Position numbers and translations under genes: made by a program
NCBI GenBank assembly: GCA_020341815.1
Contig: CP070837.1
Coordinates: 1,474,607 to 1,538,606 of the forward strand
From: Candidatus Omnitrophota bacterium
GTDB lineage: Bacteria; Omnitrophota; Gorgyraeia; JAFGHF01
Reading direction: 5' to 3'
DNA length: 64,000 bases
Shown here: positions 1 through 64,000 of the stretch, piece after piece
Numbering within the stretch: the stretch's first letter is position 1
Layout: the number at the start of each line of letters is the position of its first letter
Notes under the pieces: generated by a model
What the model was told of the DNA's origin: nothing
Database searches by the model: none
The model's input: the letters and a program-made list of their open reading frames with translations, nothing else

Positions 1-414
1 TTAAAAGTCGAAATATTAAAAATACTTTATTTTTGGTCTCCGTTTGATTGGGAGATTGTCGGTTATGGTGTATATAATTTTATGTATGGATTTGTCTTGC
101 CCTTTTTTATTCTGGGGGTGTTTACTACCTTTAAAAGATTTAAAGAATTGCTGCCTGTTTATTTACCTATAGTTTACACCTTTCTTATTAGCTTAATAAC
201 TTATGGTTCGCCGAGATTCCGTTTGCCCGTTGAACCTTACATTATAATAATTGGAGCGTCAGGGATTATGTACTGCATCCATAATTTTTCTAAAAAAACT
301 TACGCTATGTTATTAATAAGCAGCTGCTTCTTATTGAATTTATTATTCTATTTCAAATCATATCATATAAAAATATTTGTCAGGTCCGTTATGGAAAAGG
401 CTTATCTTTGGTGA
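1..414 (+). CDS. C-terminal fragment (5' end off-window) of a polytopic GT-C membrane glycosyltransferase, ArnT/PMT_2-like
   Basis: The reading frame is open from position 1 with no stop before the Met at 82. The sequence is hydrophobic, and its C-terminal motif GSPRFRLPVEPYIIIIGASGI resembles the conserved C-terminus of ArnT/GT39/GT83-type enzymes. Confidence 0.45.
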   Translation, partial: LKVEILKILYFWSPFDWEIVGYGVYNFMYGFVLPFFILGVFTTFKRFKELLPVYLPIVYTFLISLITYGSPRFRLPVEPYIIIIGASGIMYCIHNFSKKTYAMLLISSCFLLNLLFYFKSYHIKIFVRSVMEKAYLW

Positions 415-420
415 GAGAGC

Positions 421-2091
421 ATGAAGAAAAATAATTTAATAGTTATCTCTATATACATACTTTTATTTCTATGGGGAATAACAGCGCTGACTCGCGGATT
501 TCCCGATACAGAGAGGTTCTTTTCGCACTACAGCGATGAGAGGCTTGTGCTTACGTCCATTATGAAGTTTGGCTCGCCTCGCGGCGAAGCGGGCACATTA
601 AATCTTGCCCCGACAAGCATTCTCCATCCGCCCCTTTACCATTACCTCACCTTTATCCCTATCGGCGCGTTCTTTGTCATTGGAAAGCTGACCGGTTTCT
701 TTTCCGACAAGGTTGACTTCGTGCGATTTTATTTTAACAATACCCAGTACTTCTTTTTGATAGGCAGGATAATGAGTTATATCTTCTTCTGGGCGGCCGC
801 AATAATGATATTCAAAATAGCGAGGTTATTCTACGACAAGACAGTTGCCCATATAACCACTTTTGCATATTTGTTAGTTCCGAAGTTTATTTTTGATTTT
901 TCCACTACGCGGCCCGATGCGCTATTGTTCCTGATGGTCTCTATCTTTCTATACTTATTTTTGAGGTATTGCTTAGACAACAAAAGAATAAGATATTTGT
1001 ATCTCTCGGCTTTTTTCGTGGGGGTTTCTACAGCAACTAAATACAACGCACTGTTTTTAGGTTTCATTTTTATTCCCGCGTTGCTTTACCAAATGAGGCA
1101 TCGAAATTACAAAAATATTTTGCCTTTATTGTCAAAAATTGCCTTCTTTATCTTTCTCGGATTTTTTATATGTAATCCATTTTTTATCATAAGATATAAA
1201 ACCTATGCCTATAATTTCTTTTTGTTTGTTACGGTGACGGTGCCAGATTGTTATAGCGGTTATGCGCGTTCTCTGTTTCTTTTAACCCGTATAAAGGATA
1301 TTAGCTCAACTTTCTACCTGAATCTTTTCGGTCTTTTGATATTGATTTTAGGTTGCCGGCATTTCTACAAGAGAAACAAAGAATTAGCTATATACCTGTT
1401 TTTTGTCTCCCTGGTGTTCGAGCTTTATTTTTCGCTGTATCATAAGGATTGTTCTCCGACATATTATCTAAATCCATTGCTCCCGATAGCTGCGTTGGTT
1501 TTTAGCGCGGGAGTTGATTTCACTCTTAGATTTAAGAGAAGATTGCTGCCAATTTCAATTATGTTTTTTGCAATTTTGTTCCTTAATCATTATTGGGTTC
1601 TAAGGGATTTGACCGCAAGGCCTGACTATTTGCAGAAAGCCAGAGCCTTTATTGAAAAAAACATCCCCGAATTTACGAATATATGCATTGTCTCTAATCG
1701 CAATCTGCCTCAATTGAATATGACCAGAGAATCCTACAATCATTTAATTCAAGCCGGAGCCCATGAAAATCACTATAAGGAAATGGATAATGATGAAAAT
1801 TATGACAGTATTTTTAGAGAATTAAGGATACAAAGCCTGACGAAAAAACCGCAGTATAATCTTATAAAATGGGACAAAAAAATAAAAGATGAGAAAGATC
1901 TTGTTGATTTCTTGAAAAAAAACAATATTAAATATGTTATTTCCGGCGGGGTATCTATGATTAACGGAAAACGATTGGAAGATACAAAAAGCGCCTTTTT
2001 AATGAGGACATTTGAGTCTCCGAATGGAAAAAAATACAATAGAGGCGGGGTATATTTATATAAAATTCACGAGAAAAAACTTTTTTATTGA
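421..2091 (+). CDS. Polytopic membrane glycosyltransferase of GT-C fold (ArnT/PMT-like, GT39/GT83 family) with a C-terminal soluble domain
   Basis: A 556-aa protein with an N-terminal half of 10 or more hydrophobic helices (FFWAAAIMIFKIARLFYDKT...FSTTRPDALLF, typical of the ArnT/PMT_2 loop region), followed by a roughly 170-aa hydrophilic C-terminus. A GAGAG Shine-Dalgarno sequence lies upstream. Confidence 0.5.
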   Translation: MKKNNLIVISIYILLFLWGITALTRGFPDTERFFSHYSDERLVLTSIMKFGSPRGEAGTLNLAPTSILHPPLYHYLTFIPIGAFFVIGKLTGFFSDKVDFVRFYFNNTQYFFLIGRIMSYIFFWAAAIMIFKIARLFYDKTVAHITTFAYLLVPKFIFDFSTTRPDALLFLMVSIFLYLFLRYCLDNKRIRYLYLSAFFVGVSTATKYNALFLGFIFIPALLYQMRHRNYKNILPLLSKIAFFIFLGFFICNPFFIIRYKTYAYNFFLFVTVTVPDCYSGYARSLFLLTRIKDISSTFYLNLFGLLILILGCRHFYKRNKELAIYLFFVSLVFELYFSLYHKDCSPTYYLNPLLPIAALVFSAGVDFTLRFKRRLLPISIMFFAILFLNHYWVLRDLTARPDYLQKARAFIEKNIPEFTNICIVSNRNLPQLNMTRESYNHLIQAGAHENHYKEMDNDENYDSIFRELRIQSLTKKPQYNLIKWDKKIKDEKDLVDFLKKNNIKYVISGGVSMINGKRLEDTKSAFLMRTFESPNGKKYNRGGVYLYKIHEKKLFY

Positions 2092-2101
2092 GAGCTGACC
2101 A

Positions 2102-3430
2102 TTGATAATAATTATTGCTTTTGGAGTTTTATTAGGACTATTGAATATTCTTTCTCCCGGTTCTATCTTTTGCCTATTTATGGGTTTTTTAATAATTTTG
2201 GCAATGCGTTCCTTGCGTCCAAAAGAAGATAGAGTTTTTCTAACGAAGATTTTTATTGCAGGAATTCTTGTGAGAGTCCTTTTATTGACATCCGCGCATT
2301 TTATATATGCATTTTTAGATAAATGGGAATATTACTATGAGAATATGAGAGCGATACGCCTTTTCGGAGATAGCGCTTTTACCACTGTGCGCAGCTGGTG
2401 GATTGCACAATATTTTTCCGGAACTCCCTTGAAGGATTTGGTGTTTCAGAGTACATTCGGCGATTATGGCCATAGCGGCTATCTATATATTATGGGTTTG
2501 TATTATTATCTATTCGGATTTAGCCCGGTAAGTGTCAGCTTAATTAATTGCATTGCCAGTGTTCTTACGGGTATTCTTTTTTATTTTATGGCTAAGGAAA
2601 TTGCAGGGATAAAGCAAGCAAAGATAGTTGCCTCCCTGGTGATTTTTTTCCCCAGCCTAATCCTTTGGTCGATAACAAATTTGAAAGATTCGATGTTTAT
2701 CTTTTTCACAGCTGTAATTCTATGGGCATTTATGCAGGTAACAATAATTAAAAAAAATGGATATTTAATTTTGCTTATTGCAGCCGCATTTTTACAAGCC
2801 TCTTTTCGTAAATATATTTTTATACCTACAATTGCAATATTGGGACTTAGTTATCTGATAATGAAAAAGAAGACCAAATATATTCTTCTGGTAGCATCAG
2901 TTCTTATAGTAACTTTGCTCGTTACAAAATTTGATTTAAGAGAACCGATATACAAACTCATTGGTTATCACCGGGGTGTTGTTCATAGCGGCGGTTTTGT
3001 CTACCGTTTATTTGATGACTGGATTTATCAACGGGGCAGCCCTATCGCAGAACTGAGTAATTTGAGCATAATTAAAGGTCTGTTCAAAGGATGGTTTCAT
3101 TTCCTGCTTGAGCCTTTTCCATGGAAAATATCCTCAACCTTTAGCATTTTAGCTTTTCCTCAGATGATAGTTTGGTATTTTCTTTTACCTTTTAGTATTA
3201 TCGGCCTTTTTTTCCAATTAAGGCATAACTGGCAGAAAAGCCTCGTTTTTATAATGTATTTTTTGTCTATAGGAAGCATTCTAATATTAACAGGGGGCAA
3301 TGTAGGCACAGATTTTAGATTTAGAGATATATTAACATCCATTTTTATTTTATTTGCAGGAATAGGAATTTGCAGAATATTTTGCCTAGAACAAAAAGGC
3401 TTGGCTTCAGGAGCAATGGAGAAAAGATAA
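2102..3430 (+). CDS. Polytopic membrane protein, probable second GT-C glycosyltransferase or oligosaccharide polymerase/ligase
   Basis: A 442-aa protein that is almost entirely transmembrane helices, with a TTG start. The loop FPSLILWSITNLKDSMFIFF resembles the PMT/ArnT family. Its function is inferred only from topology and genomic context. Confidence 0.4.
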   Translation: MIIIIAFGVLLGLLNILSPGSIFCLFMGFLIILAMRSLRPKEDRVFLTKIFIAGILVRVLLLTSAHFIYAFLDKWEYYYENMRAIRLFGDSAFTTVRSWWIAQYFSGTPLKDLVFQSTFGDYGHSGYLYIMGLYYYLFGFSPVSVSLINCIASVLTGILFYFMAKEIAGIKQAKIVASLVIFFPSLILWSITNLKDSMFIFFTAVILWAFMQVTIIKKNGYLILLIAAAFLQASFRKYIFIPTIAILGLSYLIMKKKTKYILLVASVLIVTLLVTKFDLREPIYKLIGYHRGVVHSGGFVYRLFDDWIYQRGSPIAELSNLSIIKGLFKGWFHFLLEPFPWKISSTFSILAFPQMIVWYFLLPFSIIGLFFQLRHNWQKSLVFIMYFLSIGSILILTGGNVGTDFRFRDILTSIFILFAGIGICRIFCLEQKGLASGAMEKR

Positions 3431-3436
3431 AAATAT

Positions 3437-4894
3437 ATGCGCTTTAAACGAGTGATTCTGGTAAACCCTTATTATTCGAATAGCATATTTACTATGCCTG
3501 TTTTACCTACAGGTTTAGGTTATATTGCAGAAGTTTTGAAGAAAAATAAAATCGACTACAGGGTGGTAGATTTAATGCTGGGCCACAGGCCGCATTTTTT
3601 AAGAAAACAAATATATGATTTTCGGCCCGATTTAGTAGCTTTCTCTATGATGAGCTTTATGTATAAAGATATATACGGAATGATCGGGAAAGTAAAGGAT
3701 GAGTTTTCCGATGTGAAGACCCTGGTCGGGGGCCCGCATATTTCCAGCTGCGGCGGGAGTGTCTTGGAAGAATGCGAAGCTATTGATTTCGGAATAACCC
3801 AGGAAGGCGAGGAGACCATCGAAGATTTATGCCGGCAAACGGATTTTCCGGATATAAAAAGCCTTATTTATCGGGATAACGGGACGATAAAGGTTACAGA
3901 GCCAAGGAAACCGATTGAGGATTTGGACTCTTTAGCCTTCCCCAGGTATGAAAATTTCGAGTTAAATAAATATGGCTTTGGGATAGGCATAGTTTCATCC
4001 AGGGGATGCCCTTATAAATGCATCTTTTGTTCGGCCCACGCTATTAGAAAGGAATACAGGACAAGAAGCCCGAAAAATGTAGTGGATGAGATGGAATACT
4101 GGTATAAGAAGGGATATCGCGAATTCGACTTGCAGGAAGACAACCCCACCTTTAATAAGGCCAGGGCATTTGAGCTTTGCGATGAAATAGAGAGAAGACG
4201 CCTTAGGGATTTGGTCATAATGTGCGGAAACGGCGTCAGGGCCGACAGGGTCGATAGAAAATTATTGACCAGAATGAAGGAAGTAGGATTTAAGAGATTG
4301 GCTTTTGGAGTAGAGGCAGGCAACAACAAGGTTTTGGCAAGCCTTAAGAAAGGGGAGAAGATCGAGGCGATAAAGGAAGCGATACAAACTGCGTGTGAGC
4401 TGGGATTCTTTGTCAGCATATTTTTTGTTGTCGGCTCTCCTTCCGAAACTGTCAAGGATGTAGAGGATTCCATCGATATAGCGCTGTCTTATGCGGTTTC
4501 CAATGTCAGCTTCTACAACCTGATTCCCTTTCCCGGAACAGAGTTATTTAATTGGGTCGAAAAGAACAATTATTTTATTACTCCCCCGGAGTTATATCTC
4601 AACCAGGGCGGACGCATCCAGATGGGGACAACGCCGGTTTTTGAGACTCCTGAATTTCCGGCCGAAGAGAGAAGGCGCCTCCTTAAAAAAACAAAAAGCA
4701 TCGAAAGGCATATTAAGAAAAACATTATTAATAAAAAACTGATTAAATTGTACCCTTTGAATAAGCTGATTGCCTGGATATGCAGTCTGCAGTTACTCAA
4801 ATATATGGAAGATAAGCTTACTCATTATGAAATATTCAGGCGGACCATCGGAGCGATTAGAACTAAAATCAGGCTTTTCTTCTATAAAACGTAA
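3437..4894 (+). CDS. B12-binding (class B) radical SAM enzyme, probable C-methyltransferase or related
   Basis: The N-terminus has a Rossmann-like cobalamin-binding module (RVILVNPYY...GLGYIAEVLKK...VGGPHIS). It is followed by the radical SAM motif GCPYKCIFCSAH (CxxxCxxC) and the elongated C-terminus typical of this class. Confidence 0.8.
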   Translation: MRFKRVILVNPYYSNSIFTMPVLPTGLGYIAEVLKKNKIDYRVVDLMLGHRPHFLRKQIYDFRPDLVAFSMMSFMYKDIYGMIGKVKDEFSDVKTLVGGPHISSCGGSVLEECEAIDFGITQEGEETIEDLCRQTDFPDIKSLIYRDNGTIKVTEPRKPIEDLDSLAFPRYENFELNKYGFGIGIVSSRGCPYKCIFCSAHAIRKEYRTRSPKNVVDEMEYWYKKGYREFDLQEDNPTFNKARAFELCDEIERRRLRDLVIMCGNGVRADRVDRKLLTRMKEVGFKRLAFGVEAGNNKVLASLKKGEKIEAIKEAIQTACELGFFVSIFFVVGSPSETVKDVEDSIDIALSYAVSNVSFYNLIPFPGTELFNWVEKNNYFITPPELYLNQGGRIQMGTTPVFETPEFPAEERRRLLKKTKSIERHIKKNIINKKLIKLYPLNKLIAWICSLQLLKYMEDKLTHYEIFRRTIGAIRTKIRLFFYKT

Positions 4895-4909
4895 ACTAAG
4901 GAATTTAAT

Positions 4910-6130
4910 ATGAAGGTTCTCTATATTTCCTATGACGGCGCTGCCGAGCCCATACCTCAATCCCAGGTTTTGACATATTTGAAAGAAATAAATAAAAAGG
5001 GTGTCGCTTTCTATTGGCTTTCCTTTGAGAAGAGGGATTCCCCTTTAAGATCGGCAGAGAAGCGCAAGGCCTTCAGGGAAGAGTTGTTGAAAAGCAATAT
5101 CAGGTGGTTTAGCCTGCCTTATCACAAAAGGCCTTATTTATTGGCAAAGATATTCGATATCTTAAGCGGCATACTTTATAGCTCTTACCTGGTAATCAGG
5201 TGTAAAATAAATATCGTCCATGGAAGAGGAGAAGTTTCATCCTTTATGTGCCTCATCTTAAAGAAATGCCTCTTTAAATTAAAGTTTATTTATGACCGTA
5301 GAGGATATATGGCTGAAGACTATGTGGAAGGGGGCATGTGGAAGGGCCGTGGGAGCCCTTTTTACAGGCTTTTAAAATTTATAGATAAAAGTTTACTGTC
5401 GTCTTCCGATGCGGTAGTCGTCCTTACCGAAAGAATAAAGAAAATCTTGATTGGAGAGAATGACAAAATTGCGGATAAGATTTCTACTATACCCTGTTGT
5501 GTTGATTTGAAAAAATTCAGATATAATTCATCGAAAAATATAAAACTGTTAACGGATTTAAAGCTGCAGGATAAGTTTGTTTTCATTTACCTCGGCTCTT
5601 TGGGGACCTGGTATTTATTGAATGAGATGGTAGACTTCTTCATCTTAGCCAAAAGGCAAATCCCCAATGCCCATTTTTTGATATTGTCTATGTCAGAACA
5701 CAGTGTTGTCAGAGATGTTTTCTTTCGCAAGAGCCAAACAGAGGAGGATTTTACATTATTGAAAAGCCCGCCGGGCCTGGTGCAAAATTATATCTCTTTA
5801 GCCGATGCGGCCTTAATATTCATTAAGCCGGTGTTTTCAAAGCTGTCTTCGTCTCCTACTAAATTTGCCGAGTGCCTTTCTTGCGGGCTGCCGGTCGTTA
5901 TCAACTCCAATATAGGCGATTGCGACGAATTAATCAGGCCTAATAGAATTGGAGTAATCGTAGATAAGTTCGATAACCATGGCTACCAAAAGGCCCTGGA
6001 GAAATTAAAGGGATTAATGGATGAAGGGCAGATACTTCGTCAGAGATGCCGCAAGGTAGCTGAAGACTTTTATCCTCTAAGCTTAGGAGCTGAAAAATAT
6101 TGGCGCCTTTACCGAAAGATTACATCTTAA
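4910..6130 (+). CDS. Glycosyltransferase, GT-B fold (GT4/group 1 family)
   Basis: A 406-aa protein whose C-terminal donor-binding motif (PTKFAECLSCGLPVVINSNIGDCDELIRPNRIGVIV) is typical of GT4 enzymes. Confidence 0.7.
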   Translation: MKVLYISYDGAAEPIPQSQVLTYLKEINKKGVAFYWLSFEKRDSPLRSAEKRKAFREELLKSNIRWFSLPYHKRPYLLAKIFDILSGILYSSYLVIRCKINIVHGRGEVSSFMCLILKKCLFKLKFIYDRRGYMAEDYVEGGMWKGRGSPFYRLLKFIDKSLLSSSDAVVVLTERIKKILIGENDKIADKISTIPCCVDLKKFRYNSSKNIKLLTDLKLQDKFVFIYLGSLGTWYLLNEMVDFFILAKRQIPNAHFLILSMSEHSVVRDVFFRKSQTEEDFTLLKSPPGLVQNYISLADAALIFIKPVFSKLSSSPTKFAECLSCGLPVVINSNIGDCDELIRPNRIGVIVDKFDNHGYQKALEKLKGLMDEGQILRQRCRKVAEDFYPLSLGAEKYWRLYRKITS

Positions 6131-6153
6131 TGAGGCAGGAGCGCAGTTAAATT

Positions 6154-7065
6154 ATGAAGTATTTAATTACGGGCGCAAATGGGATGCTGGCAAGTGCCCT
6201 CTGTCCGATTTTGACTGAGAGAGGCAACGAAGTTATTTCAACCGATATAAATGCTCCAGAGATGAATGCTCTGGATGTCCGTGATTCCGAAGGAGTTATG
6301 TCTTTCTTCAGAAAGAACAGGCCTGAGGTAGTAATGCATCTTGCCGCGGCAACCGATATGGATATGTGCCAGAAAAACCCTGAAGATACCTATGCCATAA
6401 ACGCCAGAGGAGTTAGGAATGTTGCCTGCGCCTGTAAAGAGGTTAGCGCCGAGATGGTTTATGTAAGCACCGGAGCGGTCTTTGACGGCAAAAAAGATGG
6501 ACCCTATATTGAGTCAGATAGAACTAACCCCTTGAATATCTATGGAGAGACTAAATTGGCGGGAGAGCATTTCCTGCAGGATATTTTAAAGAAGCATTAT
6601 ATATTCAGAGCGGGCTGGATTATAGGTGGATTTGAAAAAGATATAAAATTTGTGGGTAAAACATTGGAGCTTTTGAGAACCAGAAAAGAGCTGAACATGG
6701 TCAGCGACCGCTTTGGCAGCCCTACTTGTGTAGAAGACTTCTCAAGGAACATGCTTAAGATAGTTGAGGCTGGCTTGTATGGCCTGTACCATCTGGTCAA
6801 TAAAGGAGGGTGCTCCAGATACGATATGGCTAAGAAAATAGTGAATTTTTTAGGAAGAGACGATATTAAAATAACTCCTATACGGAATATAGATTACCCT
6901 TCAGTTACTCCCCGGGCCAGAACGGAGATAATGACTAATCACAAGCTGCAAGAGGCGGGAATGGATGATATGGTTTCCTGGGAAAAAGCTCTTCATAACT
7001 ATTTAGAGAAGCTTAAAAGCAAAAAGTTATTAGATAGAGTTATGTTAGGAGATGGGGTTGCATGA
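6154..7065 (+). CDS. rmlD: dTDP-4-dehydrorhamnose reductase family (RmlD-like) NAD(P)-dependent 4-keto-6-deoxy-sugar reductase
   Basis: A 303-aa protein with a Rossmann start (LITGANGMLASAL). NIYGETKLAGE matches the RmlD NVYGKTKLAGE motif (YxxxK), and DRFGSPT and GLYHLV match the RmlD DQYGAPT and GLYHLV motifs. Confidence 0.8.
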   Translation: MKYLITGANGMLASALCPILTERGNEVISTDINAPEMNALDVRDSEGVMSFFRKNRPEVVMHLAAATDMDMCQKNPEDTYAINARGVRNVACACKEVSAEMVYVSTGAVFDGKKDGPYIESDRTNPLNIYGETKLAGEHFLQDILKKHYIFRAGWIIGGFEKDIKFVGKTLELLRTRKELNMVSDRFGSPTCVEDFSRNMLKIVEAGLYGLYHLVNKGGCSRYDMAKKIVNFLGRDDIKITPIRNIDYPSVTPRARTEIMTNHKLQEAGMDDMVSWEKALHNYLEKLKSKKLLDRVMLGDGVA

Positions 7066-8156
7066 GGCTAAGCCCGATTAGAAGGTATCTAAAAGTTTTA
7101 TTATCATATTACTTCGGCGTTCCTCTTTATCAGCCTGAGAGCGTATCTTTAGTCATAACCGATAAATGTAACCTGAGGTGCAAAACTTGTGAATACTGGA
7201 ATCAGAAGAGTAAGGATAAGAATTTCTTGAGCCTGCAAGACTGCGAAGAGTTGTTTAGTGAGCTGGCCGGCTGCGGTGTGCGGCAGATACAATTTACCGG
7301 AGGAGAGCCTTTGTTAAGGCCTGACCTCTTCAGCATATTTCATGCGGCAAAATCTAACGGCCTTGAAATAACGCTTCTAACAAACGGCACCTTAATAAAT
7401 GAAAAGAATTGCGAAGCTATAGTTGATCTGGTGGATTCTATAAATATTTCCCTGGACAGCCCTCACTCTGAGGTTCATGACTCTATCAGGGCAATTGCAG
7501 GAACTTTTGAGAGGGCGACAGAGGCTATCCGGCTTCTTTCGGGGGCCCGGAAGAGGAAAGATAAGCAAGTAGAAATTACAGTTTGCGCTACTATAAGTAT
7601 GATGAGTTTGCATAACCCTGCGGAGATGTTAGCTTTAATAAAGGAGCTGGGCGCGGATAGGTTGATATATAATCCGGCCAGCGCAGGCTCTTATGGATAC
7701 AGCAGCTTGAAGAGCGATTTTGCCAACGAAACGATGAAGATGGGAAGATATGATGAGATGGTGGACAAAATAATCGGGCTTATGAATGGGAATGGGAGCC
7801 TCATTAAGAGCAACCCCTTCTATCTGCAGAGCTCAAAGAGATTCCTAAGAGGCGATAGGCGATATTCTTATTTTCCGTGTTACAGCGCAGGATATAACGG
7901 CCCCCTGGTAAATTATGACGGTGAGGTTTTTCCATGTTGTGTTTGGAATGTTTCTTTGGGGAATATAAGAGAAAAGCCTTTTTCTCGCATCTGGAAATCG
8001 GAAAGAACCAGACTCATCAGGAAGCGAATAAAAGATAAGGATTGCCCTATGTGTTACCATCATACGCGCACATTTGATTATATCGTGCATTCGCCGTTTT
8101 TGATTAGGAACCCCGTGGGCCTATGTAAAGGGTATCTTAAATTATTCAGATCATAA
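7062..8156 (+). CDS. Radical SAM enzyme with C-terminal SPASM/twitch-like auxiliary cysteine cluster
   Basis: The motif CNLRCKTCEYW (CxxxCxxC) lies near the N-terminus, and C-terminal Cys clusters are present (FPCYSAGYNG...FPCCVWN, CPMCYHH). It overlaps the upstream gene with an ATGA junction. Confidence 0.75.
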   Translation: MRLSPIRRYLKVLLSYYFGVPLYQPESVSLVITDKCNLRCKTCEYWNQKSKDKNFLSLQDCEELFSELAGCGVRQIQFTGGEPLLRPDLFSIFHAAKSNGLEITLLTNGTLINEKNCEAIVDLVDSINISLDSPHSEVHDSIRAIAGTFERATEAIRLLSGARKRKDKQVEITVCATISMMSLHNPAEMLALIKELGADRLIYNPASAGSYGYSSLKSDFANETMKMGRYDEMVDKIIGLMNGNGSLIKSNPFYLQSSKRFLRGDRRYSYFPCYSAGYNGPLVNYDGEVFPCCVWNVSLGNIREKPFSRIWKSERTRLIRKRIKDKDCPMCYHHTRTFDYIVHSPFLIRNPVGLCKGYLKLFRS

Positions 8157-8159
8157 ACT

Positions 8160-9473
8160 ATGAACGATAAAACGAAATTAGTGATATTAGGTGGAGGATT
8201 GGCGGGCTTAAGCGCCGCATATCATAGCGGCGGCTCAATCTATGAGAAAGAGCCTGCCGCAGGAGGGCTTTGCAGGTCCGAGCGGATTGACGGCTATACC
8301 TTTGACAGGGGTTCGCATATATTTCACGGCAGGGATCCCTATGTTTTAAATCTTTTGGAGAACGCCTTAGGCATAACTTTTAAGATGCAGTCGCGTTCCT
8401 GCTGGATTTATTCCCACGGCGTCTACACCAAGTATCCCTTTCAGGTAAACACATACGGTTTGGCGGAAAATGTGGTCCAGGATTGCCTGAGGGGATTTAG
8501 AGAGGTATGCCATAAGCCCAGAAAGAAAGAATTCGATAATTATCGGGATTGGATATATGCAACCTTCGGCAAAGGCATTGCCGAACATTTTTACATTCCC
8601 CACAGCGAGAAATTCTGGACTATTCCCGTAGAGGAGATGACTACGGATTGGCTGGATGTACGGGTGCCTATACCGAAGCTTGAGGATGTAGTCAGGGGCG
8701 CCGAATCTTATCAGACAAGGGAGTTCGGGCCTAATGCGCAATTCAGGTATCCCCGGGAGGAAGGAATGGGGAGATTACCCAGAGGCTTTTTAACAAAAGA
8801 TCTGCAGATAAGACCGGAAAAAGAAGCGGTATCCATAGATACGCACAATAAAACGATAGAATTTTCCGATGGAGAAAAGACAGATTATGAAATCCTGGTT
8901 TCCACCATTCCTGTGCCGGAGCTTATCCGATTGTTGAAGGATGTGCCCCCTGAAATTAAAAAATCAGCGGAAGGCTTAAGGTGCAACTCTATATTTTGTG
9001 TTTATATAGGAATAGAAAAAGAAAATCTAACCGATAATCACTGGGTATATTTTCCGGAAGATGAATTTCCCTTTTTCAGGATAAGCTTTCCTATGAATCT
9101 GTCGCCTTATTGCGCACCGAAGAATAGAAGCTCTATTCTGGCAGAGGTCCCTTATTCTAAATATCGGCCGATAGATAGGTCTAAAATAATAGATTCCGTT
9201 ATAGAGGCTTTGATAAGGGCTGAAATCCTGCAGAAAACCGATAAGATTGACAAGGTAGGCTCTTACGATATTGTATATGGATACCCTATATATGACCATA
9301 GCCGTAAAGACAATGTCTTCAGATTGGAGCGATATCTTAAGGAAAAATCGATACTCATCGCAGGAAGATACGGCAGGTGGGAATACCAGTGGATGCATGA
9401 CGCCATCCTGGATGGCAAGAGAGTCGCGGAAGAGGCAGATAAACTAAGCAGTGAGTGGGCCTATGGAAGATAA
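8160..9473 (+). CDS. FAD/NAD(P)-binding oxidoreductase (amine-oxidase/UDP-galactopyranose-mutase-like superfamily)
   Basis: An N-terminal dinucleotide-binding motif (LVILGGGLAGLSAAYH) is followed by ...EKEPAAGGLCRS...GYTFDRGSHIFH, typical of flavin-dependent PPOX/UGM-like proteins. Confidence 0.55.
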   Translation: MNDKTKLVILGGGLAGLSAAYHSGGSIYEKEPAAGGLCRSERIDGYTFDRGSHIFHGRDPYVLNLLENALGITFKMQSRSCWIYSHGVYTKYPFQVNTYGLAENVVQDCLRGFREVCHKPRKKEFDNYRDWIYATFGKGIAEHFYIPHSEKFWTIPVEEMTTDWLDVRVPIPKLEDVVRGAESYQTREFGPNAQFRYPREEGMGRLPRGFLTKDLQIRPEKEAVSIDTHNKTIEFSDGEKTDYEILVSTIPVPELIRLLKDVPPEIKKSAEGLRCNSIFCVYIGIEKENLTDNHWVYFPEDEFPFFRISFPMNLSPYCAPKNRSSILAEVPYSKYRPIDRSKIIDSVIEALIRAEILQKTDKIDKVGSYDIVYGYPIYDHSRKDNVFRLERYLKEKSILIAGRYGRWEYQWMHDAILDGKRVAEEADKLSSEWAYGR

Positions 9474-10584
9474 AAAGAGGATAAAAGTTTTATTTATCAG
9501 CCCTTATCCGACCGAAGGGCCAAGCAACCGTTATAGGATAGAGCAATATCTGCCCTATTTAAAGAAGGCCGGTATAGATTGCACTATTCAGCCTTTTATG
9601 AACTCGGATTGTTATAAGATATTTTATCTGCCGAAGAAGAGGCTGAAAAAGCTTATCTATTTTTTATACAACGTAGCGCAGAGGTTTTTGGCTATCTATA
9701 AAGCCAAGGATTACGATGTCGTATTTATTCACCTGGAGGCATTCCCCATAGGGCCGCCATTTTTGGAATGGATATTGGCAAAAGTAATGCGCAAACCGAT
9801 TATTTTTGATTTTGAAGATGCAATCTATTTGAAAAGGAAAGGAACCCGGAGCTGGTTGGTAAATTTAATTAAAAGACCCTGGAAGTTTTACGATATCTTA
9901 CGCTTGAGCGCGCATATTATGGTATGCAATCAATATATGAAAGAATTGGTAGGCAGGTACAATTCAAATGTTACTGTTATCCCCACAGCCATTGACACGG
10001 ATAAGTTTATCGTGAAAGACCTTTCCTTGCATAATAATAAGTTAATCTTGGGCTGGATAGGCTCTCCCAGCACTTTGCCCTATCTTTTGCATATCAAGAG
10101 GCCTTTACAGAAGATATCGGAAAAATATAATGTTGCTCTAAAAATAGTCGGCGGCGGCAGAGATGTAAAAATGCCCGGGGTGGAAGTCATAAATGAAAAG
10201 TGGACTCTTAAAAATGATATACAAAGTTTTCAGAGCCTGGATATAGGTTTATATCCTTTGCCCCAGGATGAGAGGGCTATGGCCAAGACGCCGTTTAAGA
10301 CAATACAATATATGTCGGTGGGCATGCCGGTTGTGGCATCCCAGGCCGGCGCCATAGGCAATATAATTAAAGATGGAATAAACGGCTTTTTGGCATTAAC
10401 CGAGGAAGACTGGCTTAAGAAACTGTCCATCCTGATTGAGAATGCTCAGCTGCGACGCGACTTGGGCGTCGAGGGCAGGAGAACGGTGGAAGAGAGATAC
10501 TCGGTTAAAGGAAATGCTCCAAAGTTTTTAGAGATACTTCAAAATGTTTACGATAAGAGATATTTGAAAACAGGGAAAAACTAA
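9451..10584 (+). CDS. Glycosyltransferase, GT-B fold (GT4/group 1)
   Basis: The C-terminal motif TPFKTIQYMSVGMPVVASQAGAIGNIIKDGINGFL is typical of GT4 enzymes. The gene overlaps the upstream gene by 23 bp. Confidence 0.65.
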   Translation: MSGPMEDKKRIKVLFISPYPTEGPSNRYRIEQYLPYLKKAGIDCTIQPFMNSDCYKIFYLPKKRLKKLIYFLYNVAQRFLAIYKAKDYDVVFIHLEAFPIGPPFLEWILAKVMRKPIIFDFEDAIYLKRKGTRSWLVNLIKRPWKFYDILRLSAHIMVCNQYMKELVGRYNSNVTVIPTAIDTDKFIVKDLSLHNNKLILGWIGSPSTLPYLLHIKRPLQKISEKYNVALKIVGGGRDVKMPGVEVINEKWTLKNDIQSFQSLDIGLYPLPQDERAMAKTPFKTIQYMSVGMPVVASQAGAIGNIIKDGINGFLALTEEDWLKKLSILIENAQLRRDLGVEGRRTVEERYSVKGNAPKFLEILQNVYDKRYLKTGKN

Positions 10585-12473
10585 TGTGCGGAATCTGTGG
10601 AATAACGGGTAGGAGCGATAAGGTTAACAAGGGTAACCTGGAGGCGATGTGCAGAGAACTGGCGCATCGCGGACCGGACAATGAGGGAATATATATTAAC
10701 AGAGAGGTGAAATCTCCGGTTGGTTTAGGGCATAGGAGGTTAAGTATCATTGACCTTACAAAAAATGGACATCAGCCGATGCCCAACGAAGATAGCTCCT
10801 TATGGTTAGTTTTAAACGGAGAAATTTATAATTATAAACAATTGCGCAAGGATTTGGAGGGTAGAGGCCATCGATTCAGGTCTAATACCGACGCTGAAGT
10901 TGTACTCCATCTTTATGAAGATTTTGCCGAGAAATGCGTATCTTATTTACGCGGTCCGTTTGCTTTTGTTATCTGGGATGAAAAACAAGATAGGCTGTTT
11001 TTGGCTCGTGACAGAATTGGTCAAAAGCCGCTCTTTTATTATTATGGTGAGCAGCTTTTCTGTTTTGCCTCGGAGCTTTCGGCTTTAGTTGAGAGCGGCC
11101 TGGTGGATAAAGAGATAAACCATGAAGCCATCGATGCATATCTGACTTTTGGCTATGTGCCTGCGCCGGAGACAATCTATAGGAGAATCTTTAAGTTGCT
11201 GCCGGCGCATTACGGCATATTGCAAAATGGCAAATTCAGGTCAGAAAAATACTGGGATTTAGATTATTCCCGGAAGATTGCCATTTCGGAAGAAGAGGCG
11301 GCAAGTGAATTAATCAGGCTTTTAAAAGAGGCGGTGAGCCTGCGTCTGCTTAGCGATGTGCCCCTGGGGGTATTTTTAAGCGGCGGCGTTGATTCCAGCG
11401 CCGTAGTAGCATTGATGAGCCAGCTGGTCAATAAAGTAAAGACCTTTTCCATTGGTTTTGACGATGCGGATTTCAATGAATTGAAATATGCAGGAAATAT
11501 CGCCAGACATTTTTCTACCGAGCATCACGAATTTATCGTAAGACCAAAGGCTCTAGAAGTTTTACCGCTTTTAGTGGAACGTTACGGCGAGCCATATGCG
11601 GATTCATCGGCTATTCCCACCTATTATGTTTCCCGTCAGACCAGAAAATATGTTACTGTGGCCTTAAACGGAGACGGGGGGGATGAGTCTTTTGCCGGTT
11701 ATGAACGATATCAGGCAATGGCGCTTGCTGAAAGATATAACCGCTTCCCTTCATTTTTAAGAGACGGACTGACGCAAACGATTATTCGCTTATTGCCCGA
11801 TTCGGTTAATTTTAAAAGTAAGCGAAGAAGATTGAGGCGTTTCTTTGAAAATGTATCGACACCCTTCTACAGGCGTTATTGCCGCTGGGTATGCATGATT
11901 GACGATAATCAAAAGAACAAGCTCTACAGCGAAGACTTTAAAAAACAACTGAACAAATACAATCCCGCGGATTGGCTCAGAGATTATCCCGGTTTGCCTG
12001 ATCAAATGGCGTTAGTCGACCGTTTAATGGCAATTGATATTAAAACTAATCTGGCCAATGATTTGACGGTTAAAATGGATATCGCCAGTATGGCCAATTC
12101 TCTTGAGACCCGTTCGCCATTCCTTGACCAGGAAGTAATGCAATTTGCCGCAAAATTGCCGGATAACTTTAAGTTAAGAAGGTCGATTAAGAAATATATC
12201 TTAAAGAAAGGCCTCAAGGATTTATTGCCGCCAAGCAACATGCATCGTCCAAAAATGGGTTTTGGGGTGCCTGCGGGGAGATGGATGAGAAAGGATTTAA
12301 AGGGTTATGTCCAGAGTGTGTTGTTTTCCAAGCATGCGTTCAGTAGGGGATATTTTAATCCGAATGACCTTAAAGATTATATTAATAAGCATCTTAACGC
12401 AGATAAAGACCATAGTTTTGGGGTCTGGACCTTGTTAATGCTTGAGCTATGGCATCAGAGGTTTATCGATTAG
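10584..12473 (+). CDS. Asparagine synthase (glutamine-hydrolysing) family amidotransferase, AsnB/WbpS/PseA-like
   Basis: The N-terminus is MCGICGITG, the Cys2 nucleophile of class II glutamine amidotransferases. The PP-loop ATP pyrophosphatase motif SGGVDSS is present, and the 629-aa length is typical. Confidence 0.9.
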   Translation: MCGICGITGRSDKVNKGNLEAMCRELAHRGPDNEGIYINREVKSPVGLGHRRLSIIDLTKNGHQPMPNEDSSLWLVLNGEIYNYKQLRKDLEGRGHRFRSNTDAEVVLHLYEDFAEKCVSYLRGPFAFVIWDEKQDRLFLARDRIGQKPLFYYYGEQLFCFASELSALVESGLVDKEINHEAIDAYLTFGYVPAPETIYRRIFKLLPAHYGILQNGKFRSEKYWDLDYSRKIAISEEEAASELIRLLKEAVSLRLLSDVPLGVFLSGGVDSSAVVALMSQLVNKVKTFSIGFDDADFNELKYAGNIARHFSTEHHEFIVRPKALEVLPLLVERYGEPYADSSAIPTYYVSRQTRKYVTVALNGDGGDESFAGYERYQAMALAERYNRFPSFLRDGLTQTIIRLLPDSVNFKSKRRRLRRFFENVSTPFYRRYCRWVCMIDDNQKNKLYSEDFKKQLNKYNPADWLRDYPGLPDQMALVDRLMAIDIKTNLANDLTVKMDIASMANSLETRSPFLDQEVMQFAAKLPDNFKLRRSIKKYILKKGLKDLLPPSNMHRPKMGFGVPAGRWMRKDLKGYVQSVLFSKHAFSRGYFNPNDLKDYINKHLNADKDHSFGVWTLLMLELWHQRFID

Positions 12474-13166
12474 ATGAAGAAACTTATCTGGGTAATTATC
12501 ATTGTTTTTATAGCAGGCCTTATTGCTGTTTTTAATGTCGATGTTAACACCCGGCAGGGGGTTAACTATAAATGGCATACAATTAAGATACCTTTAGGCT
12601 TAAAGATATTAGACTTTTTTGACAGACATTATAATTATAAGGTATTGGTAAAAAGAATAATCAAAGATTCAAAAAATGATACCGAGCGGGCCTTGAAGAT
12701 ATTCGAGTGGACCTATAAGAATATAAGAAGGACACCCGAAGATTTCCCGGTTATAGATGACCATGTTTGGCATATCATTGTGAGAGGTTATGGCGTAAAG
12801 GATCAGTATTCGGATGTATTTACCACTCTCTGCAATTATGCCGGCATAGAGGCGTTTTATACATGTATCCGCAGCTCGAGTCAGAAGCAAAAAATTGCAC
12901 TTTCTTTTCTTAAGATAGAAGGGAAGTGGAGCGTTTTCGACCCCTATCGCGGCATTTATTTTAAGAATAAAGATGGAGACTTCGCAAGCGTTGAAGAGAT
13001 TAAGTCCGGTGCCATCTCTATGGAAAGCCTGGGAGGAAAGCCGGATATAGATTACGCTGTTTATTTTTGCAATCTTCCCTCTGTTAAGAATGCAGGTTTA
13101 AACAGGGCGAATATTCAATCTCCGCTTAATCGTTTACTTTACGAATTAAAAAAAGTGAAAAAATGA
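12474..13166 (+). CDS. Membrane-anchored hypothetical protein (weak, degenerate transglutaminase-like core)
   Basis: It has an N-terminal signal/TM helix (LIWVIIIVFIAGLIAVF). A Cys-containing segment (GVKDQYSDVFTTLCNYAGIEAFYT) resembles the transglutaminase-like Cys box, but no matching His is present. Confidence 0.3.
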   Translation: MKKLIWVIIIVFIAGLIAVFNVDVNTRQGVNYKWHTIKIPLGLKILDFFDRHYNYKVLVKRIIKDSKNDTERALKIFEWTYKNIRRTPEDFPVIDDHVWHIIVRGYGVKDQYSDVFTTLCNYAGIEAFYTCIRSSSQKQKIALSFLKIEGKWSVFDPYRGIYFKNKDGDFASVEEIKSGAISMESLGGKPDIDYAVYFCNLPSVKNAGLNRANIQSPLNRLLYELKKVKK

Positions 13167-14137
13167 AATTTACAATAGGTTTTGAAAAGGAAGATAAAGA
13201 TAGGCTTTTTTCTTATTTTGATGAGATTATTCAGAGCGAGAGATGGTCGGAACATAAATTTACTAAGATGTTTGAAGAAAAATGGAGCCGGTATAATAAT
13301 CTTGAATCGGTAGCATTTTCCAGTTGGGCCGGGGCTGCACTTTCGGCTTTAGAGTTTTTCGACGTCAAAGGAAAGACCGTATTATGTCCCGCCAATACCT
13401 TTATCGCCACCTCCTTAAGCGTCATCAAGGCAGGCGGAAATGTTGAGTTTGTGGATTGCAATAGAGATGACCTTTGCATGGATGTGCAGGACTTAAAAAG
13501 TAAGATAGATAAATACAGTCCGGCTGCCGTATTTGTGGTGCACATAGGCGGCCATATTGCATTTCAAATAGAAGAGATATCCAGGCTATGCAAAGACAAA
13601 GGCATTGTATTGCTTGAGGACTGCGCTCATGCGCATGGTGCTGACTGGAACGGAAAAAAGGCAGGCACATGGGGCGATGCCGGCATATATTCGTTCTACG
13701 CCACCAAGACTGTCTCTACAGGCGAAGGGGGGATGCTGGTTACCCGCAATAAAGGTCTGGTGGATTATGCCAGGAAATACAGGAATTACGGGAAATTTGA
13801 ATATGATGTAGAAGGCTTAAATTACAGGATGAGCGAGTTTACTGCGGCTATCGGATGCATTCAGGCTGAGAGGTTGGATCAAATAATTGACTGGAAGAAT
13901 GCATATGCGAAGAAGCATTTAGACCCGGCATATCCTAATAGAGTGAAGTTTCCTTCGGGAATGAAGTCGGGTTATTATAAGTATATCGTTTTTGACCCAA
14001 TAGAGAATTCGACCGGCAAGGTTTATGATGCGCCTTGCCACCTGATAATGGGCAAGGATTATGAGCTGCCTAACACAGAGTGGATTGCCGGGAACCATTG
14101 GTGCATTCCTATTTACTATAAAGGGGGAAAGATTTGA
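13163..14137 (+). CDS. DegT/DnrJ/EryC1/StrS-family PLP-dependent sugar aminotransferase (or dehydratase)
   Basis: SSWAGAALSALEF matches the sSGTaALhLAL box, and the PLP-lysine region reads YATKTVSTGEGGMLVT. The gene overlaps the upstream gene with an ATGA junction. Confidence 0.7.
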   Translation: MKFTIGFEKEDKDRLFSYFDEIIQSERWSEHKFTKMFEEKWSRYNNLESVAFSSWAGAALSALEFFDVKGKTVLCPANTFIATSLSVIKAGGNVEFVDCNRDDLCMDVQDLKSKIDKYSPAAVFVVHIGGHIAFQIEEISRLCKDKGIVLLEDCAHAHGADWNGKKAGTWGDAGIYSFYATKTVSTGEGGMLVTRNKGLVDYARKYRNYGKFEYDVEGLNYRMSEFTAAIGCIQAERLDQIIDWKNAYAKKHLDPAYPNRVKFPSGMKSGYYKYIVFDPIENSTGKVYDAPCHLIMGKDYELPNTEWIAGNHWCIPIYYKGGKI

Positions 14138-15855
14138 ACTTTATCCTTGCTACTATACCTATTCGTTCACAGCCTAGCGATGTTCCTCCTGTTGGAGCAA
14201 TATCGCTGCTTGAGACACTGATTCAGGCGGGATATGATTCAAAGTTTTACGACATCGATGCTCTCAGGCCCAGCTTTGAGCAGGTAGTCGACTATTTTCG
14301 CCGCGAACAACCGGACATTTTAGGCATCAGCGCGGTTGTTTCCACCGCTTACCGATATGCAAAAAAGCTGGCTTATGCGGTGAAGGAGGTCTCTCCCGGG
14401 ACGCGGATTATTCTCGGCGGGTGTTTGGCGGCAAGCGCGGAGGTGTTATTGCGTAAATGCCCGATAGACCTATGCGTGGTTGGGGAGGGCGAGAAGGTTT
14501 TGGCAAATCTCCTGAAGCACTGGGAAAAGTTCGGCGATTTTAATGCTTCGCAAGAAGAGCTGCGCAAGATAAAAGGGATTGCTTTTATCGATTCAGAAGG
14601 CGATTTTATATTTACTGGATACGAAGAGCAGCTCTTGCCCGAGGAGTTGCCCCAGCCCAATTACGAACTGCTGTCTAAATTTTCTAATTTAGATTGTTAT
14701 ATCCGGGACGGGCTGAGTTCCGGATATTTTGAACACGATAAACGCTCTTACCAGCCTCACCGCCGGGGACAAAAGGCTTGTTGGGTGCTGGCCGGCAAAG
14801 GTTGCGCTTCACGTTGTACATTCTGCCATCGTTGGATAAAAGGATATCGTGCCTATCCGGTAAAAACCGTTATTGATACAATGCGCAAGCTGAAAGAAAA
14901 ATACAATGTTGGCTTCTTCTCGCTTGGCGACGAGAGTTTCGGATCTGACCGAAGGGTGCTGGAGGAATTTATTGAAGCAGTCAGGCCTTTGGATATTTTG
15001 TTTCAGATCGCAGGGATAAGAGTTACGACGGTTTATCGTAACCCTGAGGTCATTCGCAGGCTGAAAGAGGTCGGTTGTGTTAGAACGATATTCGGCATGG
15101 AAAGCGGCAGTGACAAGATTCTCAGGGTAATGGAGAAGGCAGTTAACCGTAAGCAGAACTTAGAAGTGGCCAAAATACTTCTTAAGGAAGGTATGTATAC
15201 AATTCATCAATTTGTTGTGGGTATGCCGGGCGAGAACGAAGAGACGATTAAGGAAACAATTGAATGCGCCAAACTGGCTACCGAGACATCAAGTTCTTAT
15301 CCAATTATAAGCAATAATTATTTTCAGGCTTTGCCCGGCACCCCGGGATATGAATATTTGCGCTTTCGCGGCTTGATTGGTAAGACATTAGACGATGAGG
15401 AGGCATATTTACTGGAGATTTCTAATATGGATGCCGGTTCCCGCGCACATTACAAGAATGTCTCGGAAGAGCCCCTTTCCAAAGTATTTTTATGGCCGCA
15501 TAGAATAAGAGTTGAAGTCACTACTCACTGGTACAAACAGCATAACTGGAAGCCGGCAAATATAAATGGGAATTCTGCAGGCATGCGGCATTGGTTAACC
15601 ACAAGAAGATTTTATTTCCGCGCAGTTTCACTGCTGGGCAGTTTTTACTGGTCGCTGGCGCTTATTTTAATGCGCATACGTTTGTATGGTTTGGCCAGAG
15701 CCTTTTCATTTACACTCGGCTTTAAAGAGGAGGATGACCGTAATTCATTTATAATTAAGGAGCCGAAATCACTGCGTAGAATTGTAAATTATCCTCAGCC
15801 TGAAGAAATGTCAATATCGGAAGCAAATATGCTGCCTTTGCGAAAAGGGAGATAA
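14134..15855 (+). CDS. B12-binding (class B) radical SAM enzyme
   Basis: It has a TTG start and an N-terminal cobalamin-binding-like Rossmann module. The radical SAM motif is GCASRCTFCHRW (CxxxCxxC), and the protein is 573 aa. Confidence 0.75.
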   Translation: MNFILATIPIRSQPSDVPPVGAISLLETLIQAGYDSKFYDIDALRPSFEQVVDYFRREQPDILGISAVVSTAYRYAKKLAYAVKEVSPGTRIILGGCLAASAEVLLRKCPIDLCVVGEGEKVLANLLKHWEKFGDFNASQEELRKIKGIAFIDSEGDFIFTGYEEQLLPEELPQPNYELLSKFSNLDCYIRDGLSSGYFEHDKRSYQPHRRGQKACWVLAGKGCASRCTFCHRWIKGYRAYPVKTVIDTMRKLKEKYNVGFFSLGDESFGSDRRVLEEFIEAVRPLDILFQIAGIRVTTVYRNPEVIRRLKEVGCVRTIFGMESGSDKILRVMEKAVNRKQNLEVAKILLKEGMYTIHQFVVGMPGENEETIKETIECAKLATETSSSYPIISNNYFQALPGTPGYEYLRFRGLIGKTLDDEEAYLLEISNMDAGSRAHYKNVSEEPLSKVFLWPHRIRVEVTTHWYKQHNWKPANINGNSAGMRHWLTTRRFYFRAVSLLGSFYWSLALILMRIRLYGLARAFSFTLGFKEEDDRNSFIIKEPKSLRRIVNYPQPEEMSISEANMLPLRKGR

Positions 15856-15886
15856 CAATAAACCGTGATTATCAGGAGATAGAGAT

Positions 15887-16828
15887 ATGAAAGTATTGGT
15901 TACAGGAGGAAGTGGTTTTATAGGATCTCATGTGGTAGATAAGTTAAAGGATAAAGGCGTAGATGTAAGGGTTTTTGATGCGATGCCCACCTTTAGGAAG
16001 GATATCGAGTATTATCAGGGCAGCCTCTTAGACATGGACGCATTAGGCTTTGCCATGAATGGGGTAGATGCAGTGATGCATCTGGCTGCAATTGCTGACG
16101 TAAAGGACGTTTTTAACAGGCCTCATTATGCGGAGTCAATCAATGTAAGGGGCACTATTAATGTGCTTGAGGCAGCAAGAGCTGCAAAGCTAAGAAGGGT
16201 AGTCTACGGAAGCACTACCTGGGTCTACAGTGAAGCTGAAGGAGATTCTGTTGATGAAGCTACCCCTTTGCACGCCCCTTCCCATCTTTACACTGCGACA
16301 AAATTAGTCGGTGAATACTATTGCCGGACATACAGTGAGCTGTTTGGCCTAGACTATACTATTCTGAGATACGGAATACCTTATGGGCCAAGGGCAAGAG
16401 ATGAGGCCGTTATACCTATATTTGTGAGAAAGGCCCTAAGTGGCGAAGCGCTTACGATTGCCGGCGATGGCTCTCAATTCAGGAAATTTGTATTCGTGGA
16501 GGACCTTGCCGAAGGAAATATATTGGCTTTGCAGTCAATCGCAAGGAATAAGATATATAACTTGGATGGTGTAGAAAAAGTAACTATACGGCAAATTGCC
16601 GAGACAATCAAAAGGATTCTGGGAGACGTAAAGATAGAATATACGCCGGCTCGTCCGGGTGACTTCGCGGGAAAGGAAGTTTCCAGTGAGCTTGTTAAAA
16701 AAGAGCTTGGATGGGAGCCCAAGGTAGGCTTCGAGGAAGGGATACGACGATATTTAAAGTGGTATAGTGAAAGGGAAAAGACCCGCAAGGCAAATTGGGA
16801 AAAGTTGGACGATACATTAAAAAAGTAG
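15887..16828 (+). CDS. NAD-dependent nucleotide-sugar epimerase/dehydratase (extended SDR, UDP-glucose 4-epimerase-like)
   Basis: The Rossmann start is VLVTGGSGFIGSHVV and the catalytic motif is YTATKLVGE (YxxxK). A GGAG Shine-Dalgarno sequence lies upstream. Confidence 0.85.
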   Translation: MKVLVTGGSGFIGSHVVDKLKDKGVDVRVFDAMPTFRKDIEYYQGSLLDMDALGFAMNGVDAVMHLAAIADVKDVFNRPHYAESINVRGTINVLEAARAAKLRRVVYGSTTWVYSEAEGDSVDEATPLHAPSHLYTATKLVGEYYCRTYSELFGLDYTILRYGIPYGPRARDEAVIPIFVRKALSGEALTIAGDGSQFRKFVFVEDLAEGNILALQSIARNKIYNLDGVEKVTIRQIAETIKRILGDVKIEYTPARPGDFAGKEVSSELVKKELGWEPKVGFEEGIRRYLKWYSEREKTRKANWEKLDDTLKK

Positions 16829-16842
16829 GATTGATATCAAAT

Positions 16843-17508
16843 ATGAAGATTTTAGTGATAGCCCCGCATATGGATGATGAGGTCCTTGGTTGCGGAGGGG
16901 CCATAGCAAGGCATGTAATGAATGGAGATGAGCTTTTTATAAGTTTCATCGCGCATAGAATATATAATCATCAGTTTGATAAAGAAAAGGACGATCTCGA
17001 GAAGCAACATGCAGCTAAAGCAAAAGGGGTGCTTGGTTATAAGGAATCGGTCTTTTTTAATCTGAACGATGAGAGGCTGGATGCATGTATTCAGGATATC
17101 GTTATCCCTTTAGAAAAGTATATATTGAAGATAAGGCCCGATATCGTTTATTGCCCCTTTAGAGGGGATAATAATCAAGACCACAGGGCGGTGTTCGATG
17201 CGATAAGAGTTGCCGCCAGGCCCTCTGCAGCGGCCTTTATTAAGCGGATCCTTATGTATGAAGTTGCCTCTTCCACCGAGCAATCTCCGCCTATGTATGA
17301 AAACATATTTTTGCCGAATTTTTACGTAAATATTACAGAGCATATCGACAAAAAGGTAGAGGCTTTTAGATGCTACGAAACAGAAAAGAGGCCTTATCCC
17401 CATCCCCGCTGCGAAGAGGCATTGAGAGTTCTGGCCAAAAAAAGAGGGGTTGAAGCAGGTTTTGAATACGCAGAATCGTTTATGATTTTACGGGAGAAAT
17501 GGGATTAA
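16843..17508 (+). CDS. PIG-L/LmbE-family N-acetylglucosaminyl (sugar) deacetylase
   Basis: MKILVIAPHMDDEVLGCGG is the signature PIG-L N-terminal metal-binding motif (HxDD). I prefer the internal Met at 16843 over the ORF-track start at 16795, which overlaps the upstream gene. Confidence 0.8.
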   Translation: MKILVIAPHMDDEVLGCGGAIARHVMNGDELFISFIAHRIYNHQFDKEKDDLEKQHAAKAKGVLGYKESVFFNLNDERLDACIQDIVIPLEKYILKIRPDIVYCPFRGDNNQDHRAVFDAIRVAARPSAAAFIKRILMYEVASSTEQSPPMYENIFLPNFYVNITEHIDKKVEAFRCYETEKRPYPHPRCEEALRVLAKKRGVEAGFEYAESFMILREKWD

Positions 17509-17509
17509 A

Positions 17510-18154
17510 ATGATACTCGGCGTAATTCCAGCGCGAGGCGGCAGCAAAGAAATACCAAGAAAAAACATTAAGACGATTGCCGGCAAGCCTTTAATTGCAT
17601 GGACCATAGAAGCGGCTAAAAGGTCTACTTTGCTCGACAGGTATATTGTTTCTACGGAAGATGAAGAGATTGCCGAAATTTCAAGAAAATATGGAGCAAA
17701 GGTGTTGCCGCGGCCGCTTGAACTGGCAATGGATGAGGCGCTGACTCTTAATGTCCTTGAACATGCAGTTAAACAGATACCATGTGATACAGTCGTTCTT
17801 CTTCAGCCCACATCTCCTATAAGAAAGGCAGGGCTTATAGATGAATGCATAGGAGAGTTCTTGGATAATGGCTATGACTCCCTGGCCACCGGTTTTATGT
17901 GTAAATATATGGAATATGGCAAAGATGTGGAATGTAGCCAGGATGGCAAGGAATTAAGGCGACAGGATATTCAGGGATTTTTTTATGATGATGGCAATGT
18001 CTATGTGATAAGGGCTGATATCATAAGAAAAGGCGAGCGTTATGGCAAAAAGATTGGCAGAAAAATTATCAGTCGATGGGAGAATGTAGAGATAGATGAT
18101 GAATTTGATTTGTGGATGACAGAGAGGATTCTAAGAGAGAATAAGCATAAATGA
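17510..18154 (+). CDS. Acylneuraminate (CMP-nonulosonate) cytidylyltransferase, NeuA/CMP-Kdo-synthetase family
   Basis: MILGVIPARGGSKEIPRKNIKTIAGKPLIAWTIEAA is the canonical N-terminal CTP-binding motif of NeuA-type cytidylyltransferases. The protein is 214 aa. Confidence 0.85.
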   Translation: MILGVIPARGGSKEIPRKNIKTIAGKPLIAWTIEAAKRSTLLDRYIVSTEDEEIAEISRKYGAKVLPRPLELAMDEALTLNVLEHAVKQIPCDTVVLLQPTSPIRKAGLIDECIGEFLDNGYDSLATGFMCKYMEYGKDVECSQDGKELRRQDIQGFFYDDGNVYVIRADIIRKGERYGKKIGRKIISRWENVEIDDEFDLWMTERILRENKHK

Positions 18155-18199
18155 AGATTACCGCAAATCAATTTTATAAAAGGCATAAGGCGTGAAGAA

Positions 18200-19474
18200 G
18201 TGAAAGATCAACTAATGAAAAACATCATTTCGGACTTATGGTTTGAAAAAAGAAATATCGTTTCCGAAGGATTCGATGATTCTTTAAGATATATTTCGAA
18301 GCTGCTTCCCATGTCAATAATTGAAATTCCGACCGGAACAGAATGCTGGAGCTGGACAGTTCCTCCTAAATGGTCGCTTAAGGAGGGCTGGATACGGAGA
18401 GGAAATAAAGTATATTTAGATTATGCAGACCATCCCCTGCATATTATGGCCTATTCAGAGCCGGTGAAGAAGAAAGTCCGGAAAGAAGAGCTTCTTTCTC
18501 ATATCGATACCTATTCGCACAGACCCAGTGCCATTCCCTTCGGGTACAGCTATTATGAGAAAAAATGGGGATTTTGCATTCAAAATAATAAATTGGCCGA
18601 CTTTAGAGAAGACAGCTATGAAATATGTATTGATAGTAAATTTAGCCCCGGGAGACTAAAGATTGGAGAGCTTGTTCTTCCCGGAAAACTCAAAGACGAG
18701 ATTGTTTTAATTGCCCATTTGTGCCATCCCTGTATGGCTAATGATAATTTATCGGGAGTGGCAGTATTAATTGCTACATTTCTGGAGCTGGCGAAGTCAG
18801 ATTCCCATAAATATACCTATCGCTTATTATTGGTTCCTGAAACTATCGGTTCAATAGCATATTTAAGCCGGAACGAACATTTAATCAAGAATATGAAATA
18901 CGGGATAGTCATTGATTGCGTAGGCCATAATGACATTTTATCCTTACAGCATTCTAAGCAGGCGGATACCGAATTAGACTATTGCGCAAGTTATGTCTTA
19001 AAAAACGAAGCGCTTATGTTTCGGGAAGGAGCGATAAATAAAGTTTGCGTCAGCGATGAAGTAGTATTTAATGGTCCGGGCGTGAATATCCCGACTATTT
19101 CTTTATCCCGGTTTAAATTCTGGGATGAAGGCGCCTGGCCGTATCCCGAATATCATTCAAGCGATGATACGCCGGATATTATTGTGCAGGAGAACTTAAG
19201 CAAAACAAAGGAAGTGATCCTTAAGATTCTGGAGATTATGGATAGCAATTTCGTGCCCAAAAGGACTTTTAAAGGCCCGCTTTTCTTGTCGAAATACGGC
19301 CTCTGGGTTGACTGGAGGAAAAATAGAAAATTAAATTCGGCTCTCAACGATGTAATGTTCTCTCTGGAAGGCAATAAAAGCGCACTGGAGATAGCAAAGG
19401 AATTGGACATCTCTTATACCGAGCTTTATGCCTGGCTTAATAAGTTAGAAAGACTAAACTTGATTAAAAAATAG
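18200..19474 (+). CDS. Aminopeptidase-like (M28-fold) domain protein of the DUF4910 type with C-terminal winged-helix; function unknown
   Basis: The metal-ligand-like segment HLCHPCMANDNLSGVAVLIATFLEL resembles the M28/DUF4910 region. The C-terminal roughly 60 aa (ALEIAKELDISYTELYAWLNKLERLNLI) looks like an HTH. A 45-bp gap precedes the gene. Confidence 0.4.
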   Translation: MKDQLMKNIISDLWFEKRNIVSEGFDDSLRYISKLLPMSIIEIPTGTECWSWTVPPKWSLKEGWIRRGNKVYLDYADHPLHIMAYSEPVKKKVRKEELLSHIDTYSHRPSAIPFGYSYYEKKWGFCIQNNKLADFREDSYEICIDSKFSPGRLKIGELVLPGKLKDEIVLIAHLCHPCMANDNLSGVAVLIATFLELAKSDSHKYTYRLLLVPETIGSIAYLSRNEHLIKNMKYGIVIDCVGHNDILSLQHSKQADTELDYCASYVLKNEALMFREGAINKVCVSDEVVFNGPGVNIPTISLSRFKFWDEGAWPYPEYHSSDDTPDIIVQENLSKTKEVILKILEIMDSNFVPKRTFKGPLFLSKYGLWVDWRKNRKLNSALNDVMFSLEGNKSALEIAKELDISYTELYAWLNKLERLNLIKK

Positions 19475-19492
19475 ATATTCTAAAGGAATAAA

Positions 19493-20299
19493 ATGCCGTT
19501 TCCAAAAGTTACTAAAAAAGATATAGTTGATAAGCTGGAGAAACTCAAGGTGCGAAGGGGAGATGATATTTATGTAGCATCTTTTACTCCCATACTTGGC
19601 AGGGAGCCGAATATCCTAGAGCACACAATAGATGCCTTGATTGAAATTGTAGGCGCTAGCGGCACAGTGGTAATGCCGACTTTTAATTGGGATTACTGCC
19701 GTGGTGAGATATTTAATCCAGAGACCACCCCTTCACAGGTCGGCGTACTTACGGAAATATTCAGAAAAAGGCCCGGGGTCTTAAGGAGCCTTACGCCGCC
19801 CTGGTGCACATTTGCAGCAATAGGCAAATACGCCAAAGATATAGTTAATGTTAGAGGAACTTCGCCTTTCGGAATAGACTCGATAGCCCAGTTTCTTTAT
19901 GAGATTAACGTAAAGTACGTCCTGTTGGGGTGCCCATATAAAGATGCCGTTATTCATACGCATTGGCTGGAAGAGAAGTATGAGGTGCCTTATCGATATT
20001 GGAAGCAATTTAAAGGCAAAGTTATGACAAACGGGAAAACAATTACCGATGTTTCATATATGTATGCCCGCAATTTAGAAATTAATGCAGATATCGATCC
20101 AGGCCATTTAACAGAATTATTTGATAGAACAGATAAAGTTAAAATAGAAAGGTTGGGTTTAGGCAAAGTCCGCAGCTTCAGAGCCAAAGATTATTGCGAT
20201 TTCATGATTCCCTATTTTGAAAAAGACAAATTGGCGATTTTAAAGCCCGAAATTAAAAAATACTTTGATGAATACGGCAAATACAAATTTGCAGAATAA
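19493..20299 (+). CDS. AAC(3)-family (aminoglycoside 3-N-acetyltransferase-like) acetyltransferase
   Basis: The pattern DIYVASFTPILG...ALIEIVGASGTVVMPTFNW matches the AAC(3) family core (L.VHSS...AL...G..GTL.MP). The protein is 268 aa. Confidence 0.5.
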   Translation: MPFPKVTKKDIVDKLEKLKVRRGDDIYVASFTPILGREPNILEHTIDALIEIVGASGTVVMPTFNWDYCRGEIFNPETTPSQVGVLTEIFRKRPGVLRSLTPPWCTFAAIGKYAKDIVNVRGTSPFGIDSIAQFLYEINVKYVLLGCPYKDAVIHTHWLEEKYEVPYRYWKQFKGKVMTNGKTITDVSYMYARNLEINADIDPGHLTELFDRTDKVKIERLGLGKVRSFRAKDYCDFMIPYFEKDKLAILKPEIKKYFDEYGKYKFAE

Positions 20300-20531
20300 A
20301 GTAAGCGAAGAAGAAATCAAACGTCTAATGGGAAGAATCTGGAAGATTAATCCTTCAGAAATTCCCTCAGAGATTGAATTTAGCTCTATACATAATTGGG
20401 ATTCGGTAGGGCATGTGGATTTGATGTTGGAATTGGAGAAGGAATTTAAGATAGATATTAATAACGAGACCCTTACTCAATTAACCAGTTTGAAGAAAAT
20501 TGTAGCATTTATTAACGGTTCGGACGAATGA
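20265..20531 (+). CDS. Acyl/peptidyl carrier protein (ACP/DltC-like)
   Basis: An 88-aa acidic protein. FSSIHNWDSVGHVDLMLELEKEF fits the phosphopantetheine-attachment region (DSx, then helix LELEKEF). The true start may be the TTG at 20289 or the ATG at 20325, because 20265 overlaps the upstream stop by 35 bp. Confidence 0.6.
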   Translation: MMNTANTNLQNKVSEEEIKRLMGRIWKINPSEIPSEIEFSSIHNWDSVGHVDLMLELEKEFKIDINNETLTQLTSLKKIVAFINGSDE

Positions 20532-22360
20532 ACACTTTAGATAGCGTTTTGATTAACGTACCTATAAGCAGCCCTCTGCATCCCCAGGCTAATTTGCCTT
20601 TTCTGAAAGGATTTTTAAAGCAGAACGGCTTTAAAACGAAGATTTATGATACCAATATTAAATTCTTGAATTGGTTCCTGGCAGAGCAAAGTTTCAATAT
20701 CAAAAATATGGAGTATATGAAAAATCCTGTCGAATTATTAAAGCTTTATAACGATATAGAGCATGTTTTATATGAAAAATGTAAATCTTACCGCAATTTA
20801 ACGATAGGTTTAAGAAATATAAGTCTGGATTACAGCCGCACTACCTTCGACAGCGTGCTTAAAGCTGTCGAAGATAAAAGCGCCAATCCTTTTATAGATT
20901 TTTATAATGAGTTCATCGATAAACATATTTTGCCGGATATCCCGAAAATAATCGGCATAGGAATAATTTTTCAGGATCAGATAATCGCCGCATTTACATT
21001 GGCGCATGTAATTAGAGAGAGGTTCCCTGAAGTTAAGATTGTATTAGGGGGGCAAATTATAACCCGCTGTTATGATACGCTGCTTGAAAGCGGGCTATTA
21101 AATCATCTATGGGACTATCTTGTATTATGGGATGGAGAGATGCCTTTGTTGGACATACACAGAAAAGTCATAAATAAAAGCCGGGTTCCCATGATAAATA
21201 TAATAGAAAAAAAAGAGAAAAACCTTATAGACCGCTCTAAATATGCCTATGATTTGAATAATTTGGAGTGTCCTGATTTTTCAGATTTGGATTTCAATGA
21301 ATATTTATTCCCGGAGATGTTATTTCCCCTGCAGACTGCCAGGGGATGTTACGGGTCTTGTGAATTTTGCGCTATCCCTGCGGGATCGAACAATTCATTC
21401 CGTCAGCGCAAGGCAGATAAAATAATCGATGATATATTAAGTATTCAAGAGCATACCTTAAAAACATACGGGAAGAAAGCCGTATATTTTAAGTTTATGG
21501 ATGATACCTCCTCGCCTAAGACTTTATTAGCGGTGGCCCGTGAAATAAAATCAAGAAGCATAGAGGCTCAATGGGAAACATTTGTTCGCCTGGAGAAAGA
21601 CTTCGAAGATGCCGATTTTATGGAGCAGCTTTATCAGGGGGGCTGCCGAAAGTTGATGTGGGGGCTGGAGACCAATAACCCCGATATTTTAAAAAATATG
21701 CGCAAAAAGATAAATGTTGCCTCTATAGATAAGATACTGCAGGCCGTATCCAAAGCAGGTATTATAAATTTTGTCTTTGTTCTGCTCGGATTTCCCGGTG
21801 AAACAAAAGAACAGCGCGATAAACTTGCGGAATATATCATCAATAATAAAGATATCCATGTTCTTACTATCGCTACTTTTGACGTGACTAAAAATTCGCC
21901 TATACAGAAGAATTTTGTTCATCCTAATGTTTGGGGTATAGAGATTGATAAGCCTGGAGGATTTGAGGTCAGGCTTCCTTATACGGTTAAAGGAGAAAAT
22001 TGGAAGAAAATGATAGTTGCCGAGGCCCATAGGATTTTAGTCAAAATCATAAAAGAAAGGCCGGATATAGGCTTTATGAGTCTGTTTCCCGATCAGGCAA
22101 GAGGGATCCTGGGGAATAAATATGGCAACGGTTGGGGGAGAGAATTTTTATCGGACTTTGGGCAGGACAATATCAGGCAGTTATTGTTATCCACGGAAAG
22201 CTATATAGATAGCTTTGCCAATCAAGAGGAGATTGAGTTGTCGCTGCTGCCCGAACCAATTAAACGCGAACATATGCGCACGAGCGAAGATATTAAGGCA
22301 GTTGCCGAGGCCATTTCAGCCCGCAAAAAATATGAAGAGAGAAGGATGAAGCAGGTATGA
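20528..22360 (+). CDS. B12-binding (class B) radical SAM enzyme
   Basis: The radical SAM motif is ARGCYGSCEFCAI (CxxxCxxC), preceded by a roughly 250-aa N-terminal Rossmann-like module. It overlaps the ACP gene with an ATGA junction. Confidence 0.7.
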   Translation: MNTLDSVLINVPISSPLHPQANLPFLKGFLKQNGFKTKIYDTNIKFLNWFLAEQSFNIKNMEYMKNPVELLKLYNDIEHVLYEKCKSYRNLTIGLRNISLDYSRTTFDSVLKAVEDKSANPFIDFYNEFIDKHILPDIPKIIGIGIIFQDQIIAAFTLAHVIRERFPEVKIVLGGQIITRCYDTLLESGLLNHLWDYLVLWDGEMPLLDIHRKVINKSRVPMINIIEKKEKNLIDRSKYAYDLNNLECPDFSDLDFNEYLFPEMLFPLQTARGCYGSCEFCAIPAGSNNSFRQRKADKIIDDILSIQEHTLKTYGKKAVYFKFMDDTSSPKTLLAVAREIKSRSIEAQWETFVRLEKDFEDADFMEQLYQGGCRKLMWGLETNNPDILKNMRKKINVASIDKILQAVSKAGIINFVFVLLGFPGETKEQRDKLAEYIINNKDIHVLTIATFDVTKNSPIQKNFVHPNVWGIEIDKPGGFEVRLPYTVKGENWKKMIVAEAHRILVKIIKERPDIGFMSLFPDQARGILGNKYGNGWGREFLSDFGQDNIRQLLLSTESYIDSFANQEEIELSLLPEPIKREHMRTSEDIKAVAEAISARKKYEERRMKQV

Positions 22361-23553
22361 TTTTGCGAGATTACTTGAAATTATTAGAAAAGTATATAGA
22401 TAATCCTCAGCAGAATGCCTGGTATGAAAGGCTGATGGAAAGGGTGGAAAAAGGATATTCAATCTTCCAGGGCTTGGATGAGGTAAGGCGCAAGCGCTTC
22501 TTGAGGCAATTTAACAACAGGATAAGGACCGAGGAATTAAAAGCCTGGTATAGTTCTCCCGAGGGAGAAGTCCTCTTTCAGGGGACGTCGATATCGTCAT
22601 TGATAGTTCCCTGCGAATTATCTGATCCGCTTTTTTTGAAAGGCATTGAAGATCTTGAGGATGCCGTTGCCGAGAATTATATCAGGCTTCATGACCGTTA
22701 TGCGGACCAGGTAAAAAATGCCATTATTGAAAATGTCGATACGTGGATAAAAGAAGGCCTTTATTATGGAATCGTGCTTTCTTCCAAGATAGTTTCTCAG
22801 GCCTTTCAGTTAAAAGTGCCTTATAAGGACGTGGTCTTTAAGGTCAGAGATTTTTTAGTAGACCCGCATGAAATTACTTCTTATCCCCTTGATGTCAGGA
22901 GAGAATATTTTCAAAAGGCAAAGGAAAAAATCGATTGTTTCAAAAATGTAGATCTGAGTCGTGAAGAGGTGGAGGCAAGCTTAGTCCTGGCCGATATCAG
23001 CAAACCCAGATTGGAGCAATTTAAGGATAATGTTATTTTGGCGCCCGTAAGGTGCAATGAAATAGCAACAATCTTTGCAAATCGCGTTAAAGAATTGATA
23101 ATCGCAAAGACAAGCGGACGAATTCAGCCAAAATCGCTTACAGTGGTTATCTTTGATACCGACACCCCATATATTTATCACCATCTTTTGGAATGTAACG
23201 GCAATTCTTTAGCCCCGATTTTGCCCGGCTTGACCCTTATGGGGGCCAGCGGAACGATAGACGCTTTCAGGTGGCTCTATGCCTATAGGGTAAGCCTGGT
23301 CGGGCAGAAGATAATGAAAAGTTCGTTATATTCCGAGGTTCACAGGAAGTTTATTCCTTTTGTCTATTTTGGCGTATTGGTGCCGCGCGATGCCGAAATC
23401 TTATTAGAATCCGAGAACCTTAGCAGATTAAGATACCGCGGAGGCATAGATCCGGCTTTGGAATTCTGCTATCTTATACCGACTATCAATGAATATCTTG
23501 AGACCGAACGACAGGTTGATATTTATAAAAAACTTAAATTAAAAGCGAAATAG
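22357..23553 (+). CDS. Hypothetical protein (398 aa), no recognisable motif
   Basis: It is a long ORF in the operon frame with an ATGA junction and codon usage matching its neighbours. I recognise no family motif. Confidence 0.3.
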   Translation: MILRDYLKLLEKYIDNPQQNAWYERLMERVEKGYSIFQGLDEVRRKRFLRQFNNRIRTEELKAWYSSPEGEVLFQGTSISSLIVPCELSDPLFLKGIEDLEDAVAENYIRLHDRYADQVKNAIIENVDTWIKEGLYYGIVLSSKIVSQAFQLKVPYKDVVFKVRDFLVDPHEITSYPLDVRREYFQKAKEKIDCFKNVDLSREEVEASLVLADISKPRLEQFKDNVILAPVRCNEIATIFANRVKELIIAKTSGRIQPKSLTVVIFDTDTPYIYHHLLECNGNSLAPILPGLTLMGASGTIDAFRWLYAYRVSLVGQKIMKSSLYSEVHRKFIPFVYFGVLVPRDAEILLESENLSRLRYRGGIDPALEFCYLIPTINEYLETERQVDIYKKLKLKAK

Positions 23554-23557
23554 AGAT

Positions 23558-24295
23558 ATGTGTACCATAGGTTATCATAAAGCCCTGAATTTAATCTTTA
23601 AGAACAGAGACAAGAGTGAAATAACAACCGAGGAGATGGTAGCCGAAGATAACTATATTGCCTTCAGGACAAAGGGCGCCGATTATTTTAGCTGCGGCGT
23701 TAATAGATACGAATGCGGCTTTGTTAGCGCTGCTGTTAACACGCCCCAATGGACTGACCTGATCTATAAGGGTAAAGTGCAGCAGGCAAATCAGCAGCTT
23801 AAAGTTGAGAAGAGGGGATTGAGCAATCCCATGATTCTGGTTTCTGAAATGTTATCTCGAGCCAGAAAGATAAAGGCGATTATCGATAAAATAGAATCTT
23901 CCGAGTTAAGCTGGCAGGGCTATAATATATTATTAGTGGATAGCGGACAAGCATCGCTCATCGAGACATATAATTCCGATATCCGGATAAGGGAATTGCG
24001 CCCGAGGGAGGTAATTACCAATTATTTCTCACTTCTTGATTTTGGGCCTAAAGATTACTCTGAATATCCGAGTTCTTTCAGACGCCATGAATACGGAAAT
24101 AATAATATTAAATCCGCAGCATCTGTTAATGATCTGTTTGAGTTATTGAAGCCTGCGGATGAAAATAAAAGAAAAAAGATATGGCGCAGAGGAGCGTTCA
24201 AGACTATTTCTTCAAGCATAATCGATTTAAAAAGGCGTTTAATATACTATTCGAAAGATATAAATGAAGATTACTCAATTTTCCGAATGCATTAA
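23558..24295 (+). CDS. Hypothetical protein; N-terminal Met-Cys-Thr hints at an Ntn-type (N-terminal cysteine nucleophile) hydrolase/acyltransferase
   Basis: It begins MCTIGY. Choloylglycine-hydrolase/PVA-type Ntn enzymes begin MCT..., but at 245 aa it is shorter than classical members. The call is speculative. Confidence 0.25.
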   Translation: MCTIGYHKALNLIFKNRDKSEITTEEMVAEDNYIAFRTKGADYFSCGVNRYECGFVSAAVNTPQWTDLIYKGKVQQANQQLKVEKRGLSNPMILVSEMLSRARKIKAIIDKIESSELSWQGYNILLVDSGQASLIETYNSDIRIRELRPREVITNYFSLLDFGPKDYSEYPSSFRRHEYGNNNIKSAASVNDLFELLKPADENKRKKIWRRGAFKTISSSIIDLKRRLIYYSKDINEDYSIFRMH

Positions 24296-24316
24296 GAAAG
24301 GACGGTTTTTAAAATT

Positions 24317-25063
24317 ATGAAAGAAAAATATGATACTAGCCTGGAAATGTCAAGGTATATTGACCTTGAATTGTATCACGAAGTGGAAAAGACCCATCCC
24401 TTTTATGTGGAAATGATTGATGAGATTCTCAGTCAAATTAATAAATTTTCTCAGAACAAAGAGGGAAGGCTGAAAATCCTTGAATTCGGTGCCGGAACGG
24501 GAATCTTAACCAAAGAATTGCTTGGCATCCCTTCGCTCCAAGTCGATGCCCTGGAAATCGACCAAGAATGCTGCAAATCGCTGAATAAGCATATTAGCAG
24601 TAATGGGTGCAACATTATTCAGGGCGATATAGTAACCTATTGTAAAGAAAACTATTATGATTTAATTGTATCAAGCTTTGCCCACGACCATATTTCCCAT
24701 GAAAAAAGTACCAAATTAGCTGAAAATATTAAAAGAAATCTAAAAAAAGGAGGCGTCTATATCATGGGCGGCGAAATACTGCCTCCTTTTTCTACAAAGG
24801 AACAACAGCGGGAAGCCTTGTATAAATATCACGGCTATATAATAAATAAAGCGCTAAAGGATGAAAACTTTAGAGTTGCTCAGATTGAAATTAATGCCTT
24901 GAAATCGGGATTAGAATATATAGGGGATTTCAAAAGGCATGTATCCATGTTCGAGGAAGAGATATCCTCGGCTGCCCTCAAAATAAGATTCAGGAAAAAA
25001 ATAGGGCCGCATGAAGTGGATGATGTCGGCGGCGTTTATGTATATGTGATTGAAGCCGCATAA
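24317..25063 (+). CDS. Class I SAM-dependent methyltransferase
   Basis: Motif I is ILEFGAGTGILTKELL (GxGxG), followed by an acidic residue at the end of the next strand (VDALEID). Confidence 0.65.
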   Translation: MKEKYDTSLEMSRYIDLELYHEVEKTHPFYVEMIDEILSQINKFSQNKEGRLKILEFGAGTGILTKELLGIPSLQVDALEIDQECCKSLNKHISSNGCNIIQGDIVTYCKENYYDLIVSSFAHDHISHEKSTKLAENIKRNLKKGGVYIMGGEILPPFSTKEQQREALYKYHGYIINKALKDENFRVAQIEINALKSGLEYIGDFKRHVSMFEEEISSAALKIRFRKKIGPHEVDDVGGVYVYVIEAA

Positions 25064-25093
25064 TATCGCAACTGAACATTTGGCAGGTTTGTA

Positions 25094-26563
25094 ATGAAAG
25101 AGTTCTACGGGAAATTACATAATATAATCAAAAATTCTAAGGCAGTGGCCTATACCTATTACGGACAAACGCATTCATATACTGAATTGTATAGGGATAT
25201 GTTAAAAGTCAATTCAGTCTTGCGGAATTATCGAAATGAGCGGGTTGCTCTGTTTAGCTCCAAGCATTTTCATGCTTATAGCGCGATATTTTCTATAATT
25301 CTTTCCGGGAATGTATGGATACCTTTTACTCCGGAGGTGCCTGAGGGTCGTAATCTTGATATCATGAAGCTGGCCGAGCCCAAACTTATAATTACAGACC
25401 GCCGGCTGCCTGTTTCCTTAGCTGAGTACGCCAAAAATAAGGGAATAGCGGTGGTCGAGCTTGAGAAAGTCATGGCCGAAAATAATATAGCCGAATTTGC
25501 CTTAGGGCATTTCAACAAGGATGATATTGCCTACATTATGTTTACATCCGGCTCTACCGGCATTCCCAAAGGCGTTCCCATGACGCATGAAAATTATATT
25601 AATTTTATTAATAACGCTATGAATATCTTGCCATTTAAGCAAAACGAGGTGTTTTCCGATTTCCATGATTTTGCTTTTGATATTTCCATCTTTTATCTGT
25701 TCTGCTGTATTCTGACAGAGAGCGCCTTCGCCCCTATTATAAAAACTGAAGATACAATTATCCCCATAAATCACATTATTAAAAACAATGTTACAGTCTG
25801 GTCAAGCGTGCCTTCGGTTATATCGAGGTTAAAAAGGTTTAAAAGGGATGACCTTATACAAACGCCGGTTAGAATTATGTTTTTGTGCGGCGAGCCTTTC
25901 AGATTGGATGTCTTGGAATATTGTTTTAAAAACTTACGGCTTGAAAATGTATATGATTTCTACGGATTAACTGAGACCGGAGTCGAAAACTTTTATCATA
26001 AGTGTCATCCGGATGATTTAGTTGAGTATCGGGATATAGGTTTTGTGCCTATAGGCAAGCCCTTGAAAGGCAACCAAATCCGCATAACCGAGGAAAAGGA
26101 ATTAATGCTCAGCGGCTGCCAGGTTACTCCGGGTTATCTGGGCGGTATATCCTCGGAAAAATTTGAAATAATCGATGGAATAAGATGGTATCATACCGGA
26201 GATATCGTCGTTAAATATAAAGACGTTTACTTTTGCAAGGGCCGCCTGGATTCGCAGGTTAAACTCAGTGGATACAGGGTGGAGCTTATGGATATAGAGA
26301 CTTATATTCGCAGAATCGATGGGATTGACGAGGCGGTTTGTTTTATTGAAAGCATAGATGAAAAGATGCTGCTTATTGCCGCTGTAAAAGCAAGAAATAA
26401 AATCGGCCTTAGGGATATACAGGATAATCTGAAATTTCATCTGCCAAATTACATGATACCCAGAGACATTTTATATTTGGATAATGTACCGTTAAACAAG
26501 AACGGAAAGATAAATAGAAAAAAAGTTCAGCAGATGTACGTAAAAAAGGCCCTAATCCCTTAA
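25094..26563 (+). CDS. Stand-alone adenylation enzyme (AMP-dependent synthetase/ligase; DltA-like carrier-protein ligase)
   Basis: FTSGSTGIPKGV is the AMP-binding core motif A3. WYHTGD matches A7 and GRLDSQVKLSGYRVEL matches A8. The 489-aa length matches DltA-type enzymes. Confidence 0.85.
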   Translation: MKEFYGKLHNIIKNSKAVAYTYYGQTHSYTELYRDMLKVNSVLRNYRNERVALFSSKHFHAYSAIFSIILSGNVWIPFTPEVPEGRNLDIMKLAEPKLIITDRRLPVSLAEYAKNKGIAVVELEKVMAENNIAEFALGHFNKDDIAYIMFTSGSTGIPKGVPMTHENYINFINNAMNILPFKQNEVFSDFHDFAFDISIFYLFCCILTESAFAPIIKTEDTIIPINHIIKNNVTVWSSVPSVISRLKRFKRDDLIQTPVRIMFLCGEPFRLDVLEYCFKNLRLENVYDFYGLTETGVENFYHKCHPDDLVEYRDIGFVPIGKPLKGNQIRITEEKELMLSGCQVTPGYLGGISSEKFEIIDGIRWYHTGDIVVKYKDVYFCKGRLDSQVKLSGYRVELMDIETYIRRIDGIDEAVCFIESIDEKMLLIAAVKARNKIGLRDIQDNLKFHLPNYMIPRDILYLDNVPLNKNGKINRKKVQQMYVKKALIP

Positions 26564-26593
26564 ATAAAATATGCTACCCAAAGGCGAGCCACA

Positions 26594-27292
26594 GTGAAAA
26601 CTATTGCAATTCAACAACCTGAGCATCTACCATGGGTTGGTTTTTTTGATAAAATGGGGAAATGCGATGAATATATCTTTTTAGACAACGTTCAGTTCAA
26701 GAAAAGATATTTCGAAAATAGAAATAAGATACGGACAAGAGAAGGATGGCAGTGGATTACTGTTCCCGTGAAGACAAAAGGAAGATATTTTCAAAGAATT
26801 AATGAGGTAGATATTGAAAATACGGAAAATTGGCGTAGAAACTATTTAAAATCGATAGAATTTAATTATCAGAAATCTAAATATTTCAACCCATACTTTA
26901 AAAACTTAAATGAAATTATTAATCGAAAATATGCCCTCTTGACGGAATTGAATATTGGGTTAATAGAGTGGATCCGCGAATGTCTTAATATAAAGACACC
27001 AATAAAAATGGTTTCTCAAATAAGGAATTATACGGAACGTGGCAGTGAACTGATTTTAGCAATATGCAAGGATATGAATGCCGATAAATATATATCAGGC
27101 CCTGATGGTAGGAATTATTTAGATTTAGACAGATTTAAGAGAGAAAACATAAAGCTGGTTTTCCATGATTTTAAGCACCCAGAGTATTCTCAAGCTTACA
27201 GCCCCTTTGTTCCTTTTATGTCAACAATTGATTTTTTGTTTAATGCGGGTCGAAGTGATAAATATATGGATAAAGAGACTTTAATATGTTAA
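26594..27292 (+). CDS. WbqC-like family protein (O-antigen-locus-associated, function unknown)
   Basis: It has a GTG start. The N-terminus IAIQQPEHLPWVGFFDKM matches the hallmark WbqC-like start (IAIMQPTYLPWLGYF...). The protein is 232 aa. Confidence 0.6.
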   Translation: MKTIAIQQPEHLPWVGFFDKMGKCDEYIFLDNVQFKKRYFENRNKIRTREGWQWITVPVKTKGRYFQRINEVDIENTENWRRNYLKSIEFNYQKSKYFNPYFKNLNEIINRKYALLTELNIGLIEWIRECLNIKTPIKMVSQIRNYTERGSELILAICKDMNADKYISGPDGRNYLDLDRFKRENIKLVFHDFKHPEYSQAYSPFVPFMSTIDFLFNAGRSDKYMDKETLIC

Positions 27293-28815
27293 GAGTTCTA
27301 TTAATTGGGCCTTATAAAGGCCGAGACAATTCAGGAGATTCATTTCTTGCGCCTCCTTTCGGGCTATACAGGATGAAATTCTATATCGAGAAGAAACTGG
27401 AAGACGTTTTTATCGATATATTAGATCCTAACATCGATAATTATAGGGACGTAGAAGGGGTATATGATGTTGTCGGTTTTAGTCCACTGCATTTGACTTT
27501 TGAAAATGATTTATTATTATTTGGCTATTTTAAATCGAAGTTTCGTGATTCTCTTTTTATTGCTGGCGGAATTGAGGTTTCCTCTATAGGAAAAGAAGTT
27601 TTTGATTATGCCCCATTTGACATAGCTGTTTTAGGCGAAGGGGAAGAGACTTTATTAAAAATTTTAAAAGCAATTCTAAAAGGAAAGAAGCAGTTTAATG
27701 GCATCAAATCAATATATCAGAGGAGACAGGGCCGGGTATATTTTAATGGATACGGGAAGCAGTTAGGATTGAGCCACTTTAAAGAAATCTATGAAGCATA
27801 CGAATTTATCAATATTCCGTATGATCGATATTGGAAACACAATGCACAATTTTATAAAGAACCTAATTGGACAGAAATCAGAACAATCAGGGGCATATTT
27901 TCTAATTTTTGCCCTTATCGTTGTAAATTTTGCGCTTCAACTAATTTTATCTCCTATTCTTATAGCGGAAAGCTTTCTGCCGGGAGCCGTTTCTATATTT
28001 TGCCCGTGAAAGATGTTATACGGTTTATATTAAAAATCACTGATGCATGGAAAGATGTCGAAACAATTATATTTGATGATGATAATCTTTCTCTGGATTT
28101 CCAATATCTCAAAAAGCTATGTTTAGAAATAATACAGCTAAAGGAAAAAGATAAGTTAAGGAAGAATTTGAGTTTTATTTGTCAAGGACGACCAGATGTT
28201 TTTGCTAGATCCAAGAAGAAAATCCTTAATTTGATGAAAAATGCCGGATTCCGGATGATTATGTATGGAGTAGAATCATTCTCTGATAGAGTATCAGCGT
28301 ACTTGGGAAAGAGAATTACCCGACAACAGGCAATGCAGACAATTGATGCAACAGTAGATGCAGGAATTGTTCCTCTCATCTATATTATTCTTTTTCCTCC
28401 GTGTATTTTAAAGGAAGATTTAATTAAGACAGTCGATTTATGTGTAAAATATCTATTAAAGAATTTGGAAATAAGCACTACATTGTTGATAATGGATATT
28501 CCCGGCTCCGAATTTTATTATGATACCTCTTTAAGACGCATTATTAAGAAATATTCTATAGCTAAGGGGATATCTATTCAGAAATCAGACTATATATGGC
28601 CTTCGGATGATGAACTGTTTGAATTGGGACGGGATATACATGAAAATTATTCTAACTATGAAGAAAATTTTAAGCAAAATTACGGCATACAGCATGTGCC
28701 CAGCCGCGTTTATTCTTTTATTGTTTTTGATGCTATATATCAGAAATTTGGATTAGAAGATAAACGCAAATATCTTCATAGAACATTACAGGATGTAATT
28801 AAAAACTATCAATAA
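27286..28815 (+). CDS. B12-binding-like radical SAM enzyme
   Basis: The radical SAM motif is FCPYRCKFCAS (CxxxCxxC) at about residue 210. The N-terminus has a Rossmann-like module (VLLIGPY...VAVLGEGEETLLKIL). Confidence 0.65.
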   Translation: MLRVLLIGPYKGRDNSGDSFLAPPFGLYRMKFYIEKKLEDVFIDILDPNIDNYRDVEGVYDVVGFSPLHLTFENDLLLFGYFKSKFRDSLFIAGGIEVSSIGKEVFDYAPFDIAVLGEGEETLLKILKAILKGKKQFNGIKSIYQRRQGRVYFNGYGKQLGLSHFKEIYEAYEFINIPYDRYWKHNAQFYKEPNWTEIRTIRGIFSNFCPYRCKFCASTNFISYSYSGKLSAGSRFYILPVKDVIRFILKITDAWKDVETIIFDDDNLSLDFQYLKKLCLEIIQLKEKDKLRKNLSFICQGRPDVFARSKKKILNLMKNAGFRMIMYGVESFSDRVSAYLGKRITRQQAMQTIDATVDAGIVPLIYIILFPPCILKEDLIKTVDLCVKYLLKNLEISTTLLIMDIPGSEFYYDTSLRRIIKKYSIAKGISIQKSDYIWPSDDELFELGRDIHENYSNYEENFKQNYGIQHVPSRVYSFIVFDAIYQKFGLEDKRKYLHRTLQDVIKNYQ

Positions 28816-29579
28816 TGAGGATAAGTTTACCTTTATCTCAATATTTTGAACAAGTAAAAACGGATTTATGGCCATTTATAAGTGCTGTTGTTGTCCGTGA
28901 AGAAAAAAACCTGAATAGAAAGTTCAGAAATAAGGATATATTAGTTCATGCTAACGGCTTTATCAATGATGAATTTGATGAATTAATTAACAATCGTAGA
29001 TTTTTAGAAAAATTGAACTCTTGCGCAAGTCTATTATCATTTGATTTAGGACCATCGTGTCATAAAATCGATTATTCCGAACACGGATATATTGCCAAAG
29101 GCCCGGTTTTAACAGAAAGTCAAATTCTAAGAATTGCAGATAGAAAAATTAGCAATATCCGTAAGTTTTTTAAAGGCATTATATCGGTGGAGAATCTTGA
29201 TTATCATGCATTGGGCGCTTACGAAGTTGTATGCAACCCCGATTTTATAAATAAGTTTGTAGAAAAATTTAATATTTGCTTAACGTTGGATATTGGGCAT
29301 GTGGAAGTAACTTGTAGCAATTTTTCAATAGATCCGTATGATTATTTAGAAAAGTTACCATTATCCAAGGTTGTGGAGATTCATCTGGCGCGTTCTGTGG
29401 GAAGCAGAGATTCACATATGCTGCCTACAGAAAAACAGTATAGATTGTTAGAATTTATTCTGCAAAGAGTTCATGCCCGTTATATTGTCCTCGAATATTA
29501 TTTTAAACCCGAAGGGATTATCCAGGGAAATAGGGAATTAATGCAATTTCTTAAAGATAGAGGCTTATATGAAAATTGA
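28815..29579 (+). CDS. Hypothetical protein, possible xylose-isomerase-like TIM-barrel (sugar-phosphate isomerase/epimerase) fold
   Basis: EIHLARSVGSRDSHMLPTEKQYRLLEFI resembles the metal-binding HL..D...DxH.P motif of AP-endonuclease/xylose-isomerase-like TIM barrels. The evidence is weak. It is joined to the upstream gene by a TAATG junction. Confidence 0.3.
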   Translation: MRISLPLSQYFEQVKTDLWPFISAVVVREEKNLNRKFRNKDILVHANGFINDEFDELINNRRFLEKLNSCASLLSFDLGPSCHKIDYSEHGYIAKGPVLTESQILRIADRKISNIRKFFKGIISVENLDYHALGAYEVVCNPDFINKFVEKFNICLTLDIGHVEVTCSNFSIDPYDYLEKLPLSKVVEIHLARSVGSRDSHMLPTEKQYRLLEFILQRVHARYIVLEYYFKPEGIIQGNRELMQFLKDRGLYEN

Positions 29580-30633
29580 AAAGGAACAAATCTTTCTTTC
29601 AAATATTTACCAAAAATTGTTATTCCATAAAGGGCGAGGCAAAGGCCATCTTTTGAGTTATCTTAAGAATCGAATTCAATGGTATTGGTATCCTCCCCTT
29701 GGAATTGTTTCTCATTTTCCCCCTCATATTGATATAGAGATTTCGACACATTGCAATATGCATTGCCCAATGTGCCCTAGAAGGACTGAAAAGTTTAAGC
29801 AGCTCATAAAAGATCAATTTATGGAAAAGAGAATATTTGAAAAAATAATAGAAGAATGCGCTAAACACAAATTATTTTCAATCCGCTTGAGTCTAAGAGG
29901 CGAATCCTTTATGCATCCTCAAATTTTCGATTTTATTGAATTGATAAAGAAGACTGGAATAAAAGAGGTGGCCTCATTAACAAATGGTTTAGCTTTGACA
30001 CCGGGGAAATTTGAAAGGTTGGTTCAGCTTAAGTTTGACTGGTTGACTATATCCGTCGATGGTTTAGGTTCCACTTATGAATCAATAAGGAAGCCGGCTA
30101 AATTCAAGGAAGCTTTTGAAAAAATTAAAATTTATCACCAGATTAAAAAACGCTATAATTCTTCAAAACCAATGGTTAAAATTCAAGCTGTTTGGTCGGC
30201 GATTAAAGACAACCCTGAAGAATTTTATAGAACTTTTTCACCTTATGTCGATTTAATAGCTTCCAATCCGCTTATTGACTTTTCGCGTGCAAATAAACAT
30301 ATCGGGTACGACGAGAACTTTCAATGTCCATATCTATATCAGAGGATGGTTATCGCAGCCAACGGCTCGGTGCTTTTGTGTTCCTGCGATGATTACGGAG
30401 AATATATTATCGGTGACGTAAGGAATGAGTCTATCTATGAGATTTGGCATGGCCGGAAGATGAACGCAGCGCGAAAGTGGTTTAAAAAGGGAAACAGGGT
30501 CTGGCGGGAAAATGCGCCTTGCAAATATTGCTTTTATCCCAGAAAAAAAGAAAAAGCGGAAGATGCTCTGATTGAAGGGCGCAAGGTAGCGGTAGAGAGA
30601 TATGTTAACCGGCGCGAAGACGTACTTGTATGA
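29569..30633 (+). CDS. Radical SAM enzyme with SPASM-type auxiliary Fe-S domain (paralog of 49815..50822)
   Basis: The radical SAM motif is ISTHCNMHCPMCPRR (CxxxCxxC). The SPASM-type cysteines are CPYLYQRMVIAANGSVLLCSCDD...CKYCFY. It shares multiple collinear blocks with ORF 49815. Confidence 0.8.
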   Translation: MKIEKEQIFLSNIYQKLLFHKGRGKGHLLSYLKNRIQWYWYPPLGIVSHFPPHIDIEISTHCNMHCPMCPRRTEKFKQLIKDQFMEKRIFEKIIEECAKHKLFSIRLSLRGESFMHPQIFDFIELIKKTGIKEVASLTNGLALTPGKFERLVQLKFDWLTISVDGLGSTYESIRKPAKFKEAFEKIKIYHQIKKRYNSSKPMVKIQAVWSAIKDNPEEFYRTFSPYVDLIASNPLIDFSRANKHIGYDENFQCPYLYQRMVIAANGSVLLCSCDDYGEYIIGDVRNESIYEIWHGRKMNAARKWFKKGNRVWRENAPCKYCFYPRKKEKAEDALIEGRKVAVERYVNRREDVLV

Positions 30634-30667
30634 TGCAGACAAAAATAAAAAATGAAGAGGCAGGTCA

Positions 30668-31711
30668 ATGAGAGATAAAGTTAGCATTAATAACAGACAT
30701 ATAGGAAAAGGCCACCCGTGTTATATTATTTTAGAAGCAGGAGTAAACTTTGATGATATAATAGAAGCCAAGAAATTGATTGATTCCGGAGTTCGCCTGG
30801 GGGCGGACTGCATTAAGTTTCAAACATTCCATGCCCAGACGACAGTAATTGAAGGAACAAGCTTAAAAGACGGCAGAGGAATTATAGACCAGCATAAGGA
30901 GTTTACAGAAAGCCAGGAGAAGCAGACAGAGGACTTTCAAAAGAAGTTATTTGCATATGCCAAGAGCAAAGATATAACGGCCTTTTCCACCCCCAGCCAC
31001 TTTAACGATGTTGATTTGCTGGAAAGGATTGCCGATCCCCCAGCCTATAAACTTGGCTCTGACGATTTAACTAATATCCCCTTGCTAAAATACATAGCCC
31101 GGTTGAAGAAGCCAATGATAATTTCATCAGGAGTTTCTTATCTGTCAGAGATAGACACTGCCATCAGGGCGATAAGAGAAGAGGGTAATGACAATATTGT
31201 CTTATTGCACTGTATTTCACAATATCCGGCAAGACCTGAAGATATGAATTTGAGGGCGATGCAGACATTAATCAATACTTTTGATTTGCCTGTTGGTTTG
31301 AGCGACCATACAATGACAAGCTCGATTTCTCTTGCTGCCGTTGCCCTGGGCGCCTGCGTTATCGAAAGACATTTTACTTTAAATAGAGAGTCTCCGGGGC
31401 CGGATAATTTTTTCTCCATGCTGCCTGAAGAGATGGCATTGATTATTAAGGGTATCCGCGAGATTGAGACGGCCTTGGGCTCGCCCTATAAAAAGATTGC
31501 CGGGGCCGAAAAAGACATGCGTCCGGTATTCAAGAAATCAATATACGCCATACGTAATATTAGAGAAGGAGAAATGATTACAGAAAAAAATGTAGATATC
31601 TTAAGGCCGGCAGGAGGGATAGAGCCGAGATTATTGCAACATATTTACGGAATGAGAGTAAGAAGGGATATGTCGGCCGGCGAGCCGCTTACCTGGGAGT
31701 GTTTTAAGTAA
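30668..31711 (+). CDS. N-acetylneuraminate/nonulosonate synthase family (NeuB/PseI/LegI-like), copy 1
   Basis: It shows the NeuB TIM-barrel pattern (CYIILEAGVNFDD...ADCIKFQTF...LSDHT), and the C-terminal SAF domain is present (IREGEMITEKNVDILRP). Confidence 0.9.
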   Translation: MRDKVSINNRHIGKGHPCYIILEAGVNFDDIIEAKKLIDSGVRLGADCIKFQTFHAQTTVIEGTSLKDGRGIIDQHKEFTESQEKQTEDFQKKLFAYAKSKDITAFSTPSHFNDVDLLERIADPPAYKLGSDDLTNIPLLKYIARLKKPMIISSGVSYLSEIDTAIRAIREEGNDNIVLLHCISQYPARPEDMNLRAMQTLINTFDLPVGLSDHTMTSSISLAAVALGACVIERHFTLNRESPGPDNFFSMLPEEMALIIKGIREIETALGSPYKKIAGAEKDMRPVFKKSIYAIRNIREGEMITEKNVDILRPAGGIEPRLLQHIYGMRVRRDMSAGEPLTWECFK

Positions 31712-31712
31712 A

Positions 31713-33428
31713 ATGAATATACTTCTCGTAAATTTGCCATCGTTATCCTTTTCGTTATTGGACGAATCGCTAAGAAATAAAGAGGTTCTGGAAAGTCCGG
31801 TAATATTGCAAATGCCATTAAGCTTGCTTTATCTTTCCTCTTATGCGCGCAGATATGCCAAGCGGGATTTTAACTTGAAACTGCTTGATATTAATAAAGA
31901 GGTTTTTGAGATATTCAAGGAAAGAAAGATGTCGCTTGAGCCCCGGACTAATGAAGGGATACGTGAACGATTTAATTCCATCGTTTCTCAGGCAGTATCG
32001 GACTTCCGGCCGTCTATTGTGGGCATTAATATATTATATGCAACATCCCAGAATACGGGTATTTTTGTCTCTGGAGTATTCCGAAAACTATGTCCCGAGG
32101 CATATATTATAGGCGGCGGGATCCAGGCCACCAATACCTATCGGGAGATATTAAATAAAGGAAGTTTCGATGCCATCGTCCGCGGCGAAGGCGAGATACC
32201 TTTTACCGAATTGATTGATAGCTATAGACCGGAAAAGAAAGAATACCCGATTAGGGGTATCGTAAACCGGATAGACCTTAAGGGAAACAGCAATGACACA
32301 AAAGCAGAGATGGTCGAGGAGTTAGATGAAATTCCTTTTCCAGCCTGGGATTTGCTGGAAGGTCTCGATGACTATATAACTCAGCCAGTTCGCATAAAAG
32401 CCTTATTAGATAATTCTATAAGAGCAATGCCCATTCTTACGACTCGGGGATGCCCGAAGAGATGTTCTTTCTGTGCCTCGCATACGGTGCACGGCCGCAA
32501 AATCAGATCGAGGTCTTTAGAAAATATCTATGAGGAAATTGAAACTATGATTGCAAAGTTTCACATCAATACATTATTTATCGAAGACGACCTTTTTACA
32601 TATGACAGGCAAAGAACCGTAGATTTTTGCCGGGAAGCCATAAAAAGAAATTGGAACTTAAGAATTGAGTTTCCCAATGGGGTTGCGATTTGGACTTTGG
32701 ATGAAGTTTCGATCGATAGCTTAATAAAAGCAGGGACAAAGGTTATTAATATAGCAGTAGAATCCGGCAGTCCCTATGTCCAAAAGCAGATTATTAGGAA
32801 AAATCTTAACCTGGACCATGTCCGCCGAGTGGCGGAGATTATTTCCCGCTATCCCGATATTGAAAGCAGGTCTTTATATGTTATTGGCTTTCCCGGTGAG
32901 CGACAGGAGCATATCGAGCAGACAATGAAGTTTGCCAGATCAATGCCTTGCGACTGGAGTGTTTTTCACATAGCAATGCCGGTGCCCGGCAGCGATCTTT
33001 TTGAGGAATATCTGTCGTTAGGCTACATCAGTCGAGACAGCAATTTCGATGATTTCTGCAAAACATACCTAAACAGGAATTTTGACACTAAGGAATTTTC
33101 TAAGGAAGAAATGGAGGAAATACAAAGCGACTTAAACATAAAAATAAATTTTCTATCAAACAGGAATATCCTAAGGGGGAATTACAAAAAGGCCCTTTCT
33201 CTCTTTCAAAAGATTATCGAGGATTATCCCTTTCATGTCATAGCAAGATATTGCCTATGGAACTGTTTGAGAGCCTTAAAGATGCATAAAGAGGCACAAG
33301 AAGAATTAAACTCCATTTTTTACTGGATTAAAAACGATGAAAAATCTCAAAGGCTTTACGATAAATACAAGTCACTTTTAGAAATACCGGAAGATCTCCT
33401 CAATGCTAAAGATGGATCTAATCTATGA
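31713..33428 (+). CDS. B12-binding (class B) radical SAM enzyme
   Basis: The N-terminal cobalamin-binding module includes VSGVFRKLCPEAYIIGGGIQAT. The radical SAM motif is TRGCPKRCSFCASH. Confidence 0.8.
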   Translation: MNILLVNLPSLSFSLLDESLRNKEVLESPVILQMPLSLLYLSSYARRYAKRDFNLKLLDINKEVFEIFKERKMSLEPRTNEGIRERFNSIVSQAVSDFRPSIVGINILYATSQNTGIFVSGVFRKLCPEAYIIGGGIQATNTYREILNKGSFDAIVRGEGEIPFTELIDSYRPEKKEYPIRGIVNRIDLKGNSNDTKAEMVEELDEIPFPAWDLLEGLDDYITQPVRIKALLDNSIRAMPILTTRGCPKRCSFCASHTVHGRKIRSRSLENIYEEIETMIAKFHINTLFIEDDLFTYDRQRTVDFCREAIKRNWNLRIEFPNGVAIWTLDEVSIDSLIKAGTKVINIAVESGSPYVQKQIIRKNLNLDHVRRVAEIISRYPDIESRSLYVIGFPGERQEHIEQTMKFARSMPCDWSVFHIAMPVPGSDLFEEYLSLGYISRDSNFDDFCKTYLNRNFDTKEFSKEEMEEIQSDLNIKINFLSNRNILRGNYKKALSLFQKIIEDYPFHVIARYCLWNCLRALKMHKEAQEELNSIFYWIKNDEKSQRLYDKYKSLLEIPEDLLNAKDGSNL

Positions 33429-35278
33429 ACATCGCCATTATTGAATATAAAGAGAATATTGTAGAGGCCCTCAAATATTTTCAACCGGAGAATACCCTTT
33501 TTCTGTCTGTAAGCGGCGAGGCGAGTTACTGTTTATCAAAACGAAATATCGATTTTATTACCGATGAGGAAAGGTTGAACCCGGAAGAATTTAAGGCCAT
33601 TGGCGATGAAAACTGCAAAATCTTGGAAAATTGGATTCAACGGCTTGAAGAAAGGTTACAATCAAAAAATTCATTATTTAAAAAGAAGCATTTTTTCCCT
33701 TTTAAGTGGCACTTTTATCGGCTGAAGATATTGCTGGATGCGGTAAGAATAAGAAAAATATTGATAGAGAGGCTGATCGAAAAAGAAAAGCCGTTATCGA
33801 TTGGCGCGCCTCCGGGTGCCGTGCCCCAGAGGATACACGACCACAATCTCTTTTTTCATAAATACGACTCTCTTTATGGAATATTGACGCAAAAGATTGC
33901 TGCTGAAAAAGGAATAGAAATCAAGGTATGGGCAAAGGTTGAGCCCGCCACTAAAAAGCCTCCTGTCGTTGAGGGAATAAAAGCCTCTTTAAGAACATTA
34001 CGGAAGGCCTTAAGAGTAGTATTGGAATCTAACGATTTACTTAAGCATAAGAGAATAAGGGGTAATATCTTGCTCGGTAATCTCTGCTACGATATTGCGC
34101 CACTAAGACAAAAACTCCTGGATAAGTTCAATTTCTATTATTATAAAGACCCTTTATGTATCAGGTCTTTGAGTTCTCTTCTAAAATTGAAACCAAAGAC
34201 GTCGGGTTGTGAGTTTCCCGAGATTGATATTAAAGGTATCTTTAAAGGCCTCCCGGCGACAGGGGATTCGATTGTGGATGAGATTTTAGGCGATAGAATA
34301 GAGAGTTATGCAGAAAGTTTTATTCCTGTTTTATGGAAAGGATTGAATTATTTAGAATCCTTAGATGACCGAAAAGATTTTAAGGCATATATTCATCATG
34401 TTGGAGCATCCGATGCATTTTACGGCCTTCCGGTATATTATTTTGAACGAAAAAAGAAGCCCGTTGTTATTGTTCAGCACGGGACATATGGATTTGTTTT
34501 AAATCAAAATAATAATTTTTGCGAATTCGGCCATAACGGATATTTCCTTGCCTGGGGCGAGGGCGTAAAGGAAGTATATGATGAGCGTAAAAAGGGTAGT
34601 TGTAAAATTATTTCTACGGGTTCGCCTTTGATTGAAGAGATTAAGAAAAAGAGTAAACCGCGAAGGACCATATCTAAAATCTGCTATATCCCCGGCACCT
34701 ACAGAGGTTACACTGCTTATTATCCAAATGGCCAGCCTTGCCTGGACTCAAAGATATTTATTGTGGAAACCAATTTCCTATCGGCTTTGAGGCCTTACGT
34801 AGGAAGATATGACATAATCTATAAAGTAGCCCCTTGGGCCGTCAAAGAATCTGGCGTCTTTGGGAGAAACCCGATGCTTATGTGGATGAGAGAAAATCTG
34901 CCCACGGTAAGAATAGAATCGCGTCCTCTTACATCTGTAATTCACGAATTTGACTTTTTCATTATTGATTTTCCCTCAACCACGCTTATTCAGGCCCTGG
35001 CATCAGGCGCAGAGGTCTTGGTCTATGCTGGAAATCGATGCTATACTTTAGAGGATAATACTCTTGAAATGCTGAGAAAAAGAGCCGTAGTAGCTTGTAA
35101 CGAAGATGACTTCAAAGATAAGATAAAATTGATTTTGGATAAAGGTATAGTGACCTCGAATGTGAAAGATGCTTCTTTTTTGGAAAAATACGGCATACAC
35201 CTTAATAATGGCGAATCCTTAAAGCGCATGGCAGATGAAGTTAATGCTTCCGTGTCGAATCTGAGGATGAACGCATAG
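33425..35278 (+). CDS. Large uncharacterised protein (617 aa), possible GT-B-fold glycosyl/nonulosonate transferase or capsule-polysaccharide-biosynthesis-family protein
   Basis: It has no canonical motifs. The C-terminal region (VIVQHGTYGF...FFIIDFPSTTLIQALASGAEVLVYAG) resembles the second Rossmann domain of GT-B enzymes. It is one of three similar-sized unknowns in the locus. Confidence 0.3.
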   Translation: MNIAIIEYKENIVEALKYFQPENTLFLSVSGEASYCLSKRNIDFITDEERLNPEEFKAIGDENCKILENWIQRLEERLQSKNSLFKKKHFFPFKWHFYRLKILLDAVRIRKILIERLIEKEKPLSIGAPPGAVPQRIHDHNLFFHKYDSLYGILTQKIAAEKGIEIKVWAKVEPATKKPPVVEGIKASLRTLRKALRVVLESNDLLKHKRIRGNILLGNLCYDIAPLRQKLLDKFNFYYYKDPLCIRSLSSLLKLKPKTSGCEFPEIDIKGIFKGLPATGDSIVDEILGDRIESYAESFIPVLWKGLNYLESLDDRKDFKAYIHHVGASDAFYGLPVYYFERKKKPVVIVQHGTYGFVLNQNNNFCEFGHNGYFLAWGEGVKEVYDERKKGSCKIISTGSPLIEEIKKKSKPRRTISKICYIPGTYRGYTAYYPNGQPCLDSKIFIVETNFLSALRPYVGRYDIIYKVAPWAVKESGVFGRNPMLMWMRENLPTVRIESRPLTSVIHEFDFFIIDFPSTTLIQALASGAEVLVYAGNRCYTLEDNTLEMLRKRAVVACNEDDFKDKIKLILDKGIVTSNVKDASFLEKYGIHLNNGESLKRMADEVNASVSNLRMNA

Positions 35279-35285
35279 AAAGCTT

Positions 35286-37145
35286 ATGTTAGATACCGAG
35301 AAAGAATATATTGCAGTATTTGGAGAAGATATATTGGATGGCCTCTGCCTCATTTTATGGGGGTGGCTTAGGAATATAAAAATGATAGTTATTTCTTCGC
35401 CTATGCCTTCCCGCATAACGGATATTTTTAAACGCACGTCCTTCATTAGAAAATATATGAAGAAATCGATTAAAGAGCATAAGAGGGGTTTGGGTAATTA
35501 TAAGGGGCTATGGTATAAGGTAAATGAGGAAGTCATAGATTTGACACTAAGATTTTATGATTGGCGCCTAAAACATAAAAGTAATCTTATTAGTTATTAT
35601 AATAGAGTTCTAACTACCGATAAATTTGAGGCTTATATCAAAAGAAATCTTGCAAATCAAATATTTGCCTTATTGAAATATTTACATCTTGCGAGAATAT
35701 CAAACATTAAGCAAAACAAAATTTTAATAAATAGAAATCCTATTAATGAGTTCGTTGTTGGGTACTTCCAGGATAAATATAAAATTAAATATCAAATAAG
35801 GTGGATTTCATCCGGCTGGCGGGCGTTTGCTTTAGGGGCATATTACGGGTGGCTGTTTAAGCAATGTATCTACAGGGGAATCGTTTTTAATAAAGATAGA
35901 AAAGAATATAAGATATCCAAAGAGGCTGCCTGGGGTTTTTACCAGCCGACATTAAGAGACGATATATTAATAGATAATGATAAATTTAAAAAGAGCGATA
36001 TTTTGATATTAAACTTTAATACAGAACACTCTCCGCGCCTTGAGGCCTTTGAAGAAGCAAAGAAAAGAGGCTTTGCCACCGCTTCCGTTGAAAAGTTGAA
36101 AATCAATATAAACAAAAATATTTTTAGCATCCTGTTCTTCTATCTTTGGGTTCCCGTTAACGTCTATTTTCAATTGCTTTTAAGCAGACAATTATACCTT
36201 TTCTATTACATAATTATGTTTCATAAAGGAGCTTTTCCTGTTGAAATATTAATGAACTCTTATCACATTAAGTGCCACATCTCGGTTATTACTTATGACG
36301 ATATTGCAACAACGATTATTTTAAACAAATACAGGACGAAAAATGTAATTTTTCATTGGAGCGATATGACTTGTTATAAAGGCTATGGATATGCTTTTAT
36401 CGCGCATAATATCTATTTTACCTGGGGTAATATTCATTATGATTATCACGCCGATTATTATTTTGTGGATAAGAAAATCAATACTGGCTGTATATTTAAG
36501 AGAGAATATAATAAGACAGTAGAAAATAGAGAAAGGACAATTAAACGTTTACCCGGTTTTAAAGAAGAAAAGAAGACCGTTATATTCTTTGATTCATCTT
36601 TTAATAATGCCTTCCGTTTTACCGAAGAATTCTTTTTAGAATATTTAGAAATCATAAAAGAATTTTGTAAAAAGAATAAGGATGTTAATGTATTTTTGAA
36701 GCCAAAATCTGAGATGGATAAGTTAAGAATATCCCAGGATAACTACAGTCGATATAAAAAAATATGGAATGAACTTATAAGTTGTGAAAGTTTTATCTAT
36801 CTGAATCCGATAGAATGGAGCGTTGAACAGGCCCTCTCTATATCGGATATTTGCATAAATATGGGAATGAACAGCCCTTCTACGATAGCATTGATATTCG
36901 GTAAAGACGCCCTTTATTACGATAATACAGGCATTACGTCTCATCCCTTTGCTGAAAAGTATATGAATAAAATAGTATTTGAAGATAAAAACCGGCTCTT
37001 TGCGCAGATAAATAACATCTTAAATGGAAGCTTCAGTTGCAAAGATGTTATCAGCGAAGGAGAAATTAGAGAATACGATGCGTTCGAAGATGATGAGGCC
37101 ATGGAAAGGCTAAGGAGCGGTTTATCCGAATTATCAACCGATTAA
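35286..37145 (+). CDS. Large uncharacterised protein (619 aa), possible GT-B-fold transferase (paralogous role to 33425..35278?)
   Basis: It is extremely AT-rich. The C-terminus (SISDICINMGMNSPSTIALIFGKDALYY) is similar in pattern to its neighbour. One internal hydrophobic segment is present. Confidence 0.3.
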   Translation: MLDTEKEYIAVFGEDILDGLCLILWGWLRNIKMIVISSPMPSRITDIFKRTSFIRKYMKKSIKEHKRGLGNYKGLWYKVNEEVIDLTLRFYDWRLKHKSNLISYYNRVLTTDKFEAYIKRNLANQIFALLKYLHLARISNIKQNKILINRNPINEFVVGYFQDKYKIKYQIRWISSGWRAFALGAYYGWLFKQCIYRGIVFNKDRKEYKISKEAAWGFYQPTLRDDILIDNDKFKKSDILILNFNTEHSPRLEAFEEAKKRGFATASVEKLKININKNIFSILFFYLWVPVNVYFQLLLSRQLYLFYYIIMFHKGAFPVEILMNSYHIKCHISVITYDDIATTIILNKYRTKNVIFHWSDMTCYKGYGYAFIAHNIYFTWGNIHYDYHADYYFVDKKINTGCIFKREYNKTVENRERTIKRLPGFKEEKKTVIFFDSSFNNAFRFTEEFFLEYLEIIKEFCKKNKDVNVFLKPKSEMDKLRISQDNYSRYKKIWNELISCESFIYLNPIEWSVEQALSISDICINMGMNSPSTIALIFGKDALYYDNTGITSHPFAEKYMNKIVFEDKNRLFAQINNILNGSFSCKDVISEGEIREYDAFEDDEAMERLRSGLSELSTD

Positions 37146-37164
37146 AAATTGAGGTTTTGACCCC

Positions 37165-38163
37165 ATGGATTTAAAAGGAAAGAAAATACTCATCACAGGT
37201 TCGGAGGGATTTATAGGAAGCCATCTTGTTGAGAGGCTCTTGCAGGAGGATTGCGAAATCAGAGCTTTTGTTTATTACAATTTCTCCAATTCCTGGGGCT
37301 GGCTCGATAGTTTGCATAGGGATGAATTAAACAAAATAGAAATTTTTACAGGAGATATAAGAGACGTCAATAGGGTCAAGGCAGCGGTAAAGGCAACAGA
37401 TGCCGTATTTCATTTGGCAGCATTAATAGGCATTCCCTACAGTTACGATTCTCCGGATCATTATGTAGAGACGAATATAAAAGGCACGCTTAATATTTTA
37501 CAGGCATCAATGGATTCAAGGGTGGAGAAGATTTTGGTTACTTCTACATCCGAAGTTTATGGAACCGCTAAATATGTTCCTATAGATGAAAAACATCCGA
37601 AGCAAGGACAATCGCCTTATTCGGCAACGAAGATAGGGGCAGATTTCATAGCAGAATCGTTTTACAGAAGTTTTGATTTGCCTGTGGTAATAGCAAGACC
37701 TTTTAACACTTACGGACCCCGTCAATCCGCCCGGGCAGTAATACCGGCGATAATAACTCAGCTTTTATCGGGGAAAAAAGAGATAAAGCTTGGAGCTTTG
37801 CATCCGAAGAGGGATTTGGTCTATGTAAAGGATGCGGTTGAGGCATTTATGCAGATAGCCAAATCAGACAAAATCATCGGAGAAGAGATAAATATTGCCT
37901 CGCAGACAGAGATATCCATCGGTGAGCTTGCTCAGAAGCTGATAAGCATGATTAACCCCGAAGCCAGAGTAGTAAAGGACCAGATGAGGCTAAGGCCCCG
38001 GCAGAGCGAAGTCGAAAGACTGCTGGGAAGCAACGAAAAAATAATGAGACTGACAAATTGGAAGCCAAAGTATAGCTTAGATGAAGGGTTGAAAGAAACT
38101 ATCGAATGGTTTAAAAATAAGGAAAATCTCAAATTATATAAGTCGAATATTTACAATGTGTAA
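37165..38163 (+). CDS. NAD-dependent nucleotide-sugar 4,6-dehydratase/epimerase (extended SDR; LegB/PglF-type role inferred)
   Basis: The Rossmann start is ILITGSEGFIGSHLVERLL and the catalytic motif is YSATKIGADF (YxxxK). It is the first gene of a canonical Leg-like operon. Confidence 0.8.
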   Translation: MDLKGKKILITGSEGFIGSHLVERLLQEDCEIRAFVYYNFSNSWGWLDSLHRDELNKIEIFTGDIRDVNRVKAAVKATDAVFHLAALIGIPYSYDSPDHYVETNIKGTLNILQASMDSRVEKILVTSTSEVYGTAKYVPIDEKHPKQGQSPYSATKIGADFIAESFYRSFDLPVVIARPFNTYGPRQSARAVIPAIITQLLSGKKEIKLGALHPKRDLVYVKDAVEAFMQIAKSDKIIGEEINIASQTEISIGELAQKLISMINPEARVVKDQMRLRPRQSEVERLLGSNEKIMRLTNWKPKYSLDEGLKETIEWFKNKENLKLYKSNIYNV

Positions 38164-39253
38164 GCAAATTTACTTAGACGCTCCAAATGTCGGAGAATTA
38201 GAAAAGAAATACCTAATTAAAGCAGTGGACAGTGATTATGTTTCGACTATAGGGCCTTATGTGCCGGAATTCGAAGATATATTTGCCTGCTATTTAGGTA
38301 TAAACAGGGCTGTATCGATTCAAAGTGGAACCGGAGCTATCCATATTGCCCTGCATGAACTTAAGGTAAGCAGGGGTGATGAAGTGATTGTTCCTTGTCT
38401 GACATTTGTCGCATCGGTAAATCCTGTTATATATGTAGGAGCAAAACCTGTTTTTGTGGATGTGGATGATAGAACATGGAATATCGATCCCAAAGAGATT
38501 GAAAAAAGCATAACTAAAAGAACTAAAGCGATAATACCCGTTCATTTTTATGGAAACCCCTGCAATATGGATGAGATAATGCGTATTGCAAAAAAATATA
38601 ATCTTTACGTTATAGAAGATGCCGCAGAGAGCTTAGGGGCCAGGTATAGAGACAGATACACCGGGACATTTGGAGATTTGGGGTGTTTCAGTTTTAACGG
38701 AAATAAAATCATTACTACAGGCGGGGGAGGAATGGTTGTAGGAAACAATGCAGACAGGTTAAAACATATAAAATTTCTTGTAAATCAGGGACAAGATAAG
38801 ACAAAAGGATATTATTATCCGGAGATCGGATTTAACTATAGAATGACAAACATAGAAGCAGCATTGGGTCTTGCTCAGATGGAGAAATTAGACAATTTTT
38901 TAACAAAGAAGAAGACATTTAATAAAATATACAGGGAAGAGCTCGGAGATATCGATATTATCCGATTTCAGGAAGAATATCAAAACGCAAAGAGTTCCTG
39001 GTGGTTAACATCCATTATTTTCGACAAAGATATAGACATTTCCGCATTACAAAAAAGATTAAAAGAAAAAGGCATTCCTGCAAGAAGGGTTTTTATGCCG
39101 GTTACAGAATCTGCGCCTTATAGGCAATATAAACAGGCAGACTTTGGAAATTCTTATCAAATTTATGAAAAAGGTTTATGTTTGCCAAGCTCCACATTAA
39201 ATTCTGAAGATAATATATATTATGTCTGTAGGATAATAAAAGAGTCAATTTAG
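38156..39253 (+). CDS. DegT/DnrJ-family PLP-dependent nucleotide-sugar aminotransferase (LegC/PglE/PseC-like)
   Basis: It has the typical N-terminus (IYLDAPNVGELEKKYLIKAVDSDYVSTIGPYVPEFE), then SGTGAIHIALH...FSFNGNKIITTGGGGMVV. It overlaps the upstream gene with an ATGTGTAA junction. Confidence 0.85.
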   Translation: MCKQIYLDAPNVGELEKKYLIKAVDSDYVSTIGPYVPEFEDIFACYLGINRAVSIQSGTGAIHIALHELKVSRGDEVIVPCLTFVASVNPVIYVGAKPVFVDVDDRTWNIDPKEIEKSITKRTKAIIPVHFYGNPCNMDEIMRIAKKYNLYVIEDAAESLGARYRDRYTGTFGDLGCFSFNGNKIITTGGGGMVVGNNADRLKHIKFLVNQGQDKTKGYYYPEIGFNYRMTNIEAALGLAQMEKLDNFLTKKKTFNKIYREELGDIDIIRFQEEYQNAKSSWWLTSIIFDKDIDISALQKRLKEKGIPARRVFMPVTESAPYRQYKQADFGNSYQIYEKGLCLPSSTLNSEDNIYYVCRIIKESI

Positions 39254-39265
39254 GATAAATTAGAA

Positions 39266-39925
39266 ATGAAAGAAGAGATTATTTTAATAGGCGGTGGCGG
39301 ACATTGTAAGGCGTGCATCGATGTAATAGAAGCCGAAAAAAGATTTAAAATAGCAGGAATAGTTGACTCGAAGAAAAAGGTTAATCAAAAAGTCCTCGGT
39401 TATAAGATAATCGCCTCTGATGAGGAAGTGGTGAAACTTGCTAAAGAATATAGACACTTTTTGATAACAATTGGACAAATAAAAAGTGTGGGTAAAAGAA
39501 TAGAAAAATTTGAACACTTAAAAAAAATTGGAGTGAATTTTCCAATAGTTGTTTCTCCATTTGCTTATGTTTCGAAATATTCAAGGATTGAGGAAGGAAC
39601 AATTATAATGCATAAAGCGTTTGTAAATTCCGATGCAAAAATCGGAAAGAATTGCATTATAAATACAGGAGCTATTATCGAACACGAAGCAAGCATAGGA
39701 GACCATTGCCACATTTCTACAAATAGCGTCATAAATGGGCAGTGTAGTATAGGAAGCAAGACATTTATAGGAAGCAATTGTGTCATAGTAAATAACATAA
39801 ACATTCCAGAGAATACAGTAATTGGAGCTGGTTCTGCCATTAAAAAATCCATTGGTAAAAGCGGAATCTATGTAGGAAACCTTTCAGGGAAATTTTCACG
39901 AGAATGCGTAAGACCTTTGTCATAG
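39266..39925 (+). CDS. Hexapeptide-repeat (LbH) sugar N-acetyltransferase, NeuD/PglD/LegH family
   Basis: The N-terminal Rossmann-like IILIGGGGHCKACIDVIEA is characteristic of PglD/NeuD. The C-terminal half has left-handed beta-helix hexapeptide repeats (IGKNCIINTGAIIEHEASIGDHCHISTNSVING). Confidence 0.85.
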   Translation: MKEEIILIGGGGHCKACIDVIEAEKRFKIAGIVDSKKKVNQKVLGYKIIASDEEVVKLAKEYRHFLITIGQIKSVGKRIEKFEHLKKIGVNFPIVVSPFAYVSKYSRIEEGTIIMHKAFVNSDAKIGKNCIINTGAIIEHEASIGDHCHISTNSVINGQCSIGSKTFIGSNCVIVNNINIPENTVIGAGSAIKKSIGKSGIYVGNLSGKFSRECVRPLS

Positions 39926-40908
39926 CAGAAGCCGGTGTCAATCATAACGGAAGCATTAAGATAGCGAAAAAAATGATTGACGCAGCTGTATTAGCCGGCG
40001 CGGACGCCGTTAAGTTCCAGACTTTTGAAGCAGAAAAGCTGGTTACTAAATCTGCTCCTATGGCCGAATATCAAAAGAAGGCAACGGGTGAAAGTGAGTC
40101 ACAGTTTGAGATGATAAAGAGATTGGAATTGGATAAAAAAGCGCATCAAGAACTTATGAAGCACTGCAAAAAAAGAGGTATATTATTTTTATCAAGCCCC
40201 TTTGATTTAGAAAGCATAGAATTCCTTAATCGGCTTGGATTGGAAGTATTTAAGGTTGCTTCGGGAGAGATAACAAATGTTCCATTCTTGAGAAAGATAG
40301 GGACTTTAAGAAAGAAAATTATAATCTCCACAGGGATGGCGGATTTAAAAGAAATAGAGAATGCCTTATGTGTTTTAATAAAGGCAGGAACGCCGAAAGA
40401 GAACATAACGCTATTACATTGCAATACAGAATATCCCACACCTTTTGAAGATGTAAATCTATCAGCTATGCTGACAATAAGAGATGCCTTTAAAGTTAGA
40501 GTCGGCTATTCCGACCACACTCCGGGAATAGAAATTCCAATTGCAGCGGCAGTTTTAGGGGCAAGTGTTATAGAAAAGCATTTTACGCTGGACAAAAATA
40601 TGCAAGGCCCCGACCATAGAGCATCTTTGGAGCCCGATGACTTAGGGGCAATGGTAAAAGCGATAAGACATATAGAAAAGGCCCTGGGCAGTAGAATTAA
40701 GAAGCCTTCGCCATCGGAAATTAAAAATAGAAGATTGGTGCGCAAAAGTATTGTAGCGTCAAGATTTATTAAAAAAGGCGAGCTCCTTACGCAGGAGAAT
40801 ATTACAACAAAAAGACCGGCAACAGGCATAAGCCCGATGAGCTGGGATAAAGTAATTGCTCAAAAGGCAAAGAGAAATTTTAAGAAAGACGAGTCATTGG
40901 AATTATAA
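39904..40908 (+). CDS. Nonulosonate synthase NeuB/LegI family, copy 2 (canonical)
   Basis: It shows MRKTFVIAEAGVNHNGSIKIAKKMIDAAVLAGADAVKFQTF and YSDHTPGIEIPIAAAVLGASVIEKHFTLD, and the SAF domain is present (IKKGELLTQENITTKRP). Confidence 0.9.
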   Translation: MRKTFVIAEAGVNHNGSIKIAKKMIDAAVLAGADAVKFQTFEAEKLVTKSAPMAEYQKKATGESESQFEMIKRLELDKKAHQELMKHCKKRGILFLSSPFDLESIEFLNRLGLEVFKVASGEITNVPFLRKIGTLRKKIIISTGMADLKEIENALCVLIKAGTPKENITLLHCNTEYPTPFEDVNLSAMLTIRDAFKVRVGYSDHTPGIEIPIAAAVLGASVIEKHFTLDKNMQGPDHRASLEPDDLGAMVKAIRHIEKALGSRIKKPSPSEIKNRRLVRKSIVASRFIKKGELLTQENITTKRPATGISPMSWDKVIAQKAKRNFKKDESLEL

Positions 40909-40939
40909 GATGGATTAGTGGGCTAAATAAGGAGATGTA

Positions 40940-42103
40940 ATGAAAAGAAAAATTTGCATTTTTACAGGCACAAGAGCTGAATATGGACTTTTAAAACCAC
41001 TGATGAAAAGGATAAAAGGGGATAAGACCTTAGAGCTTCAGATAATTGCTTCCGGAATGCATTTATCGCCGGAATTCGGCCTTACATACAGGGAAATAGA
41101 AAAAGACGGATTCATAATAGATGAAAAAATAGAGATTCTATTAAGCTCTGATACCCCGGTAGGCTTAAGTAAGTCAGCGGGTTTGGCAATGATAAGCTTC
41201 AGTGAAGCTTACAGGAGACTAAAACCCGATATTGTTGTGATTCTTGGCGATAGATTTGAGACATTTGCGGCGGCAGTGTCGGCTATGATGTCAAGAATCC
41301 CCATAGCCCATTTGCATGGAGGAGAGGCTACCTTTGGAGCGATTGATGAGGCTATCAGGCATTCTATAACCAAAATGAGCCATTTGCATTTTACTTCTAC
41401 AGAAATTTACAGGAAAAGGGTTATACAATTAGGAGAGAATCCCGGCGCAGTCTTTAATGTTGGGGCAATAGGTTTAGACAATATTAAGGGGTTAAACCTT
41501 TTATCAAAGAAGATACTGGAGAAAAAGTTAGATTTTAAATTCAACAAATATAATTTCTTAGTAACCTTTCATCCGGTTACATTGGAAAATAACACCTCAA
41601 AAAGGCAATTCCAGAACCTGCTTGATGCCTTAGATGAGCTGAAAGAGACCAACCTCATCTTTACAAAAGCAAATGCTGATCCGGAAGGCAGGCTAATCAA
41701 TAAAATGATCAATGACTATGTATCAAAAAATTCTGATAGGTCTGTGTCATTTACTTCAATGGGACAGTTAAACTATTTATCAACCATGCAGTTTGTGGAT
41801 GGCATTATCGGAAATTCATCAAGCGGAATCGTTGAGGCCCCTAGCTTTGAAATCGGAACAATAAATATTGGCGATAGGCAGAAAGGGAGAATTAAGGCAG
41901 AAAGTATAATAGATTGTCAGCCTGCAAAACGGAACATCGAAGACGCTATCAAAATATTATATTCCGAGAAGTTTCAAAAAAATCTCAAAAAAGTTATTAA
42001 CCCATATGGCGATTGTGAAGCCTCAAAGAGAATCAAAGCCATATTGAAGAAGCATGGAATAAAGGATGTGTTAAAGAAATCCTTCTTTGATATAAATTTT
42101 TAG
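40940..42103 (+). CDS. UDP-N-acetylglucosamine 2-epimerase (hydrolysing), NeuC/LegG family
   Basis: It shows KICIFTGTRAEYGLLKPLMKRI and HLHGGE, and the 387-aa length is typical of NeuC. A GGAG Shine-Dalgarno sequence lies upstream. Confidence 0.9.
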   Translation: MKRKICIFTGTRAEYGLLKPLMKRIKGDKTLELQIIASGMHLSPEFGLTYREIEKDGFIIDEKIEILLSSDTPVGLSKSAGLAMISFSEAYRRLKPDIVVILGDRFETFAAAVSAMMSRIPIAHLHGGEATFGAIDEAIRHSITKMSHLHFTSTEIYRKRVIQLGENPGAVFNVGAIGLDNIKGLNLLSKKILEKKLDFKFNKYNFLVTFHPVTLENNTSKRQFQNLLDALDELKETNLIFTKANADPEGRLINKMINDYVSKNSDRSVSFTSMGQLNYLSTMQFVDGIIGNSSSGIVEAPSFEIGTINIGDRQKGRIKAESIIDCQPAKRNIEDAIKILYSEKFQKNLKKVINPYGDCEASKRIKAILKKHGIKDVLKKSFFDINF

Positions 42104-42115
42104 TTAACAGAGAAA

Positions 42116-43201
42116 ATGGAAAGATGGCATAACATGGGAAACAAAAATAAAATTGATGAAATAAAAATCCCTGCAGAGTTATCCATAAAAGAGTGCTTGA
42201 AAAAGATTGACCAGGGAGCAAGGAAAATATTATATATCTGCGATAAAAACGGATGTTTACTGGGGTCGCTTACCGATGGTGACATAAGAAGAAGGCTTCT
42301 GGAGACAGGAAACCTGCAGGAAGAAATCGTTCATTGCTTTAATCGAAACCCCATTTTTGTGACGGAGAATAATTACACCATAGAGGAGATAAAGAAACTG
42401 ATGCTGGGGCATATGATAGAGGGGTTGCCGATTCTGGATGAGAATAAGAAAATTATAGATATCTTATTCTGGGTGGATGTATTTGGAGAGGGGAGCAAAA
42501 CTTATAGAAAGATAAATATACCTGTAGTTATCATGGCCGGCGGCAAGGGAGAGAGATTGGGGCCTTTCACAAAAATACTGCCCAAATGTCTTATACCCGT
42601 GGGGGAAAGGCCCATTATAGAGATGATAATGGATAGATTTAGCCAGCATGGAGTAAGGCATTTTTATGTTAGCTTGAATTATAAAGGAGAAATGGTACAG
42701 ACATATTTTGGAGGCACGGAAAAAAAATACACGATAGATTATATTTGGGAGAAAGAATTTTTTGGGACGGCAGGAAGCCTTAAGTTATTACCCCCTGATA
42801 TAAGCGAGAATTTTATCGTTTCTAACTGCGACATTATTGTAGATGTCGATTATGCAGATTTGTTAAGATTTCATCGGAGAAATAAAAATATATTGACGGT
42901 AGTCGGCTCTATACAGCATTATAAAGTTCCTTACGGGATTATCCATTTTAAAAAAGAAGGAAAATTACAGGAAATCCAGGAGAAGCCGGAATTCGATTTT
43001 ACTGTGAATACGGGAGTATATGTATTATCCAGACAAGCATTGGCATATATCCCTGAGGATAGGCATTTTGATATGACGGATTTTATCCAAACCCTTTTAA
43101 ATAGCAAGGAAAATGTGGGAGTTTACCCGGTAAGCCAAAAATCCTATATTGATATTGGACGCTGGGAAGAGTATAAAGAATATACCCAGAAATTGATATA
43201 A
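42116..43201 (+). CDS. CBS-domain pair + sugar-1-phosphate nucleotidyltransferase (PtmE-like hexosamine-1-P guanylyl/nucleotidyltransferase)
   Basis: The N-terminus has two CBS motifs (about residues 20–140). These are followed by VVIMAGGKGERLGPFTKILPKCLIPVGERPIIE, the G-x-G-x-R-L nucleotidyltransferase signature. Confidence 0.85.
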   Translation: MERWHNMGNKNKIDEIKIPAELSIKECLKKIDQGARKILYICDKNGCLLGSLTDGDIRRRLLETGNLQEEIVHCFNRNPIFVTENNYTIEEIKKLMLGHMIEGLPILDENKKIIDILFWVDVFGEGSKTYRKINIPVVIMAGGKGERLGPFTKILPKCLIPVGERPIIEMIMDRFSQHGVRHFYVSLNYKGEMVQTYFGGTEKKYTIDYIWEKEFFGTAGSLKLLPPDISENFIVSNCDIIVDVDYADLLRFHRRNKNILTVVGSIQHYKVPYGIIHFKKEGKLQEIQEKPEFDFTVNTGVYVLSRQALAYIPEDRHFDMTDFIQTLLNSKENVGVYPVSQKSYIDIGRWEEYKEYTQKLI

Positions 43202-43219
43202 CTCTTTGAGAGCAATAAC

Positions 43220-44242
43220 ATGCTGGATACAACAAAACCTTATATTATAGGCGAAACCGCATATATTCATGAAGGAGATTTTTGTTTTCTTTCGCGAATA
43301 GTGGATGAAATTGCCGAAGTGGGGCTTAATGCCGCAAAGTTCCATTTGTTGTTAAACCCTGAGAGTTACATGAGCAGGAAGCATCCGCTTATGGAAAATA
43401 TAAAGAAGTGGGTTTTTTCCAGGAAACAATGGAGCGATATCTTTAATCGTTCAAAAGAGAAGGGATTGGATATTATAGCCTTGTGCGACGATGTGGAAAG
43501 CATCGAGTATATTATTGCCGAAAGAGACGATGTTTTTGCGATAGAAATTCACGCTACAGGATTAAATGATTATTTTTTGCTTGATGCTGCATCGAAATTC
43601 GATGGTTTTATATTATTGGGAATTAGCGGTTCGACAATTGAGGAAATTCAATATGTTGTGGATTTTCTAAAAGAAAGAAACGTAAAGAAAATTGTTTTAA
43701 TGTATGGTTTTCAAAGTTATCCGACTGATCACAAAGATATCAATTTATCGAAAATGCTAAAGCTGAAAGACATCTTTAAGTTGCCGATAGGCTATGCAGA
43801 CCATACCGCCTTTGGCAGCCCCTATAATGAAATTATAAGCGTTATGCCGGCTGCAATGGGATTTCATATTTTAGAGAAGCATTATACGCCTATTCATGGC
43901 GAAAAAAGGATAGATTATGAAGCAGCGGTTGGCAAAGAAAGTATGAAGAAAATAATAGAGCTAATGCGGATTAATCTAGAGGCTTACGGCACAAAAAAAT
44001 TAGATATGCCCAATACAGAATTGCAATATGGAACAACCGGCCCTATGAAAAAAGCAATTGTGGCCAGAAAGGATATTCAAGAAGGCGAAAAGCTTTCCTT
44101 GGACAATCTCTGGTTCAAGAGAACGAAAGAAAGGAGTTCTGTAAAACAAAATCAATTTCCGAAATTAATCGGATTAAAGGCAAAAAAAGACCTAGAAAAG
44201 GATGAAATAATAGATCTTGATAAAATTGAGCACAAATTGTAG
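43220..44242 (+). CDS. NeuB-family nonulosonate synthase, divergent copy 3
   Basis: It shows IIGETAYIHEGDF...LNAAKFH...IGYADHT...ILEKHYT, and the C-terminal SAF-like segment is IVARKDIQEGEKL. It is more divergent than copies 1 and 2. Confidence 0.7.
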   Translation: MLDTTKPYIIGETAYIHEGDFCFLSRIVDEIAEVGLNAAKFHLLLNPESYMSRKHPLMENIKKWVFSRKQWSDIFNRSKEKGLDIIALCDDVESIEYIIAERDDVFAIEIHATGLNDYFLLDAASKFDGFILLGISGSTIEEIQYVVDFLKERNVKKIVLMYGFQSYPTDHKDINLSKMLKLKDIFKLPIGYADHTAFGSPYNEIISVMPAAMGFHILEKHYTPIHGEKRIDYEAAVGKESMKKIIELMRINLEAYGTKKLDMPNTELQYGTTGPMKKAIVARKDIQEGEKLSLDNLWFKRTKERSSVKQNQFPKLIGLKAKKDLEKDEIIDLDKIEHKL

Positions 44243-44268
44243 AGGAATTTATTGGATACGCAAATTTT

Positions 44269-45510
44269 TTGAAGAAAGGGATAGCAATGGATACTATGTG
44301 GAAGAAGTGGAACGAAGTCAAACTAATTTGCCAAAATAAGAGGATCGTCTTATTTGGCCGTTCTGAGGACTGGGTTCATAAGACTTTACCCAAACTGTCT
44401 CGCCCACCCGATTATATTATAGACAGCAATCCCGGATACACCGGAACGACTTTTCATAATCTTAATATATATCCGCCGGATAAACTGAAAACCGAAAATA
44501 TAGATGAAATCTATATCATTATTACAGCCGGTCCTTACGAGAGTGTTGTTTCGCAATTGGAAGAGTATAATCTGCAGGCAGGAAAGCATTTTTGTTGCAC
44601 ACCGGCATACTATGATTTTAAATTGCTTCAGGAAATTCATCGGTATGACCGGAGGATTCTTATATCTTCTCCCGATTATAGCGAAAAGAAAAACCATCGC
44701 TACAGTAAGTCCGGGGGAGGATTATATATTTGTGACCTTATTTCAAATCAGATAGAGAAAAAAATTCCAGGGCATTTTAGACAGGTTATGCAAGTTGATG
44801 GCTATATATATGCTTTAGAATATGTGGAAATGAAATTGTATGTGCTATCAATGGACATAAACATAGTGGAAAAGCTTCCCCTTGATAAGCCTAATGTTTG
44901 CGGCTTAGCGTATTGTCCAGAGCGAAAACTCATATTTATATCAAATACCGGCACCGATACGATATCTATTTATAATAAAGAGAAATTTCGACTGGTTGAT
45001 ACGATTGAATTCTCAGACAAATATAGAAAAAGAAAGATAGGGCGCCACCACATCAATGATATTTGCGTTGTAGAGGATTCGCTATATGTAAGCTACTTTT
45101 CTCTTTCGGGAAATTGGAAGCGAGGTATTCTTGATGGAGGGATTGTCGAGTTCCATATCGATCAAATAGGCAAACCAGCTAATGTGTTGGTAAAAAATCT
45201 ATGGATGCCCCATAGCGTCGAATTCTTTGACGGAAAATTGACTTATTTGGATTCCAGGAGAGGCCGTTTCTATATAGGCAATCAGAATATTGCCGGAGAG
45301 TTTCCCGGATTTATGCGAGGGCTGGATTACGATGGACGATTTTACTATATAGGACAAAGCGAAGATATGTATATGAGCGACCTTTTCGGAATTTCGAATA
45401 ACATAATGTTAAATGCAGGTTTTTTTCTATTTGATGTCGATACTAAAGTGAGCAAATTTTACAGTTTTAAGGATTTAATTAATGTCCACGATATTTTAGT
45501 ATTACCGTGA
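44269..45510 (+). CDS. Hypothetical protein (413 aa), N-terminal Rossmann-like segment then repeat-rich (beta-propeller-like?) region
   Basis: RIVLFGRSEDW...DYIIDSNPGY resembles a PglD-N-terminal-type nucleotide-binding module. The remainder has repetitive beta-strand-like segments. I recognise no family. Confidence 0.3.
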   Translation: MKKGIAMDTMWKKWNEVKLICQNKRIVLFGRSEDWVHKTLPKLSRPPDYIIDSNPGYTGTTFHNLNIYPPDKLKTENIDEIYIIITAGPYESVVSQLEEYNLQAGKHFCCTPAYYDFKLLQEIHRYDRRILISSPDYSEKKNHRYSKSGGGLYICDLISNQIEKKIPGHFRQVMQVDGYIYALEYVEMKLYVLSMDINIVEKLPLDKPNVCGLAYCPERKLIFISNTGTDTISIYNKEKFRLVDTIEFSDKYRKRKIGRHHINDICVVEDSLYVSYFSLSGNWKRGILDGGIVEFHIDQIGKPANVLVKNLWMPHSVEFFDGKLTYLDSRRGRFYIGNQNIAGEFPGFMRGLDYDGRFYYIGQSEDMYMSDLFGISNNIMLNAGFFLFDVDTKVSKFYSFKDLINVHDILVLP

Positions 45511-45523
45511 AAAAAGTTAAGGA

Positions 45524-46327
45524 TTGGCAATAATGAAAATAGGATTTTTAATTACCGCAAGACTGAAATCGACAAGGCTGCCCTTTAAAATACTTAAGGA
45601 TTTGAACGGTAAAACCGTTGTTGAAAGGGTTATAGACAGGGCCAAGCAAATCAGGGATATTTCAAAAATTGTTCTTTGCACATCCTTCAATCCCCAGGAT
45701 AAGCCCCTTATTGACCTGGCGAAGAAAAACAGCGTTGAGATTTTTGCCGGGGAAGAAAACGATGTTTTAAAAAGATTCTTGGGGGCCACAAATGTTTTCG
45801 GCCTGAAATATTTCTTGAGCATCACCGCTGACAATCCTTTATTCTCGATAAAATACTCAAACCTTATGGTCGAAAGATTAAAAAAGTATAAACACGATTT
45901 TATAAAGATAGAAGGCCTTCCCCTGGGCACAAGGCCATACGGCTTGAAAACGAAGGCGCTGGAAAGAGTTTGTAACGTAAAGGATATCAAGGATACAGAG
46001 ATCTGGGGATATTTTTTTGACAGACCGGAGATTTTTAATGTGGGGTGCATTAAGGTTAAGGGGAGGCTGAAACGGCCCGATTTAAGGCTAACCCTGGATT
46101 ATGGTGAGGATTATGAGCTCATCAATAACGTTTACTCAAATATCACTTTTCGGAACACCCTTGAGCTTGATAAAGCCATTGCTTATCTGGATGCAAACTC
46201 CGAAATTGCAAAATTGAATCAGGGATGCATCCAGAGAGACCTTGACCGTGGCATCAAGGATCATATCGATAGTATTTTTGGCGGCAGGACAAAGACAAAA
46301 TTTTTTATAGAGAAGGATAAAAAATAG
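45524..46327 (+). CDS. Cytidylyltransferase, CTP_transf_3 family (SpsF/acylneuraminate cytidylyltransferase-like)
   Basis: MKIGFLITARLKSTRLPFKILKDLNGKTVVERVIDRA is the hallmark SpsF/NeuA-family N-terminus. The protein is 267 aa. Confidence 0.8.
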   Translation: MAIMKIGFLITARLKSTRLPFKILKDLNGKTVVERVIDRAKQIRDISKIVLCTSFNPQDKPLIDLAKKNSVEIFAGEENDVLKRFLGATNVFGLKYFLSITADNPLFSIKYSNLMVERLKKYKHDFIKIEGLPLGTRPYGLKTKALERVCNVKDIKDTEIWGYFFDRPEIFNVGCIKVKGRLKRPDLRLTLDYGEDYELINNVYSNITFRNTLELDKAIAYLDANSEIAKLNQGCIQRDLDRGIKDHIDSIFGGRTKTKFFIEKDKK

Positions 46328-47227
46328 ATGAAAAAGGTATTGGTTACGGGTTATATCAGAAGTGGCACGACCTTATTAGCCAATTTCTTGAATTCTCAAA
46401 AAGGATGTCTGGTATACAGAGATTTCTTGGGAGAGACTTTAATCTCTTCTGATAAGTTAGGAATAAAATCCTTTTTGACCGAATTAACTGACCGACAAAA
46501 AAATATTTTTCTTTCTGAATTGAAAGCTAGATCTTGTGCTATTGGGTGCGAGGCCATGAATGGATTGAGCAAAGATTTTTCCAATTTAAAAGAGTTACAC
46601 GAGAGGGCACTTTCTGCTCTGAACAAAAAAAACGCTTATAAAATTGTAGGCACCAAAGTAACCCGCTTGGGAGAAAAGCTTACGACTTTAATCAAGGAAA
46701 CGGATCTCCATGTAATATATATCTACCGTGATACAAGAGACGTTTTATTGTCGGCTAAAAATAGGTTTGTCGGATTTAATCTTATAGAACTTATATTGGG
46801 TTTACGGAAGGATTTAAAAAGCGCATTAAGCATAGAAAGTAAAAAATTGCTTAAATTAAAATTTGAAGATTTAATTTTAAATACGGATTCAATAGTAAAA
46901 CAACTGGCTGATTTTTTAGATGTTGATATCTCAAAAGATATAAGAATAGCAAAAGACAGAGAAACAAATTGGGTAAACAATTCCTCTTTCCATGATATCG
47001 ATCAGTTATTCGATAAGAAAGCTTGCTTTAGGTGGAAGAATCATAGAGATAGCAAAGAGGTAAAATATTGTGAAATCTTGATGGGCGATTTAATACAAAA
47101 AATAGGATATGATATAGATATGAAAAGTTATAGGATTTCAGATAAGTTGTCGGCTTACAAAGATTTGTATATTCGCAGGACTAAAGAAGTTATAAAACAT
47201 TTTTATCGTCATGTTACAAAAGGTTAA
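46328..47227 (+). CDS. Sulfotransferase-family protein (PAPS-dependent)
   Basis: VLVTGYIRSGTTLLANFL matches the sulfotransferase 5'-phosphosulfate-binding loop (P/xRSGTTLL). The roughly 300-aa length is typical of bacterial carbohydrate sulfotransferases. Confidence 0.6.
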   Translation: MKKVLVTGYIRSGTTLLANFLNSQKGCLVYRDFLGETLISSDKLGIKSFLTELTDRQKNIFLSELKARSCAIGCEAMNGLSKDFSNLKELHERALSALNKKNAYKIVGTKVTRLGEKLTTLIKETDLHVIYIYRDTRDVLLSAKNRFVGFNLIELILGLRKDLKSALSIESKKLLKLKFEDLILNTDSIVKQLADFLDVDISKDIRIAKDRETNWVNNSSFHDIDQLFDKKACFRWKNHRDSKEVKYCEILMGDLIQKIGYDIDMKSYRISDKLSAYKDLYIRRTKEVIKHFYRHVTKG

Positions 47228-47258
47228 TTTCATTATGTTAGAAAAGGTCAATTTCATT
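47211..47258 (+). repeat. 24-bp imperfect tandem duplication (2 copies, 22/24 identical) spanning the sulfotransferase stop and ABC-transporter start
   Basis: The two copies are atgttacaaaaggttaatttcatt and atgttagaaaaggtcaatttcatt. They produce the peptide MLQKVNFI-MLEKVNFI if translated from the first ATG. Confidence 0.8.
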
Positions 47259-49046
47259 TTGACAAGGAATGAGAAGAAGAAATTGATAATTCTTTTTATC
47301 GGCATATTACTTTTGGCGATATTGGAGACATTCAGTATCGGCATTATTATTCCCATAATGGATTTGTTTATCAATCAAGAGAAGATTCAAACCTCCAAAG
47401 TGCTTGGATGGTTTTATCAATTAATAGGGGCCAAAAATAATATCGGTTTTCTAACCGTTTTGGTAATAACTGCTATTCTTTTATTCGTTTTCAAGTCATT
47501 GTATACTGTTTTTATACAATATAAGCAAAGAAGAGTCGTAAACAATATTAATGTTCGTGTAACAACCGGACTTTTAGCTTCATATTTAAATAGGCCATAT
47601 TCGTTTCATTTAGAAAATAATAGTACAATATTGTTTAGGAATGTAGATAATACGGTAGCTCATTTTTCTACCAGTTTTCTACTGTCATTAATATTCATAA
47701 GTACCGATATAGTTATCCTTCTGGCAATTTCTTCTTTACTTTTTTACCTCTATCCCCTTGTAACACTAATATTAGCGAGCGTTCTTACGACGGTTATGAT
47801 GTTTATAAACAATTTTTTTAAAAAAAGAGTTATAATATATGCTTCGAACAGAATGGAGGCTTCAGGAAAAGTGCATAAGTTTGGATTTGAAGCACTCCAC
47901 GCAATTAAGGAAATTAAAGCATACAATGTGCAAGATTTCTTTATCAAAAGATACGCTCAAGCGGCAGCGAAGCGTCTTGATAACGGGGTAAAATTTATCG
48001 TTTCTAACATTTTGCCTCGTTATACATTAGAGATAATATTATGGACCAGTGTACTTACAACGTTATTAATGAGCATATATTTTGGTAAAAATCCTTCTGA
48101 ATTAATTCCTATAATGACCGTATTCGGGTTGGCAGCATTGAGAGTTTTACCATCCATTGACAAGATATATAAGAATGTTAATACTGTTAGATTTTATTCT
48201 AATAGCCTTGATGTTGTTTATCAGACTTTGAAAGAACATAGCCAAGAAAAGATATTAGAAAAAGTTGTTCCCAGGGACATCAAAATAGTCAGTACACCTC
48301 AAGAATCTCAGGCCATTCATTTAGAAAACATTGAATTTCGTTATCAAAAAGCACCGGCTCCTATCTTTAAAGAATTTAATCTTGTAATCCCCGAGCATAA
48401 GATTATTGCTTTTGCAGGTGCGACCGGAGCAGGAAAAAGTACTCTAATAGATATTTTAATGGGATTATTAATTCCCGCAAATGGCGCTTTATATTATAGA
48501 GGAGAGATTGTTACTCCTGAGAATGTTTTGGCCTACCGTCGAAAAATAAGTTATGTTCCTCAACATATCTTTCTTGCCGATGATACTCTGGAGGCAAATA
48601 TTGCCTTTGGCATTCCTCAGGACAAGTTCGACAGTGAGCAGTTGAAGCATGTCATTCAGATTGTGCAACTGGAGTCCTTAATTAATGATTTGCCGAAAGG
48701 AATTAAAACAATAGTGGGTGAAAAAGGCGTCAGGCTTTCTGGCGGCCAAAGACAGCGGTTGGCTATTGCCCGAGCGCTTTATCGCAATCCGGAAATCCTG
48801 ATTATGGATGAGGCTACCTCGGCACTCGATGGATATACAGAAGCCGAACTTAACAAAGCTATTAAAAATCTTTATGGAAATGGAAGACTGACGATAATTC
48901 TTATTGCTCACCGTCTGAGCACTATTGAGGGCGCCGATGTAATTTATGTAATGGAGCAGGGCAAAATCGTTGCTCAGGGCAGTTATCGGGAGCTGTTGGA
49001 AAATTCTACCACATTTAAGAAAATAGCAAACCAAATAACAGCTTAA
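47211..49046 (+). CDS. ABC transporter, fused permease+ATPase (type I exporter; MsbA/PglK/Wzk-like lipid-linked-glycan flippase candidate)
   Basis: Six N-terminal TM helices are followed by Walker A (GATGAGKST), the ABC signature (LSGGQRQRLAIARAL) and Walker B (ILIMDEATSALD). The start is ambiguous between 47211 and 47235 because of a 24-bp tandem duplication. Confidence 0.9.
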   Translation: MLQKVNFIMLEKVNFILTRNEKKKLIILFIGILLLAILETFSIGIIIPIMDLFINQEKIQTSKVLGWFYQLIGAKNNIGFLTVLVITAILLFVFKSLYTVFIQYKQRRVVNNINVRVTTGLLASYLNRPYSFHLENNSTILFRNVDNTVAHFSTSFLLSLIFISTDIVILLAISSLLFYLYPLVTLILASVLTTVMMFINNFFKKRVIIYASNRMEASGKVHKFGFEALHAIKEIKAYNVQDFFIKRYAQAAAKRLDNGVKFIVSNILPRYTLEIILWTSVLTTLLMSIYFGKNPSELIPIMTVFGLAALRVLPSIDKIYKNVNTVRFYSNSLDVVYQTLKEHSQEKILEKVVPRDIKIVSTPQESQAIHLENIEFRYQKAPAPIFKEFNLVIPEHKIIAFAGATGAGKSTLIDILMGLLIPANGALYYRGEIVTPENVLAYRRKISYVPQHIFLADDTLEANIAFGIPQDKFDSEQLKHVIQIVQLESLINDLPKGIKTIVGEKGVRLSGGQRQRLAIARALYRNPEILIMDEATSALDGYTEAELNKAIKNLYGNGRLTIILIAHRLSTIEGADVIYVMEQGKIVAQGSYRELLENSTTFKKIANQITA

Positions 49047-49070
49047 ACTTATTGAAAGGATAATAAAAAT

Positions 49071-49814
49071 ATGATTATTGCGCTTTTAATAGGCAGAAAG
49101 GCAAGCCGGGGTCTTCCCGGGAAGAATTTGCATATTGTCTTAGGTAACCCACTTGCATATTATCCTATTAAGGCGGCGAAGGATTGTGCCGAAATAGACA
49201 GGATATATATGTCAACGGATGACGAAAAGCTCATAGACTTGGCAAAGATAAACGGCATTGCCTCTATTCAGAGACCGCCTGAGTTATGTACAGACGATGC
49301 CCTTGGGGAAGATGCCTACATTCACGCTTATAATGTTGTGAAGGAAAAAAACGAAGGCCAGATAGAGATGCTTGTTCTTTTGATGTGCAATGCCGCTACA
49401 ATTACATCAGAGATGATTTCATCGGGGATAAAGGTTTTAAGGGAAAATCCCGATTATGATTCTGCGGTGACAGTGTCAGGGTGCAATATGTGGAGCCCCT
49501 TAAGAGCAAGAAAAATCGGCGAAGATGGTCTCTTGAGGCCTTTTGTTCCATTTGAGACATTTGGCGACCCAAAAATATTAAATTGTGATAGAGATTCGCA
49601 GGGGGATGTATGGTTTGCCGATATGGGTGTTTCGATCGTTCGTCCAAGATGTTTAGAAAATATAGAAAAGGGATTGCTGCCCCAGAAATGGATGGGGCGA
49701 AAGATTTATCCGCTTAAGCAATGGGGCGGCTGCGATATAGATTATGAATGGCAGATTCCTATGACAGAATATTGGTTAAGGAAACATGGCTTTACAGAAG
49801 CTGCAAATGGATAA
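49071..49814 (+). CDS. Acylneuraminate (CMP-nonulosonate) cytidylyltransferase, NeuA family, third cytidylyltransferase in the locus
   Basis: MIIALLIGRKASRGLPGKNLHIVLGNPLAYYPIKAA is the canonical NeuA N-terminus. The protein is 247 aa. Confidence 0.85.
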   Translation: MIIALLIGRKASRGLPGKNLHIVLGNPLAYYPIKAAKDCAEIDRIYMSTDDEKLIDLAKINGIASIQRPPELCTDDALGEDAYIHAYNVVKEKNEGQIEMLVLLMCNAATITSEMISSGIKVLRENPDYDSAVTVSGCNMWSPLRARKIGEDGLLRPFVPFETFGDPKILNCDRDSQGDVWFADMGVSIVRPRCLENIEKGLLPQKWMGRKIYPLKQWGGCDIDYEWQIPMTEYWLRKHGFTEAANG

Positions 49815-50822
49815 TTGATTATGCCCCGGATACAACCAAACGCTAACTTTCATACTGTTACTGAAAAGACAGTGCTCGATGACCGTAAAGATAAGGAGTT
49901 TTTAGAGTATCGGCGGCGCTGGTATGAATTCCCGATTAATTTTATCGTGGGTGGATTTCCTATACATTTAGATATAGAGACTACAAATATATGCAATCTT
50001 CACTGCCCATTTTGCGCAACAACCTTTAAAAATTGGGGACCCTATAAAAAAGGGCTTTTGGATTTATCTCTTTTTAAAAGAATCATTGACGAAGGGGCTG
50101 ACAATGGACTTTGTTCTGTAAAACTTAGCCTGCGCGGCGAACCATTGTTACACCCCGATATTGCCGAGATGGTAGCTTATGCCAAGAAAAGAGGTATTAT
50201 AGATATCTATTTTAATACCAATGGCACTTTTCTTGATGAAAACAAAATAAATCAGTTAATAGATTCGGGCCTGGACAGGATATCAATCTCCTTCGAGGGA
50301 ATTAGTAAAGAAGTTTACCAGAGGTATCGCCCGGGCGCTGAGTATGAATCTGTAGTTGATAATATAAAGAAATTGCGGCAGATTCGGGATAAGAGAAATT
50401 TGCCCCATCCTAAGATTAGAATCCAGACAGTGTTACTCCCGGAATTAAGGGAAGCATTTACTGAATATGTGGGATTTTGGGAGAAGATTGCCGATGAGGT
50501 ATCATATTTAGATGCAAGGAAAGAAACACCGAAAGATAAGCATAAAGGAGGGATAGCTGATTGGGCTTGTCCGTTTCTTTGGCAAAGAATGGTCATACTT
50601 TGGGATGGGACAATTTTGCCTTGCCTTATGCATGGTGTTGATAACTTTAGCCTGATGAGTTTGGGCAATGTGAAAGAACTCAGCATCAAAGAGATGTGGC
50701 AAGGTAAAGAAGTTTTCCGTTATAGAGAAATTCACCGCTTAGGTCAATCGCATAAGCTTGAGGCTTGTGAGCGTTGTTCCTACCGGGCTATGGAATTGGA
50801 GAAACTCGAGATAAAGAAATGA
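49815..50822 (+). CDS. Radical SAM enzyme with SPASM-type auxiliary domain (paralog of 29569..30633)
   Basis: The radical SAM motif is IETTNICNLHCPFCATT. The SPASM-type cysteines are CPFLWQRMVILWDGTILPCLMHG...CERCSY. The start immediately abuts the NeuA stop (TAATTGATTATG region). Confidence 0.8.
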   Translation: MIMPRIQPNANFHTVTEKTVLDDRKDKEFLEYRRRWYEFPINFIVGGFPIHLDIETTNICNLHCPFCATTFKNWGPYKKGLLDLSLFKRIIDEGADNGLCSVKLSLRGEPLLHPDIAEMVAYAKKRGIIDIYFNTNGTFLDENKINQLIDSGLDRISISFEGISKEVYQRYRPGAEYESVVDNIKKLRQIRDKRNLPHPKIRIQTVLLPELREAFTEYVGFWEKIADEVSYLDARKETPKDKHKGGIADWACPFLWQRMVILWDGTILPCLMHGVDNFSLMSLGNVKELSIKEMWQGKEVFRYREIHRLGQSHKLEACERCSYRAMELEKLEIKK

Positions 50823-50830
50823 GGTAGAAT

Positions 50831-51583
50831 ATGATATTTGAAGATATTAAAGAAAAAAAGGTGCTTGTGACCGGTGCCGGTACGGGGATAGGCGCCTGCA
50901 TTGCCGAAGTTTTCGCTTCTTGCGGCGCTTTTGTCGGCATCCACTACCGAAACAGCAAAAAGGAAGCCACAGCGCTTAAAAACCATATATTAAAATGCGG
51001 CGGAAGAGCAGAATTATTCAAAGTAAACTTGCTGGATAGCTCTTCCCGTGAAAAACTTATACCAGCTTTTGTAAAGGCCTTTGGCGGCTTAGATATACTT
51101 ATCAATAATGCAGGCGGTATTTATGGATTTAAAGATTTCCTGAAATTAGATGAGAAATCCTGGGAGGATACCTTTACTCTCAATGCCAAATCTGCCTTTT
51201 TTTTGGCAAGAGATGCCTTTTTTTACATGAAGAGGCACGGCGGAGGTAAAATTATTAATATTAGTTCCGTCTCGGCAAAGTATGGTGGCTCATCTCAATC
51301 TATCCATTATGGCGCTGCTAAGGCGGCGCTTGAAGCAGTTACCAAAGGCTTAGCACGCGCAGGCGCAAAATACAATATTTTGGCTAATTCTATCAGGGGT
51401 GGATTTATAGATACTCCTTTTCATAAAAAAATAGCTCGTGAGAATATAACAGAGAGAATAAACCTTATACCGTTAAAACGAGCGGGAAAGCCGATAGATA
51501 TTGCAAAAACGGCCTTATTTTTAGGTTCAAGCGCCGGGGATTATGTTACAGGTGAGACTTTTACAGTTGCCGGAGGAGATTAA
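50831..51583 (+). CDS. Short-chain dehydrogenase/reductase (classical SDR, FabG-like)
   Basis: The cofactor-binding motif is VLVTGAGTGIGACIAE (TGxxxGxG), with NNAG, and the catalytic motif is YGAAKAALE (YxxxK). Confidence 0.85.
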   Translation: MIFEDIKEKKVLVTGAGTGIGACIAEVFASCGAFVGIHYRNSKKEATALKNHILKCGGRAELFKVNLLDSSSREKLIPAFVKAFGGLDILINNAGGIYGFKDFLKLDEKSWEDTFTLNAKSAFFLARDAFFYMKRHGGGKIINISSVSAKYGGSSQSIHYGAAKAALEAVTKGLARAGAKYNILANSIRGGFIDTPFHKKIARENITERINLIPLKRAGKPIDIAKTALFLGSSAGDYVTGETFTVAGGD

Positions 51584-51589
51584 AGAGGG

Positions 51590-52573
51590 ATGAAAGAGAC
51601 CGATATCAGGCGACGAAAACTATTCGATAATTATTTATCAACAATAAAGAAGGATATCCCGATTTATTTTAAAGAGAGGGGTCTTTTTCAGGCTGTTTCT
51701 TGCCCCGGATGTAATAGCAAAAGGCACCGCTCGGAATTTAAGAAGAACTCCTTTGTATATGCTTTATGCGACAGATGCGGGACCATTTTTGTTAATCCGA
51801 GGCCATGTTTTAAACAATTAAAGGCCTTTTATGTTGATTCAGCATCCAGTCGGTATTGGACACGGAAGTTTTTTCCGCCTGTTGCCGAGGCAAGAAGAAG
51901 GGAAATCTTTCGGCCGCGAGCCGAGTATATAGGTAAAGTTTTATCTAAAAAGAATAAATGGACAGTGGGGGATGTAGGGGCAGGTTTTGGGCTTTTTCTT
52001 GAAGAATTAGCAAAGCTTAAGCCCTCTATAAGGCCAGTCGTGATCGAGCCTTCTGTGGAGATGGCCGATATTTGCAGATCGAAGGGCCTGGAAGTTATCC
52101 CTCAGGCATTAGAGGACATTCGGGGCTGGGATAGGCGTTTTGATTTACTTACTGCTTTCGAGCTTTTTGAACACCTTTATGACCCGGGTCAATTTCTAAA
52201 GAAAATCGGGCAACTTCTGCGCCCGGGAGGGTATTTGTTTTTAACTACTCTAAACGGCAAAGGTTTCGATATTCAGATGTTCTGGGAAAAATCTAAAAGT
52301 ATATTTCCACCGCATCATTTGAATTTTTTTAATCCAGGCTCTGTTGCAACCTTGCTTCAGAAAAATGATTTTATCGTAGAAGAGATTAGCACCCCGGGGC
52401 AATTGGACTGGGATATAGTCGAAGGGATGATCTTGAAAGAAAAGATAAAAGTCGGCCGCTTTTGGCAATTGCTGGCAAAAAGTAAAAATGAACAGGCAAA
52501 AAAGGCTCTTCAGGATTGGATTAGAAAATACCAATTCAGTTCACATATGCAGGTTTTAGCTAAGAAGAAATAG
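51590..52573 (+). CDS. Class I SAM-dependent methyltransferase with N-terminal Cys4 zinc-ribbon
   Basis: The N-terminus has CPGCNSK...CDRCGTIF (a 4-Cys ribbon). The methyltransferase motif I is VGDVGAGFGLFLEEL, with a post-I acidic VIEPS, and FELFEHLYDP matches the Methyltransf_11/23 pattern. Confidence 0.65.
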   Translation: MKETDIRRRKLFDNYLSTIKKDIPIYFKERGLFQAVSCPGCNSKRHRSEFKKNSFVYALCDRCGTIFVNPRPCFKQLKAFYVDSASSRYWTRKFFPPVAEARRREIFRPRAEYIGKVLSKKNKWTVGDVGAGFGLFLEELAKLKPSIRPVVIEPSVEMADICRSKGLEVIPQALEDIRGWDRRFDLLTAFELFEHLYDPGQFLKKIGQLLRPGGYLFLTTLNGKGFDIQMFWEKSKSIFPPHHLNFFNPGSVATLLQKNDFIVEEISTPGQLDWDIVEGMILKEKIKVGRFWQLLAKSKNEQAKKALQDWIRKYQFSSHMQVLAKKK

Positions 52574-52585
52574 GCAGGGAATTAG

Positions 52586-53512
52586 ATGCAGTTTAAGAAA
52601 TTTGCTAAAGATCATTTGCCGGATAATGCTTACAAACTATTAAGGCATTATTGGCGCACCATTTGCAGCAATTTAGCGATTATATCGATTAAACTCGCTA
52701 TTGCCGAGCAAGGTCTTCTTAAACTTTATCGTCAATTAAGTAATATTGTGCCGGATATCACTCATCAATACAGCAGTTTTAAAATAGACAATAAATATCT
52801 GCAGTTGAAAGTAAGAGCGCAGCATAGTTTCCAGATTAATCTGGCAAACAAGGCTATCGAGATGACGGCTATCGAAAGAAACAATAAAGAGCTTAAGATA
52901 ATTGATATTGGCGATTCTTGCGGTACTCATGTTCAATACATAAAAGGTCTATGGCCAAACAAACAAATTCGTACGCTTAGCATTAACTTAGACAGCAATG
53001 CAGCAGAGCGAATAAAACAAAAAGGGTTAGAAGCTATATGCGGCAGGGCAGAAGATATAAAGACTTATTCTGCCAGCGGAGATATATTTTTATCTTTTGA
53101 GATGCTTGAGCATTTGATGAACCCGTTTCAATTTTTACATAATCTTTCCGAAGGTACAGATTGCAAGTTTTTAGTAATTACCGTTCCTTATCTGCGTCAT
53201 AGCCGGTTAGGGTTCCAGCGCATGCGAAATAATGATAAAATAGAATTAAATGCCGAAAATACGCATATATTGGAACTTTCTCCTGACGATTGGCGGTTGC
53301 TTTTTCAATTTTCCGGCTGGCGTGTTGAATATGATACGATCTATTTGCAATACCCCAGATGGAATCTCTTGCGCATGATGAAATTTTATTGGAGCAAGTT
53401 TGATTTTGAGGGCTTTTATGGAGCAATTTTGGTTAGAGATTTGACATGGAGCAACTTGTATAAAAATTGGGAACAAGTAATAACAGAAAAAGAATGCTTA
53501 AGATTGCAATAA
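52586..53512 (+). CDS. Probable class I SAM-dependent methyltransferase
   Basis: IIDIGDSCGTH is a degenerate motif I, and LSFEMLEHLMNPFQFLHNL matches the motif IV/EHL region shared with the neighbouring methyltransferase. The call is less certain. Confidence 0.45.
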   Translation: MQFKKFAKDHLPDNAYKLLRHYWRTICSNLAIISIKLAIAEQGLLKLYRQLSNIVPDITHQYSSFKIDNKYLQLKVRAQHSFQINLANKAIEMTAIERNNKELKIIDIGDSCGTHVQYIKGLWPNKQIRTLSINLDSNAAERIKQKGLEAICGRAEDIKTYSASGDIFLSFEMLEHLMNPFQFLHNLSEGTDCKFLVITVPYLRHSRLGFQRMRNNDKIELNAENTHILELSPDDWRLLFQFSGWRVEYDTIYLQYPRWNLLRMMKFYWSKFDFEGFYGAILVRDLTWSNLYKNWEQVITEKECLRLQ

Positions 53513-54405
53513 CTACCACATCATTCGGAGAGTTTGACGAAAAGCCTTTGAGCCTTTTGAGGGATTCCGGCTTTGAAGTTGTGTTAAATTCTTATGGCAG
53601 AAAGCTTGAAGAAAAAGAAGTTATTGAGCTGACAAAGGATGCTATCGGTCTTATCGCTGGAACCGAAGCTTTGGATTCGAAAACTTTAGCAGGGCTGCCG
53701 CAACTTAAAGTCATCTCGCGTTGCGGAGCGGGAATAGACAATGTGGATTTAGAAGCAGCCGAAGGGGCAGGAATAAAGGTCTATAATACTGCTGATGCGC
53801 CAACGGTGGCTGTTGCAGAATTAACAATCGGTCTGATATTGGGGCTACTGCGCAAAATACCAATTATGCACCGGGAAATCAGCAACGGTTTATGGAAAAA
53901 AAGGACAGGGAATCTTTTGTCCGGTAAACAGGTTGGCATTGTTGGTTTTGGCAGGATTGGCAGAAAAGTAGCAGGGTTGCTTAAGGAAATGAGAGCCAAT
54001 GTATTTTATACCGATCCATTCATAATAGAAAAAGGAGAATTCGCGAAGGTTAAATTTAAAGAGCTTTTAAAAAAGTCTGATATTATAAGTTTACATCTTT
54101 CCTATTCACAAGAAAACCGTAATTTGCTGGGAAGAGAGGAATTTTCTTTAATGAAGCAGGGAGCATTCTTAATAAACGCATCGCGAGGGGGCATTGTGGA
54201 TGAAGATGCGCTTTACCTGGCGCTTAAAGAAGGAAGGCTTGCCGGGGCTGCTCTGGATGTTTTTGAAGAAGAGCCTTATAAGGGCCGACTAAAGGAATTG
54301 GATAATGTAATCCTCACCCCGCATATCGGTTCCTACGCGAAAGAATCCCGGATAGAAATGGAGATGCGGGCCGTGCATAATTTGCTAGAAGGTTTAGGGT
54401 GTTAA
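53494..54405 (+). CDS. D-isomer-specific 2-hydroxyacid dehydrogenase (PGDH/glycerate dehydrogenase-like), NAD-binding
   Basis: The NAD motif is GKQVGIVGFGRIGRKVA (GxGxxGxxxA), and the catalytic region is ...ASRGGIVDEDAL...PHIGS (Arg/Glu/His triad context). I prefer the start at the second Met (MLKIAI). Confidence 0.85.
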   Translation: MLKIAITTTSFGEFDEKPLSLLRDSGFEVVLNSYGRKLEEKEVIELTKDAIGLIAGTEALDSKTLAGLPQLKVISRCGAGIDNVDLEAAEGAGIKVYNTADAPTVAVAELTIGLILGLLRKIPIMHREISNGLWKKRTGNLLSGKQVGIVGFGRIGRKVAGLLKEMRANVFYTDPFIIEKGEFAKVKFKELLKKSDIISLHLSYSQENRNLLGREEFSLMKQGAFLINASRGGIVDEDALYLALKEGRLAGAALDVFEEEPYKGRLKELDNVILTPHIGSYAKESRIEMEMRAVHNLLEGLGC

Positions 54406-54406
54406 G

Positions 54407-55069
54407 TTGATTAAGGCAATTATTTTCGATTTTGATGGTGTGATTGTGGAATCGGCGGATATTAAGACAGAGGCCTTTAGGGAACTTTTCGCTGCTTATC
54501 CGCAAAGAATCAAGGAAATCATAGATTATCATTTAATAAATGCCGGCGTTTCCCGTTATGTTAAGTTTCGATACATTTATGAACGAATCTTAGAGAAAGG
54601 CCTTCTTAAGAATAGAGAAATTGAGCTGGGAAATCGCTTTTCTCAAATAGTACTGGAGAAAATTCTTAACGCCCCTTTAGTAGCCGGGGCAAAGGAATTC
54701 TTCGATGCCAACAGAAGTAGATATCAATTCTTCGTTGCTTCGGGCACGCCGGAAGAAGAGCTGCGTGAGATTATTGAGGCAAGGGGCTTGCAGGGACATT
54801 TTAAAGAGATACACGGCAGCCCAAAGAAAAAAACAGCTATTATAAACGAGATAATAAATAAATACAGTTTTGCAAAGAATGAAGTTGTTTATGTCGGTGA
54901 TGCACAAAGCGACCGTATTTCAGCAGAAGAGGCAGGAATAGTCTTTATTGAACGTAAACCCGACTTAGATTTAAAGTCAGGAAGTTATCCATGGGCCATA
55001 AAAGACCTATCCGACTTCGGTGAAATTTTAAAAAAAATTGAAAAAATTAACTTTTGGAGGAATGATTAA
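54407..55069 (+). CDS. HAD-superfamily hydrolase (phosphatase/phosphomutase-like, subfamily IA)
   Basis: It has a TTG start. Motif I is IIFDFDGVIVES (DxDGV) and motif III/IV is ...KK...VVYVGDAQSD. Confidence 0.8.
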   Translation: MIKAIIFDFDGVIVESADIKTEAFRELFAAYPQRIKEIIDYHLINAGVSRYVKFRYIYERILEKGLLKNREIELGNRFSQIVLEKILNAPLVAGAKEFFDANRSRYQFFVASGTPEEELREIIEARGLQGHFKEIHGSPKKKTAIINEIINKYSFAKNEVVYVGDAQSDRISAEEAGIVFIERKPDLDLKSGSYPWAIKDLSDFGEILKKIEKINFWRND

Positions 55070-55070
55070 G

Positions 55071-55967
55071 ATGAAGATAATTGTTTTTGGTGGATCAGGA
55101 TTTATTGGTAGCCATGTGGCGGATATATTAACTGAAAGCGGACATGAAGTTAGAATTTTTGATTTGGAACCTTCGCCTTACTTTAAAGCGAATCAAGAAA
55201 TGATTACAGGAGATATTTTGGATGAACAGAAGGTAAACAAGGCTGTTGAGGATTGCGATTATATTTACCATTTTGCAGGTATAGCGGACCTTGACGATGC
55301 CAGGACCAAATCCTTAGAGACAGTAACTCAAAATATAAAAGGAACGGCAGTTTTACTTGGAGCAGCTCGTCGCATAAGAGCGAAAAGATTTGTTTTTGCC
55401 AGCACCGTTTATGTTTATAGCGACAGAGGAGGCTTCTACCGTTGCAGTAAACAGGCAGCAGAACTCTATGTGGAAGAATACCAGAGGCATTACGGCTTAG
55501 ATTACACTATATTACGCTACGGCAGTGTTTATGGACCGCGCGCCGACCATCGCAATAGTGTCTATAAATATTTAAAACAGGCCATGGAAGAAGGGAAGAT
55601 TGAAATTTGCGCTAACGGTGAAGAAATGAGAGAATACATTCATGTAAGAGATGCTGCGCGTTTGAGCGTAGAGGCGCTTTCAGAAAAACATAGGAATCAG
55701 CATATAATTATTACAGGGCACCACCCGATGAAATTTAGAGATTTTCTATATACAATAAAAGAAATCCTGGGTAATAAAGTTAAAATCGAATTTAAAGAAG
55801 TTATTCCAAACTCTCCGCATTATAACTTAACTCCTTATTCCTTTATTCCAAAAATCGGCTATAAGCTTACCGCAAATCATTACTTAGATATGGGGCAGGG
55901 ATTGCTGGAATGTATAGATGAGATCCATTCTTTCAATCAAATAAAAGAGGCTGTAAAAAATGCTTAA
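55071..55967 (+). CDS. NAD-dependent nucleotide-sugar epimerase/dehydratase (extended SDR)
   Basis: The Rossmann motif is MKIIVFGGSGFIGSHVADIL and the catalytic motif is YRCSKQAAE (YxxxK). A GGAGG sequence lies 10 nt upstream of the ATG at 55071, so I prefer this start over the ORF-track start at 55038. Confidence 0.8.
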   Translation: MKIIVFGGSGFIGSHVADILTESGHEVRIFDLEPSPYFKANQEMITGDILDEQKVNKAVEDCDYIYHFAGIADLDDARTKSLETVTQNIKGTAVLLGAARRIRAKRFVFASTVYVYSDRGGFYRCSKQAAELYVEEYQRHYGLDYTILRYGSVYGPRADHRNSVYKYLKQAMEEGKIEICANGEEMREYIHVRDAARLSVEALSEKHRNQHIIITGHHPMKFRDFLYTIKEILGNKVKIEFKEVIPNSPHYNLTPYSFIPKIGYKLTANHYLDMGQGLLECIDEIHSFNQIKEAVKNA

Positions 55968-57966
55968 CGCTGCACTTTATGTATTTGACCGCATGCCTAA
56001 CGTGAGAAGGCTTATCCGATATTCTGATGAGAAAAATATCGACAAAATATTTCTCTGCCCTGTGACGGCCAATCAAGATACGACCTCTTTAATCGTTAAA
56101 CATTTTTCTTCAATAAAAAATCGTAAAATTGAAGTCATTCCATATTTAGAACATTTTAATAGACAGGCCTTTTTGGAACGCGATAATTTTATTCATTTCA
56201 TTTCTGAGTTTGGCGAAAAGCCAAGGTTCGGCGAGATTAACTTTAAAAAATACTTTAAATATCCGTTCAGTTCATTTTCCGTATGGTGGTCTTCCCTGAT
56301 ATTTGAAAAAAACCCTCTAAAAAGCGATGTGTACCATAGTTTAGTTCAATTACTTACTATACTAAAACTAAAGAAAGAATATAAATGCAAACAGCTAATA
56401 CTCGATATTGGATCGAAAGATTTATCCTGCACAATAATGCAGGATAGCATAAATAGGCAATACCATTGTATCGATTTCAAAAAATATAGAGTGCATTCAC
56501 AAATTGTTACTTTTTCAGTAAATTTCTTAAAGGGAATAAAACATTATTTTTATTTCATATATAAGATTTTTATTGTGACTGTTCATGCCAGGGGCTTAGG
56601 CTTTAGAAAAGAGATTTTAAGAAACGCCAGGTATCTCGCTATCAGTTACTTCCCTTTAATTGACAGAGAGTCTTTAAAACAAGAGAAGTTTGTTAATAAA
56701 TATTATGGCGCGCTGCAAACAGCGCTGGAAAATAAGTATAAAGACAGATTTATCTGGCTGGCAGTGTCACCCGGCATCGATGGTTTTAGTTTTCGGGATA
56801 GCGTTAAGCTGGGAAGACAGATAAATACCTGGAAATACCCGATTTATTTCCTGGAAGAATGGGTTAGCCCGAAGGACCTGCTTGTGATTATGGCCCATTA
56901 CGTTTATTTCATGATTAAGTGCATTATAAAGGTACCCTATCTTTCAAAAAGCTTCGAGTATTCTAAAGAAAGTATAAATGTCTGGAACATTTTTAAACAA
57001 GATTGGTTTTCTTCATTCGCCGGCGGAGCTTTAATGAGCAACATCTTTTATTTTAAGGCTTTTAGGAATATTTCTAATAAACTTAAATCCGGGACAGTTG
57101 TTACATACCTTGCCGAAAGTCAGCCCTGGGAAAGAACGTTAAATTTTACCCTCCATGATCAGAATAGGAATCTGAAAACCGTCGGGATAGTACATACTAC
57201 GATTCCACTATTGCTGTTACAGTTTTTCGATTCTAAAGATGATTTGCAATGGGATGAGCGCTCGAAATTTACTATGCCCAAACCGGATTATTTAGCATGT
57301 AACGGCAGGATTCCATTAGAAGTTTTTCAGGAAACAGGCTGGAGTAAAAAAAGAGCTTTTTTATGGTTCGCTATACGCTATCAGCATCTCAAAAAACATC
57401 TGCAAAAGAGGATTCCCTGGCAGAGCCGACAGAATAAAATCTTAGTCGCATTAGCGTTTAGCACCAAAGAAGCAAAGGAGTTATTATATTATATTCATCA
57501 AGCCTTCAGCGGACAGACAGATTACCAAATAATCATAAAAGGGCACTACCATGGGCTTCCCGTGCAAACTCTGATTAAGCGCTTGAATTTAGATTTTAAT
57601 AAAAATACCTTTATTTTTTCAAATGAAGAGCTGGATAGGCTTTTGCCTTTGGTAAAGGCGATGATCGTAGCCAGCTCTTCGGTTGCTTTGGAAAGCATCA
57701 CTTTCGGATGCCCGGTTATTATTCCCAGATTATCCGGCGTAATCGATATGAATCCACTTTCAGAAATTAGCGATTTGCCACTTTACGCACAAAGCCCTGA
57801 AAGGTTACGCGGCTTAGTAGATGATATCCTAACGCGAAGAGAATCCCCGGTAAATTATGAAAAATGTAAGAATTTTGTCGAGAATTACTTCGAATTCCCT
57901 GATTCCGAACACGAATTGATAGAAAAGATAGAAAGCTGTTTTGCAGCTGCCGGAAAGATGCTATGA
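55960..57966 (+). CDS. Large uncharacterised protein (668 aa), GT-B-like C-terminus; candidate glycosyl/nonulosonate transferase or capsule-biosynthesis-family protein
   Basis: The C-terminus (ILVALAFSTKEAKELLYYI...LLPLVKAMIVASSSVALESITFGCPVIIP) resembles a GT-B second Rossmann domain. The N-terminal two-thirds have no known motif and are very AT-rich. Confidence 0.3.
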   Translation: MLNAALYVFDRMPNVRRLIRYSDEKNIDKIFLCPVTANQDTTSLIVKHFSSIKNRKIEVIPYLEHFNRQAFLERDNFIHFISEFGEKPRFGEINFKKYFKYPFSSFSVWWSSLIFEKNPLKSDVYHSLVQLLTILKLKKEYKCKQLILDIGSKDLSCTIMQDSINRQYHCIDFKKYRVHSQIVTFSVNFLKGIKHYFYFIYKIFIVTVHARGLGFRKEILRNARYLAISYFPLIDRESLKQEKFVNKYYGALQTALENKYKDRFIWLAVSPGIDGFSFRDSVKLGRQINTWKYPIYFLEEWVSPKDLLVIMAHYVYFMIKCIIKVPYLSKSFEYSKESINVWNIFKQDWFSSFAGGALMSNIFYFKAFRNISNKLKSGTVVTYLAESQPWERTLNFTLHDQNRNLKTVGIVHTTIPLLLLQFFDSKDDLQWDERSKFTMPKPDYLACNGRIPLEVFQETGWSKKRAFLWFAIRYQHLKKHLQKRIPWQSRQNKILVALAFSTKEAKELLYYIHQAFSGQTDYQIIIKGHYHGLPVQTLIKRLNLDFNKNTFIFSNEELDRLLPLVKAMIVASSSVALESITFGCPVIIPRLSGVIDMNPLSEISDLPLYAQSPERLRGLVDDILTRRESPVNYEKCKNFVENYFEFPDSEHELIEKIESCFAAAGKML

Positions 57967-58880
57967 AAGAGATAAGCGTAGTCTTGACAACATATATGCT
58001 CGGTAAATATATACGAGTGGCGATAGAGTCAGTTCTCAAACAGACATTTAAGAATTACGAGCTTATTATAATTGACGATGGTTCAACCGATAGCACAGAG
58101 CAGGAGATTTTTAAATTCAAGGACGAGAGAATTAAATATATACGGCAGGACCATAGCGGCCTTCCTGCAAAGGCGAGGAATAAAGGCATCGAGATAGCTA
58201 CAGGCAAATTAATCGCTTTCTTTGACGGTGATGATTTCTGGTACCCGGGTAAACTCCAGAGATGCCTGGAGATTTTCAATAACGATTCAACGGTCGATAT
58301 CCTCTGCCATGATTTGAGTTTTTCGAGATTAAATGACGGAAAAGTATTTAAGCGAAGGTTTTTTGGGCCCTACCAGGATGATATGTATAAACAACTTTTA
58401 CTTAAAGGCAACGCCCTCACTGCATCATCAACTGTTATGAAAAGGTCCATATTTTCCGAAGATAGATACTTATTTTCTGAAGACAAGAAGTTTTTTAGCA
58501 CCGAAGACTATGATTTGTGGCTTAGGCTGGCTAAATCAAAAAGGTATCGCTTTTTTTATCTTCCCGAGATTCTTGGCGCGCACAGGGTTTTTGAAAATAG
58601 CGCAACTCTCTCAAATATCGAAAGGCATACTTTAAATATGCTCTATTTGTTTGATGAAAACGAAAAAGACCCCGGCTTTGACGAAAAGGGGCTTAAGAGA
58701 GTTATAAAAAAACGTAAATCCCAGGTTATGTTTAGCGCGGCCCTGGCATTTAATTACCACAAAAAATTTTCTCAGAGCCTGGCGTGGCATTTAAAGGCCA
58801 TTAAACAATATCCACTTTATTTAAAACCATACCTTACCTTTTTCGCTTCTCTGTTTAGAATAAAATTAGGTTATTTATAG
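57963..58880 (+). CDS. Glycosyltransferase family 2 (GT-A fold)
   Basis: ISVVLTTYMLGKYIRVAIESVLKQTFKNYELIIIDDGSTD, followed by FFDGDDFW, gives the classical GT2 DxD/DD motifs. It has an ATGA junction. Confidence 0.85.
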   Translation: MKEISVVLTTYMLGKYIRVAIESVLKQTFKNYELIIIDDGSTDSTEQEIFKFKDERIKYIRQDHSGLPAKARNKGIEIATGKLIAFFDGDDFWYPGKLQRCLEIFNNDSTVDILCHDLSFSRLNDGKVFKRRFFGPYQDDMYKQLLLKGNALTASSTVMKRSIFSEDRYLFSEDKKFFSTEDYDLWLRLAKSKRYRFFYLPEILGAHRVFENSATLSNIERHTLNMLYLFDENEKDPGFDEKGLKRVIKKRKSQVMFSAALAFNYHKKFSQSLAWHLKAIKQYPLYLKPYLTFFASLFRIKLGYL

Positions 58881-58889
58881 GTATAAATA

Positions 58890-60734
58890 ATGCTTAAAAA
58901 CGAAAATATAATATGTATTTCATCGATTGACTGGGATTTCAACTGGCAGGGGCATCAGGAGATAATGTCTACTTTCGCCAGGAATAACAACAGGGTCTTA
59001 TTTATAGAAAATACAGGCGTACGAGTACCTACCCTGAAGGACCTTCCCCGATTAAAAAAACGACTGAGCAATTGGCTTAAAGGGATAAGTGGAATAAGGA
59101 AAGAAGAAGAGAATCTGTTTGTATTTTCGCCGCTGGTAATCCCATTTCCTTACTCCAGGATAGCCAGATGGATTAACAGGTATTTGTTGCTTTCAACCTT
59201 GAAGAAGTGGATTAAGGTAATGGACTTTAATGACCCGATTATCTGGACATTTTTACCCACAGGCATAAGTCTGGATTTAATCGCTAACATAGACAAAAAG
59301 ATGTCGGTATATTACTGCATTGCCGAATTTACAAAACTGGTCAGAGACTCCCGGAAGATAAGAAGGACTGAAAAAGAGCTGCTGAAAAAGGCCGATCTAA
59401 TCTTTGCGCAGGGTGAGAAACTTAAACAATGGTGCGAAAGTTATAATTCCAATGTGACCATTTTCCCATTCGGGGTTAACTCCGAGGCCTTCCATAATAC
59501 AACTTTGGACGGCAAGGAAAGCCTTCCCGATTTAAAGGGCATAAAAAGGCCGATTATCGGTTATATAGGAGGATTGCATAAACATATAGATTATGAGCTG
59601 ATAGAGTGTTTGGCCGCGAGGAATCCTCATTGGTCCTTTCTTTTTGTCGGCCCCGTGCAGACAGATGTCGCCAGAATTGGAAGGCTTGACAATGTCTTTC
59701 TCGTTGGAGAGAAAAAACACTTCGATTTGCCAAAATATATAGGTGCATTTGATGTATGCCTGATTCCTTATCTTTTGACCGACTATACCTCCACCGTTTA
59801 TCCCACAAAATTGAACGAATATCTCATTATGGGAAAGCCCGTGCTTTCCACAGACTTGCCGGAGGTTAGAGCTTTTAATCAGAAATATGGAAATGTGCTT
59901 ATGATCGGGCAAACCACGGACGAGTTCAAGGCTTATATAACTGAAGTATTGGAAAAAAACGACAAAGATATGGTTGGCAAAAGGATTAAGGCTGCGCAGG
60001 AAAACAGCTGGAAAAAAAGAATCGAACAAATGAGTAATTTGATTGAAGAGGAGATTGAAAGGAAGAAACATGATAAAGACCTAAGGTGGAAGGAAGGCTT
60101 GCGTAAGTTTTACAGGCAGTCCCGCAGAAGCTTAAAGGCCACGGCTTTCGCCTGTTTGCTGGCCTATCTCTTATTATTCTATACGCCATTCTTATGGTTT
60201 GCGGCCAGGCCTTTAAAAATATCCGAACCTCTTCAGGCAGCTAATGCTATTGTAGTTTTTGGAGGCGGAGTTGGCGAAGGTGGCAGCCCCGGTAAAAGCA
60301 CTATTGAAAGAGCCCGGTATGCCGGCGAATTGTATAAAAGCGGATATGCCAATCATATTATTTTTTCGTCAGGTTATAGTTTTAAATATAACGATGCAGA
60401 AAATATGAAGCTCGTTGCTCTTTCAGCCGGCGTTGCCGAGAAAGATATAATTTTAGAACAGAAGGCAAATAGTACTTATGAAAATGCCAGGTTTACAGGA
60501 GAGATAATAAATGATTACGGCTGGAGCTCAATTTTATTAGTTAGTTCTCCTTACAATATGCGCAGGGCATCGTTGGCGTTTAAAAAACTAAATAAGAACT
60601 TAAAGATTACTTATGCGCCGATAAGCAATCCTCAATTTTATAGACGTGACGGAAAGGTAAAATGGGAGCAAATCAGAGCTATAGGACATGAATATTTAGG
60701 GATTTTGTATTATTTTATTAAAGGATATATTTGA
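58890..60734 (+). CDS. Fusion protein: GT-B glycosyltransferase (GT4/group-1-like) – transmembrane helix – DUF218 (YdcF/ElyC-like) domain
   Basis: Residues about 1–390 have a GT4-like C-terminal motif (VCLIPYLLTDYTSTVYPTKLNEYLIMGKPVLSTDLPEVRAF). A hydrophobic segment (ATAFACLLAYLLLFYTPFLWFAA) follows. The C-terminal roughly 170 aa (ANAIVVFGGGVGEGG...ANSTYENARF...SILLVSSPYNMRRASLAF) match the DUF218 pattern. Confidence 0.65.
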   Translation: MLKNENIICISSIDWDFNWQGHQEIMSTFARNNNRVLFIENTGVRVPTLKDLPRLKKRLSNWLKGISGIRKEEENLFVFSPLVIPFPYSRIARWINRYLLLSTLKKWIKVMDFNDPIIWTFLPTGISLDLIANIDKKMSVYYCIAEFTKLVRDSRKIRRTEKELLKKADLIFAQGEKLKQWCESYNSNVTIFPFGVNSEAFHNTTLDGKESLPDLKGIKRPIIGYIGGLHKHIDYELIECLAARNPHWSFLFVGPVQTDVARIGRLDNVFLVGEKKHFDLPKYIGAFDVCLIPYLLTDYTSTVYPTKLNEYLIMGKPVLSTDLPEVRAFNQKYGNVLMIGQTTDEFKAYITEVLEKNDKDMVGKRIKAAQENSWKKRIEQMSNLIEEEIERKKHDKDLRWKEGLRKFYRQSRRSLKATAFACLLAYLLLFYTPFLWFAARPLKISEPLQAANAIVVFGGGVGEGGSPGKSTIERARYAGELYKSGYANHIIFSSGYSFKYNDAENMKLVALSAGVAEKDIILEQKANSTYENARFTGEIINDYGWSSILLVSSPYNMRRASLAFKKLNKNLKITYAPISNPQFYRRDGKVKWEQIRAIGHEYLGILYYFIKGYI

Positions 60735-60738
60735 AATC

Positions 60739-62976
60739 ATGAGAATAGCGCTAATATTTCCACCTTATACACATAAGATATTTTCGGAGAACCTGGCTGT
60801 TGTAGATGAGGAATTTTGTGTTGCCCCGCCTATAATTTTGGCCTATGTAGCTGCTATTCTTGAGGCGCATGGGCATAAGGTAATGCTGCTCGATGCTAAG
60901 GTATTGAGTTTGTCAAAGGAGGAGGCGCTTGAGAGAATAAGGGCCTTTAAACCGGACATTTTAGGGTTTAGAGCGGAGACTTATCACTTTCATGATGCCT
61001 TGGATTGGGTGCGTTATCTAAAACACAGACTTAATGTTCCTGTCGTTGCCGGGGGTCTTAATCTATCCATGTATCCTAAAGAAACCCTTTCTCATAGCGA
61101 GATAGATTACGGAATCGTTGGGGAGGCGATAGAATCATTACCAAGGCTGGTTTCTGCGTTAGAATATGGAGACAGCGTAAGTGAGATACCCGGTGTCATA
61201 CATAGAAATAAAGAGAAAGGAGATGTTATTATTAATTCACCGGCAGAAAAATATGTAGATTTCGATTCTTATCCGTTTCCTGCCCGGCATCTTTTGCCAA
61301 ACGAAAAATACTATTCCTTCATATCACAACGCAAGAATTTTACGGTTATGGTTACGGCTACGGGATGCCCCTTCAAATGTAATTTTTGCGCTATTCCACA
61401 TCTCTATCGGCCGCGTTCGGTCAAAAATGTTATTGATGAGATTGAAGCCTGCTACCGCGACTTTAACGTAAGAGAGATAGACTTTTTTGACCCGGTATTA
61501 TTTATAAATAAAAACAGGGCACTGGAATTATTTCATGAGATTAAAAAGCGTAAACTAGATATAGAATGGTCTTGCCGTTCGAGGGTTGATGCGGTTGATA
61601 ATGAAATATTGCGGGAGGCCGCAGGCGCGGGATGCAGGCAGATATATTATGGAATAGAGTCGGTAGACCCCCAAATATTGCATACTATAAAAAAAGAGAT
61701 AGGTCCGGCACAAGTCAAGCAGGCGATTAAATGGTCAAAGAGATACGGCATAAGGGCAATGGGCTTCTTTATGGTAGGCAATCAGGGAGAGACAAAAGAA
61801 AGTGTGCGGCGCACAATCGGATTTGCCAAGGATTTGGGGTTAGAATTCATCCAGGTCTGCAGGACAATCGCAAAGCCCGGAACAAATCTTGATAAGATTA
61901 TGATAGAAAAAAGCGGAAAGGACTACTGGAGGGAGCATGTCTCGGGAAAAAAGATAGAAGGACGTCTTCCTACTTCCTGGTCTACCTTGTCGGAGCCGGA
62001 AATAGAAGCGCTTACAAAGGAGTTTTATCTGAAGTTTTACTTTCGTCCAAAAATTATATGGAGCAGGGTTCTTCAGCTTAAATCTATAAGTGAACTCACC
62101 AGATATATAAAAGTAGCATGGAGGATGCTTTTACAAAAATCAGAGCTATATTCCCGCGTCCTTACCGATACCTCTGAGGCAGAAGGGTTCCTGGCCCAGA
62201 GCGATAGCTATTTATCGCAGGCTAAAGAGTGCAGAGTAGCAGTCGTCATTCCGACTTACAATGAGAAAGATAATATAGAGGGAATAATCACTACTATTTT
62301 GGATATTTTGCCTAATGCTTATATTGTTGTAGTTGATGACAAATCACCTGATGGAACAGGGGATATCGTTCGAAATATTGCCGATAGAGACAAGCGCATA
62401 CATTTTATCAGTCGCAGCGGAGAGAAGGGCTTGGGATTGGCATATATTACGGGATTTAAATATGTGCTGGAGAGCTTACCGGTAGATTACATCTTTGAGA
62501 TGGATGCGGATTTTTCGCATAATCCCAGGTATCTTCCGATATTTTTAGAATATGCAAAAGAATGTGATTTGATTATAGGTTCCCGTTTCTTGAGGAGAGT
62601 GAGTATAAAAAATAGAGCCCGCTGGCGCAATATTATATCGATAACCAGCAAATGGTTTATAAATGCGCTCATTGGAACTCGCCTCACAGATATGACTACA
62701 GGCTTTAAGTGTTTTCAAAAAAAGGTCTTGGCAGCTATAGAATTGGACAAAATGCACTCTAAGGGGTATGCCTTTCAAATTGAAATGTCATTTTTGGCGA
62801 AAAGCAGGGGATTTAGCATTAAGGAATTGCCTATTTTGTTTATAGAAAGAAGTAAAGGCTATTCTAAATTGTCTTTAAAAATTATCTTCGAAGGTTTTTT
62901 CTTAATCTGGAGACTGGCAATCAAGAGATTATTGGGATTTGAAGTTAAAGATGGACAAAATATATATAGAAAATAG
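60739..62976 (+). CDS. Fusion protein: B12-binding radical SAM enzyme (N-terminal ~470 aa) + GT2 polyprenyl-phosphate glycosyltransferase (DPM1/ArnC-like, C-terminal ~250 aa)
   Basis: The N-terminus shows PVVAGGLNLS (B12 module) and TATGCPFKCNFCAI (CxxxCxxC). The C-terminus shows VAVVIPTYNEKDNIEGII...IVVVDDKSPDGTGDI...KGLGLAY...EMDADFSHNP, the classic dolichol/undecaprenol-phosphate glycosyltransferase signature. Confidence 0.8.
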   Translation: MRIALIFPPYTHKIFSENLAVVDEEFCVAPPIILAYVAAILEAHGHKVMLLDAKVLSLSKEEALERIRAFKPDILGFRAETYHFHDALDWVRYLKHRLNVPVVAGGLNLSMYPKETLSHSEIDYGIVGEAIESLPRLVSALEYGDSVSEIPGVIHRNKEKGDVIINSPAEKYVDFDSYPFPARHLLPNEKYYSFISQRKNFTVMVTATGCPFKCNFCAIPHLYRPRSVKNVIDEIEACYRDFNVREIDFFDPVLFINKNRALELFHEIKKRKLDIEWSCRSRVDAVDNEILREAAGAGCRQIYYGIESVDPQILHTIKKEIGPAQVKQAIKWSKRYGIRAMGFFMVGNQGETKESVRRTIGFAKDLGLEFIQVCRTIAKPGTNLDKIMIEKSGKDYWREHVSGKKIEGRLPTSWSTLSEPEIEALTKEFYLKFYFRPKIIWSRVLQLKSISELTRYIKVAWRMLLQKSELYSRVLTDTSEAEGFLAQSDSYLSQAKECRVAVVIPTYNEKDNIEGIITTILDILPNAYIVVVDDKSPDGTGDIVRNIADRDKRIHFISRSGEKGLGLAYITGFKYVLESLPVDYIFEMDADFSHNPRYLPIFLEYAKECDLIIGSRFLRRVSIKNRARWRNIISITSKWFINALIGTRLTDMTTGFKCFQKKVLAAIELDKMHSKGYAFQIEMSFLAKSRGFSIKELPILFIERSKGYSKLSLKIIFEGFFLIWRLAIKRLLGFEVKDGQNIYRK

Positions 62977-63619
62977 AGATAAAAGCTACATAAATAGATA
63001 TAAGCTTTCCCGCAGGATGAGACAGATATTGTCGGCCATACAAAACTATAAGCCGGGTGAGGGACTTTCTCTCTTGGAAATAGGCGCTGCCGATGGCATT
63101 CTATTGGAATTTTTGCATAGAAATCTAAATTTAGGTAAAGCCATTGGCATTGAGCCTTCACTGGAATGTATTCAAGTTGGCAAACATAAAAGCGTAAAAT
63201 TGGTTCAGGCAATCGGCGAAAGATTGCCTTTCAGAAAGGACTGTTTTGACATTATAGTAGCGGCTTCGGTGATAGACCACTTAACTGATGTAAATATGTT
63301 TTTGAATGAGGCGCACAGAGTGTTGAAGTCAAACGGCATCCTGGTTCTGACTGCTGTTGTGCCTTTCTATGATAGATTGGCTAATATAACGGGGCTTGAC
63401 AAAGGACTGCACTCCCATGTCCAGACTTTTAATACGCCGGAACTAAAGAATTTATTAGAGGAGAATCAATTTAAGACTTTACTGGCTGAAAGGTTTGCGC
63501 TTCCGAGTTTTGGGCTTTTGCCCTTTGAAAACGCAATAGAGCATATATTGAAAAAATTACGCCTGGGCTTTATAATGTTTTATTCTTTAATTGTAGCGGA
63601 AAATAATTCAGGTAATTAA
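62939..63619 (+). CDS. Class I SAM-dependent methyltransferase (Methyltransf_11-like)
   Basis: Motif I is LLEIGAADGILLEFL, followed by ...GIEPS..., and the motif IV region is FDIIVAASVIDHLTD. The start may be the Met at 62951, since the gene overlaps the upstream gene. Confidence 0.7.
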   Translation: MKLKMDKIYIENRDKSYINRYKLSRRMRQILSAIQNYKPGEGLSLLEIGAADGILLEFLHRNLNLGKAIGIEPSLECIQVGKHKSVKLVQAIGERLPFRKDCFDIIVAASVIDHLTDVNMFLNEAHRVLKSNGILVLTAVVPFYDRLANITGLDKGLHSHVQTFNTPELKNLLEENQFKTLLAERFALPSFGLLPFENAIEHILKKLRLGFIMFYSLIVAENNSGN

Positions 63620-63626
63620 CGGTGAT

Positions 63627-64000
63627 ATGAAAACAACCGACCTAATTAAAGATGTTTTGCTGGTATATTTAAGCCAGGAGCATTCAGATTATTTGATTTC
63701 AGAGAGGCTTGACTATGGGATGAAACGGGTTCCCAAACTGGGCTTTATGTACCTTGCCGCAGTCCTTGGAGAAAAAGGCGTGCATGCTCACATAATGGAT
63801 CAGGAGTTGCAACCTTTTACATTTGAGGATTTAGCCGGGAGGTTGCAAAAAGAGAAGTTCGGATTTATCGGATTCTATTCAACTACGGCGATAAAATCAA
63901 AACTTTTACGCTACATAAAAAGACTTAGACTGTCGAATATCGATATTCCGATAATCGTGGGAGGCCCGGGTTATTTTGCCGCCCAAGAATATCTTGAAGC
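63627..64000 (+). CDS. N-terminal fragment (3' end off-window) of another B12-binding radical SAM-type protein
   Basis: The ATG at 63627 opens a frame that runs without a stop to the window end. LVYLSQEH...GFMYLAAVLGEKGVHAHIMD...IGFYSTT...PIIVGGPGYFA is the cobalamin-binding Rossmann-like module seen in the other class-B enzymes here. Confidence 0.5.
   Translation, partial: MKTTDLIKDVLLVYLSQEHSDYLISERLDYGMKRVPKLGFMYLAAVLGEKGVHAHIMDQELQPFTFEDLAGRLQKEKFGFIGFYSTTAIKSKLLRYIKRLRLSNIDIPIIVGGPGYFAAQEYLE

Follow-up and report, generated by a model that had tools for sequence, protein, structure and literature searches.

The 64-kb window of Candidatus Omnitrophota DNA analysed here (64,000 nucleotides) is one long surface-glycan super-locus in which every gene lies on the plus strand and radical SAM (rSAM) genes are intermingled with genes for sugar-nucleotide enzymes and glycosyltransferases, among them three NeuB paralogues and three cytidylyltransferases; the co-orientation and glycan context described in the original prediction are thereby borne out. 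Judged by its gene content, the super-locus is pieced together from portable glycan cassettes, and the GC content of its genes (0.32-0.46) is arranged in blocks. We consider it probable, largely by distant analogy, that the cassettes have conventional cores, made of a sugar-nucleotide dehydratase, an aminotransferase, a NeuB-type synthase, a cytidylyltransferase, or a polyprenyl-phosphate glycosyltransferase with a GT-C transferase, and that the rSAM enzymes would be bolted onto each core as tailoring steps. That these steps are optional add-ons is suggested by syntenic loci elsewhere, from which individual rSAM genes are missing. An initiating phosphoglycosyltransferase, Wzx or Wzy was not found within the 64-kb window, so that LPS, capsule and protein are all candidate acceptors.

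Radical SAM proteins of the window

The CxxxCxxC motif occurs in exactly nine complete plus-strand open reading frames (starting at 3437, 7062, 14134, 20528, 27286, 29569, 31713, 49815 and 60739), all of which pass the Pfam Radical_SAM model (PF04055), while residue-shuffled versions of the 54 proteins gave a mean of 0.075 CxxxCxxC proteins and a maximum of 2. A tenth gene, starting at 63627, runs past the window end and was completed on an overlapping contig, where its Radical_SAM domain is seen; all ten predicted rSAM genes are thus present. Assuming a background of 1-4%, which is not the measured rate of this genome, the chance of finding at least ten rSAM genes among 56 is 2e-10 to 7e-5. 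The count is therefore high, as claimed, but such density has a published precedent in the Brachyspira plasmid pBHWA1, where seven rSAM genes lie amid glycan genes (PMC4267127).

Seven of the ten proteins are of the class-B type. An N-terminal Rossmann-like domain, with its GG and D..V.GEGE motifs, can be aligned across all seven, and they give long alignments with curated B12-rSAM families, which agrees with the cobalamin-binding-like module assigned to them earlier. The Pfam B12-binding model (PF02310) is passed by 3437, 14134, 60739 and 63627, but 20528, 27286 and 31713 stay below the gathering score (19.7-28.5 bits vs 32.1). Since their pairwise identity is only 21-29%, the seven are old, distinct lineages rather than recent duplicates. 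The other three proteins (7062, 29569 and 49815) pass the SPASM model (PF13186), and hence do carry a C-terminal auxiliary-cluster domain; however, because they possess only four C-terminal cysteines, in the pattern CX17-18C...CX2C, and lack CX2CX5CX3C, they are better described as BtrN-like twitch enzymes than as full SPASM proteins.

No curated NCBIfam cut-off was reached by any of the ten rSAMs. The best partial matches were BchE, HpnJ, ApyD, PhpK and Sden_1168 for the B12 type, and AhbD/NirJ and a tungsten-cofactor maturase for the other three. Given this, chemistry can be assigned only by distant analogy.

Nonulosonate cassettes and the inserted side-chain block

The first half of cassette B (13163-18154) encodes a short DegT-like protein (324 aa), a B12-rSAM (14134-15855; CX3CX2C at residue 224, B12-binding 66 bits), an SDR dehydratase/epimerase, a PIG-L deacetylase and a cytidylyltransferase. 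In a related locus (L013), where DegT, SDR, PIG-L and CTP_transf_3 (64-78% identity) directly follow one another, no rSAM separates DegT from SDR, and 14134 appears as an insertion. Its best PDB sequence match is QCMT (9ccb, 4e-14), and ApyD is among its best NCBIfam matches.

In the second half (26594-31711), WbqC is followed by a B12-rSAM (27286-28815, Radical_SAM by Pfam), an MNIO/DUF692 protein (28815-29579), a twitch rSAM (29569-30633, Radical_SAM and SPASM) and a divergent NeuB (NeuB_a, 30668-31711) scoring under the NeuB and PseI cut-offs. GC content is 0.32-0.33 across 26594-29579, and 27286 gave no PDB sequence match at all. The same five-gene order occurs in L013 (45-72% identity), and L011 keeps WbqC, twitch rSAM and NeuB (61-69%) without the B12-rSAM and MNIO genes; a twitch rSAM thus lies immediately 5' of NeuB in this window and two other genomes. 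A further B12-rSAM with a C-terminal TPR_19 domain (31713-33428; CX3CX2C at residue 247, Radical_SAM 66 bits, B12-binding a sub-threshold 28.5 bits) follows NeuB_a; neither L011 nor L013 has an rSAM 3' of NeuB. Its best NCBIfam match is the Sden_1168 P-methyltransferase (154 vs 575) and its best PDB match AprD4 (1.7e-20). Two soluble proteins of about 618 aa complete this region up to 37145. The first (33425) is LIC12162-like and a candidate transferase, being 41.5% identical to an L013 protein with PF27859 LIC12162 and itself scoring 36 bits for TIGR04331. O-antigen-associated family names recur at cassette ends (TIGR04326, 189 bits; TIGR04331/PF27859 LIC12162).

Between the two halves lies a block (18200-26563) that L011 and L013 do not have between their CTP_transf_3 and WbqC genes; L013 lacks 14134 and 31713 as well. 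The block encodes a DUF4910/M28-like protein, an AAC(3)-like N-acetyltransferase, a carrier protein that the original prediction had missed (20265-20531; PP-binding PF00550, 27.1 bits vs a cut-off of 20.8), a B12-rSAM (20528-22360; CX3CX2C at residue 274), a 398-aa protein, a C45/AAT-like acyltransferase (a weak match, 35 bits), a class I methyltransferase and a DltA-like adenylating enzyme (25094-26563; AA-adenyl-dom 222 bits and DltA 231 bits, each below its cut-off). The stop of the carrier-protein gene overlaps the start of 20528, and on this evidence the two are translationally coupled. Because of this coupling and the adenylating enzyme nearby, 20528 may act on an acyl or aminoacyl group in tethered form rather than on a sugar. 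Crystal structures of the B12-rSAMs CysS and TokK contain pantetheinylated substrates, according to the titles of their PDB entries. The best NCBIfam matches of 20528 are a RiPP C-methyltransferase subfamily (TIGR03975) and PhpK, both far under the cut-off, and its top PDB sequence match is AprD4 (1e-6).

These features could instead mark a RiPP- or NRPS-like natural-product cluster amid the glycan genes (approximately 10.5-13.2 kb and 20.2-30.6 kb), in which AsnB and a transglutaminase-like protein would form a lasso-like pair beside the carrier protein, adenylating enzyme, B12-rSAM, MNIO and an rSAM/SPASM maturase. The PP-binding and adenylation domains, the TIGR03975 match of 20528, the appearance of ApyD among the best matches of both 3437 and 14134, and the MNIO protein (above its Pfam cut-off, with weak ApyH, HvfB and BufB matches) speak in its favour. 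No substrates other than peptides are so far known for the MNIO family, a point against the sugar-tailoring reading. Nevertheless, we regard a natural-product cluster as very improbable: the sole intergenic gap above 45 bp inside the locus holds the carrier gene, leaving no room for a precursor peptide, AsnB retains a full glutaminase domain, condensation and thioesterase domains are absent, every family score is far under its cut-off, and in two genomes the B12rSAM-MNIO-twitch trio is flanked by WbqC and NeuB.

Cassette D (37165-49046) contains no rSAM. It encodes LegB (485.6 bits, cut-off 475), LegC (420.7, cut-off 420), a PglD-like acetyltransferase, NeuB/LegI (515.7, cut-off 399.65), NeuC/LegG (503.4, cut-off 235.9) and a CBS-nucleotidyltransferase, which by their predicted functions make up a complete canonical legionaminic-acid core pathway. 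After these come a divergent NeuB (NeuB_c), DUF4915, a cytidylyltransferase, a sulfotransferase and an ABC exporter. The earlier suggestion of nonulosonates is well supported by these scores and by the twitch rSAM directly upstream of NeuB.

Cassette E (49071-57966) encodes a cytidylyltransferase (49071-49814), a twitch rSAM (49815-50822, Radical_SAM and SPASM by Pfam), an SDR, two methyltransferases, a PGDH-like 2-hydroxyacid dehydrogenase, a HAD phosphatase, an SDR epimerase and a LIC13510-like protein of 668 aa (TIGR04326, 189 vs a cut-off of 250). It is kept across phyla, at 53-71% identity in Dehalococcoidales (L009) and GCA_041643295.1 (L010), and partly in Nitrospira (L008). For the 49815 family, at least 870 homologues were found, of which the top 120 are 60-80% identical; Cys252, Cys270, Cys318 and Cys321 are invariant. 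As the BtrN analogy of the original prediction implied, BtrN is the best PDB match (E 5.6e-13) of its AF2 model (pLDDT 86), followed by the peptide maturase SuiB and then by DesII, MoaA and BlsE, which act on sugars or nucleotides. In this cassette the place behind the rSAM is taken now by an SDR, now by an aminotransferase, which might point to a keto compound formed by the rSAM or, just as well, to a keto acid from the PGDH-like dehydrogenase.

The terminal cassettes and proposed lipid-linked sugars

Cassette A (421-13166) starts with two PMT_2/ArnT-like GT-C membrane glycosyltransferases (421-2091 and 2102-3430; PF13231, 8-11 hydrophobic segments), which are 51% and 34% identical to syntenic L006 genes and adjoin B12-rSAMs both here and there. 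A third PMT_2/ArnT-like gene lies upstream of the window, where L002 shows another ORF. The first B12-rSAM (3437-4894, 485 aa) has CX3CX2C at residue 191 and scores 86 bits for Radical_SAM and 54 bits for B12-binding; its best NCBIfam match is BchE (164 vs a cut-off of 481). Its AF2 model (pLDDT 92) matched TsrM, AprD4, MgmA/QCMT, OxsB, CysS and TokK in Foldseek, TsrM ranking first by E-value and AprD4 by TM-score (0.74-0.78). At least 1608 homologues were found, some fused to class I methyltransferases, and relatives contain MT-GT2 and MT-B12rSAM fusions. The remainder of the cassette (4910-13166) encodes a GT4, an RmlD-like reductase, a twitch rSAM (7062-8156; CX3CX2C at residue 36, SPASM 45.6 bits, cysteines 273/292/293/328/331/355, best PDB sequence match BlsE at 2.6e-13), an FAD amine-oxidase-like protein, a second GT4, an AsnB amidotransferase and a transglutaminase-like protein; this order is kept in L006 at 48-69% identity without the 7062 rSAM.

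At the other end, cassette F (57963-64000 and beyond) encodes a GT2, a GT1-DUF218 protein, a B12-rSAM::GT2 fusion (60739-62976), a class I methyltransferase (62939-63619) and the B12-rSAM that begins at 63627, of which only the B12-binding domain lies within the window. On the overlapping contig (L001) the last is 472 aa long with B12-binding and Radical_SAM domains (CX3CX2C at residue 217), and is followed by a methyltransferase and an LPG_synthase_TM flippase-like protein. The rSAM part of the fusion matches AprD4 (5.6e-26, the top PDB sequence match) and, over its full length, HpnJ (168 vs 578), and the GT2 part matches dolichol-P-mannose synthase (5mlz, 4e-27) and also ArnC. Full-length fusions of this kind make up only 2 of the 150 best cluster representatives. 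Two other genomes, the Omnitrophota SAG L003 and the Planctomycetia MAG L004, keep the group fusion, methyltransferase, B12-rSAM, polytopic membrane protein, GT1/DUF218 at 55-73% identity, and flippase-like or polytopic membrane proteins lie 3' of 63627 and its orthologues.

The resemblance of the GT2 domain to dolichol-P-mannose synthase and ArnC, the PMT_2 genes adjoining B12-rSAMs and the flippase-like proteins together suggest lipid-linked sugars as substrates. It might be the lipid carrier or the membrane lipids that the cassette A and F enzymes modify, as HpnR/HpnP and the ladderane and GDGT-modifying enzymes do. The membrane GT-C enzymes and lipid-phosphate GT2 are closely associated with them, and partial NCBIfam matches include HpnJ, HpnR and a ladderane lipid rSAM. 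Still, all these scores are far under cut-off and the surrounding genes encode sugar enzymes and class I methyltransferases rather than proteins of lipid synthesis, so that we find this explanation improbable.

Predicted chemistry and significance

Sugar C-methylation or epimerisation by these rSAMs is plausible by analogy; the proposed GenK/GenD1/Fom3-type methylation of sugar carbons stays at that level. Read literally, the original prediction makes all seven B12-type enzymes cobalamin-dependent sugar C-methyltransferases and the three others BtrN/NeoN-type amino-sugar dehydrogenases or epimerases, giving heavily C-methylated, epimerised nonulosonates. Class-B architecture in all seven, the twitch cysteine pattern with BtrN as best match, NeuB_a flanked directly by rSAMs and class I methyltransferases adjoining several of them are consistent with this, but we doubt that it holds throughout, with 20528 coupled to a carrier protein and adenylating enzyme, 60739 fused to a lipid-phosphate glycosyltransferase, a cobalamin-free dehydratase standing closest to 60739 and 31713 among solved structures, and every protein outside the curated families.

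Among solved structures, that dehydratase, AprD4, ranks first or second as a relative for most of the B12-domain proteins. Like ArsL, this sugar diol-dehydratase has a Rossmann-like domain and yet does not bind cobalamin (PMC12931638, a review), and hence the B12 requirement proposed for the locus is not established. Some of the enzymes might be cobalamin-independent, AprD4-like or HpnJ-like, and dehydrate, deoxygenate or ring-rearrange sugars without methylation. The AprD4 matches of 60739, 31713, 20528 and the 3437 model, and HpnJ as best NCBIfam match of 60739, point that way; in hopanoid biosynthesis, HpnJ works downstream of the GT2 HpnI, with lipid-linked glucosamine as its substrate. 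We hold this to be a possible, if minority, reading. It is opposed by the AprD4 family scores (NF033070, at most 108 vs 500) and the HpnJ score, by the four proteins above the B12-binding threshold, by TsrM heading the 3437 matches by E-value, and by methyltransferase fusions and neighbours that suit methyl chemistry. An anaerobic lifestyle, also predicted, is consistent with general knowledge of Omnitrophota.

Under the favoured reading of conventional cores with optional rSAM tailoring, the three twitch enzymes would use a 5'-deoxyadenosyl radical and one auxiliary [4Fe-4S] cluster to act, as BtrN, DesII and BlsE do, on a sugar intermediate, either free or linked to a cytidine nucleotide, which they would oxidise, epimerise or rearrange without oxygen; two of them presumably feed or follow NeuB or a cytidylyltransferase. 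For their part, the seven B12-domain enzymes would abstract hydrogen from unactivated carbons and most likely install a methyl group from methylcobalamin. We postulate three kinds of substrate: nonulosonate precursors for 27286, 31713 and 14134; for 20528, an acyl or aminoacyl side chain that sits on the carrier protein and is afterwards N-linked to an amino sugar; and, for 60739, 63627 and 3437, monosaccharides that a DPM1/ArnC-type GT2, fused or adjacent, has linked to lipid and that would then be flipped and transferred by the PMT_2 GT-C enzymes. In sum, the cell surface would display several nonulosonic acids, heavily decorated, along with other such sugars. We do not claim a new kind of system; the interest of the locus lies in the material that it offers for enzyme discovery.

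Radical SAM genes in a one-strand glycan locus

The window is filled, almost without intergenic space, by 54 plus-strand ORFs of at least 150 aa, together with an 88-aa gene and partial genes at both ends, and the three listed minus-strand ORFs fall inside plus-strand genes. About 56 genes are thus read from one strand throughout, with gaps mostly of 30 bp or less. Pfam and NCBIfam searches revealed glycan genes over the whole window: glycosyltransferases of the GT-C (PMT_2), GT4, GT2 and GT1 types, SDR dehydratases and epimerases, DegT aminotransferases, N-acetyltransferases, a PIG-L deacetylase, AsnB, a sulfotransferase, an ABC exporter, three NeuB paralogues and three CTP_transf_3 cytidylyltransferases. 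The GC content of individual genes varies from 0.32 to 0.46 in blocks, which is consistent with a mosaic origin.

The original prediction placed ten radical SAM (rSAM) enzymes in this locus, seven of the B12-binding type and three of the SPASM type. We found the CxxxCxxC motif in nine complete ORFs starting exactly where predicted (3437, 7062, 14134, 20528, 27286, 29569, 31713, 49815 and 60739), and all nine exceed the gathering score of Pfam Radical_SAM (PF04055); when the residues of each protein were shuffled, the motif turned up in 0.075 proteins on average and in 2 at most. The tenth gene, 63627, is cut by the window end, so that only its B12-binding domain lies inside. On an overlapping public contig (L001) it is complete and encodes 472 aa with B12-binding and Radical_SAM domains, the CX3CX2C cluster motif being found at residue 217 and PF04055 being matched. 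Hence, the observation itself is confirmed, and the interpretation offered with it, an output of C-methylated or epimerised sugars, is partly supported overall. If 1-4% of genes is assumed as the rSAM background (a range not derived from this genome), the chance of finding ten such genes among 56 is 2e-10 to 7e-5. The products of 3437 and 49815 are identical to GenBank UCB56953.1 and UCB56994.1, respectively, both from a Candidatus Omnitrophota MAG.

No B12 gene was found in the window, and Rfam and tRNA scans of its whole length gave no match, either to a cobalamin riboswitch or to a tRNA gene. Just past the window end, within the 2.4 kb there that L001 covers, at 5222-5884 of L001, a flippase-like LPG_synthase_TM protein (PF03706) follows the seventh B12-type rSAM gene and a methyltransferase gene, indicating that the locus extends beyond the window.

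Class B and twitch enzymes and their characterised relatives

The class B architecture was recovered in all seven predicted proteins, which align over a common N-terminal Rossmann-like domain, possess common GG and D..V.GEGE motifs, and give long alignments to curated B12-rSAM models; the Pfam B12-binding cut-off (PF02310) itself, however, is passed by only four of them (3437, 14134, 60739 and 63627), 20528, 27286 and 31713 remaining below it. The seven proteins are only 21-29% identical to each other. This rules out recent duplication as their origin and implies seven old lineages rather than a recent expansion.

Relationships to GenK, Fom3, TsrM, BtrN and NeoN were assessed by proxy, through curated-HMM scores, PDB sequence matches and fold matches. 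None of the ten rSAM proteins reaches any curated NCBIfam cut-off, the best partial matches lying three- to ten-fold below. Among the B12-type proteins, these best matches are BchE, ApyD and HpnJ for 3437 and 14134, a RiPP C-methyltransferase subfamily and PhpK for 20528, MJ_1487 and Sden_1168 for 27286, the Sden_1168 P-methyltransferase for 31713, and HpnJ for 60739. Grouping with the lipid and porphyrin enzymes BchE and HpnJ would speak against a role in carbohydrate metabolism. BchE (TIGR02026) scores 164 with 3437 and 147 with 14134 against a cut-off of 481, and HpnJ (TIGR03471) scores 168 with 60739 against 578 in a nearly full-length alignment. Since all these scores lie far below the curated cut-offs, the proteins are not members of either family, and the top rank of BchE and HpnJ probably reflects only generic class B similarity. 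The curated models of PhpK, KedN5, Sden_1168 and HpnR are likewise all far from their cut-offs with these proteins.

The solved relatives found by sequence are MgmA/QCMT (PDB 9ccb, identified as such through PMC12931638), AprD4, CysS, TokK, TsrM and OxsB; 27286 has no PDB sequence match at E≤0.01. For the AF2 model of 3437 (pLDDT 92), TsrM is the best match by E-value and AprD4 by TM-score, followed by MgmA, OxsB, CysS and TokK, and the matches to TsrM, OxsB, TokK, CysS and MgmA cover both domains. The window proteins thus resemble TsrM, MgmA/QCMT, CysS and TokK in their two-domain fold, a Rossmann domain and an rSAM barrel (E-values of 1e-23 to 1e-17 for the 3437 model), but differ from them in sequence (16-21% identity, scores below the curated cut-offs) and in context, which is glycan here and antibiotic, RiPP or methyl-coenzyme M reductase in the solved class B methyltransferases. 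AprD4, the radical SAM diol dehydratase of apramycin C3'-deoxygenation, is the solved protein closest in sequence to 60739, 31713 and 20528, gives the highest TM-score to the 3437 model, and acts on an amino-sugar. However, the AprD4 family model (NF033070, cut-off 500) gives only 104-108 bits with 31713 and 60739 and less with the others, and no AprD3-like reductase partner was identified in the window. AprD4 also differs in binding no cobalamin; since the B12-like domain is present in both AprD4 and ArsL, neither of which binds the cofactor (PMC12931638), a B12 requirement cannot be read from the domain match.

By analogy with these relatives, the B12-type enzymes would abstract hydrogen from an unactivated carbon, most likely in order to transfer a methyl group; dehydration as in AprD4 and rearrangement as in HpnJ are live alternatives. 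CysS is known for extending O-methyl groups, and the recurrent pairing of B12-rSAM genes with class I methyltransferase genes would, more speculatively, allow such O-methyl extension in the style of CysS or CndI, both of which are on the list of a published review (PMC12931638).

As regards the predicted SPASM enzymes, the Pfam SPASM matches (PF13186) of 7062, 29569 and 49815 are real, but the CX2CX5CX3C core of the seven-cysteine motif is absent from all three, so that they are not full SPASM proteins. Their C-terminal cysteines form only a CX17-18C...CX2C set, and in 49815 the four are invariant among 35 homologues. Judged by this cysteine pattern and by BtrN as the best structural match in the PDB, the three are predicted single-auxiliary-cluster, BtrN-like twitch enzymes, that is, with a truncated SPASM of about four cysteines. 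The AF2 model of 49815 (pLDDT 86) matches BtrN with a Foldseek E-value of 5.6e-13 and a target TM-score of 0.69-0.74, followed by SuiB, DesII, MoaA, BlsE and anSME, and BlsE is the best PDB sequence match of 7062. The butirosin 2-deoxy-scyllo-inosamine dehydrogenase BtrN, the twitch prototype, shares the N-terminal CX3CX2C and the single C-terminal four-cysteine set (CX17C...CX2C), and DesII and BlsE are further sugar-acting relatives. Compared to these three enzymes, the window proteins are only 15-18% identical, possess an N terminus about 90 aa longer, and are encoded in cell-surface glycan cassettes beside cytidylyltransferase or NeuB genes rather than in aminoglycoside or nucleoside antibiotic clusters.

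The best partial NCBIfam matches of the twitch enzymes are AhbD/NirJ for 7062, and a tungsten-cofactor maturase and spiro-SPASM for both 29569 and 49815. The spiro-SPASM model (TIGR04321) gives about 72 bits with the latter two against a cut-off of 250 and is covered only at positions 226-502 of 510; the cytidylyltransferase 49071, adjacent to 49815, has no TIGR04321 match at E≤1e-10. Given these two results, a "split spiro-SPASM" is a lead only. The twitch enzymes would oxidise, epimerise or rearrange sugar intermediates by radical chemistry that needs no oxygen. The location of 49815 next to a cytidylyltransferase gene and of 29569 between WbqC and NeuB genes, together with a Brachyspira homologue adjoining rfbF, suggests that the substrates are linked to a cytidine nucleotide.

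The deposited NCBI protein for 29569-30633 (plus strand), named only "SPASM domain-containing protein", comprises 287 aa, or 81% of the ORF described here; judged by its length, it would start near Met68, inside the CX3CX2C motif (C62/C66/C69). Since the homologues comprise 350-361 aa and span 99% of the longer ORF, the longer form is probably correct.

Cassettes around the legionaminic-acid block

Genes at 37165-46327 encode a canonical legionaminic-acid pathway, with LegB, LegC, NeuB/LegI and NeuC/LegG all above their curated cut-offs; the PglD-like acetyltransferase, the CBS-nucleotidyltransferase and CTP_transf_3 are recognised by Pfam only. The block matches the gene set expected from the Campylobacter-type pathway (LegB/C/H/I/G/F and a PtmE-like nucleotidyltransferase). 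It contains no rSAM gene; the window's rSAM genes lie outside it, in flanking non-canonical cassettes. Two further features were seen in this part of the window. At 43220-45510 (plus strand), inside the block, a third, very divergent NeuB-like gene (142 bits against a cut-off of 400) is followed by a DUF4915/TIGR03032-like gene; at 47211-47258, a 24-bp unit, ATGTTACAAAAGGTCAATTTCATT, stands in two tandem copies at the start of the ABC-exporter ORF, duplicating its first eight codons and overlapping the end of the sulfotransferase gene.

For each rSAM-bearing non-canonical cassette, loci with the same synteny were found in other genomes. Cassette A (421-13166) contains, in order, two PMT_2 genes, the B12-rSAM gene 3437, GT4, RmlD-like, the twitch gene 7062, FAD oxidase-like, GT4, AsnB and transglutaminase-like genes; it recurs in a comparison contig (L006) at 34-72% identity, lacking the twitch gene. 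In both loci (10584-13166, plus strand, in the window; 15978-19646 in L006) the AsnB-type amidotransferase adjoins the transglutaminase-like protein, which has an N-terminal hydrophobic segment. The pairing recalls the C and B proteins of lasso peptides. We rejected a lasso or RiPP reading of it, as no precursor is present, AsnB retains a complete glutaminase domain, and both genes are conserved within a glycan block.

Cassette B is uninterrupted in another Omnitrophota genome (L013), in the order DegT, SDR, PIG-L, cytidylyltransferase, WbqC, B12-rSAM, MNIO, twitch rSAM, NeuB, DegT and LIC12162-like, and the genes common to both loci are 45-78% identical. The window carries three insertions relative to it: the B12-rSAM gene 14134 between DegT and SDR, an 8.4-kb block (18200-26563) between the cytidylyltransferase and WbqC, and the B12-rSAM gene 31713 after NeuB (30668-31711). 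Another comparison locus (L011) has SDR, PIG-L, cytidylyltransferase, WbqC, twitch rSAM and NeuB, and lacks the B12-rSAM and MNIO pair. The DegT-family gene of the window (13163-14137, plus strand), which overlaps the start of 14134, encodes only 324 aa and matches the first approximately 250 of 360 Pfam positions; since its 76% identical orthologue in L013 is also short (344 aa), the shortness appears to be genuine rather than the mark of a pseudogene.

Cassette E (49071-57966) consists of cytidylyltransferase, twitch (49815), SDR, two methyltransferase, PGDH-like dehydrogenase, HAD, SDR and LIC13510-like genes. A Dehalococcoidales MAG (L009) and the assembly GCA_041643295.1 (L010) carry it with 53-71% identity and a Nitrospira MAG (L008) carries part of it, and the twitch family of 49815 has at least 870 homologues, the best 120 being 60-80% identical. 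The gene following the rSAM gene encodes an SDR in the window and L009 and an aminotransferase in L008 and L010. By the logic of BtrN and BtrS, this alternation might indicate a keto product of the rSAM enzyme, but the evidence is ambiguous because a keto compound could just as well come from the PGDH-like dehydrogenase encoded in this cassette; with that second source of a keto acid, we rejected the alternation as clean evidence for a keto product. Directly downstream of the cassette E core, the Nitrospira contig carries two further B12-rSAM genes (4287-7612; 536 and 551 aa); such a combination of twitch and B12-type enzymes in a glycan cassette is thus not confined to Omnitrophota.

Cassette F (57963 to beyond the window end) comprises GT2, GT1-DUF218, a B12-rSAM::GT2 fusion (60739), methyltransferase and B12-rSAM (63627) genes. 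It also occurs in an Omnitrophota SAG and a Planctomycetia MAG, each time beside a membrane protein of polytopic or flippase-like type. Directly shown are thus the architectures of the enzymes, the structure of the cassettes, and the presence or absence of individual rSAM genes on scaffolds that are otherwise conserved, a pattern that marks optional tailoring steps.

At the ends of nonulosonate cassettes lie the genes of three soluble proteins, 617-668 aa long (33425-37145 and 55960-57966, plus strand). None of them has a Pfam or PDB sequence match. By NCBIfam and synteny, from which alone the LIC12162 and LIC13510 links come, 33425 shares 41.5% identity with a protein in which PF27859 (LIC12162) is recognised, and TIGR04326 (the LIC13510 family) gives 189 bits with 55960; 35286 gave no match at all. 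The three are candidate nonulosonate transferases. LIC12162, LIC13510 and spiro-SPASM are all families with Leptospira O-antigen names, and their matches to cassette proteins are weak or partial.

The only sizeable intergenic gap of the window, 228 bp at 20300-20527, turned out to be part of an ORF (20265-20531, plus strand) encoding 88 aa, the stop codon of which overlaps the start of the B12-rSAM gene 20528. The protein passes the Pfam PP-binding cut-off (27.1 bits against 20.8) and is thus a carrier protein; it contains a WDSVGH serine motif. The accessions of 3437 and 49815 are 41 apart, which fits the ORF count only when this gene is included and suggests that the deposited GenBank annotation also calls it. 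Downstream lie genes for a weakly matched C45/AAT-type acyltransferase, a methyltransferase and a DltA-like amino-acid adenylating enzyme, so the block resembles a pathway that builds an unusual N-acyl or aminoacyl side chain on a carrier protein, and the 20528 enzyme would most plausibly act on the tethered group. CysS and TokK were crystallised with pantetheinylated substrates, according to the titles of their PDB entries, which is reminiscent of the carrier gene adjoining 20528.

The GT2 part of 60739 has dolichol-phosphate-mannose synthase (4e-27) and ArnC as its best solved relatives. The full-length B12-rSAM::GT2 fusion is rare, being found in 2 of the best 150 cluster representatives. 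Among the relatives there are methyltransferase-GT2 fusions and, in two proteins (P0063 and P0091), methyltransferase-B12-rSAM fusions; PMT_2 GT-C enzymes adjoin B12-rSAMs in the window and in L006, the latter carrying an additional B12-rSAM gene beside a methyltransferase-GT2 fusion and a PMT_2 gene. These arrangements link a lipid-phosphate sugar synthase, a class I methyltransferase, a B12-rSAM and a GT-C transferase, and an ArnC/ArnT-like route may be envisaged, in which a lipid-linked monosaccharide would be modified and then transferred. In hopanoid side-chain synthesis, one lipid-linked sugar is the substrate of both HpnI, a GT2 enzyme, and HpnJ, a B12-type rSAM, and 60739 resembles this pair fused into one protein. 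However, its GT2 domain is of the dolichol-phosphate-mannose synthase/ArnC type, its HpnJ score reaches only 168 of the required 578, and no hopanoid genes were found in the window. Several very long public-metagenome proteins (P0333, 1879 aa; P0363, 2633 aa; P0379, 1826 aa; P0346; P0390) contain two or three separate stretches matching 60739. Co-occurrence of radical SAM and sugar-metabolism domains in giant proteins of Omnitrophota was described in a 2026 preprint (10.64898/2026.06.07.730766).

Between the B12-rSAM gene 27286 and the twitch gene 29569, directly upstream of NeuB, lies an MNIO/DUF692 gene (28815-29579, plus strand), which is kept in L013 (5571-6338), so that this trio occurs in two Omnitrophota genomes. 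The protein scores 57 bits on PF05114 against a cut-off of 25, over residues 97-228 only, and 36-59 bits on the equivalog models against 310-600. To our knowledge, MNIOs (MbnB, TglH, ChrH) otherwise act only on peptides. The precursor gene beside maturases that marks a RiPP or lasso cluster was not found: genes of the window abut or overlap, the 228-bp gap is taken by the carrier gene, and the MNIO gene has neither a precursor-peptide or partner gene nor intergenic space for one.

Precedent and possible new chemistry

A high density of rSAM genes in a surface-glycan locus already has a published precedent. The 36-kb plasmid pBHWA1 of Brachyspira hyodysenteriae carries rSAM/SPASM genes in a glycan locus, some of them linked to colonisation, and the loss of some plasmid genes correlates with reduced colonisation (PMC4267127). 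Seven radical SAM/SPASM genes stand there among genes for glycosyltransferases, HAD hydrolases, an epimerase, rfbC and rfbF, and six of the seven are homologous to the twitch enzymes of the window (25-30% identity, E-values down to 1e-32), with the same cysteine pattern and in an anaerobic host. Unlike the window, the plasmid is annotated without NeuB and carries rhamnose and CDP-glucose genes instead. Moreover, in a tblastn search of a plasmid collection with 3437, pBHWA1 was not among the best 25 of 63 records; hence, the precedent holds for the twitch type only. Given pBHWA1, the window, with its ten rSAMs and seven distinct B12-type lineages, is an extreme example and not a new kind of system.

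Radical SAM enzymes are known to modify sugars in the pathways to aminoglycosides, nucleosides and moenomycin (PMC12931638). In the literature searched, we found no paper linking radical SAM enzymes to nonulosonic acids and none on spiro-SPASM; the best-ranked papers on nonulosonate or flagellin glycosylation do not mention radical SAM, and a paper on Leptospira nonulosonic acids does not mention rSAM genes. It is tempting to ask whether the cassettes encode sugar chemistry without characterised precedent on cell-surface glycans, a tentative reading that we regard as rather unlikely. Three forms of it are possible: an anaerobic radical oxidation or epimerisation, together with C-methylation, of CMP- or lipid-linked nonulosonic acids; a CysS-like extension of O-methyl to O-ethyl or O-isopropyl groups by B12-rSAMs paired or fused with class I methyltransferases; and an MNIO acting on a sugar, not a peptide, in the B12-rSAM/MNIO/twitch trio upstream of NeuB.

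Surface sugars, including nonulosonic acids, shape the recognition of cells by phages, hosts and partner cells, and their known decorations (acyl, amidino, O-methyl and similar groups) are introduced by non-radical enzymes. Our analysis defines four conserved, widely distributed cassettes, each with natural comparison loci lacking the rSAM gene: the cytidylyltransferase/twitch-rSAM pair (at least 870 homologues), the B12-rSAM/MNIO/twitch trio, the B12-rSAM::GT2 fusion and the carrier-coupled B12-rSAM. Their appeal lies in enzyme discovery and glycobiology; they are experimentally approachable and have a cultured comparator: among cultured anaerobes that could serve as test beds, B. hyodysenteriae carries homologues on pBHWA1, Leptospira being hinted at by family names only. 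If C-methylation, anaerobic oxidation or alkyl extension did take place on CMP- or lipid-linked sugars, the cassettes would represent new enzyme classes for glycobiology and would explain part of the large pool of uncharacterised class B radical SAM sequences.

Follow-up and report, generated by a model that had tools for sequence, protein, structure and literature searches.

The butirosin AHBA pathway (BtrI/J/K/O/V/H/G) builds and tailors an amino-acid-derived acyl chain on a dedicated carrier protein. While still tethered, the unit is the substrate of an amide ligase; the chain is then passed to the amine of an amino sugar, and the pathway also includes an amidase step. DltA and DltC, which serve the D-alanylation of teichoic acid, pair a stand-alone NRPS-type adenylation fold of about 490 aa with a small carrier protein. 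Among the sialic-acid-like nonulosonic acids (NulOs), N-aminoacyl and N-methyl-aminoacyl forms are already chemically known, for example alanyl-Leg in V. vulnificus (PMC7371886) and N-methyl-glutamyl Leg in C. botulinum (PMC2674064). In C. jejuni, pseudaminic acid that carries di-O-methylglyceroyl at N5 requires Cj1295 (PMC3068675).

Our analysis concerns a 64,000-nucleotide stretch of a Candidatus Omnitrophota MAG, referred to here as the window. Six ORFs that a sequence-only reading had grouped into a carrier-dependent side-chain module are all present on the forward strand, embedded in a co-directional, gap-free 63-kb glycan operon. They encode a carrier protein of the ACP/PCP type (20265..20531), a cobalamin-type (class B) radical SAM enzyme that is probably a C-methyltransferase (20528..22360), a 398-aa CofE-fold protein (22357..23553), a 245-aa Ntn-type Cys enzyme (23558..24295), a class I SAM methyltransferase (24317..25063) and a stand-alone amino-acid adenylating enzyme of the DltA/NRPS type, 489 aa in length (25094..26563). 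Cassette junctions of -35 to +30 nt indicate operon-like packing, and there are 4-nt overlaps between the carrier and radical SAM genes and between the radical SAM and 398-aa genes. We found the cassette, conserved at about 50% identity, at some 20 non-redundant loci in at least eight phyla, its hosts belonging to the Omnitrophota, Nitrospirota, Desulfobacterota, Planctomycetota, Lentisphaerota, Bdellovibrionota and the Alpha- and Gammaproteobacteria. Because the same set recurs in so many loci and phyla, the grouping of the six genes is not due to chance. We take them to form the core of a conserved, uncharacterised cassette that has probably spread horizontally. At every locus the radical SAM gene lies directly upstream of the 398-aa gene; at L018, where these two genes and those of the adenylating enzyme and carrier are present, no C45 or methyltransferase gene was found within 10 kb.

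Amino-sugar or NulO genes are present in the fetched flanks of 17 of the approximately 20 loci, and NeuB in 10. In the window itself, the upstream part of the host sugar pathway (13163..18154, forward strand; Pfam and NCBIfam, with the Pfam annotation taken from the identical contig) comprises a DegT aminotransferase, a B12-radical SAM enzyme, a LegB/RmlB-like 4,6-dehydratase, a PIG-L de-N-acetylase and a CMP-transferase. A NeuB-family nonulosonate synthase is found downstream on the same strand (30668..31711; PF03102, 256 bits; NeuB at 310 and PseI at 296 bits, neither reaching its cut-off). Nonulosonic-acid biosynthesis genes surround the cassette, as the nonulosonate context proposed earlier would have it. 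In our best model, to which we give roughly an even chance and in which we infer the product, the step order and the transferase, the cassette carries out a carrier-dependent, methylated aminoacyl decoration, whereby a legionaminic-type 5,7-diamino nonulosonic acid would gain an amino-acid-derived, methylated N-acyl substituent. The side-chain module of the sequence-only reading stands in its carrier protein, adenylating enzyme, Ntn enzyme and NulO context; its suggestion of a WbqC-like protein as a possible transferase, its featureless 398-aa protein and its limits have to be revised.

The carrier protein matches PF00550 at 27.1 bits (cut-off 20.8) and generic ACP models in NCBIfam, and its true start is probably the ATG at 20268, as called in the contig annotation, giving 87 aa. 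The predicted phosphopantetheine Ser47, in a WDSxxH motif (WDS47V), is conserved in 16 of 16 aligned homologues from related loci. The adenylating enzyme (PF00501, 154 bits) has not only the A3, A7 and A8 motifs noted previously and found again here, but also A4, A5 and A10. Its top NCBIfam models are DltA (231 bits) and the amino-acid adenylation domain (AA-adenyl-dom, 222 bits), both below their curated cut-offs, and its top PDB matches are NRPS A-domains and DltA (7vhv, 4.6e-44). It groups with these rather than with fatty-acyl-CoA ligases. The specificity code, DIFSFCFVEK, is nearly invariant among 16 adenylating-enzyme sequences, with Asp235 and Lys517 kept, and as a sequence it is closest to the D-Ala code of DltA, DLMSMCTVAK, which makes a small amino acid, and not a fatty acid, the likely substrate. 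It equals none of the codes known to us.

The radical SAM enzyme (PF04055, 57.7 bits) has the CxxxCxxC motif (C274xxxC278xxC281), and its residues 7-437 align with the class-B methylase model TIGR03975; the B12-binding domain scores 19.7 bits, below the threshold of 32.1. TIGR03975, a RiPP C-methyltransferase model, and PhpK are the best NCBIfam matches, although each falls far short of its cut-off, and the PDB relatives, AprD4 and TsrM, are only remote (closest E 1e-6 to 3e-3). Many further cobalamin radical SAM genes, presumably acting on sugars, are found in the window. The 398-aa protein had been described as lacking motifs and indeed has no match in Pfam or NCBIfam, but it has the CofE amide-ligase fold with conserved metal-ligand motifs. 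The link is at the level of the fold, since HMM searches find nothing and the profile-profile probability is 8%. We regard the protein as a new, isolated family and, from its fold, as a putative NTP-dependent amide ligase; a second amide-forming step was therefore missing from the earlier scheme. In CofE, GTP activates a carboxylate, which is then attacked by an amine (PMC10861534).

Our model begins with a step that the sequences support, in which the adenylating enzyme would use ATP to activate one specific small alpha-amino acid, of Ala or Ser size, and attach it in thioester linkage to the phosphopantetheine arm on Ser47. The radical SAM enzyme may then methylate an unactivated carbon of the carrier-loaded unit, and the class I methyltransferase a heteroatom, probably the free amine; that methylation takes place on the carrier, as first suggested, is plausible, though it might instead occur on the free amino acid or after transfer. 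To judge from its fold and fusion, the Ntn enzyme would act as isopenicillin-N acyltransferase does: its Cys2 would receive the acyl group carried by the pantetheine thioester and pass it on to a sugar amine that a PIG-L or Cj1295-like de-N-acylase has exposed, and the fused methyltransferase would work on the product of the Ntn enzyme. The fold of the CofE-like protein suggests that it may form a second amide through an NTP-activated carboxylate and so extend or cap the side chain. The finished sugar would be CMP-activated and then incorporated into a surface polysaccharide.

The MCT- protein, for which an acyltransferase or hydrolase of the Ntn type had been suspected, has weak AAT/C45 matches, and the Ntn fold was then confirmed. 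Its Met-Cys start is invariant, IAT is its top structural match and Cys2 is the predicted nucleophile of an acyltransferase or amidohydrolase. One homologue is named carcinine hydrolase/IAT family in a source. The methyltransferase, a class I enzyme as predicted, matches Methyltransf_25/11/23, with only generic NCBIfam and PDB relatives, and is often fused to the C terminus of the C45 enzyme, as a C45-MT protein. Upstream of the carrier are two accessory genes on the same strand, encoding a DUF4910/DUF2172/M28 aminopeptidase-like (Cj1295-like) protein (18200..19474; PF16254, 250 bits; PF09940, 93 bits) and a co-occurring AAC(3)-like N-acyltransferase (19493..20299; PF02522, 109 bits; PDB relatives AAC(3) and FrbF). 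The unit is wider than the 20265-26563 originally drawn, and both genes belong with it. The AAC(3)-like gene overlaps the start of the carrier gene and had been overlooked.

This AAC(3)-like enzyme is a candidate acyl-carrier-dependent transferase, and it is possible, if rather unlikely, that it (elsewhere a PglD-like enzyme) moves the carrier-bound aminoacyl group onto the sugar amine. In that case the Ntn protein would be an amidohydrolase, which strips an N-acetyl or protecting acyl group, as in the BtrG-type deprotection of butirosin, or proofreads the carrier, and the fused methyltransferase would methylate the amine that it exposes. The AAC(3)-like gene directly adjoins the carrier gene in all six to seven loci that have it (the window, L004, L006, L014, L018 and L022), C. 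jejuni has the same DUF2172-AAC(3)-ACP neighbourhood, and the structures related to the Ntn protein are mostly those of hydrolases (NAAA, ceramidase, BSH, PVA), as the name of the homologue would also allow. However, more than half of the loci are without an AAC(3)-like gene, and the structure that the Ntn protein matches best belongs to an acyltransferase with a pantetheine thioester donor. PglD-like genes flank the carrier gene in L002, L003 and L024, but they are not specific, because such enzymes are expected as LegH in any legionaminic pathway. The adjacent WbqC-family protein (26594..27292, forward strand; PF08889, 250 bits; no solved relative), previously put forward as one of two possible transferases, lies outside the conserved cassette and is ruled out, as it is present in only two of about 20 loci, the window and L013.

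The cassette might also do two separate jobs, which we consider improbable: the adenylating enzyme, carrier and transferase would aminoacylate the sugar, while the radical SAM and CofE-like enzymes, with or without the methyltransferase, would modify its skeleton, for example by C-methylation of the nonulosonate chain and amidation of its C1 carboxylate. CofE-type enzymes require a free carboxylate, which a nonulosonate has, other cobalamin radical SAM enzymes of the window presumably act on sugars, and in the Rhodospirillales loci sugar-pathway genes stand between an MT-rSAM-CofE-like block and a C45-A-carrier block. Against this, the methyltransferase links the two blocks, since it forms a fusion protein with the Ntn enzyme in eight loci but is encoded next to the radical SAM gene at other loci, and wherever the flanks are long enough the adenylating enzyme and carrier practically always accompany the radical SAM/CofE-like pair. 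That the genes form a small non-ribosomal or RiPP-like natural-product pathway, unrelated to sugars and merely located in glycan loci, is very improbable: RiPP C-methyltransferases are the best family matches of the radical SAM enzyme and an MNIO gene lies 2 kb downstream, but the MNIO gene does not recur together with the cassette, the amino-sugar/NulO surroundings recur across phyla, and the window has no gap above 45 nt in which a precursor peptide could be encoded, nor did we find a C-domain or a thioesterase there. We give almost no credence to Dlt-like D-alanylation of a finished extracellular polymer or to a fatty-acyl-AMP/CoA ligase system for lipid, for although DltA is the top NCBIfam match and shares Cys301, a Pfam scan of window ORFs of at least 150 aa found no MBOAT (DltB) or DltD homologue, acyl-CoA ligase models score far below the amino-acid adenylation models, and Asp235 is present.

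Several known systems come close to our preferred model, carrier-dependent decoration of a legionaminic-type sugar, or to parts of it. The adenylating enzyme shares with DltA the overall arrangement with a small carrier and the residues Asp235, Ser278, Cys301 (DltA Cys269), Val330 and Lys517, but it differs at four code positions (Phe239, Phe299, Phe322, Glu331), its 231 bits compare with a DltA equivalog cut-off of 476-560 bits, and the cassette lacks DltB/DltD and has a cytoplasmic nonulosonic-acid biosynthesis setting. Like TokK/ThnK, PoyC, TsrM and PhpK, the radical SAM enzyme has a CxxxCxxC core and an N-terminal Rossmann-type region that can be aligned with class-B methylase models, but it scores far below every curated cut-off of the cobalamin-dependent methylase families, and we know of no precedent for an obligatory CofE-like partner. 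That partner is missed by PF01996, the model of the F420:gamma-glutamyl ligase domain (CofE/FbiB N-domain), and by all other sequence models; its N-terminal end carries about 125 aa of additional helical sequence, and its gene is coupled to that of a radical SAM enzyme, without F420 context. The Ntn protein is only 19% identical to isopenicillin-N acyltransferase (PenDE, C45) and lacks the pro-peptide and autoproteolysis, Met removal exposing Cys2 as in BSH/PVA; its donor would be an acyl-carrier protein, and it is frequently fused to a methyltransferase. The C. jejuni flagellin glycosylation island resembles the window in its DUF2172 protein Cj1295, adjacent N-acetyltransferase Cj1296/7, ACP genes Cj1299/Cj1308 and NulO locus. 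Cj1307 of this island is known as an 'amino-acid activating enzyme'. The acyl group there comes from a hydroxy acid instead of an amino acid, and to our knowledge the island has no rSAM/CofE-like/C45 set. The butirosin pathway employs other enzyme families (ATP-grasp BtrJ, BtrH, BtrG), has an aminoglycoside rather than a nucleotide sugar or nonulosonate as acceptor, and involves no radical SAM enzyme or methyltransferase, but by analogy its logic appears to match that proposed here for the cassette.

In our analysis the six open reading frames at 20265-26563 (+), which the sequence-only reading had grouped as a carrier-protein-dependent module, are all present exactly where that reading had placed them. 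Family scans confirm five of the six: the carrier, the radical SAM enzyme, the class I methyltransferase, the adenylating enzyme and a 245-aa protein that begins MCT- (23558-24295). The sixth, a 398-aa protein (22357-23553), is 100% identical to a hypothetical protein of a Candidatus Omnitrophota MAG. The genes lie in one co-directional array of about 55 genes in which, across 63 kb, every intergenic gap is 45 nt or less, and the carrier/radical SAM and radical SAM/398-aa junctions are 4-nt overlaps each. The 398-aa protein has 172 homologues, every one annotated as hypothetical and more than 50% identical, with hosts in the Omnitrophota, Nitrospirota, Desulfobacterota, Planctomycetota, Lentisphaerota, Bdellovibrionota, Alphaproteobacteria and Gammaproteobacteria. 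We examined 27 fetched loci carrying such homologues, about 20 of them non-redundant. A radical SAM gene lies directly 5' of the 398-aa gene in every examined locus, and the Ntn (MCT-), methyltransferase, adenylating enzyme and small carrier genes co-occur with this pair wherever the flank is long enough. Locus L018 is a clear exception, with the Ntn and methyltransferase genes missing within 10 kb; in L015 the adenylating enzyme and carrier genes were not found, and the upstream flank there ends at a contig end. One cultured strain, Magnetospirillum moscoviense BB-1 (L021), carries the cassette. Many of the genomes that carry it are those of magnetotactic bacteria or come from metagenome surveys of magnetotactic bacteria (L008, L016, L018, L021 and L002/L010; hosts include Magnetovibrio, M. 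moscoviense BB-1 and the Nitrospirae and Oligoflexia bins nDJH6/nN3), which could reflect sampling bias or a shared microoxic sediment ecology.

Amino-sugar or nonulosonic-acid genes occur in 17 of the approximately 20 loci, mostly as markers of the legionaminic acid type, and NeuB occurs in 10. The window itself holds a NeuB-type synthase, a CMP-transferase, a 4,6-dehydratase, an aminotransferase and an N-acyltransferase, and the same markers recur in the related loci. Pfam and NCBIfam models identify, upstream of the cassette (13163-18154), a DegT aminotransferase, a LegB/RmlB-like dehydratase, a PIG-L de-N-acetylase and a CMP-transferase, followed directly upstream of the carrier (18200-20299, +) by a DUF4910/DUF2172 (Cj1295-like) protein and an AAC(3)-like acyltransferase. 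Downstream lie WbqC, a further B12-radical SAM enzyme, an MNIO enzyme, a SPASM radical SAM enzyme and NeuB (30668-31711), and then a canonical legionaminic acid gene set at 37165-43201. The LIC12162-like and LIC13510-like proteins, the glycosyltransferases and the ABC exporter of the window indicate a surface polysaccharide as the destination, not flagellin. The LIC12162-like proteins are two tandem paralogues of about 618 aa, weakly related to that transferase family (33425-37145, +), and a 668-aa protein of the LIC13510 surface-carbohydrate family is encoded at 55960-57966 (+); both are of the Leptospira O-antigen type, here in an Omnitrophota genome. The window encodes three paralogues each of NeuB (30668-31711, 39904-40908 and 43220-44242) and of the CMP-transferase (17510-18154, 45524-46327 and 49071-49814); the products of the locus are probably two or three distinct nonulosonic acids. 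At 50831-55069 (+) a row of genes encodes an SDR, two methyltransferases, a D-2-hydroxyacid dehydrogenase and a HAD phosphatase; together they have the look of a unit that makes a methylated hydroxy-acid substituent of the glycerate type, which recalls the di-O-methylglyceroyl group that pseudaminic acid carries in C. jejuni.

We tentatively propose, giving it somewhat less than an even chance, that the cassette represents an unprecedented route in which an amino acid is activated NRPS-style on a free-standing carrier, radically C-methylated and N-methylated, and joined to a legionaminic-acid-type sugar by an IAT-like Cys-Ntn acyl swap together with a CofE-type NTP-dependent ligation; the same tentative proposal holds that the product is a methylated aminoacyl or dipeptidyl nonulosonic acid not seen chemically, and that the 398-aa family is the first CofE-fold enzyme outside F420 biosynthesis, with a cobalamin radical SAM enzyme as its obligate partner. 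In the model that we prefer, the adenylating enzyme would load a small amino acid on the carrier, and the cobalamin radical SAM enzyme and the class I methyltransferase would methylate it, either on the carrier or after transfer. The IAT-like Ntn enzyme would take over the acyl group on Cys2 from the pantetheine thioester and pass it to a sugar amine that PIG-L or the Cj1295-like protein has freed. The CofE-like protein would add a second amide bond, and the sugar would then be condensed by NeuB, CMP-activated and polymerised.

The MCT- protein, which the sequence-only reading had suspected of being an Ntn-type acyltransferase or hydrolase, does have the alpha-beta-beta-alpha Ntn fold with an N-terminal Cys nucleophile. 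Its family matches are weak (C45_proenzyme, 35 bits against a cut-off of 85; AAT, 18 against 23), and a PDB search gave no sequence match. It is not an autoproteolytic pro-enzyme; the ORF begins Met-Cys and hence has no pro-segment. In eight loci the Ntn gene is fused to the methyltransferase gene, always with the Ntn half first, an order that keeps the Cys at the N-terminus. The main rival explanation retains the same pathway and makes an AAC(3)-like or PglD-like enzyme the transferase, with the Ntn enzyme acting as an amidase. It is favoured by the strict adjacency of the AAC(3)-like gene (19493-20299 in the window) to the carrier gene: the AAC(3)-like gene is found in six to seven loci, where it always adjoins the carrier gene and travels with the Cj1295-like gene (18200-19474 in the window), and a PglD-like acyltransferase lies nearby in other loci. 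The AAC(3)-like/Cj1295-like pair (window 18200-20299, +; also L004, L006, L014, L018 and L022) may be an independent 'N-acyl swap' unit, and its arrangement with the carrier mirrors Cj1295-Cj1296/7-acpP2 of C. jejuni. The earlier suggestion that the WbqC-like protein might serve as the transferase does not hold up, as WbqC is present in only two of about 20 loci; a PDB search with it returned no sequence match. Under the preferred reading the Ntn enzyme remains the candidate transferase.

The carrier scores 27.1 bits against PF00550 (cut-off 20.8), and the serine expected at its phosphopantetheine site, Ser47 in WDSV, is conserved in 16 aligned homologues, in line with a predicted carrier. Its start is probably ATG 20268, one codon past the TTG first taken as the start, and overlaps the end of the AAC(3)-like gene; a PPTase gene is absent from the Pfam-scanned ORFs of the window. 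The adenylating enzyme (489 aa, 25094-26563) had been described as DltA-like with A3/A7/A8 motifs, and this description is borne out: A3, A4 (FDxS with Asp235), A5, A7, A8 and the A10 Lys are all present (motif residues 150, 195, 288, 366, 383 and 470-472), and its best family models are DltA and the amino-acid adenylation domain, both below equivalog cut-offs (231 and 230 bits for the DltA equivalog models, cut-offs 476 and 560). The nearest solved relatives in a PDB search are NRPS A-domains (down to 1e-59) and DltA (4.6e-44). The ten specificity positions, mapped by motif in GrsA numbering, read D-I-F-S-F-C-F-V-E-K. Among 16 orthologues that span different phyla this code is almost invariant, varying only by I/L at position two and one F/W. 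The same positions in the authentic B. subtilis DltA sequence read D-L-M-S-M-C-T-V-A-K. The two codes have Asp235, Ser278, Cys301, Val330 and Lys517 in common, that is, five of ten positions are identical (six if Ile/Leu 236 is counted as conservative) and four pocket positions differ. Cys301 corresponds to DltA Cys269, the residue for enantioselectivity in that enzyme. The pocket is narrowed by three Phe residues, and Glu331 is conserved. This code, with the narrowing by three Phe, indicates that the likely substrate is a single, specific alpha-amino acid about as small as Ala or Ser. The residues cited are those of deposited PDB sequences.

Two other readings of the enzyme and carrier can be set aside. 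Dlt-type polymer alanylation would call for DltB (MBOAT) and DltD, neither of which is found by a Pfam scan among window ORFs of at least 150 aa; given this and the scores below the equivalog thresholds, the cassette falls outside the Dlt system. Clustering with fatty-acyl-CoA ligases, the outcome named beforehand as counting against a carrier-dependent enzyme, is not seen, and a fatty-acyl ligase is rejected because acyl-CoA ligase models score far below the amino-acid adenylation models.

The 398-aa protein had been described as having no motifs, which is right as far as sequence models go and wrong as to the fold and its conserved residues. It has no Pfam or NCBIfam match; PF01996 gave no match in 42 family members even at E up to 10, all other Pfam families likewise giving none, and by sequence the protein is not a member of PF01996. 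A family HMM gave only a chance match in the PDB, and comparison of the family with a single CofE sequence (hhalign) was not significant. We nevertheless find a CofE fold, with invariant D213/S215 and D267/T268. Profile-profile comparison (hhalign) against an alignment of authentic CofE sequences aligned residues 209-271 with CofE 105-156, a weak match (E 0.004, probability 8%) that recovers the segment predicted from the motifs and sets D213-x-S215 and D267-T268 on G-I-D109-A-S-N and D150-T151 of Af-CofE. In the CofE structure published in 2007, D109, D150 and T151 are reported to be the metal ligands. In the CofE reaction GTP activates a carboxylate, which an amine then attacks (PMC10861534), and by analogy with this chemistry we infer that the 398-aa protein may be an NTP-dependent amide ligase. 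Neither the window nor any related locus shows an F420 context (CofC/CofD/FbiC). An HMM search over 1.84 billion representatives found only about nine distant full-length relatives, all without Pfam domains, and no bridge to CofE; the family is small and isolated. The one distant relative that was inspected (L028, 3212-4393; 131 bits, full length) has a TrmB regulator, a metallophosphoesterase, an AAA_33 kinase and a Macro domain protein as neighbours, and this completely different neighbourhood suggests that the fold family has other, non-glycan roles.

The cassette radical SAM enzyme has the CxxxCxxC core at C274-C278-C281 (PF04055, 57.7 bits); the cobalamin-domain model PF02310 gives 19.7 bits, under its cut-off of 32.1, and residues 7-437 align with positions 2-427 of the class-B methylase model TIGR03975. 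The direction of the methyltransferase (N-, O- or C-) is not typable from its NCBIfam and PDB relatives. The 64-kb polysaccharide operon has nine radical SAM genes, six cobalamin-type and three SPASM-type (starts at 3437, 7062, 14134, 20528, 27286, 29569, 31713, 49815 and 60739), an exceptional density for a glycan locus. The last (60739-62976, +) is a 745-aa ORF of unusual architecture, with B12-binding, radical SAM and family-2 glycosyltransferase domains, which physically couples a methylase or radical enzyme to a glycosyltransferase. An MNIO enzyme of the MbnB/TglH/ChrH family, enzymes that normally modify peptides/RiPPs, is also encoded within the operon (28815-29579, +), overlapped on one side by a B12-radical SAM gene and on the other by a SPASM radical SAM gene (trio 27286-30633, +). 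No precursor-peptide gene is evident, and the trio is not conserved with the cassette in related loci. A RiPP cluster is rejected: the cassette is embedded in amino-sugar or nonulosonic-acid genes in 17 of about 20 loci, the window has no gap large enough for a precursor-peptide gene, and its scanned ORFs include no C-domain or thioesterase. At least 10 cassette loci (L002, L003, L006, L008, L009, L013, L015, L017, L023 and L024) also have a SPASM/twitch radical SAM gene that is related to the window gene at 29569-30633 or 7062-8156; this gene may be an additional component with a loose link to the cassette.

Nonulosonic acids correspond in bacteria to sialic acids; the N-acyl groups that decorate them influence how antigenic a surface is and how phages and immune systems recognise it. 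To our knowledge, the genes for most of the unusual decorations are not known. Our results define a portable six-gene cassette in at least eight phyla, offer testable functions for two families that had no annotation or a vague one, the CofE-fold ligase and the Ntn acyltransferase-methyltransferase fusion, and point to cultured M. moscoviense BB-1 as an organism in which the product can be determined. If the proposed model is true, a carrier-protein and radical-SAM branch is added to sialic-acid-like sugar chemistry and the CofE fold reaches beyond cofactor F420.

In the searchable literature on nonulosonic-acid, radical SAM, carrier and adenylation systems we found no description of the six-gene cassette. 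Within nonulosonic-acid loci, the cassette brings together a CofE-fold partner of a radical SAM enzyme and the fusion of an Ntn enzyme to a methyltransferase. A stand-alone activating enzyme that works with a carrier to decorate a glycan is itself a familiar idea, shared with DltA/DltC and with the V. cholerae tetronate and butirosin pathways. In V. cholerae O1, RfbK-N (an ACP, an acyl-activating enzyme and a reductase/transferase) place 3-deoxy-L-glycero-tetronate on perosamine; the resemblance of the cassette to this system is conceptual only. The gene sets of the Shewanella sfm cluster, C. botulinum and Clostridium FGI differ from that of the cassette. Chemical precedents exist in aminoacyl and N-methyl-aminoacyl nonulosonic acids; on the genetic side, C. 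jejuni offers a partial one in its Cj1295/Cj1296-7/acpP2 neighbourhood. The cassette proteins work like, but do not belong to, the Dlt system and the PF01996 family.

Follow-up and report, generated by a model that had tools for sequence, protein, structure and literature searches.

Two BtrN-like radical SAM enzymes encoded among nonulosonic acid genes are putative carbohydrate-tailoring enzymes

Background

The closest structurally solved relative of the enzymes considered here is BtrN, the 2-deoxy-scyllo-inosamine dehydrogenase of the butirosin pathway (PDB 4M7T/4M7S), which carries out a two-electron alcohol oxidation and has an auxiliary cluster with four cysteines (PMC9012708). Other radical SAM enzymes with a twitch domain or auxiliary cluster that act on carbohydrates or aminocyclitols, with no peptide substrate, are the dehydrogenase SpeY, the epimerases HygY, NeoN and AviX12, and DesII, BlsE and AprD4. 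In NeoN- and HygY-type epimerases an additional cysteine serves as H-atom donor. The truncated SPASM domain known as twitch is also compatible with peptide substrates, SkfB being a twitch-type RiPP maturase. The canonical pathways to nonulosonic acids (NulOs) are those of Neu5Ac (NeuCBA), legionaminic acid (LegB/C/H/G/I/F) and pseudaminic acid (PseB/C/H/G/I/F), and by our literature search a radical SAM enzyme features in none of those described.

Two radical SAM enzymes in a NulO gene region

We analyzed a 64,000-nucleotide stretch (the window) of contig CP070837.1 from a Candidatus Omnitrophota bacterium; all genes discussed below lie on its + strand. Two of them, in a surface-sugar locus, encode radical SAM enzymes, which we call A (29569-30633; 354 aa; CX3CX2C cysteines C62/C66/C69) and B (49815-50822; 335 aa from TTG; C60/C64/C67). 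Both reading frames, and the shared motifs quoted for them in a sequence-only reading, are present as that reading described, with Pfam matches to PF04055 (58.7 bits for A, 93 bits for B) and PF13186 (45.3 and 51.6 bits). Its proposal that they are paralogs is borne out by BLASTP (31% identity over 298 aa, E 5e-48), a similarity that, judged by alignment, lies far above chance; A and B represent two old orthologous families and no recent duplication. Together with relatives these families comprise ~4,400 clusters at 50% identity, and A and B are members of two very widespread, uncharacterised families, with nothing peculiar to this window. The deposited model of A (P0001, 287 aa) begins at Met68, which leaves a single one of the three CX3CX2C cysteines; homologues match the full reading frame across 99% of its length. 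For B, ATG 49821 is more probably the start, since the deposited model P0121 has the corresponding 333 aa. The window encodes a third radical SAM protein whose C-terminal domain is of the SPASM/twitch type (7062-8156), and its core shares only ~28% identity with A and B; this gene and six B12-binding radical SAM genes in the window were absent from the earlier reading's list.

Gene A overlaps by 11 bp an upstream gene for a DUF692/MNIO-like TIM-barrel protein (28815-29579; PF05114, 57.2 bits), and its end lies 34 bp before a gene for a divergent NulO synthase of the NeuB family (30668-31711; PF03102, 255.6 bits). The earlier reading had placed A immediately upstream of "NeuB copy 1"; the position and the family stand, with the qualification that this synthase falls below both equivalog cutoffs (TIGR03569, 310 bits against 399.65; PseI, 296 bits against 340.25). 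Further upstream are a WbqC-family protein (26594-27292; PF08889, 249.7 bits), which is a recurrent partner of A-type enzymes, and, between it and the DUF692-like gene, a B12-binding-type radical SAM enzyme (27286-28815; PF04055, 57.2 bits, with a weak PF02310 match), a position likewise occupied in homologous locus L167. Downstream of NeuB copy 1 lies a B12-binding radical SAM enzyme with a TPR tail (31713-33428), and two further partners of the A cassette, a PIG-L-type deacetylase (16795-17508) and CTP_transf_3 copy 1 (17510-18154), are encoded elsewhere in the window.

Gene B begins one base past the stop of a CTP_transf_3 cytidylyltransferase gene (49071-49814; PF02348, 47 bits), and 8 bp separate the end of B from an SDR gene (50831-51583). 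The adjacency to a "NeuA copy 3" proposed earlier is therefore real as adjacency, but the NeuA identity does not hold, as this is a divergent CTP_transf_3 protein with 60.8 bits on the PseF model against a cutoff of 205.7. The same cytidylyltransferase type adjoins B orthologues in five loci (L083, L084, L092, L096 and L163). B is followed by a partner set at 50831-55967, comprising the SDR, two methyltransferases, a 2-hydroxyacid dehydrogenase (53467-54405), a HAD hydrolase and an SDR epimerase, and this set recurs downstream of B orthologues in L163, L165 and L084. An ABC exporter is encoded two genes upstream of B, with the cytidylyltransferase gene between them. The window additionally holds a conventional legionaminic-acid-like module (37165-43201: 4,6-dehydratase, DegT aminotransferase, PglD-like acetyltransferase, NeuB copy 2, Epimerase_2 and CBS nucleotidyltransferase), whose NeuB copy 2 scores 515.7 bits on TIGR03569, over the cutoff, and a group at 43220-46327 consisting of a very divergent NeuB copy 3, a DUF4915 protein and CTP_transf_3 copy 2.

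A twitch-type auxiliary domain resembling that of BtrN

Among 88 aligned sequences, the only invariant cysteines beyond CX3CX2C are C253, C271, C318 and C321 (A numbering; C252, C270, C318 and C321 in B), and the auxiliary motif ends after CX2C. Because only these four are conserved, and because they align with the auxiliary-cluster cysteines C169, C187, C232 and C235 of BtrN, the C-terminal domain of both enzymes classifies as a four-cysteine twitch domain and not a full seven-cysteine SPASM domain. The label SPASM in the earlier reading is accordingly right as a Pfam match and wrong as to the full domain, and the comparison with BtrN that it had suggested is what settles the class. A profile comparison with PDB entries also ranked BtrN first (E 4e-18), and BtrN was the top Foldseek match for both A (E 4.9e-13) and B (E 3.8e-14), using AF2 models with pLDDT values of 94.7 and 96.0, respectively. 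No invariant cysteine was found outside the seven cluster ligands in the 88 sequences, and thus no H-atom donor cysteine of the NeoN/HygY type; a tyrosine, Y170, is conserved in at least 90% of sequences.

Linkage to NulO genes across genomes

Co-occurrence of this subfamily with NeuB and NeuA genes, raised in the sequence-only reading, extends well beyond the window. In A-type loci flanked by 6 kb or more of sequence (n=74), we found NeuB in 90%, CTP_transf_3 in 86%, a PseG-like hydrolase in 79% (the A module of the window is without one), WbqC in 78%, PIG-L in 77% and an extended SDR in 79%, with Epimerase_2 in only 5%. NeuB and CTP_transf_3 were present in 66% and 77% of B loci (n=9) and in 80% each of B-like loci (n=15), compared with 0/17 and 1/17 control loci of more distant radical SAM/SPASM genes. 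In a separate split, for which 4 kb or more of flanking sequence was required, NeuB and/or CTP_transf_3 accompanied 23/28 related loci vs. 1/20 control radical SAM/SPASM loci (Fisher p = 1.2e-7). In 54 of 67 A-type loci, the nearest NeuB had NeuB copy 1 as its top match; the synthase type that accompanies A-type enzymes is that of this copy.

The A cassette, which also occurs in cultured Neorhizobium and Rhizobium, comprises a LegB-like dehydratase, a sugar-1-phosphate nucleotidyltransferase, an SDR, A, the divergent NeuB, CTP_transf_3, a PseG-like hydrolase, WbqC and a PIG-L deacetylase. DegT directly follows A in 7 loci and an SDR or hexapeptide acyltransferase does so in others, A-like enzymes also adjoin DUF4910 (M28-like) proteins and B12 radical SAM genes, and Aminotran_1_2 or SDR lies downstream of B. 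Since neighbours vary among cassette variants, the step taken by A may differ between them.

Gene fusions provide independent support for the sugar-pathway link. We identified NeuB+SAF+A, SDR+A and methyltransferase+A fusions, 2-Hacid_dh+B (P0246 and P0284), and, for B-like enzymes, CTP_transf_3+B-like (P0291/P0391) and FkbM+B-like. Three fusions recurred on two or three independent contigs; the singletons P0243, P0247, P0244 and P0246 could be assembly or gene-calling artefacts. In many phyla of bacteria and archaea, members of these families are encoded beside sialic-acid-like sugar genes, with which they in some cases form fusions.

Proposed role and alternative explanations

Our leading interpretation, held with middling confidence, is that A and B are BtrN-like twitch radical SAM enzymes that tailor a NulO-pathway carbohydrate via oxidation to a ketone, and are not peptide maturases. 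Judged from sequence and context, their most likely role would be to oxidise a sugar or NulO intermediate by radical chemistry, or to bring about its net epimerisation; the evidence points strongly to this class of substrate, moderately to this type of chemistry and weakly to any exact substrate. The CX3CX2C cluster would cleave SAM to a 5'-deoxyadenosyl radical, which would take an H atom from a carbinol carbon of an NDP-6-deoxyhexosamine or (CMP-)NulO intermediate, and the substrate radical would become a ketone as an electron exits via a single auxiliary [4Fe-4S] cluster, predicted to be fully ligated by the four cysteines. A neighbouring enzyme might then consume the ketone, an aminotransferase giving net amination, as BtrS does after BtrN, or an SDR giving net epimerisation; the DegT, SDR and hexapeptide acyltransferase partners of A and the Aminotran_1_2 and SDR partners of B fit such oxidise-then-transaminate or oxidise-then-reduce schemes. 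Since a NeuC/LegG-type 2-epimerase is almost never in the A cassette, the missing step, stereochemical or redox, may be the one that A carries out, and B would work in a second module with cytidylyltransferase, SDR or aminotransferase, methyltransferases, 2-hydroxyacid dehydrogenase and HAD hydrolase.

That same gap also favours direct radical epimerisation, in which a sugar carbon loses an H atom and regains one on its other face, the reaction type of NeoN, HygY and AviX12; for the A cassette, such a reaction would stand in for the NeuC/LegG 2-epimerisation or make a new NulO stereoisomer. With a PseG-like hydrolase common and Epimerase_2 almost never present, the epimerisation step appears to be missing, the synthase beside A belongs to a divergent NeuB clade, and twitch-type radical SAM sugar epimerases are known. 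We nevertheless regard this as rather unlikely, as Y170 is the sole possible substitute for a donor cysteine and an auxiliary cluster with cysteine as every ligand is what BtrN has, an arrangement tied to net two-electron oxidation. Doubtful too is another small-molecule radical reaction, whether 1,2-diol dehydration (AprD4-like), deamination (DesII-like), decarboxylation (BlsE-like) or, especially for B, a change to the N-acyl or glycerate-derived side chain that a CMP-linked NulO carries. Structural matches do include DesII, BlsE and SpeY, the DUF4910 and B12 radical SAM neighbours of A-like enzymes are in keeping with it, and the partners fused to or clustered with B (a phosphoglycerate-dehydrogenase-like 2-hydroxyacid dehydrogenase, HAD hydrolase, methyltransferases and cytidylyltransferase) suggest an acid side-chain or CMP-handle context, but the nearest relative by sequence profile is BtrN and not DesII, BlsE or AprD4.

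We consider it very improbable that A and B mature a ribosomal peptide or modify a surface protein (e.g., a glycosylation target) with the sugar genes as mere neighbours. Many SPASM proteins are RiPP maturases and both enzymes match SPASM in Pfam, an exporter lies near B, and the DUF692/MNIO family, represented upstream of A, is best known for RiPP chemistry; the DUF692 subfamily of the window (19 clusters, with members in the A cassette of L003, L012, L167 and L168) is, however, confined to these sugar cassettes. Across 124 homologous loci we found no conserved small ORF beside A or B homologues, with median gaps to flanking genes of 1 and 6 bp, and in the window a peptide gene has no room on either side of A or of B. 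Neither enzyme has a Pfam match to RRE/PqqD, the modelled N-terminal 50 residues form two helices only, which also counts against an RRE, and scores on NCBIfam peptide-maturase models are all far under their cutoffs. The restriction to four auxiliary cysteines and the fusions to NeuB, SDR, CTP_transf_3 and 2-Hacid_dh argue in the same direction. The sequence-only reading, which saw no precursor peptide and preferred a sugar substrate to a RiPP role, agrees with these results and with the NulO linkage; it also held that a radical SAM step in NulO biosynthesis would be new, and we found no description of one in the literature. The linkage of these families suggests that the synthesis of sialic-acid-like sugars includes a radical step not yet described.

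Comparison with known systems

Like BtrN, A and B combine a radical SAM core with a twitch domain whose four cysteines are spaced C-X17/18-C ... C-X2-C, and we count as a further likeness that the BtrN substrate is an amino-sugar-like small molecule on which an aminotransferase acts afterwards. Identity to BtrN is only 18-19%, and unlike BtrN both enzymes have a conserved N-terminal extension of ~50 residues, A ends in a C-terminal beta-hairpin, and the genomic setting is NulO biosynthesis as opposed to 2-deoxystreptamine; they are not orthologues of BtrN, and their chemistry and substrate are putative. SpeY, DesII, BlsE and AprD4 are also among the structural matches, with scores under that of BtrN. 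These enzymes, with HygY, NeoN and AviX12, serve antibiotic pathways of Actinobacteria or Firmicutes, whereas the setting of A and B is that of cell-surface NulO pathways, and in terms of general mechanism both lack a conserved equivalent of the NeoN and HygY donor cysteine.

The spiro-SPASM model (NCBIfam TIGR04321, 510 positions), for which we found no literature, is matched by CTP_transf_3 copy 2 at positions 17-207 and by A and B at 226-502. It pairs the domains encoded side by side at 49071-49814 and 49815-50822, with the difference that the window has a gene for each. A and B (72-73 bits against a cutoff of 250) and the cytidylyltransferase-radical SAM fusion P0291 (63 bits) are not members of that family.

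With canonical NulO pathways, the A cassette shares a LegB-type 4,6-dehydratase (TIGR04180, 489 bits, over the cutoff of 475), a PtmE-like nucleotidyltransferase, a NeuB-family synthase, CTP_transf_3 and a PseG-like hydrolase. It departs from them in a synthase under both the NeuB and PseI equivalog cutoffs, in doing without a NeuC/LegG 2-epimerase, and in adding WbqC, a PIG-L deacetylase and the radical SAM enzyme itself.

Two radical SAM paralogues in a surface-glycan locus

The whole 64-kb window forms a single surface-glycan locus on the + strand. Pfam and NCBIfam scans placed in it three NeuB-family synthases (30668-31711, 39904-40908 and 43220-44242, all +), three CTP_transf_3 cytidylyltransferases (17510-18154, 45524-46327 and 49071-49814, all +) and a conventional legionaminic-acid-like module (37165-43201, +), together with glycosyltransferases, methyltransferases, a sulfotransferase and an ABC exporter. 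The window carries nine radical SAM genes, six of the B12-binding type and three with a C-terminal match to the SPASM model, among them the two ORFs analyzed here, A (29569-30633, +) and B (49815-50822, +). Both ORFs are present with the motifs quoted for them in the sequence-only reading, both match Radical_SAM and SPASM in Pfam, and BLASTP bears out their proposed paralogy, with 31% identity over 298 residues (E 5e-48).

Their placement beside nonulosonic acid (NulO) genes also held, with qualifications as to the identity of the neighbors. An 11-bp overlap joins A to its upstream gene, and 34 bp separate the end of A from NeuB copy 1, a synthase that does belong to the NeuB family but falls under both the NeuB and the PseI equivalog cutoffs. 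B follows the stop codon of a CTP_transf_3 gene without a gap, and an SDR gene lies 8 bp past its end; the cytidylyltransferase, previously called NeuA copy 3, is a divergent family member (60.8 bits vs. a cutoff of 205.7 for the PseF model) and no certified NeuA or PseF. The true start of B is probably the ATG at 49821. The deposited model of A (P0001, 287 aa, labelled "SPASM domain-containing protein") begins at Met68 and thereby loses C62 and C66, two of the three cysteines of the radical SAM CX3CX2C motif; the full 354-residue ORF is backed by homologues that cover 99% of its length.

The six B12-binding-type radical SAM genes lie at 3437-4894, 14134-15855, 20528-22360, 27286-28815, 31713-33428 and 60739-62976 (all +), the last being fused to a GT2 glycosyltransferase and 31713-33428 carrying a TPR tail. 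Pairwise identity among their products is only 20-29%, suggesting several distinct radical methylations or rearrangements of the glycan. NeuB copy 3 is very divergent (PF03102 99.8 bits; TIGR03569 142 bits vs. a cutoff of 399.65) and is followed by a DUF4915 protein (the two genes span 43220-45510, +), and from this divergence and this neighbor it may condense a different substrate. A sulfotransferase gene (46328-47227, +), with a cytidylyltransferase on one side and the ABC exporter on the other, hints at a sulfated surface sugar, and an asparagine-synthase-like glutamine amidotransferase followed by a transglutaminase-core protein (10584-13166, +) may introduce an amide or amidino substituent into a sugar acid. 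Two large proteins (33425-35278 and 55960-57966, both +) have no Pfam match and weak matches to Leptospira O-antigen families (LIC12162 family transferase TIGR04331, 36 bits; LIC13510-type TIGR04326, 189 bits vs. a cutoff of 250); proteins of ~600 aa with a LIC12162-family Pfam match recur in related loci (L167 and L168).

A predicted twitch domain in place of a full SPASM domain

Both proteins score above the Pfam cutoffs for Radical_SAM (PF04055; A 58.7 bits, B 93 bits, cutoff 29.5) and SPASM (PF13186; A 45.3 bits, B 51.6 bits, cutoff 21.5), and their CX3CX2C cysteines (C62/C66/C69 in A, C60/C64/C67 in B) are invariant across 88 aligned sequences. The sequence-only reading had classed them as SPASM enzymes, and while its observation is confirmed and its interpretation supported, this one point has to be corrected: by its sequence, the domain is of the twitch kind. 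Of the full SPASM pattern (seven cysteines in CX9-15GX4C ... CX2CX5CX3C ... C, with two auxiliary clusters), only C253-X12-G266-X4-C271 and C318-X2-C321 (A numbering) are conserved, with no cysteine at +5 or +3. These four are the only invariant cysteines of the alignment apart from the CX3CX2C triad; they fit CX12GX4C ... CX2C, and the rest of the seven-cysteine motif is missing.

The proposed comparison with BtrN, the twitch-domain dehydrogenase of the butirosin pathway, aligned C253, C271, C318 and C321 with BtrN C169, C187, C232 and C235, in a separate C-terminal stretch of the profile. [quoted passage not shown] BtrN ranked first in a profile search of all PDB sequences (E 4e-18), and likewise in Foldseek searches with the AlphaFold models of both A and B, which are confident (pLDDT 94.7 and 96.0). 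At the level of sequence, A and B fit the definition of a BtrN-type twitch domain, with a predicted content of two clusters. Neither protein reaches any curated NCBIfam cutoff, those for twitch, anSME, PqqE, tungsten-maturase and spiro-SPASM proteins included; on the model for twitch domain-containing radical SAM proteins (NF033640), A scores 69.9 and B 61.3 bits vs. a cutoff of 170.

The third radical SAM gene with a SPASM-model match (7062-8156, +) has an RmlD-like reductase on one side and a flavin amine oxidase on the other. Over the core, its product shares only ~28% identity with A and B, its cysteines C273, C292/C293, C328 and C331 also look twitch-like, and its best NCBIfam matches are AhbD/NirJ-type models, far under their cutoffs.

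A and B families are linked to NulO genes across distant taxa

We labelled the ORFs of homologous loci by BLASTP against the annotated proteins of the window plus a few Pfam-verified seeds, and compared loci whose flank measured 6 kb or more, around A-type genes (n=74), B orthologues (n=9), B-like genes (30-40% identity, n=15) and distant radical SAM/SPASM controls (n=17). NeuB was found in 90% of A-type, 66% of B and 80% of B-like loci and in no control, and CTP_transf_3 in 86%, 77% and 80%, respectively, and in one control locus. Five further partners were found in no control locus: a PseG-like hydrolase (79% of A-type loci, vs. 11% for B and 6% for B-like), WbqC (78%, 0% and 6%), a PIG-L deacetylase (77%, 22% and 0%), an extended SDR (79%, 77% and 40%) and a sugar-1-P nucleotidyltransferase (52%, 0% and 20%). 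A DegT aminotransferase accompanied 48% of A-type, 44% of B and 26% of B-like genes and no control, and Epimerase_2 was present in 5%, 22% and 33% and in one control locus. The anticipated co-occurrence with NeuB or CTP_transf_3 was borne out as well when the metagenome set was split on its own and 4 kb of flank or more was required, at 23 of 28 related loci vs. 1 of 20 controls (Fisher p = 1.2e-7). This conserved and specific linkage across distant taxa identifies A and B as components of NulO cassettes.

In 54 of 67 loci, the synthase lying closest to A belongs to the NeuB-copy-1 type. In cultured Rhizobiaceae the gene order runs LegB-like dehydratase (above the TIGR04180 cutoff), nucleotidyltransferase, SDR, A, (acyltransferase), NeuB, CTP_transf_3, PseG-like hydrolase, WbqC, PIG-L; a hexapeptide acyltransferase lies between A and NeuB in Neorhizobium, and in the Rhizobium locus, where labels come from BLAST only, no gene is seen there. 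B orthologues usually sit directly beside a cytidylyltransferase, and on their 3' side are an SDR or class I/II aminotransferase, methyltransferases, a 2-hydroxyacid dehydrogenase, a HAD hydrolase and an SDR epimerase, an arrangement that the B module of the window shares. Searches of the window by blastp and tblastn for PseG-like, class III aminotransferase, GFO and formyltransferase partners found none.

A second conserved context of A-like enzymes is the order CTP_transf_3, NeuB, DUF4910, A-like radical SAM, B12 radical SAM, which repeats in about a dozen other loci, such as L055, L057, L061, L062, L065, L072 and L075. In the window, a DUF4910/DUF2172/M28-like protein adjoins an aminoglycoside-3-N-acetyltransferase-like protein (18200-20299, +).

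In relatives of A and B, the domains found fused to the enzyme are those that neighbor A and B in the window. Among the best 150 representatives, we found NeuB+SAF, SDR and methyltransferase fusions with A-type proteins, a 2-hydroxyacid dehydrogenase fusion with B-type proteins in two independent forms, and CTP_transf_3 and FkbM methyltransferase fusions with B-like proteins (two-domain proteins P0243, P0247, P0244, P0246, P0284, P0291/P0391 and P0283). Three of these fusions recur on two or three contigs of different sources; four are singletons and could be artefacts.

A and B are two old families rather than recent duplicates. Each has hundreds of homologues (~352 residues at 47-73% identity for A; ~334 residues at 60-80% for B) from Omnitrophota, Patescibacteria, Chloroflexota, Nitrospirota, anammox bacteria and others. 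A joint A+B profile recovered 4,405 representative clusters at E <= 1e-30 among 1.84 billion representatives, a count (~4,400 at the 50%-identity level) that takes in relatives as well as the A and B families themselves. A scan of one genome per species found 80 A-type loci, whose bacterial hosts include Elusimicrobiota, Nitrospinota, Planctomycetota, Gemmatimonadota, Chlorobiota, Fibrobacterota, Bacteroidota, Firmicutes, Campylobacterota and several proteobacterial classes, among others, and whose archaeal hosts are Nitrosopumilaceae and Thermoplasmata. Cultured organisms with an A-type gene include Azospirillum formosense, Ferrovibrio xuzhouensis, Neorhizobium sp. and Sporofaciens musculi. 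In Rhizobium sp. WYJ-E13 the gene lies on a chromid around 1,674,394-1,675,434 of NZ_CP076854.1, and in Neorhizobium galegae on the chromid NZ_HG938356.1; the plasmid records that carry the cassette come without a feature table. For B, the metagenome scan returned only about ten true orthologues, the remainder being a gradient of relatives that served as an internal control.

One locus of a Candidatus Anammoxibacter MAG (L017, JAIQZQ010000069.1) holds one A-type copy and three copies best matching B, along with NeuB, WbqC, PIG-L and CTP_transf_3, showing that these enzymes have strongly expanded locally in an anammox bacterium.

No conserved precursor-peptide ORF found beside A and B

The sequence-only reading had disfavored a role in RiPP maturation for want of a precursor-peptide ORF, and the wider comparison agrees. 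Across 124 loci of A/B relatives, small ORFs outside long ORFs form no family, and the sole clusters among them have two members from near-identical genomes. Median gaps to flanking same-strand genes in these loci are 1 bp upstream and 6 bp downstream (in the window, -11 bp and 34 bp for A, 0 bp and 8 bp for B). No RRE (PqqD-like) domain was found in A or B, whose Pfam matches are Radical_SAM, SPASM and Fer4_12 only, and the N-terminal extension is modelled in both as two helices without a winged-helix sheet. Curated RiPP maturase models (PqqE, MftC, sactipeptide, ranthipeptide and others) all score far under their cutoffs, with B reaching 73 bits on PqqE vs. 381.

A RiPP reading is nonetheless prompted by one neighbor, a DUF692/MNIO-like protein (PF05114) at 28815-29579 (+) in the window, which also occurs in L003, L012, L167 (10001-10759) and L168 (10001-10789), since the DUF692/MNIO family is known for RiPP chemistry. 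We judge this reading unlikely because the subfamily in question (19 clusters) occurs only inside the NulO cassette, beside A-type and NeuB genes and with no peptide gene. The protein may be an MNIO relative that acts on a sugar. The PseG-like gene is absent both from the window and from the DUF692 variants with Pfam-annotated neighbors (L167 and L168).

Proposed chemistry of A and B

From their architecture, cysteine pattern and embedding in the pathway, all directly observed, we infer that A and B most likely perform a radical oxidation. Acting on an NDP-6-deoxyhexosamine or a (CMP-)NulO intermediate, either enzyme would abstract a hydrogen atom from a carbinol carbon, the substrate radical would be oxidized to a ketone with the auxiliary cluster as electron outlet, and the ketone would then be processed by a neighboring aminotransferase or SDR. 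This mechanism fits the presence of DegT directly 3' of A in seven loci (SDR or acyltransferase in others) and of an aminotransferase or SDR 3' of B.

Epimerase_2 (NeuC/LegG-type) is nearly absent from A cassettes, which hold a PseG-like hydrolase instead, suggesting that A supplies an otherwise missing step, which could be stereochemical as well as redox. Radical sugar epimerases typically use a cysteine as hydrogen-atom donor, and the 88-sequence alignment contains no extra invariant cysteine for that role, which fits oxidation. Possible alternatives are direct epimerization by A or B and further kinds of radical reaction, for example dehydration, deamination, decarboxylation or modification of a side chain, especially in the case of B, which has a phosphoglycerate-dehydrogenase-like enzyme among its partners.

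We tentatively put forward a broader reading, as a whole rather doubtful, in which the A-type enzyme and its cassette (LegB-like dehydratase, nucleotidyltransferase, SDR, twitch radical SAM, divergent NeuB, CTP_transf_3, PseG-like hydrolase, WbqC and PIG-L) would constitute a widespread, undescribed bacterial and archaeal NulO pathway. The radical SAM enzyme would perform the redox or stereochemical step done elsewhere by NeuC/LegG-type 2-epimerases, the product would be an uncatalogued NulO isomer or derivative, and B would contribute a second step of radical tailoring, acting on the CMP-sugar or on a side chain.

Implications and comparison with known systems

Sialic, legionaminic and pseudaminic acids and related NulOs are displayed on flagella, S-layers, capsules and lipopolysaccharides, and they influence how their bearers interact with hosts, phages and the immune system. 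To our knowledge, the described NulO routes use NAD- and PLP-dependent enzymes and hydrolysing epimerases, none with radical chemistry, and our literature searches for a radical SAM step in NulO biosynthesis found none described, only incidental co-mentions. Our analysis establishes two families of radical SAM enzymes as fixed parts of NulO gene cassettes in many phyla, with carriers among ammonia-oxidising archaea, Nitrospirota, anammox bacteria, Omnitrophota and cultured Rhizobiaceae, thereby placing a known kind of enzyme in a pathway without previously described radical chemistry. Undiscovered NulO structures are predicted as a result, and the enzymology of A and B is directly testable in cultivable hosts such as the Rhizobiaceae. 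For RiPP genome mining, these families serve as a warning that many "SPASM" genes encode sugar enzymes, not peptide maturases.

The literature offered one possible precedent, two phase-variable genes of the "radical SAM MoaA/NifB/PqqE/SkfB family" in a surface-glycan region of Campylobacter fetus subsp. testudinum (PMC6321876). Among curated families, the top NCBIfam match of A and B is the tungsten cofactor oxidoreductase maturase (TIGR04317), an identity we rejected at 110 and 129 bits vs. 380, the match covering the radical SAM core only (model 6-168). Anaerobic sulfatase maturase (TIGR03942) was likewise rejected, with 29.9 bits for A vs. 349 and only four auxiliary cysteines. The spiro-SPASM model (TIGR04321) mirrors the window gene pair at 49071-50822, one half matching a cytidylyltransferase and the other A/B; membership was rejected at 71.9 and 72.6 bits vs. 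250, the cytidylyltransferase and radical SAM enzyme being separate genes in the window, and the cytidylyltransferase fusion P0291 was rejected on score. With an identity of 18-19% and NulO genes as neighbors, A and B are also ruled out as BtrN orthologues (DOIA dehydrogenases), BtrN being set among 2-deoxystreptamine/butirosin genes whereas A and B are set among NulO genes. As judged from their sequences, A and B would work as BtrN-type twitch enzymes without being orthologues of BtrN.
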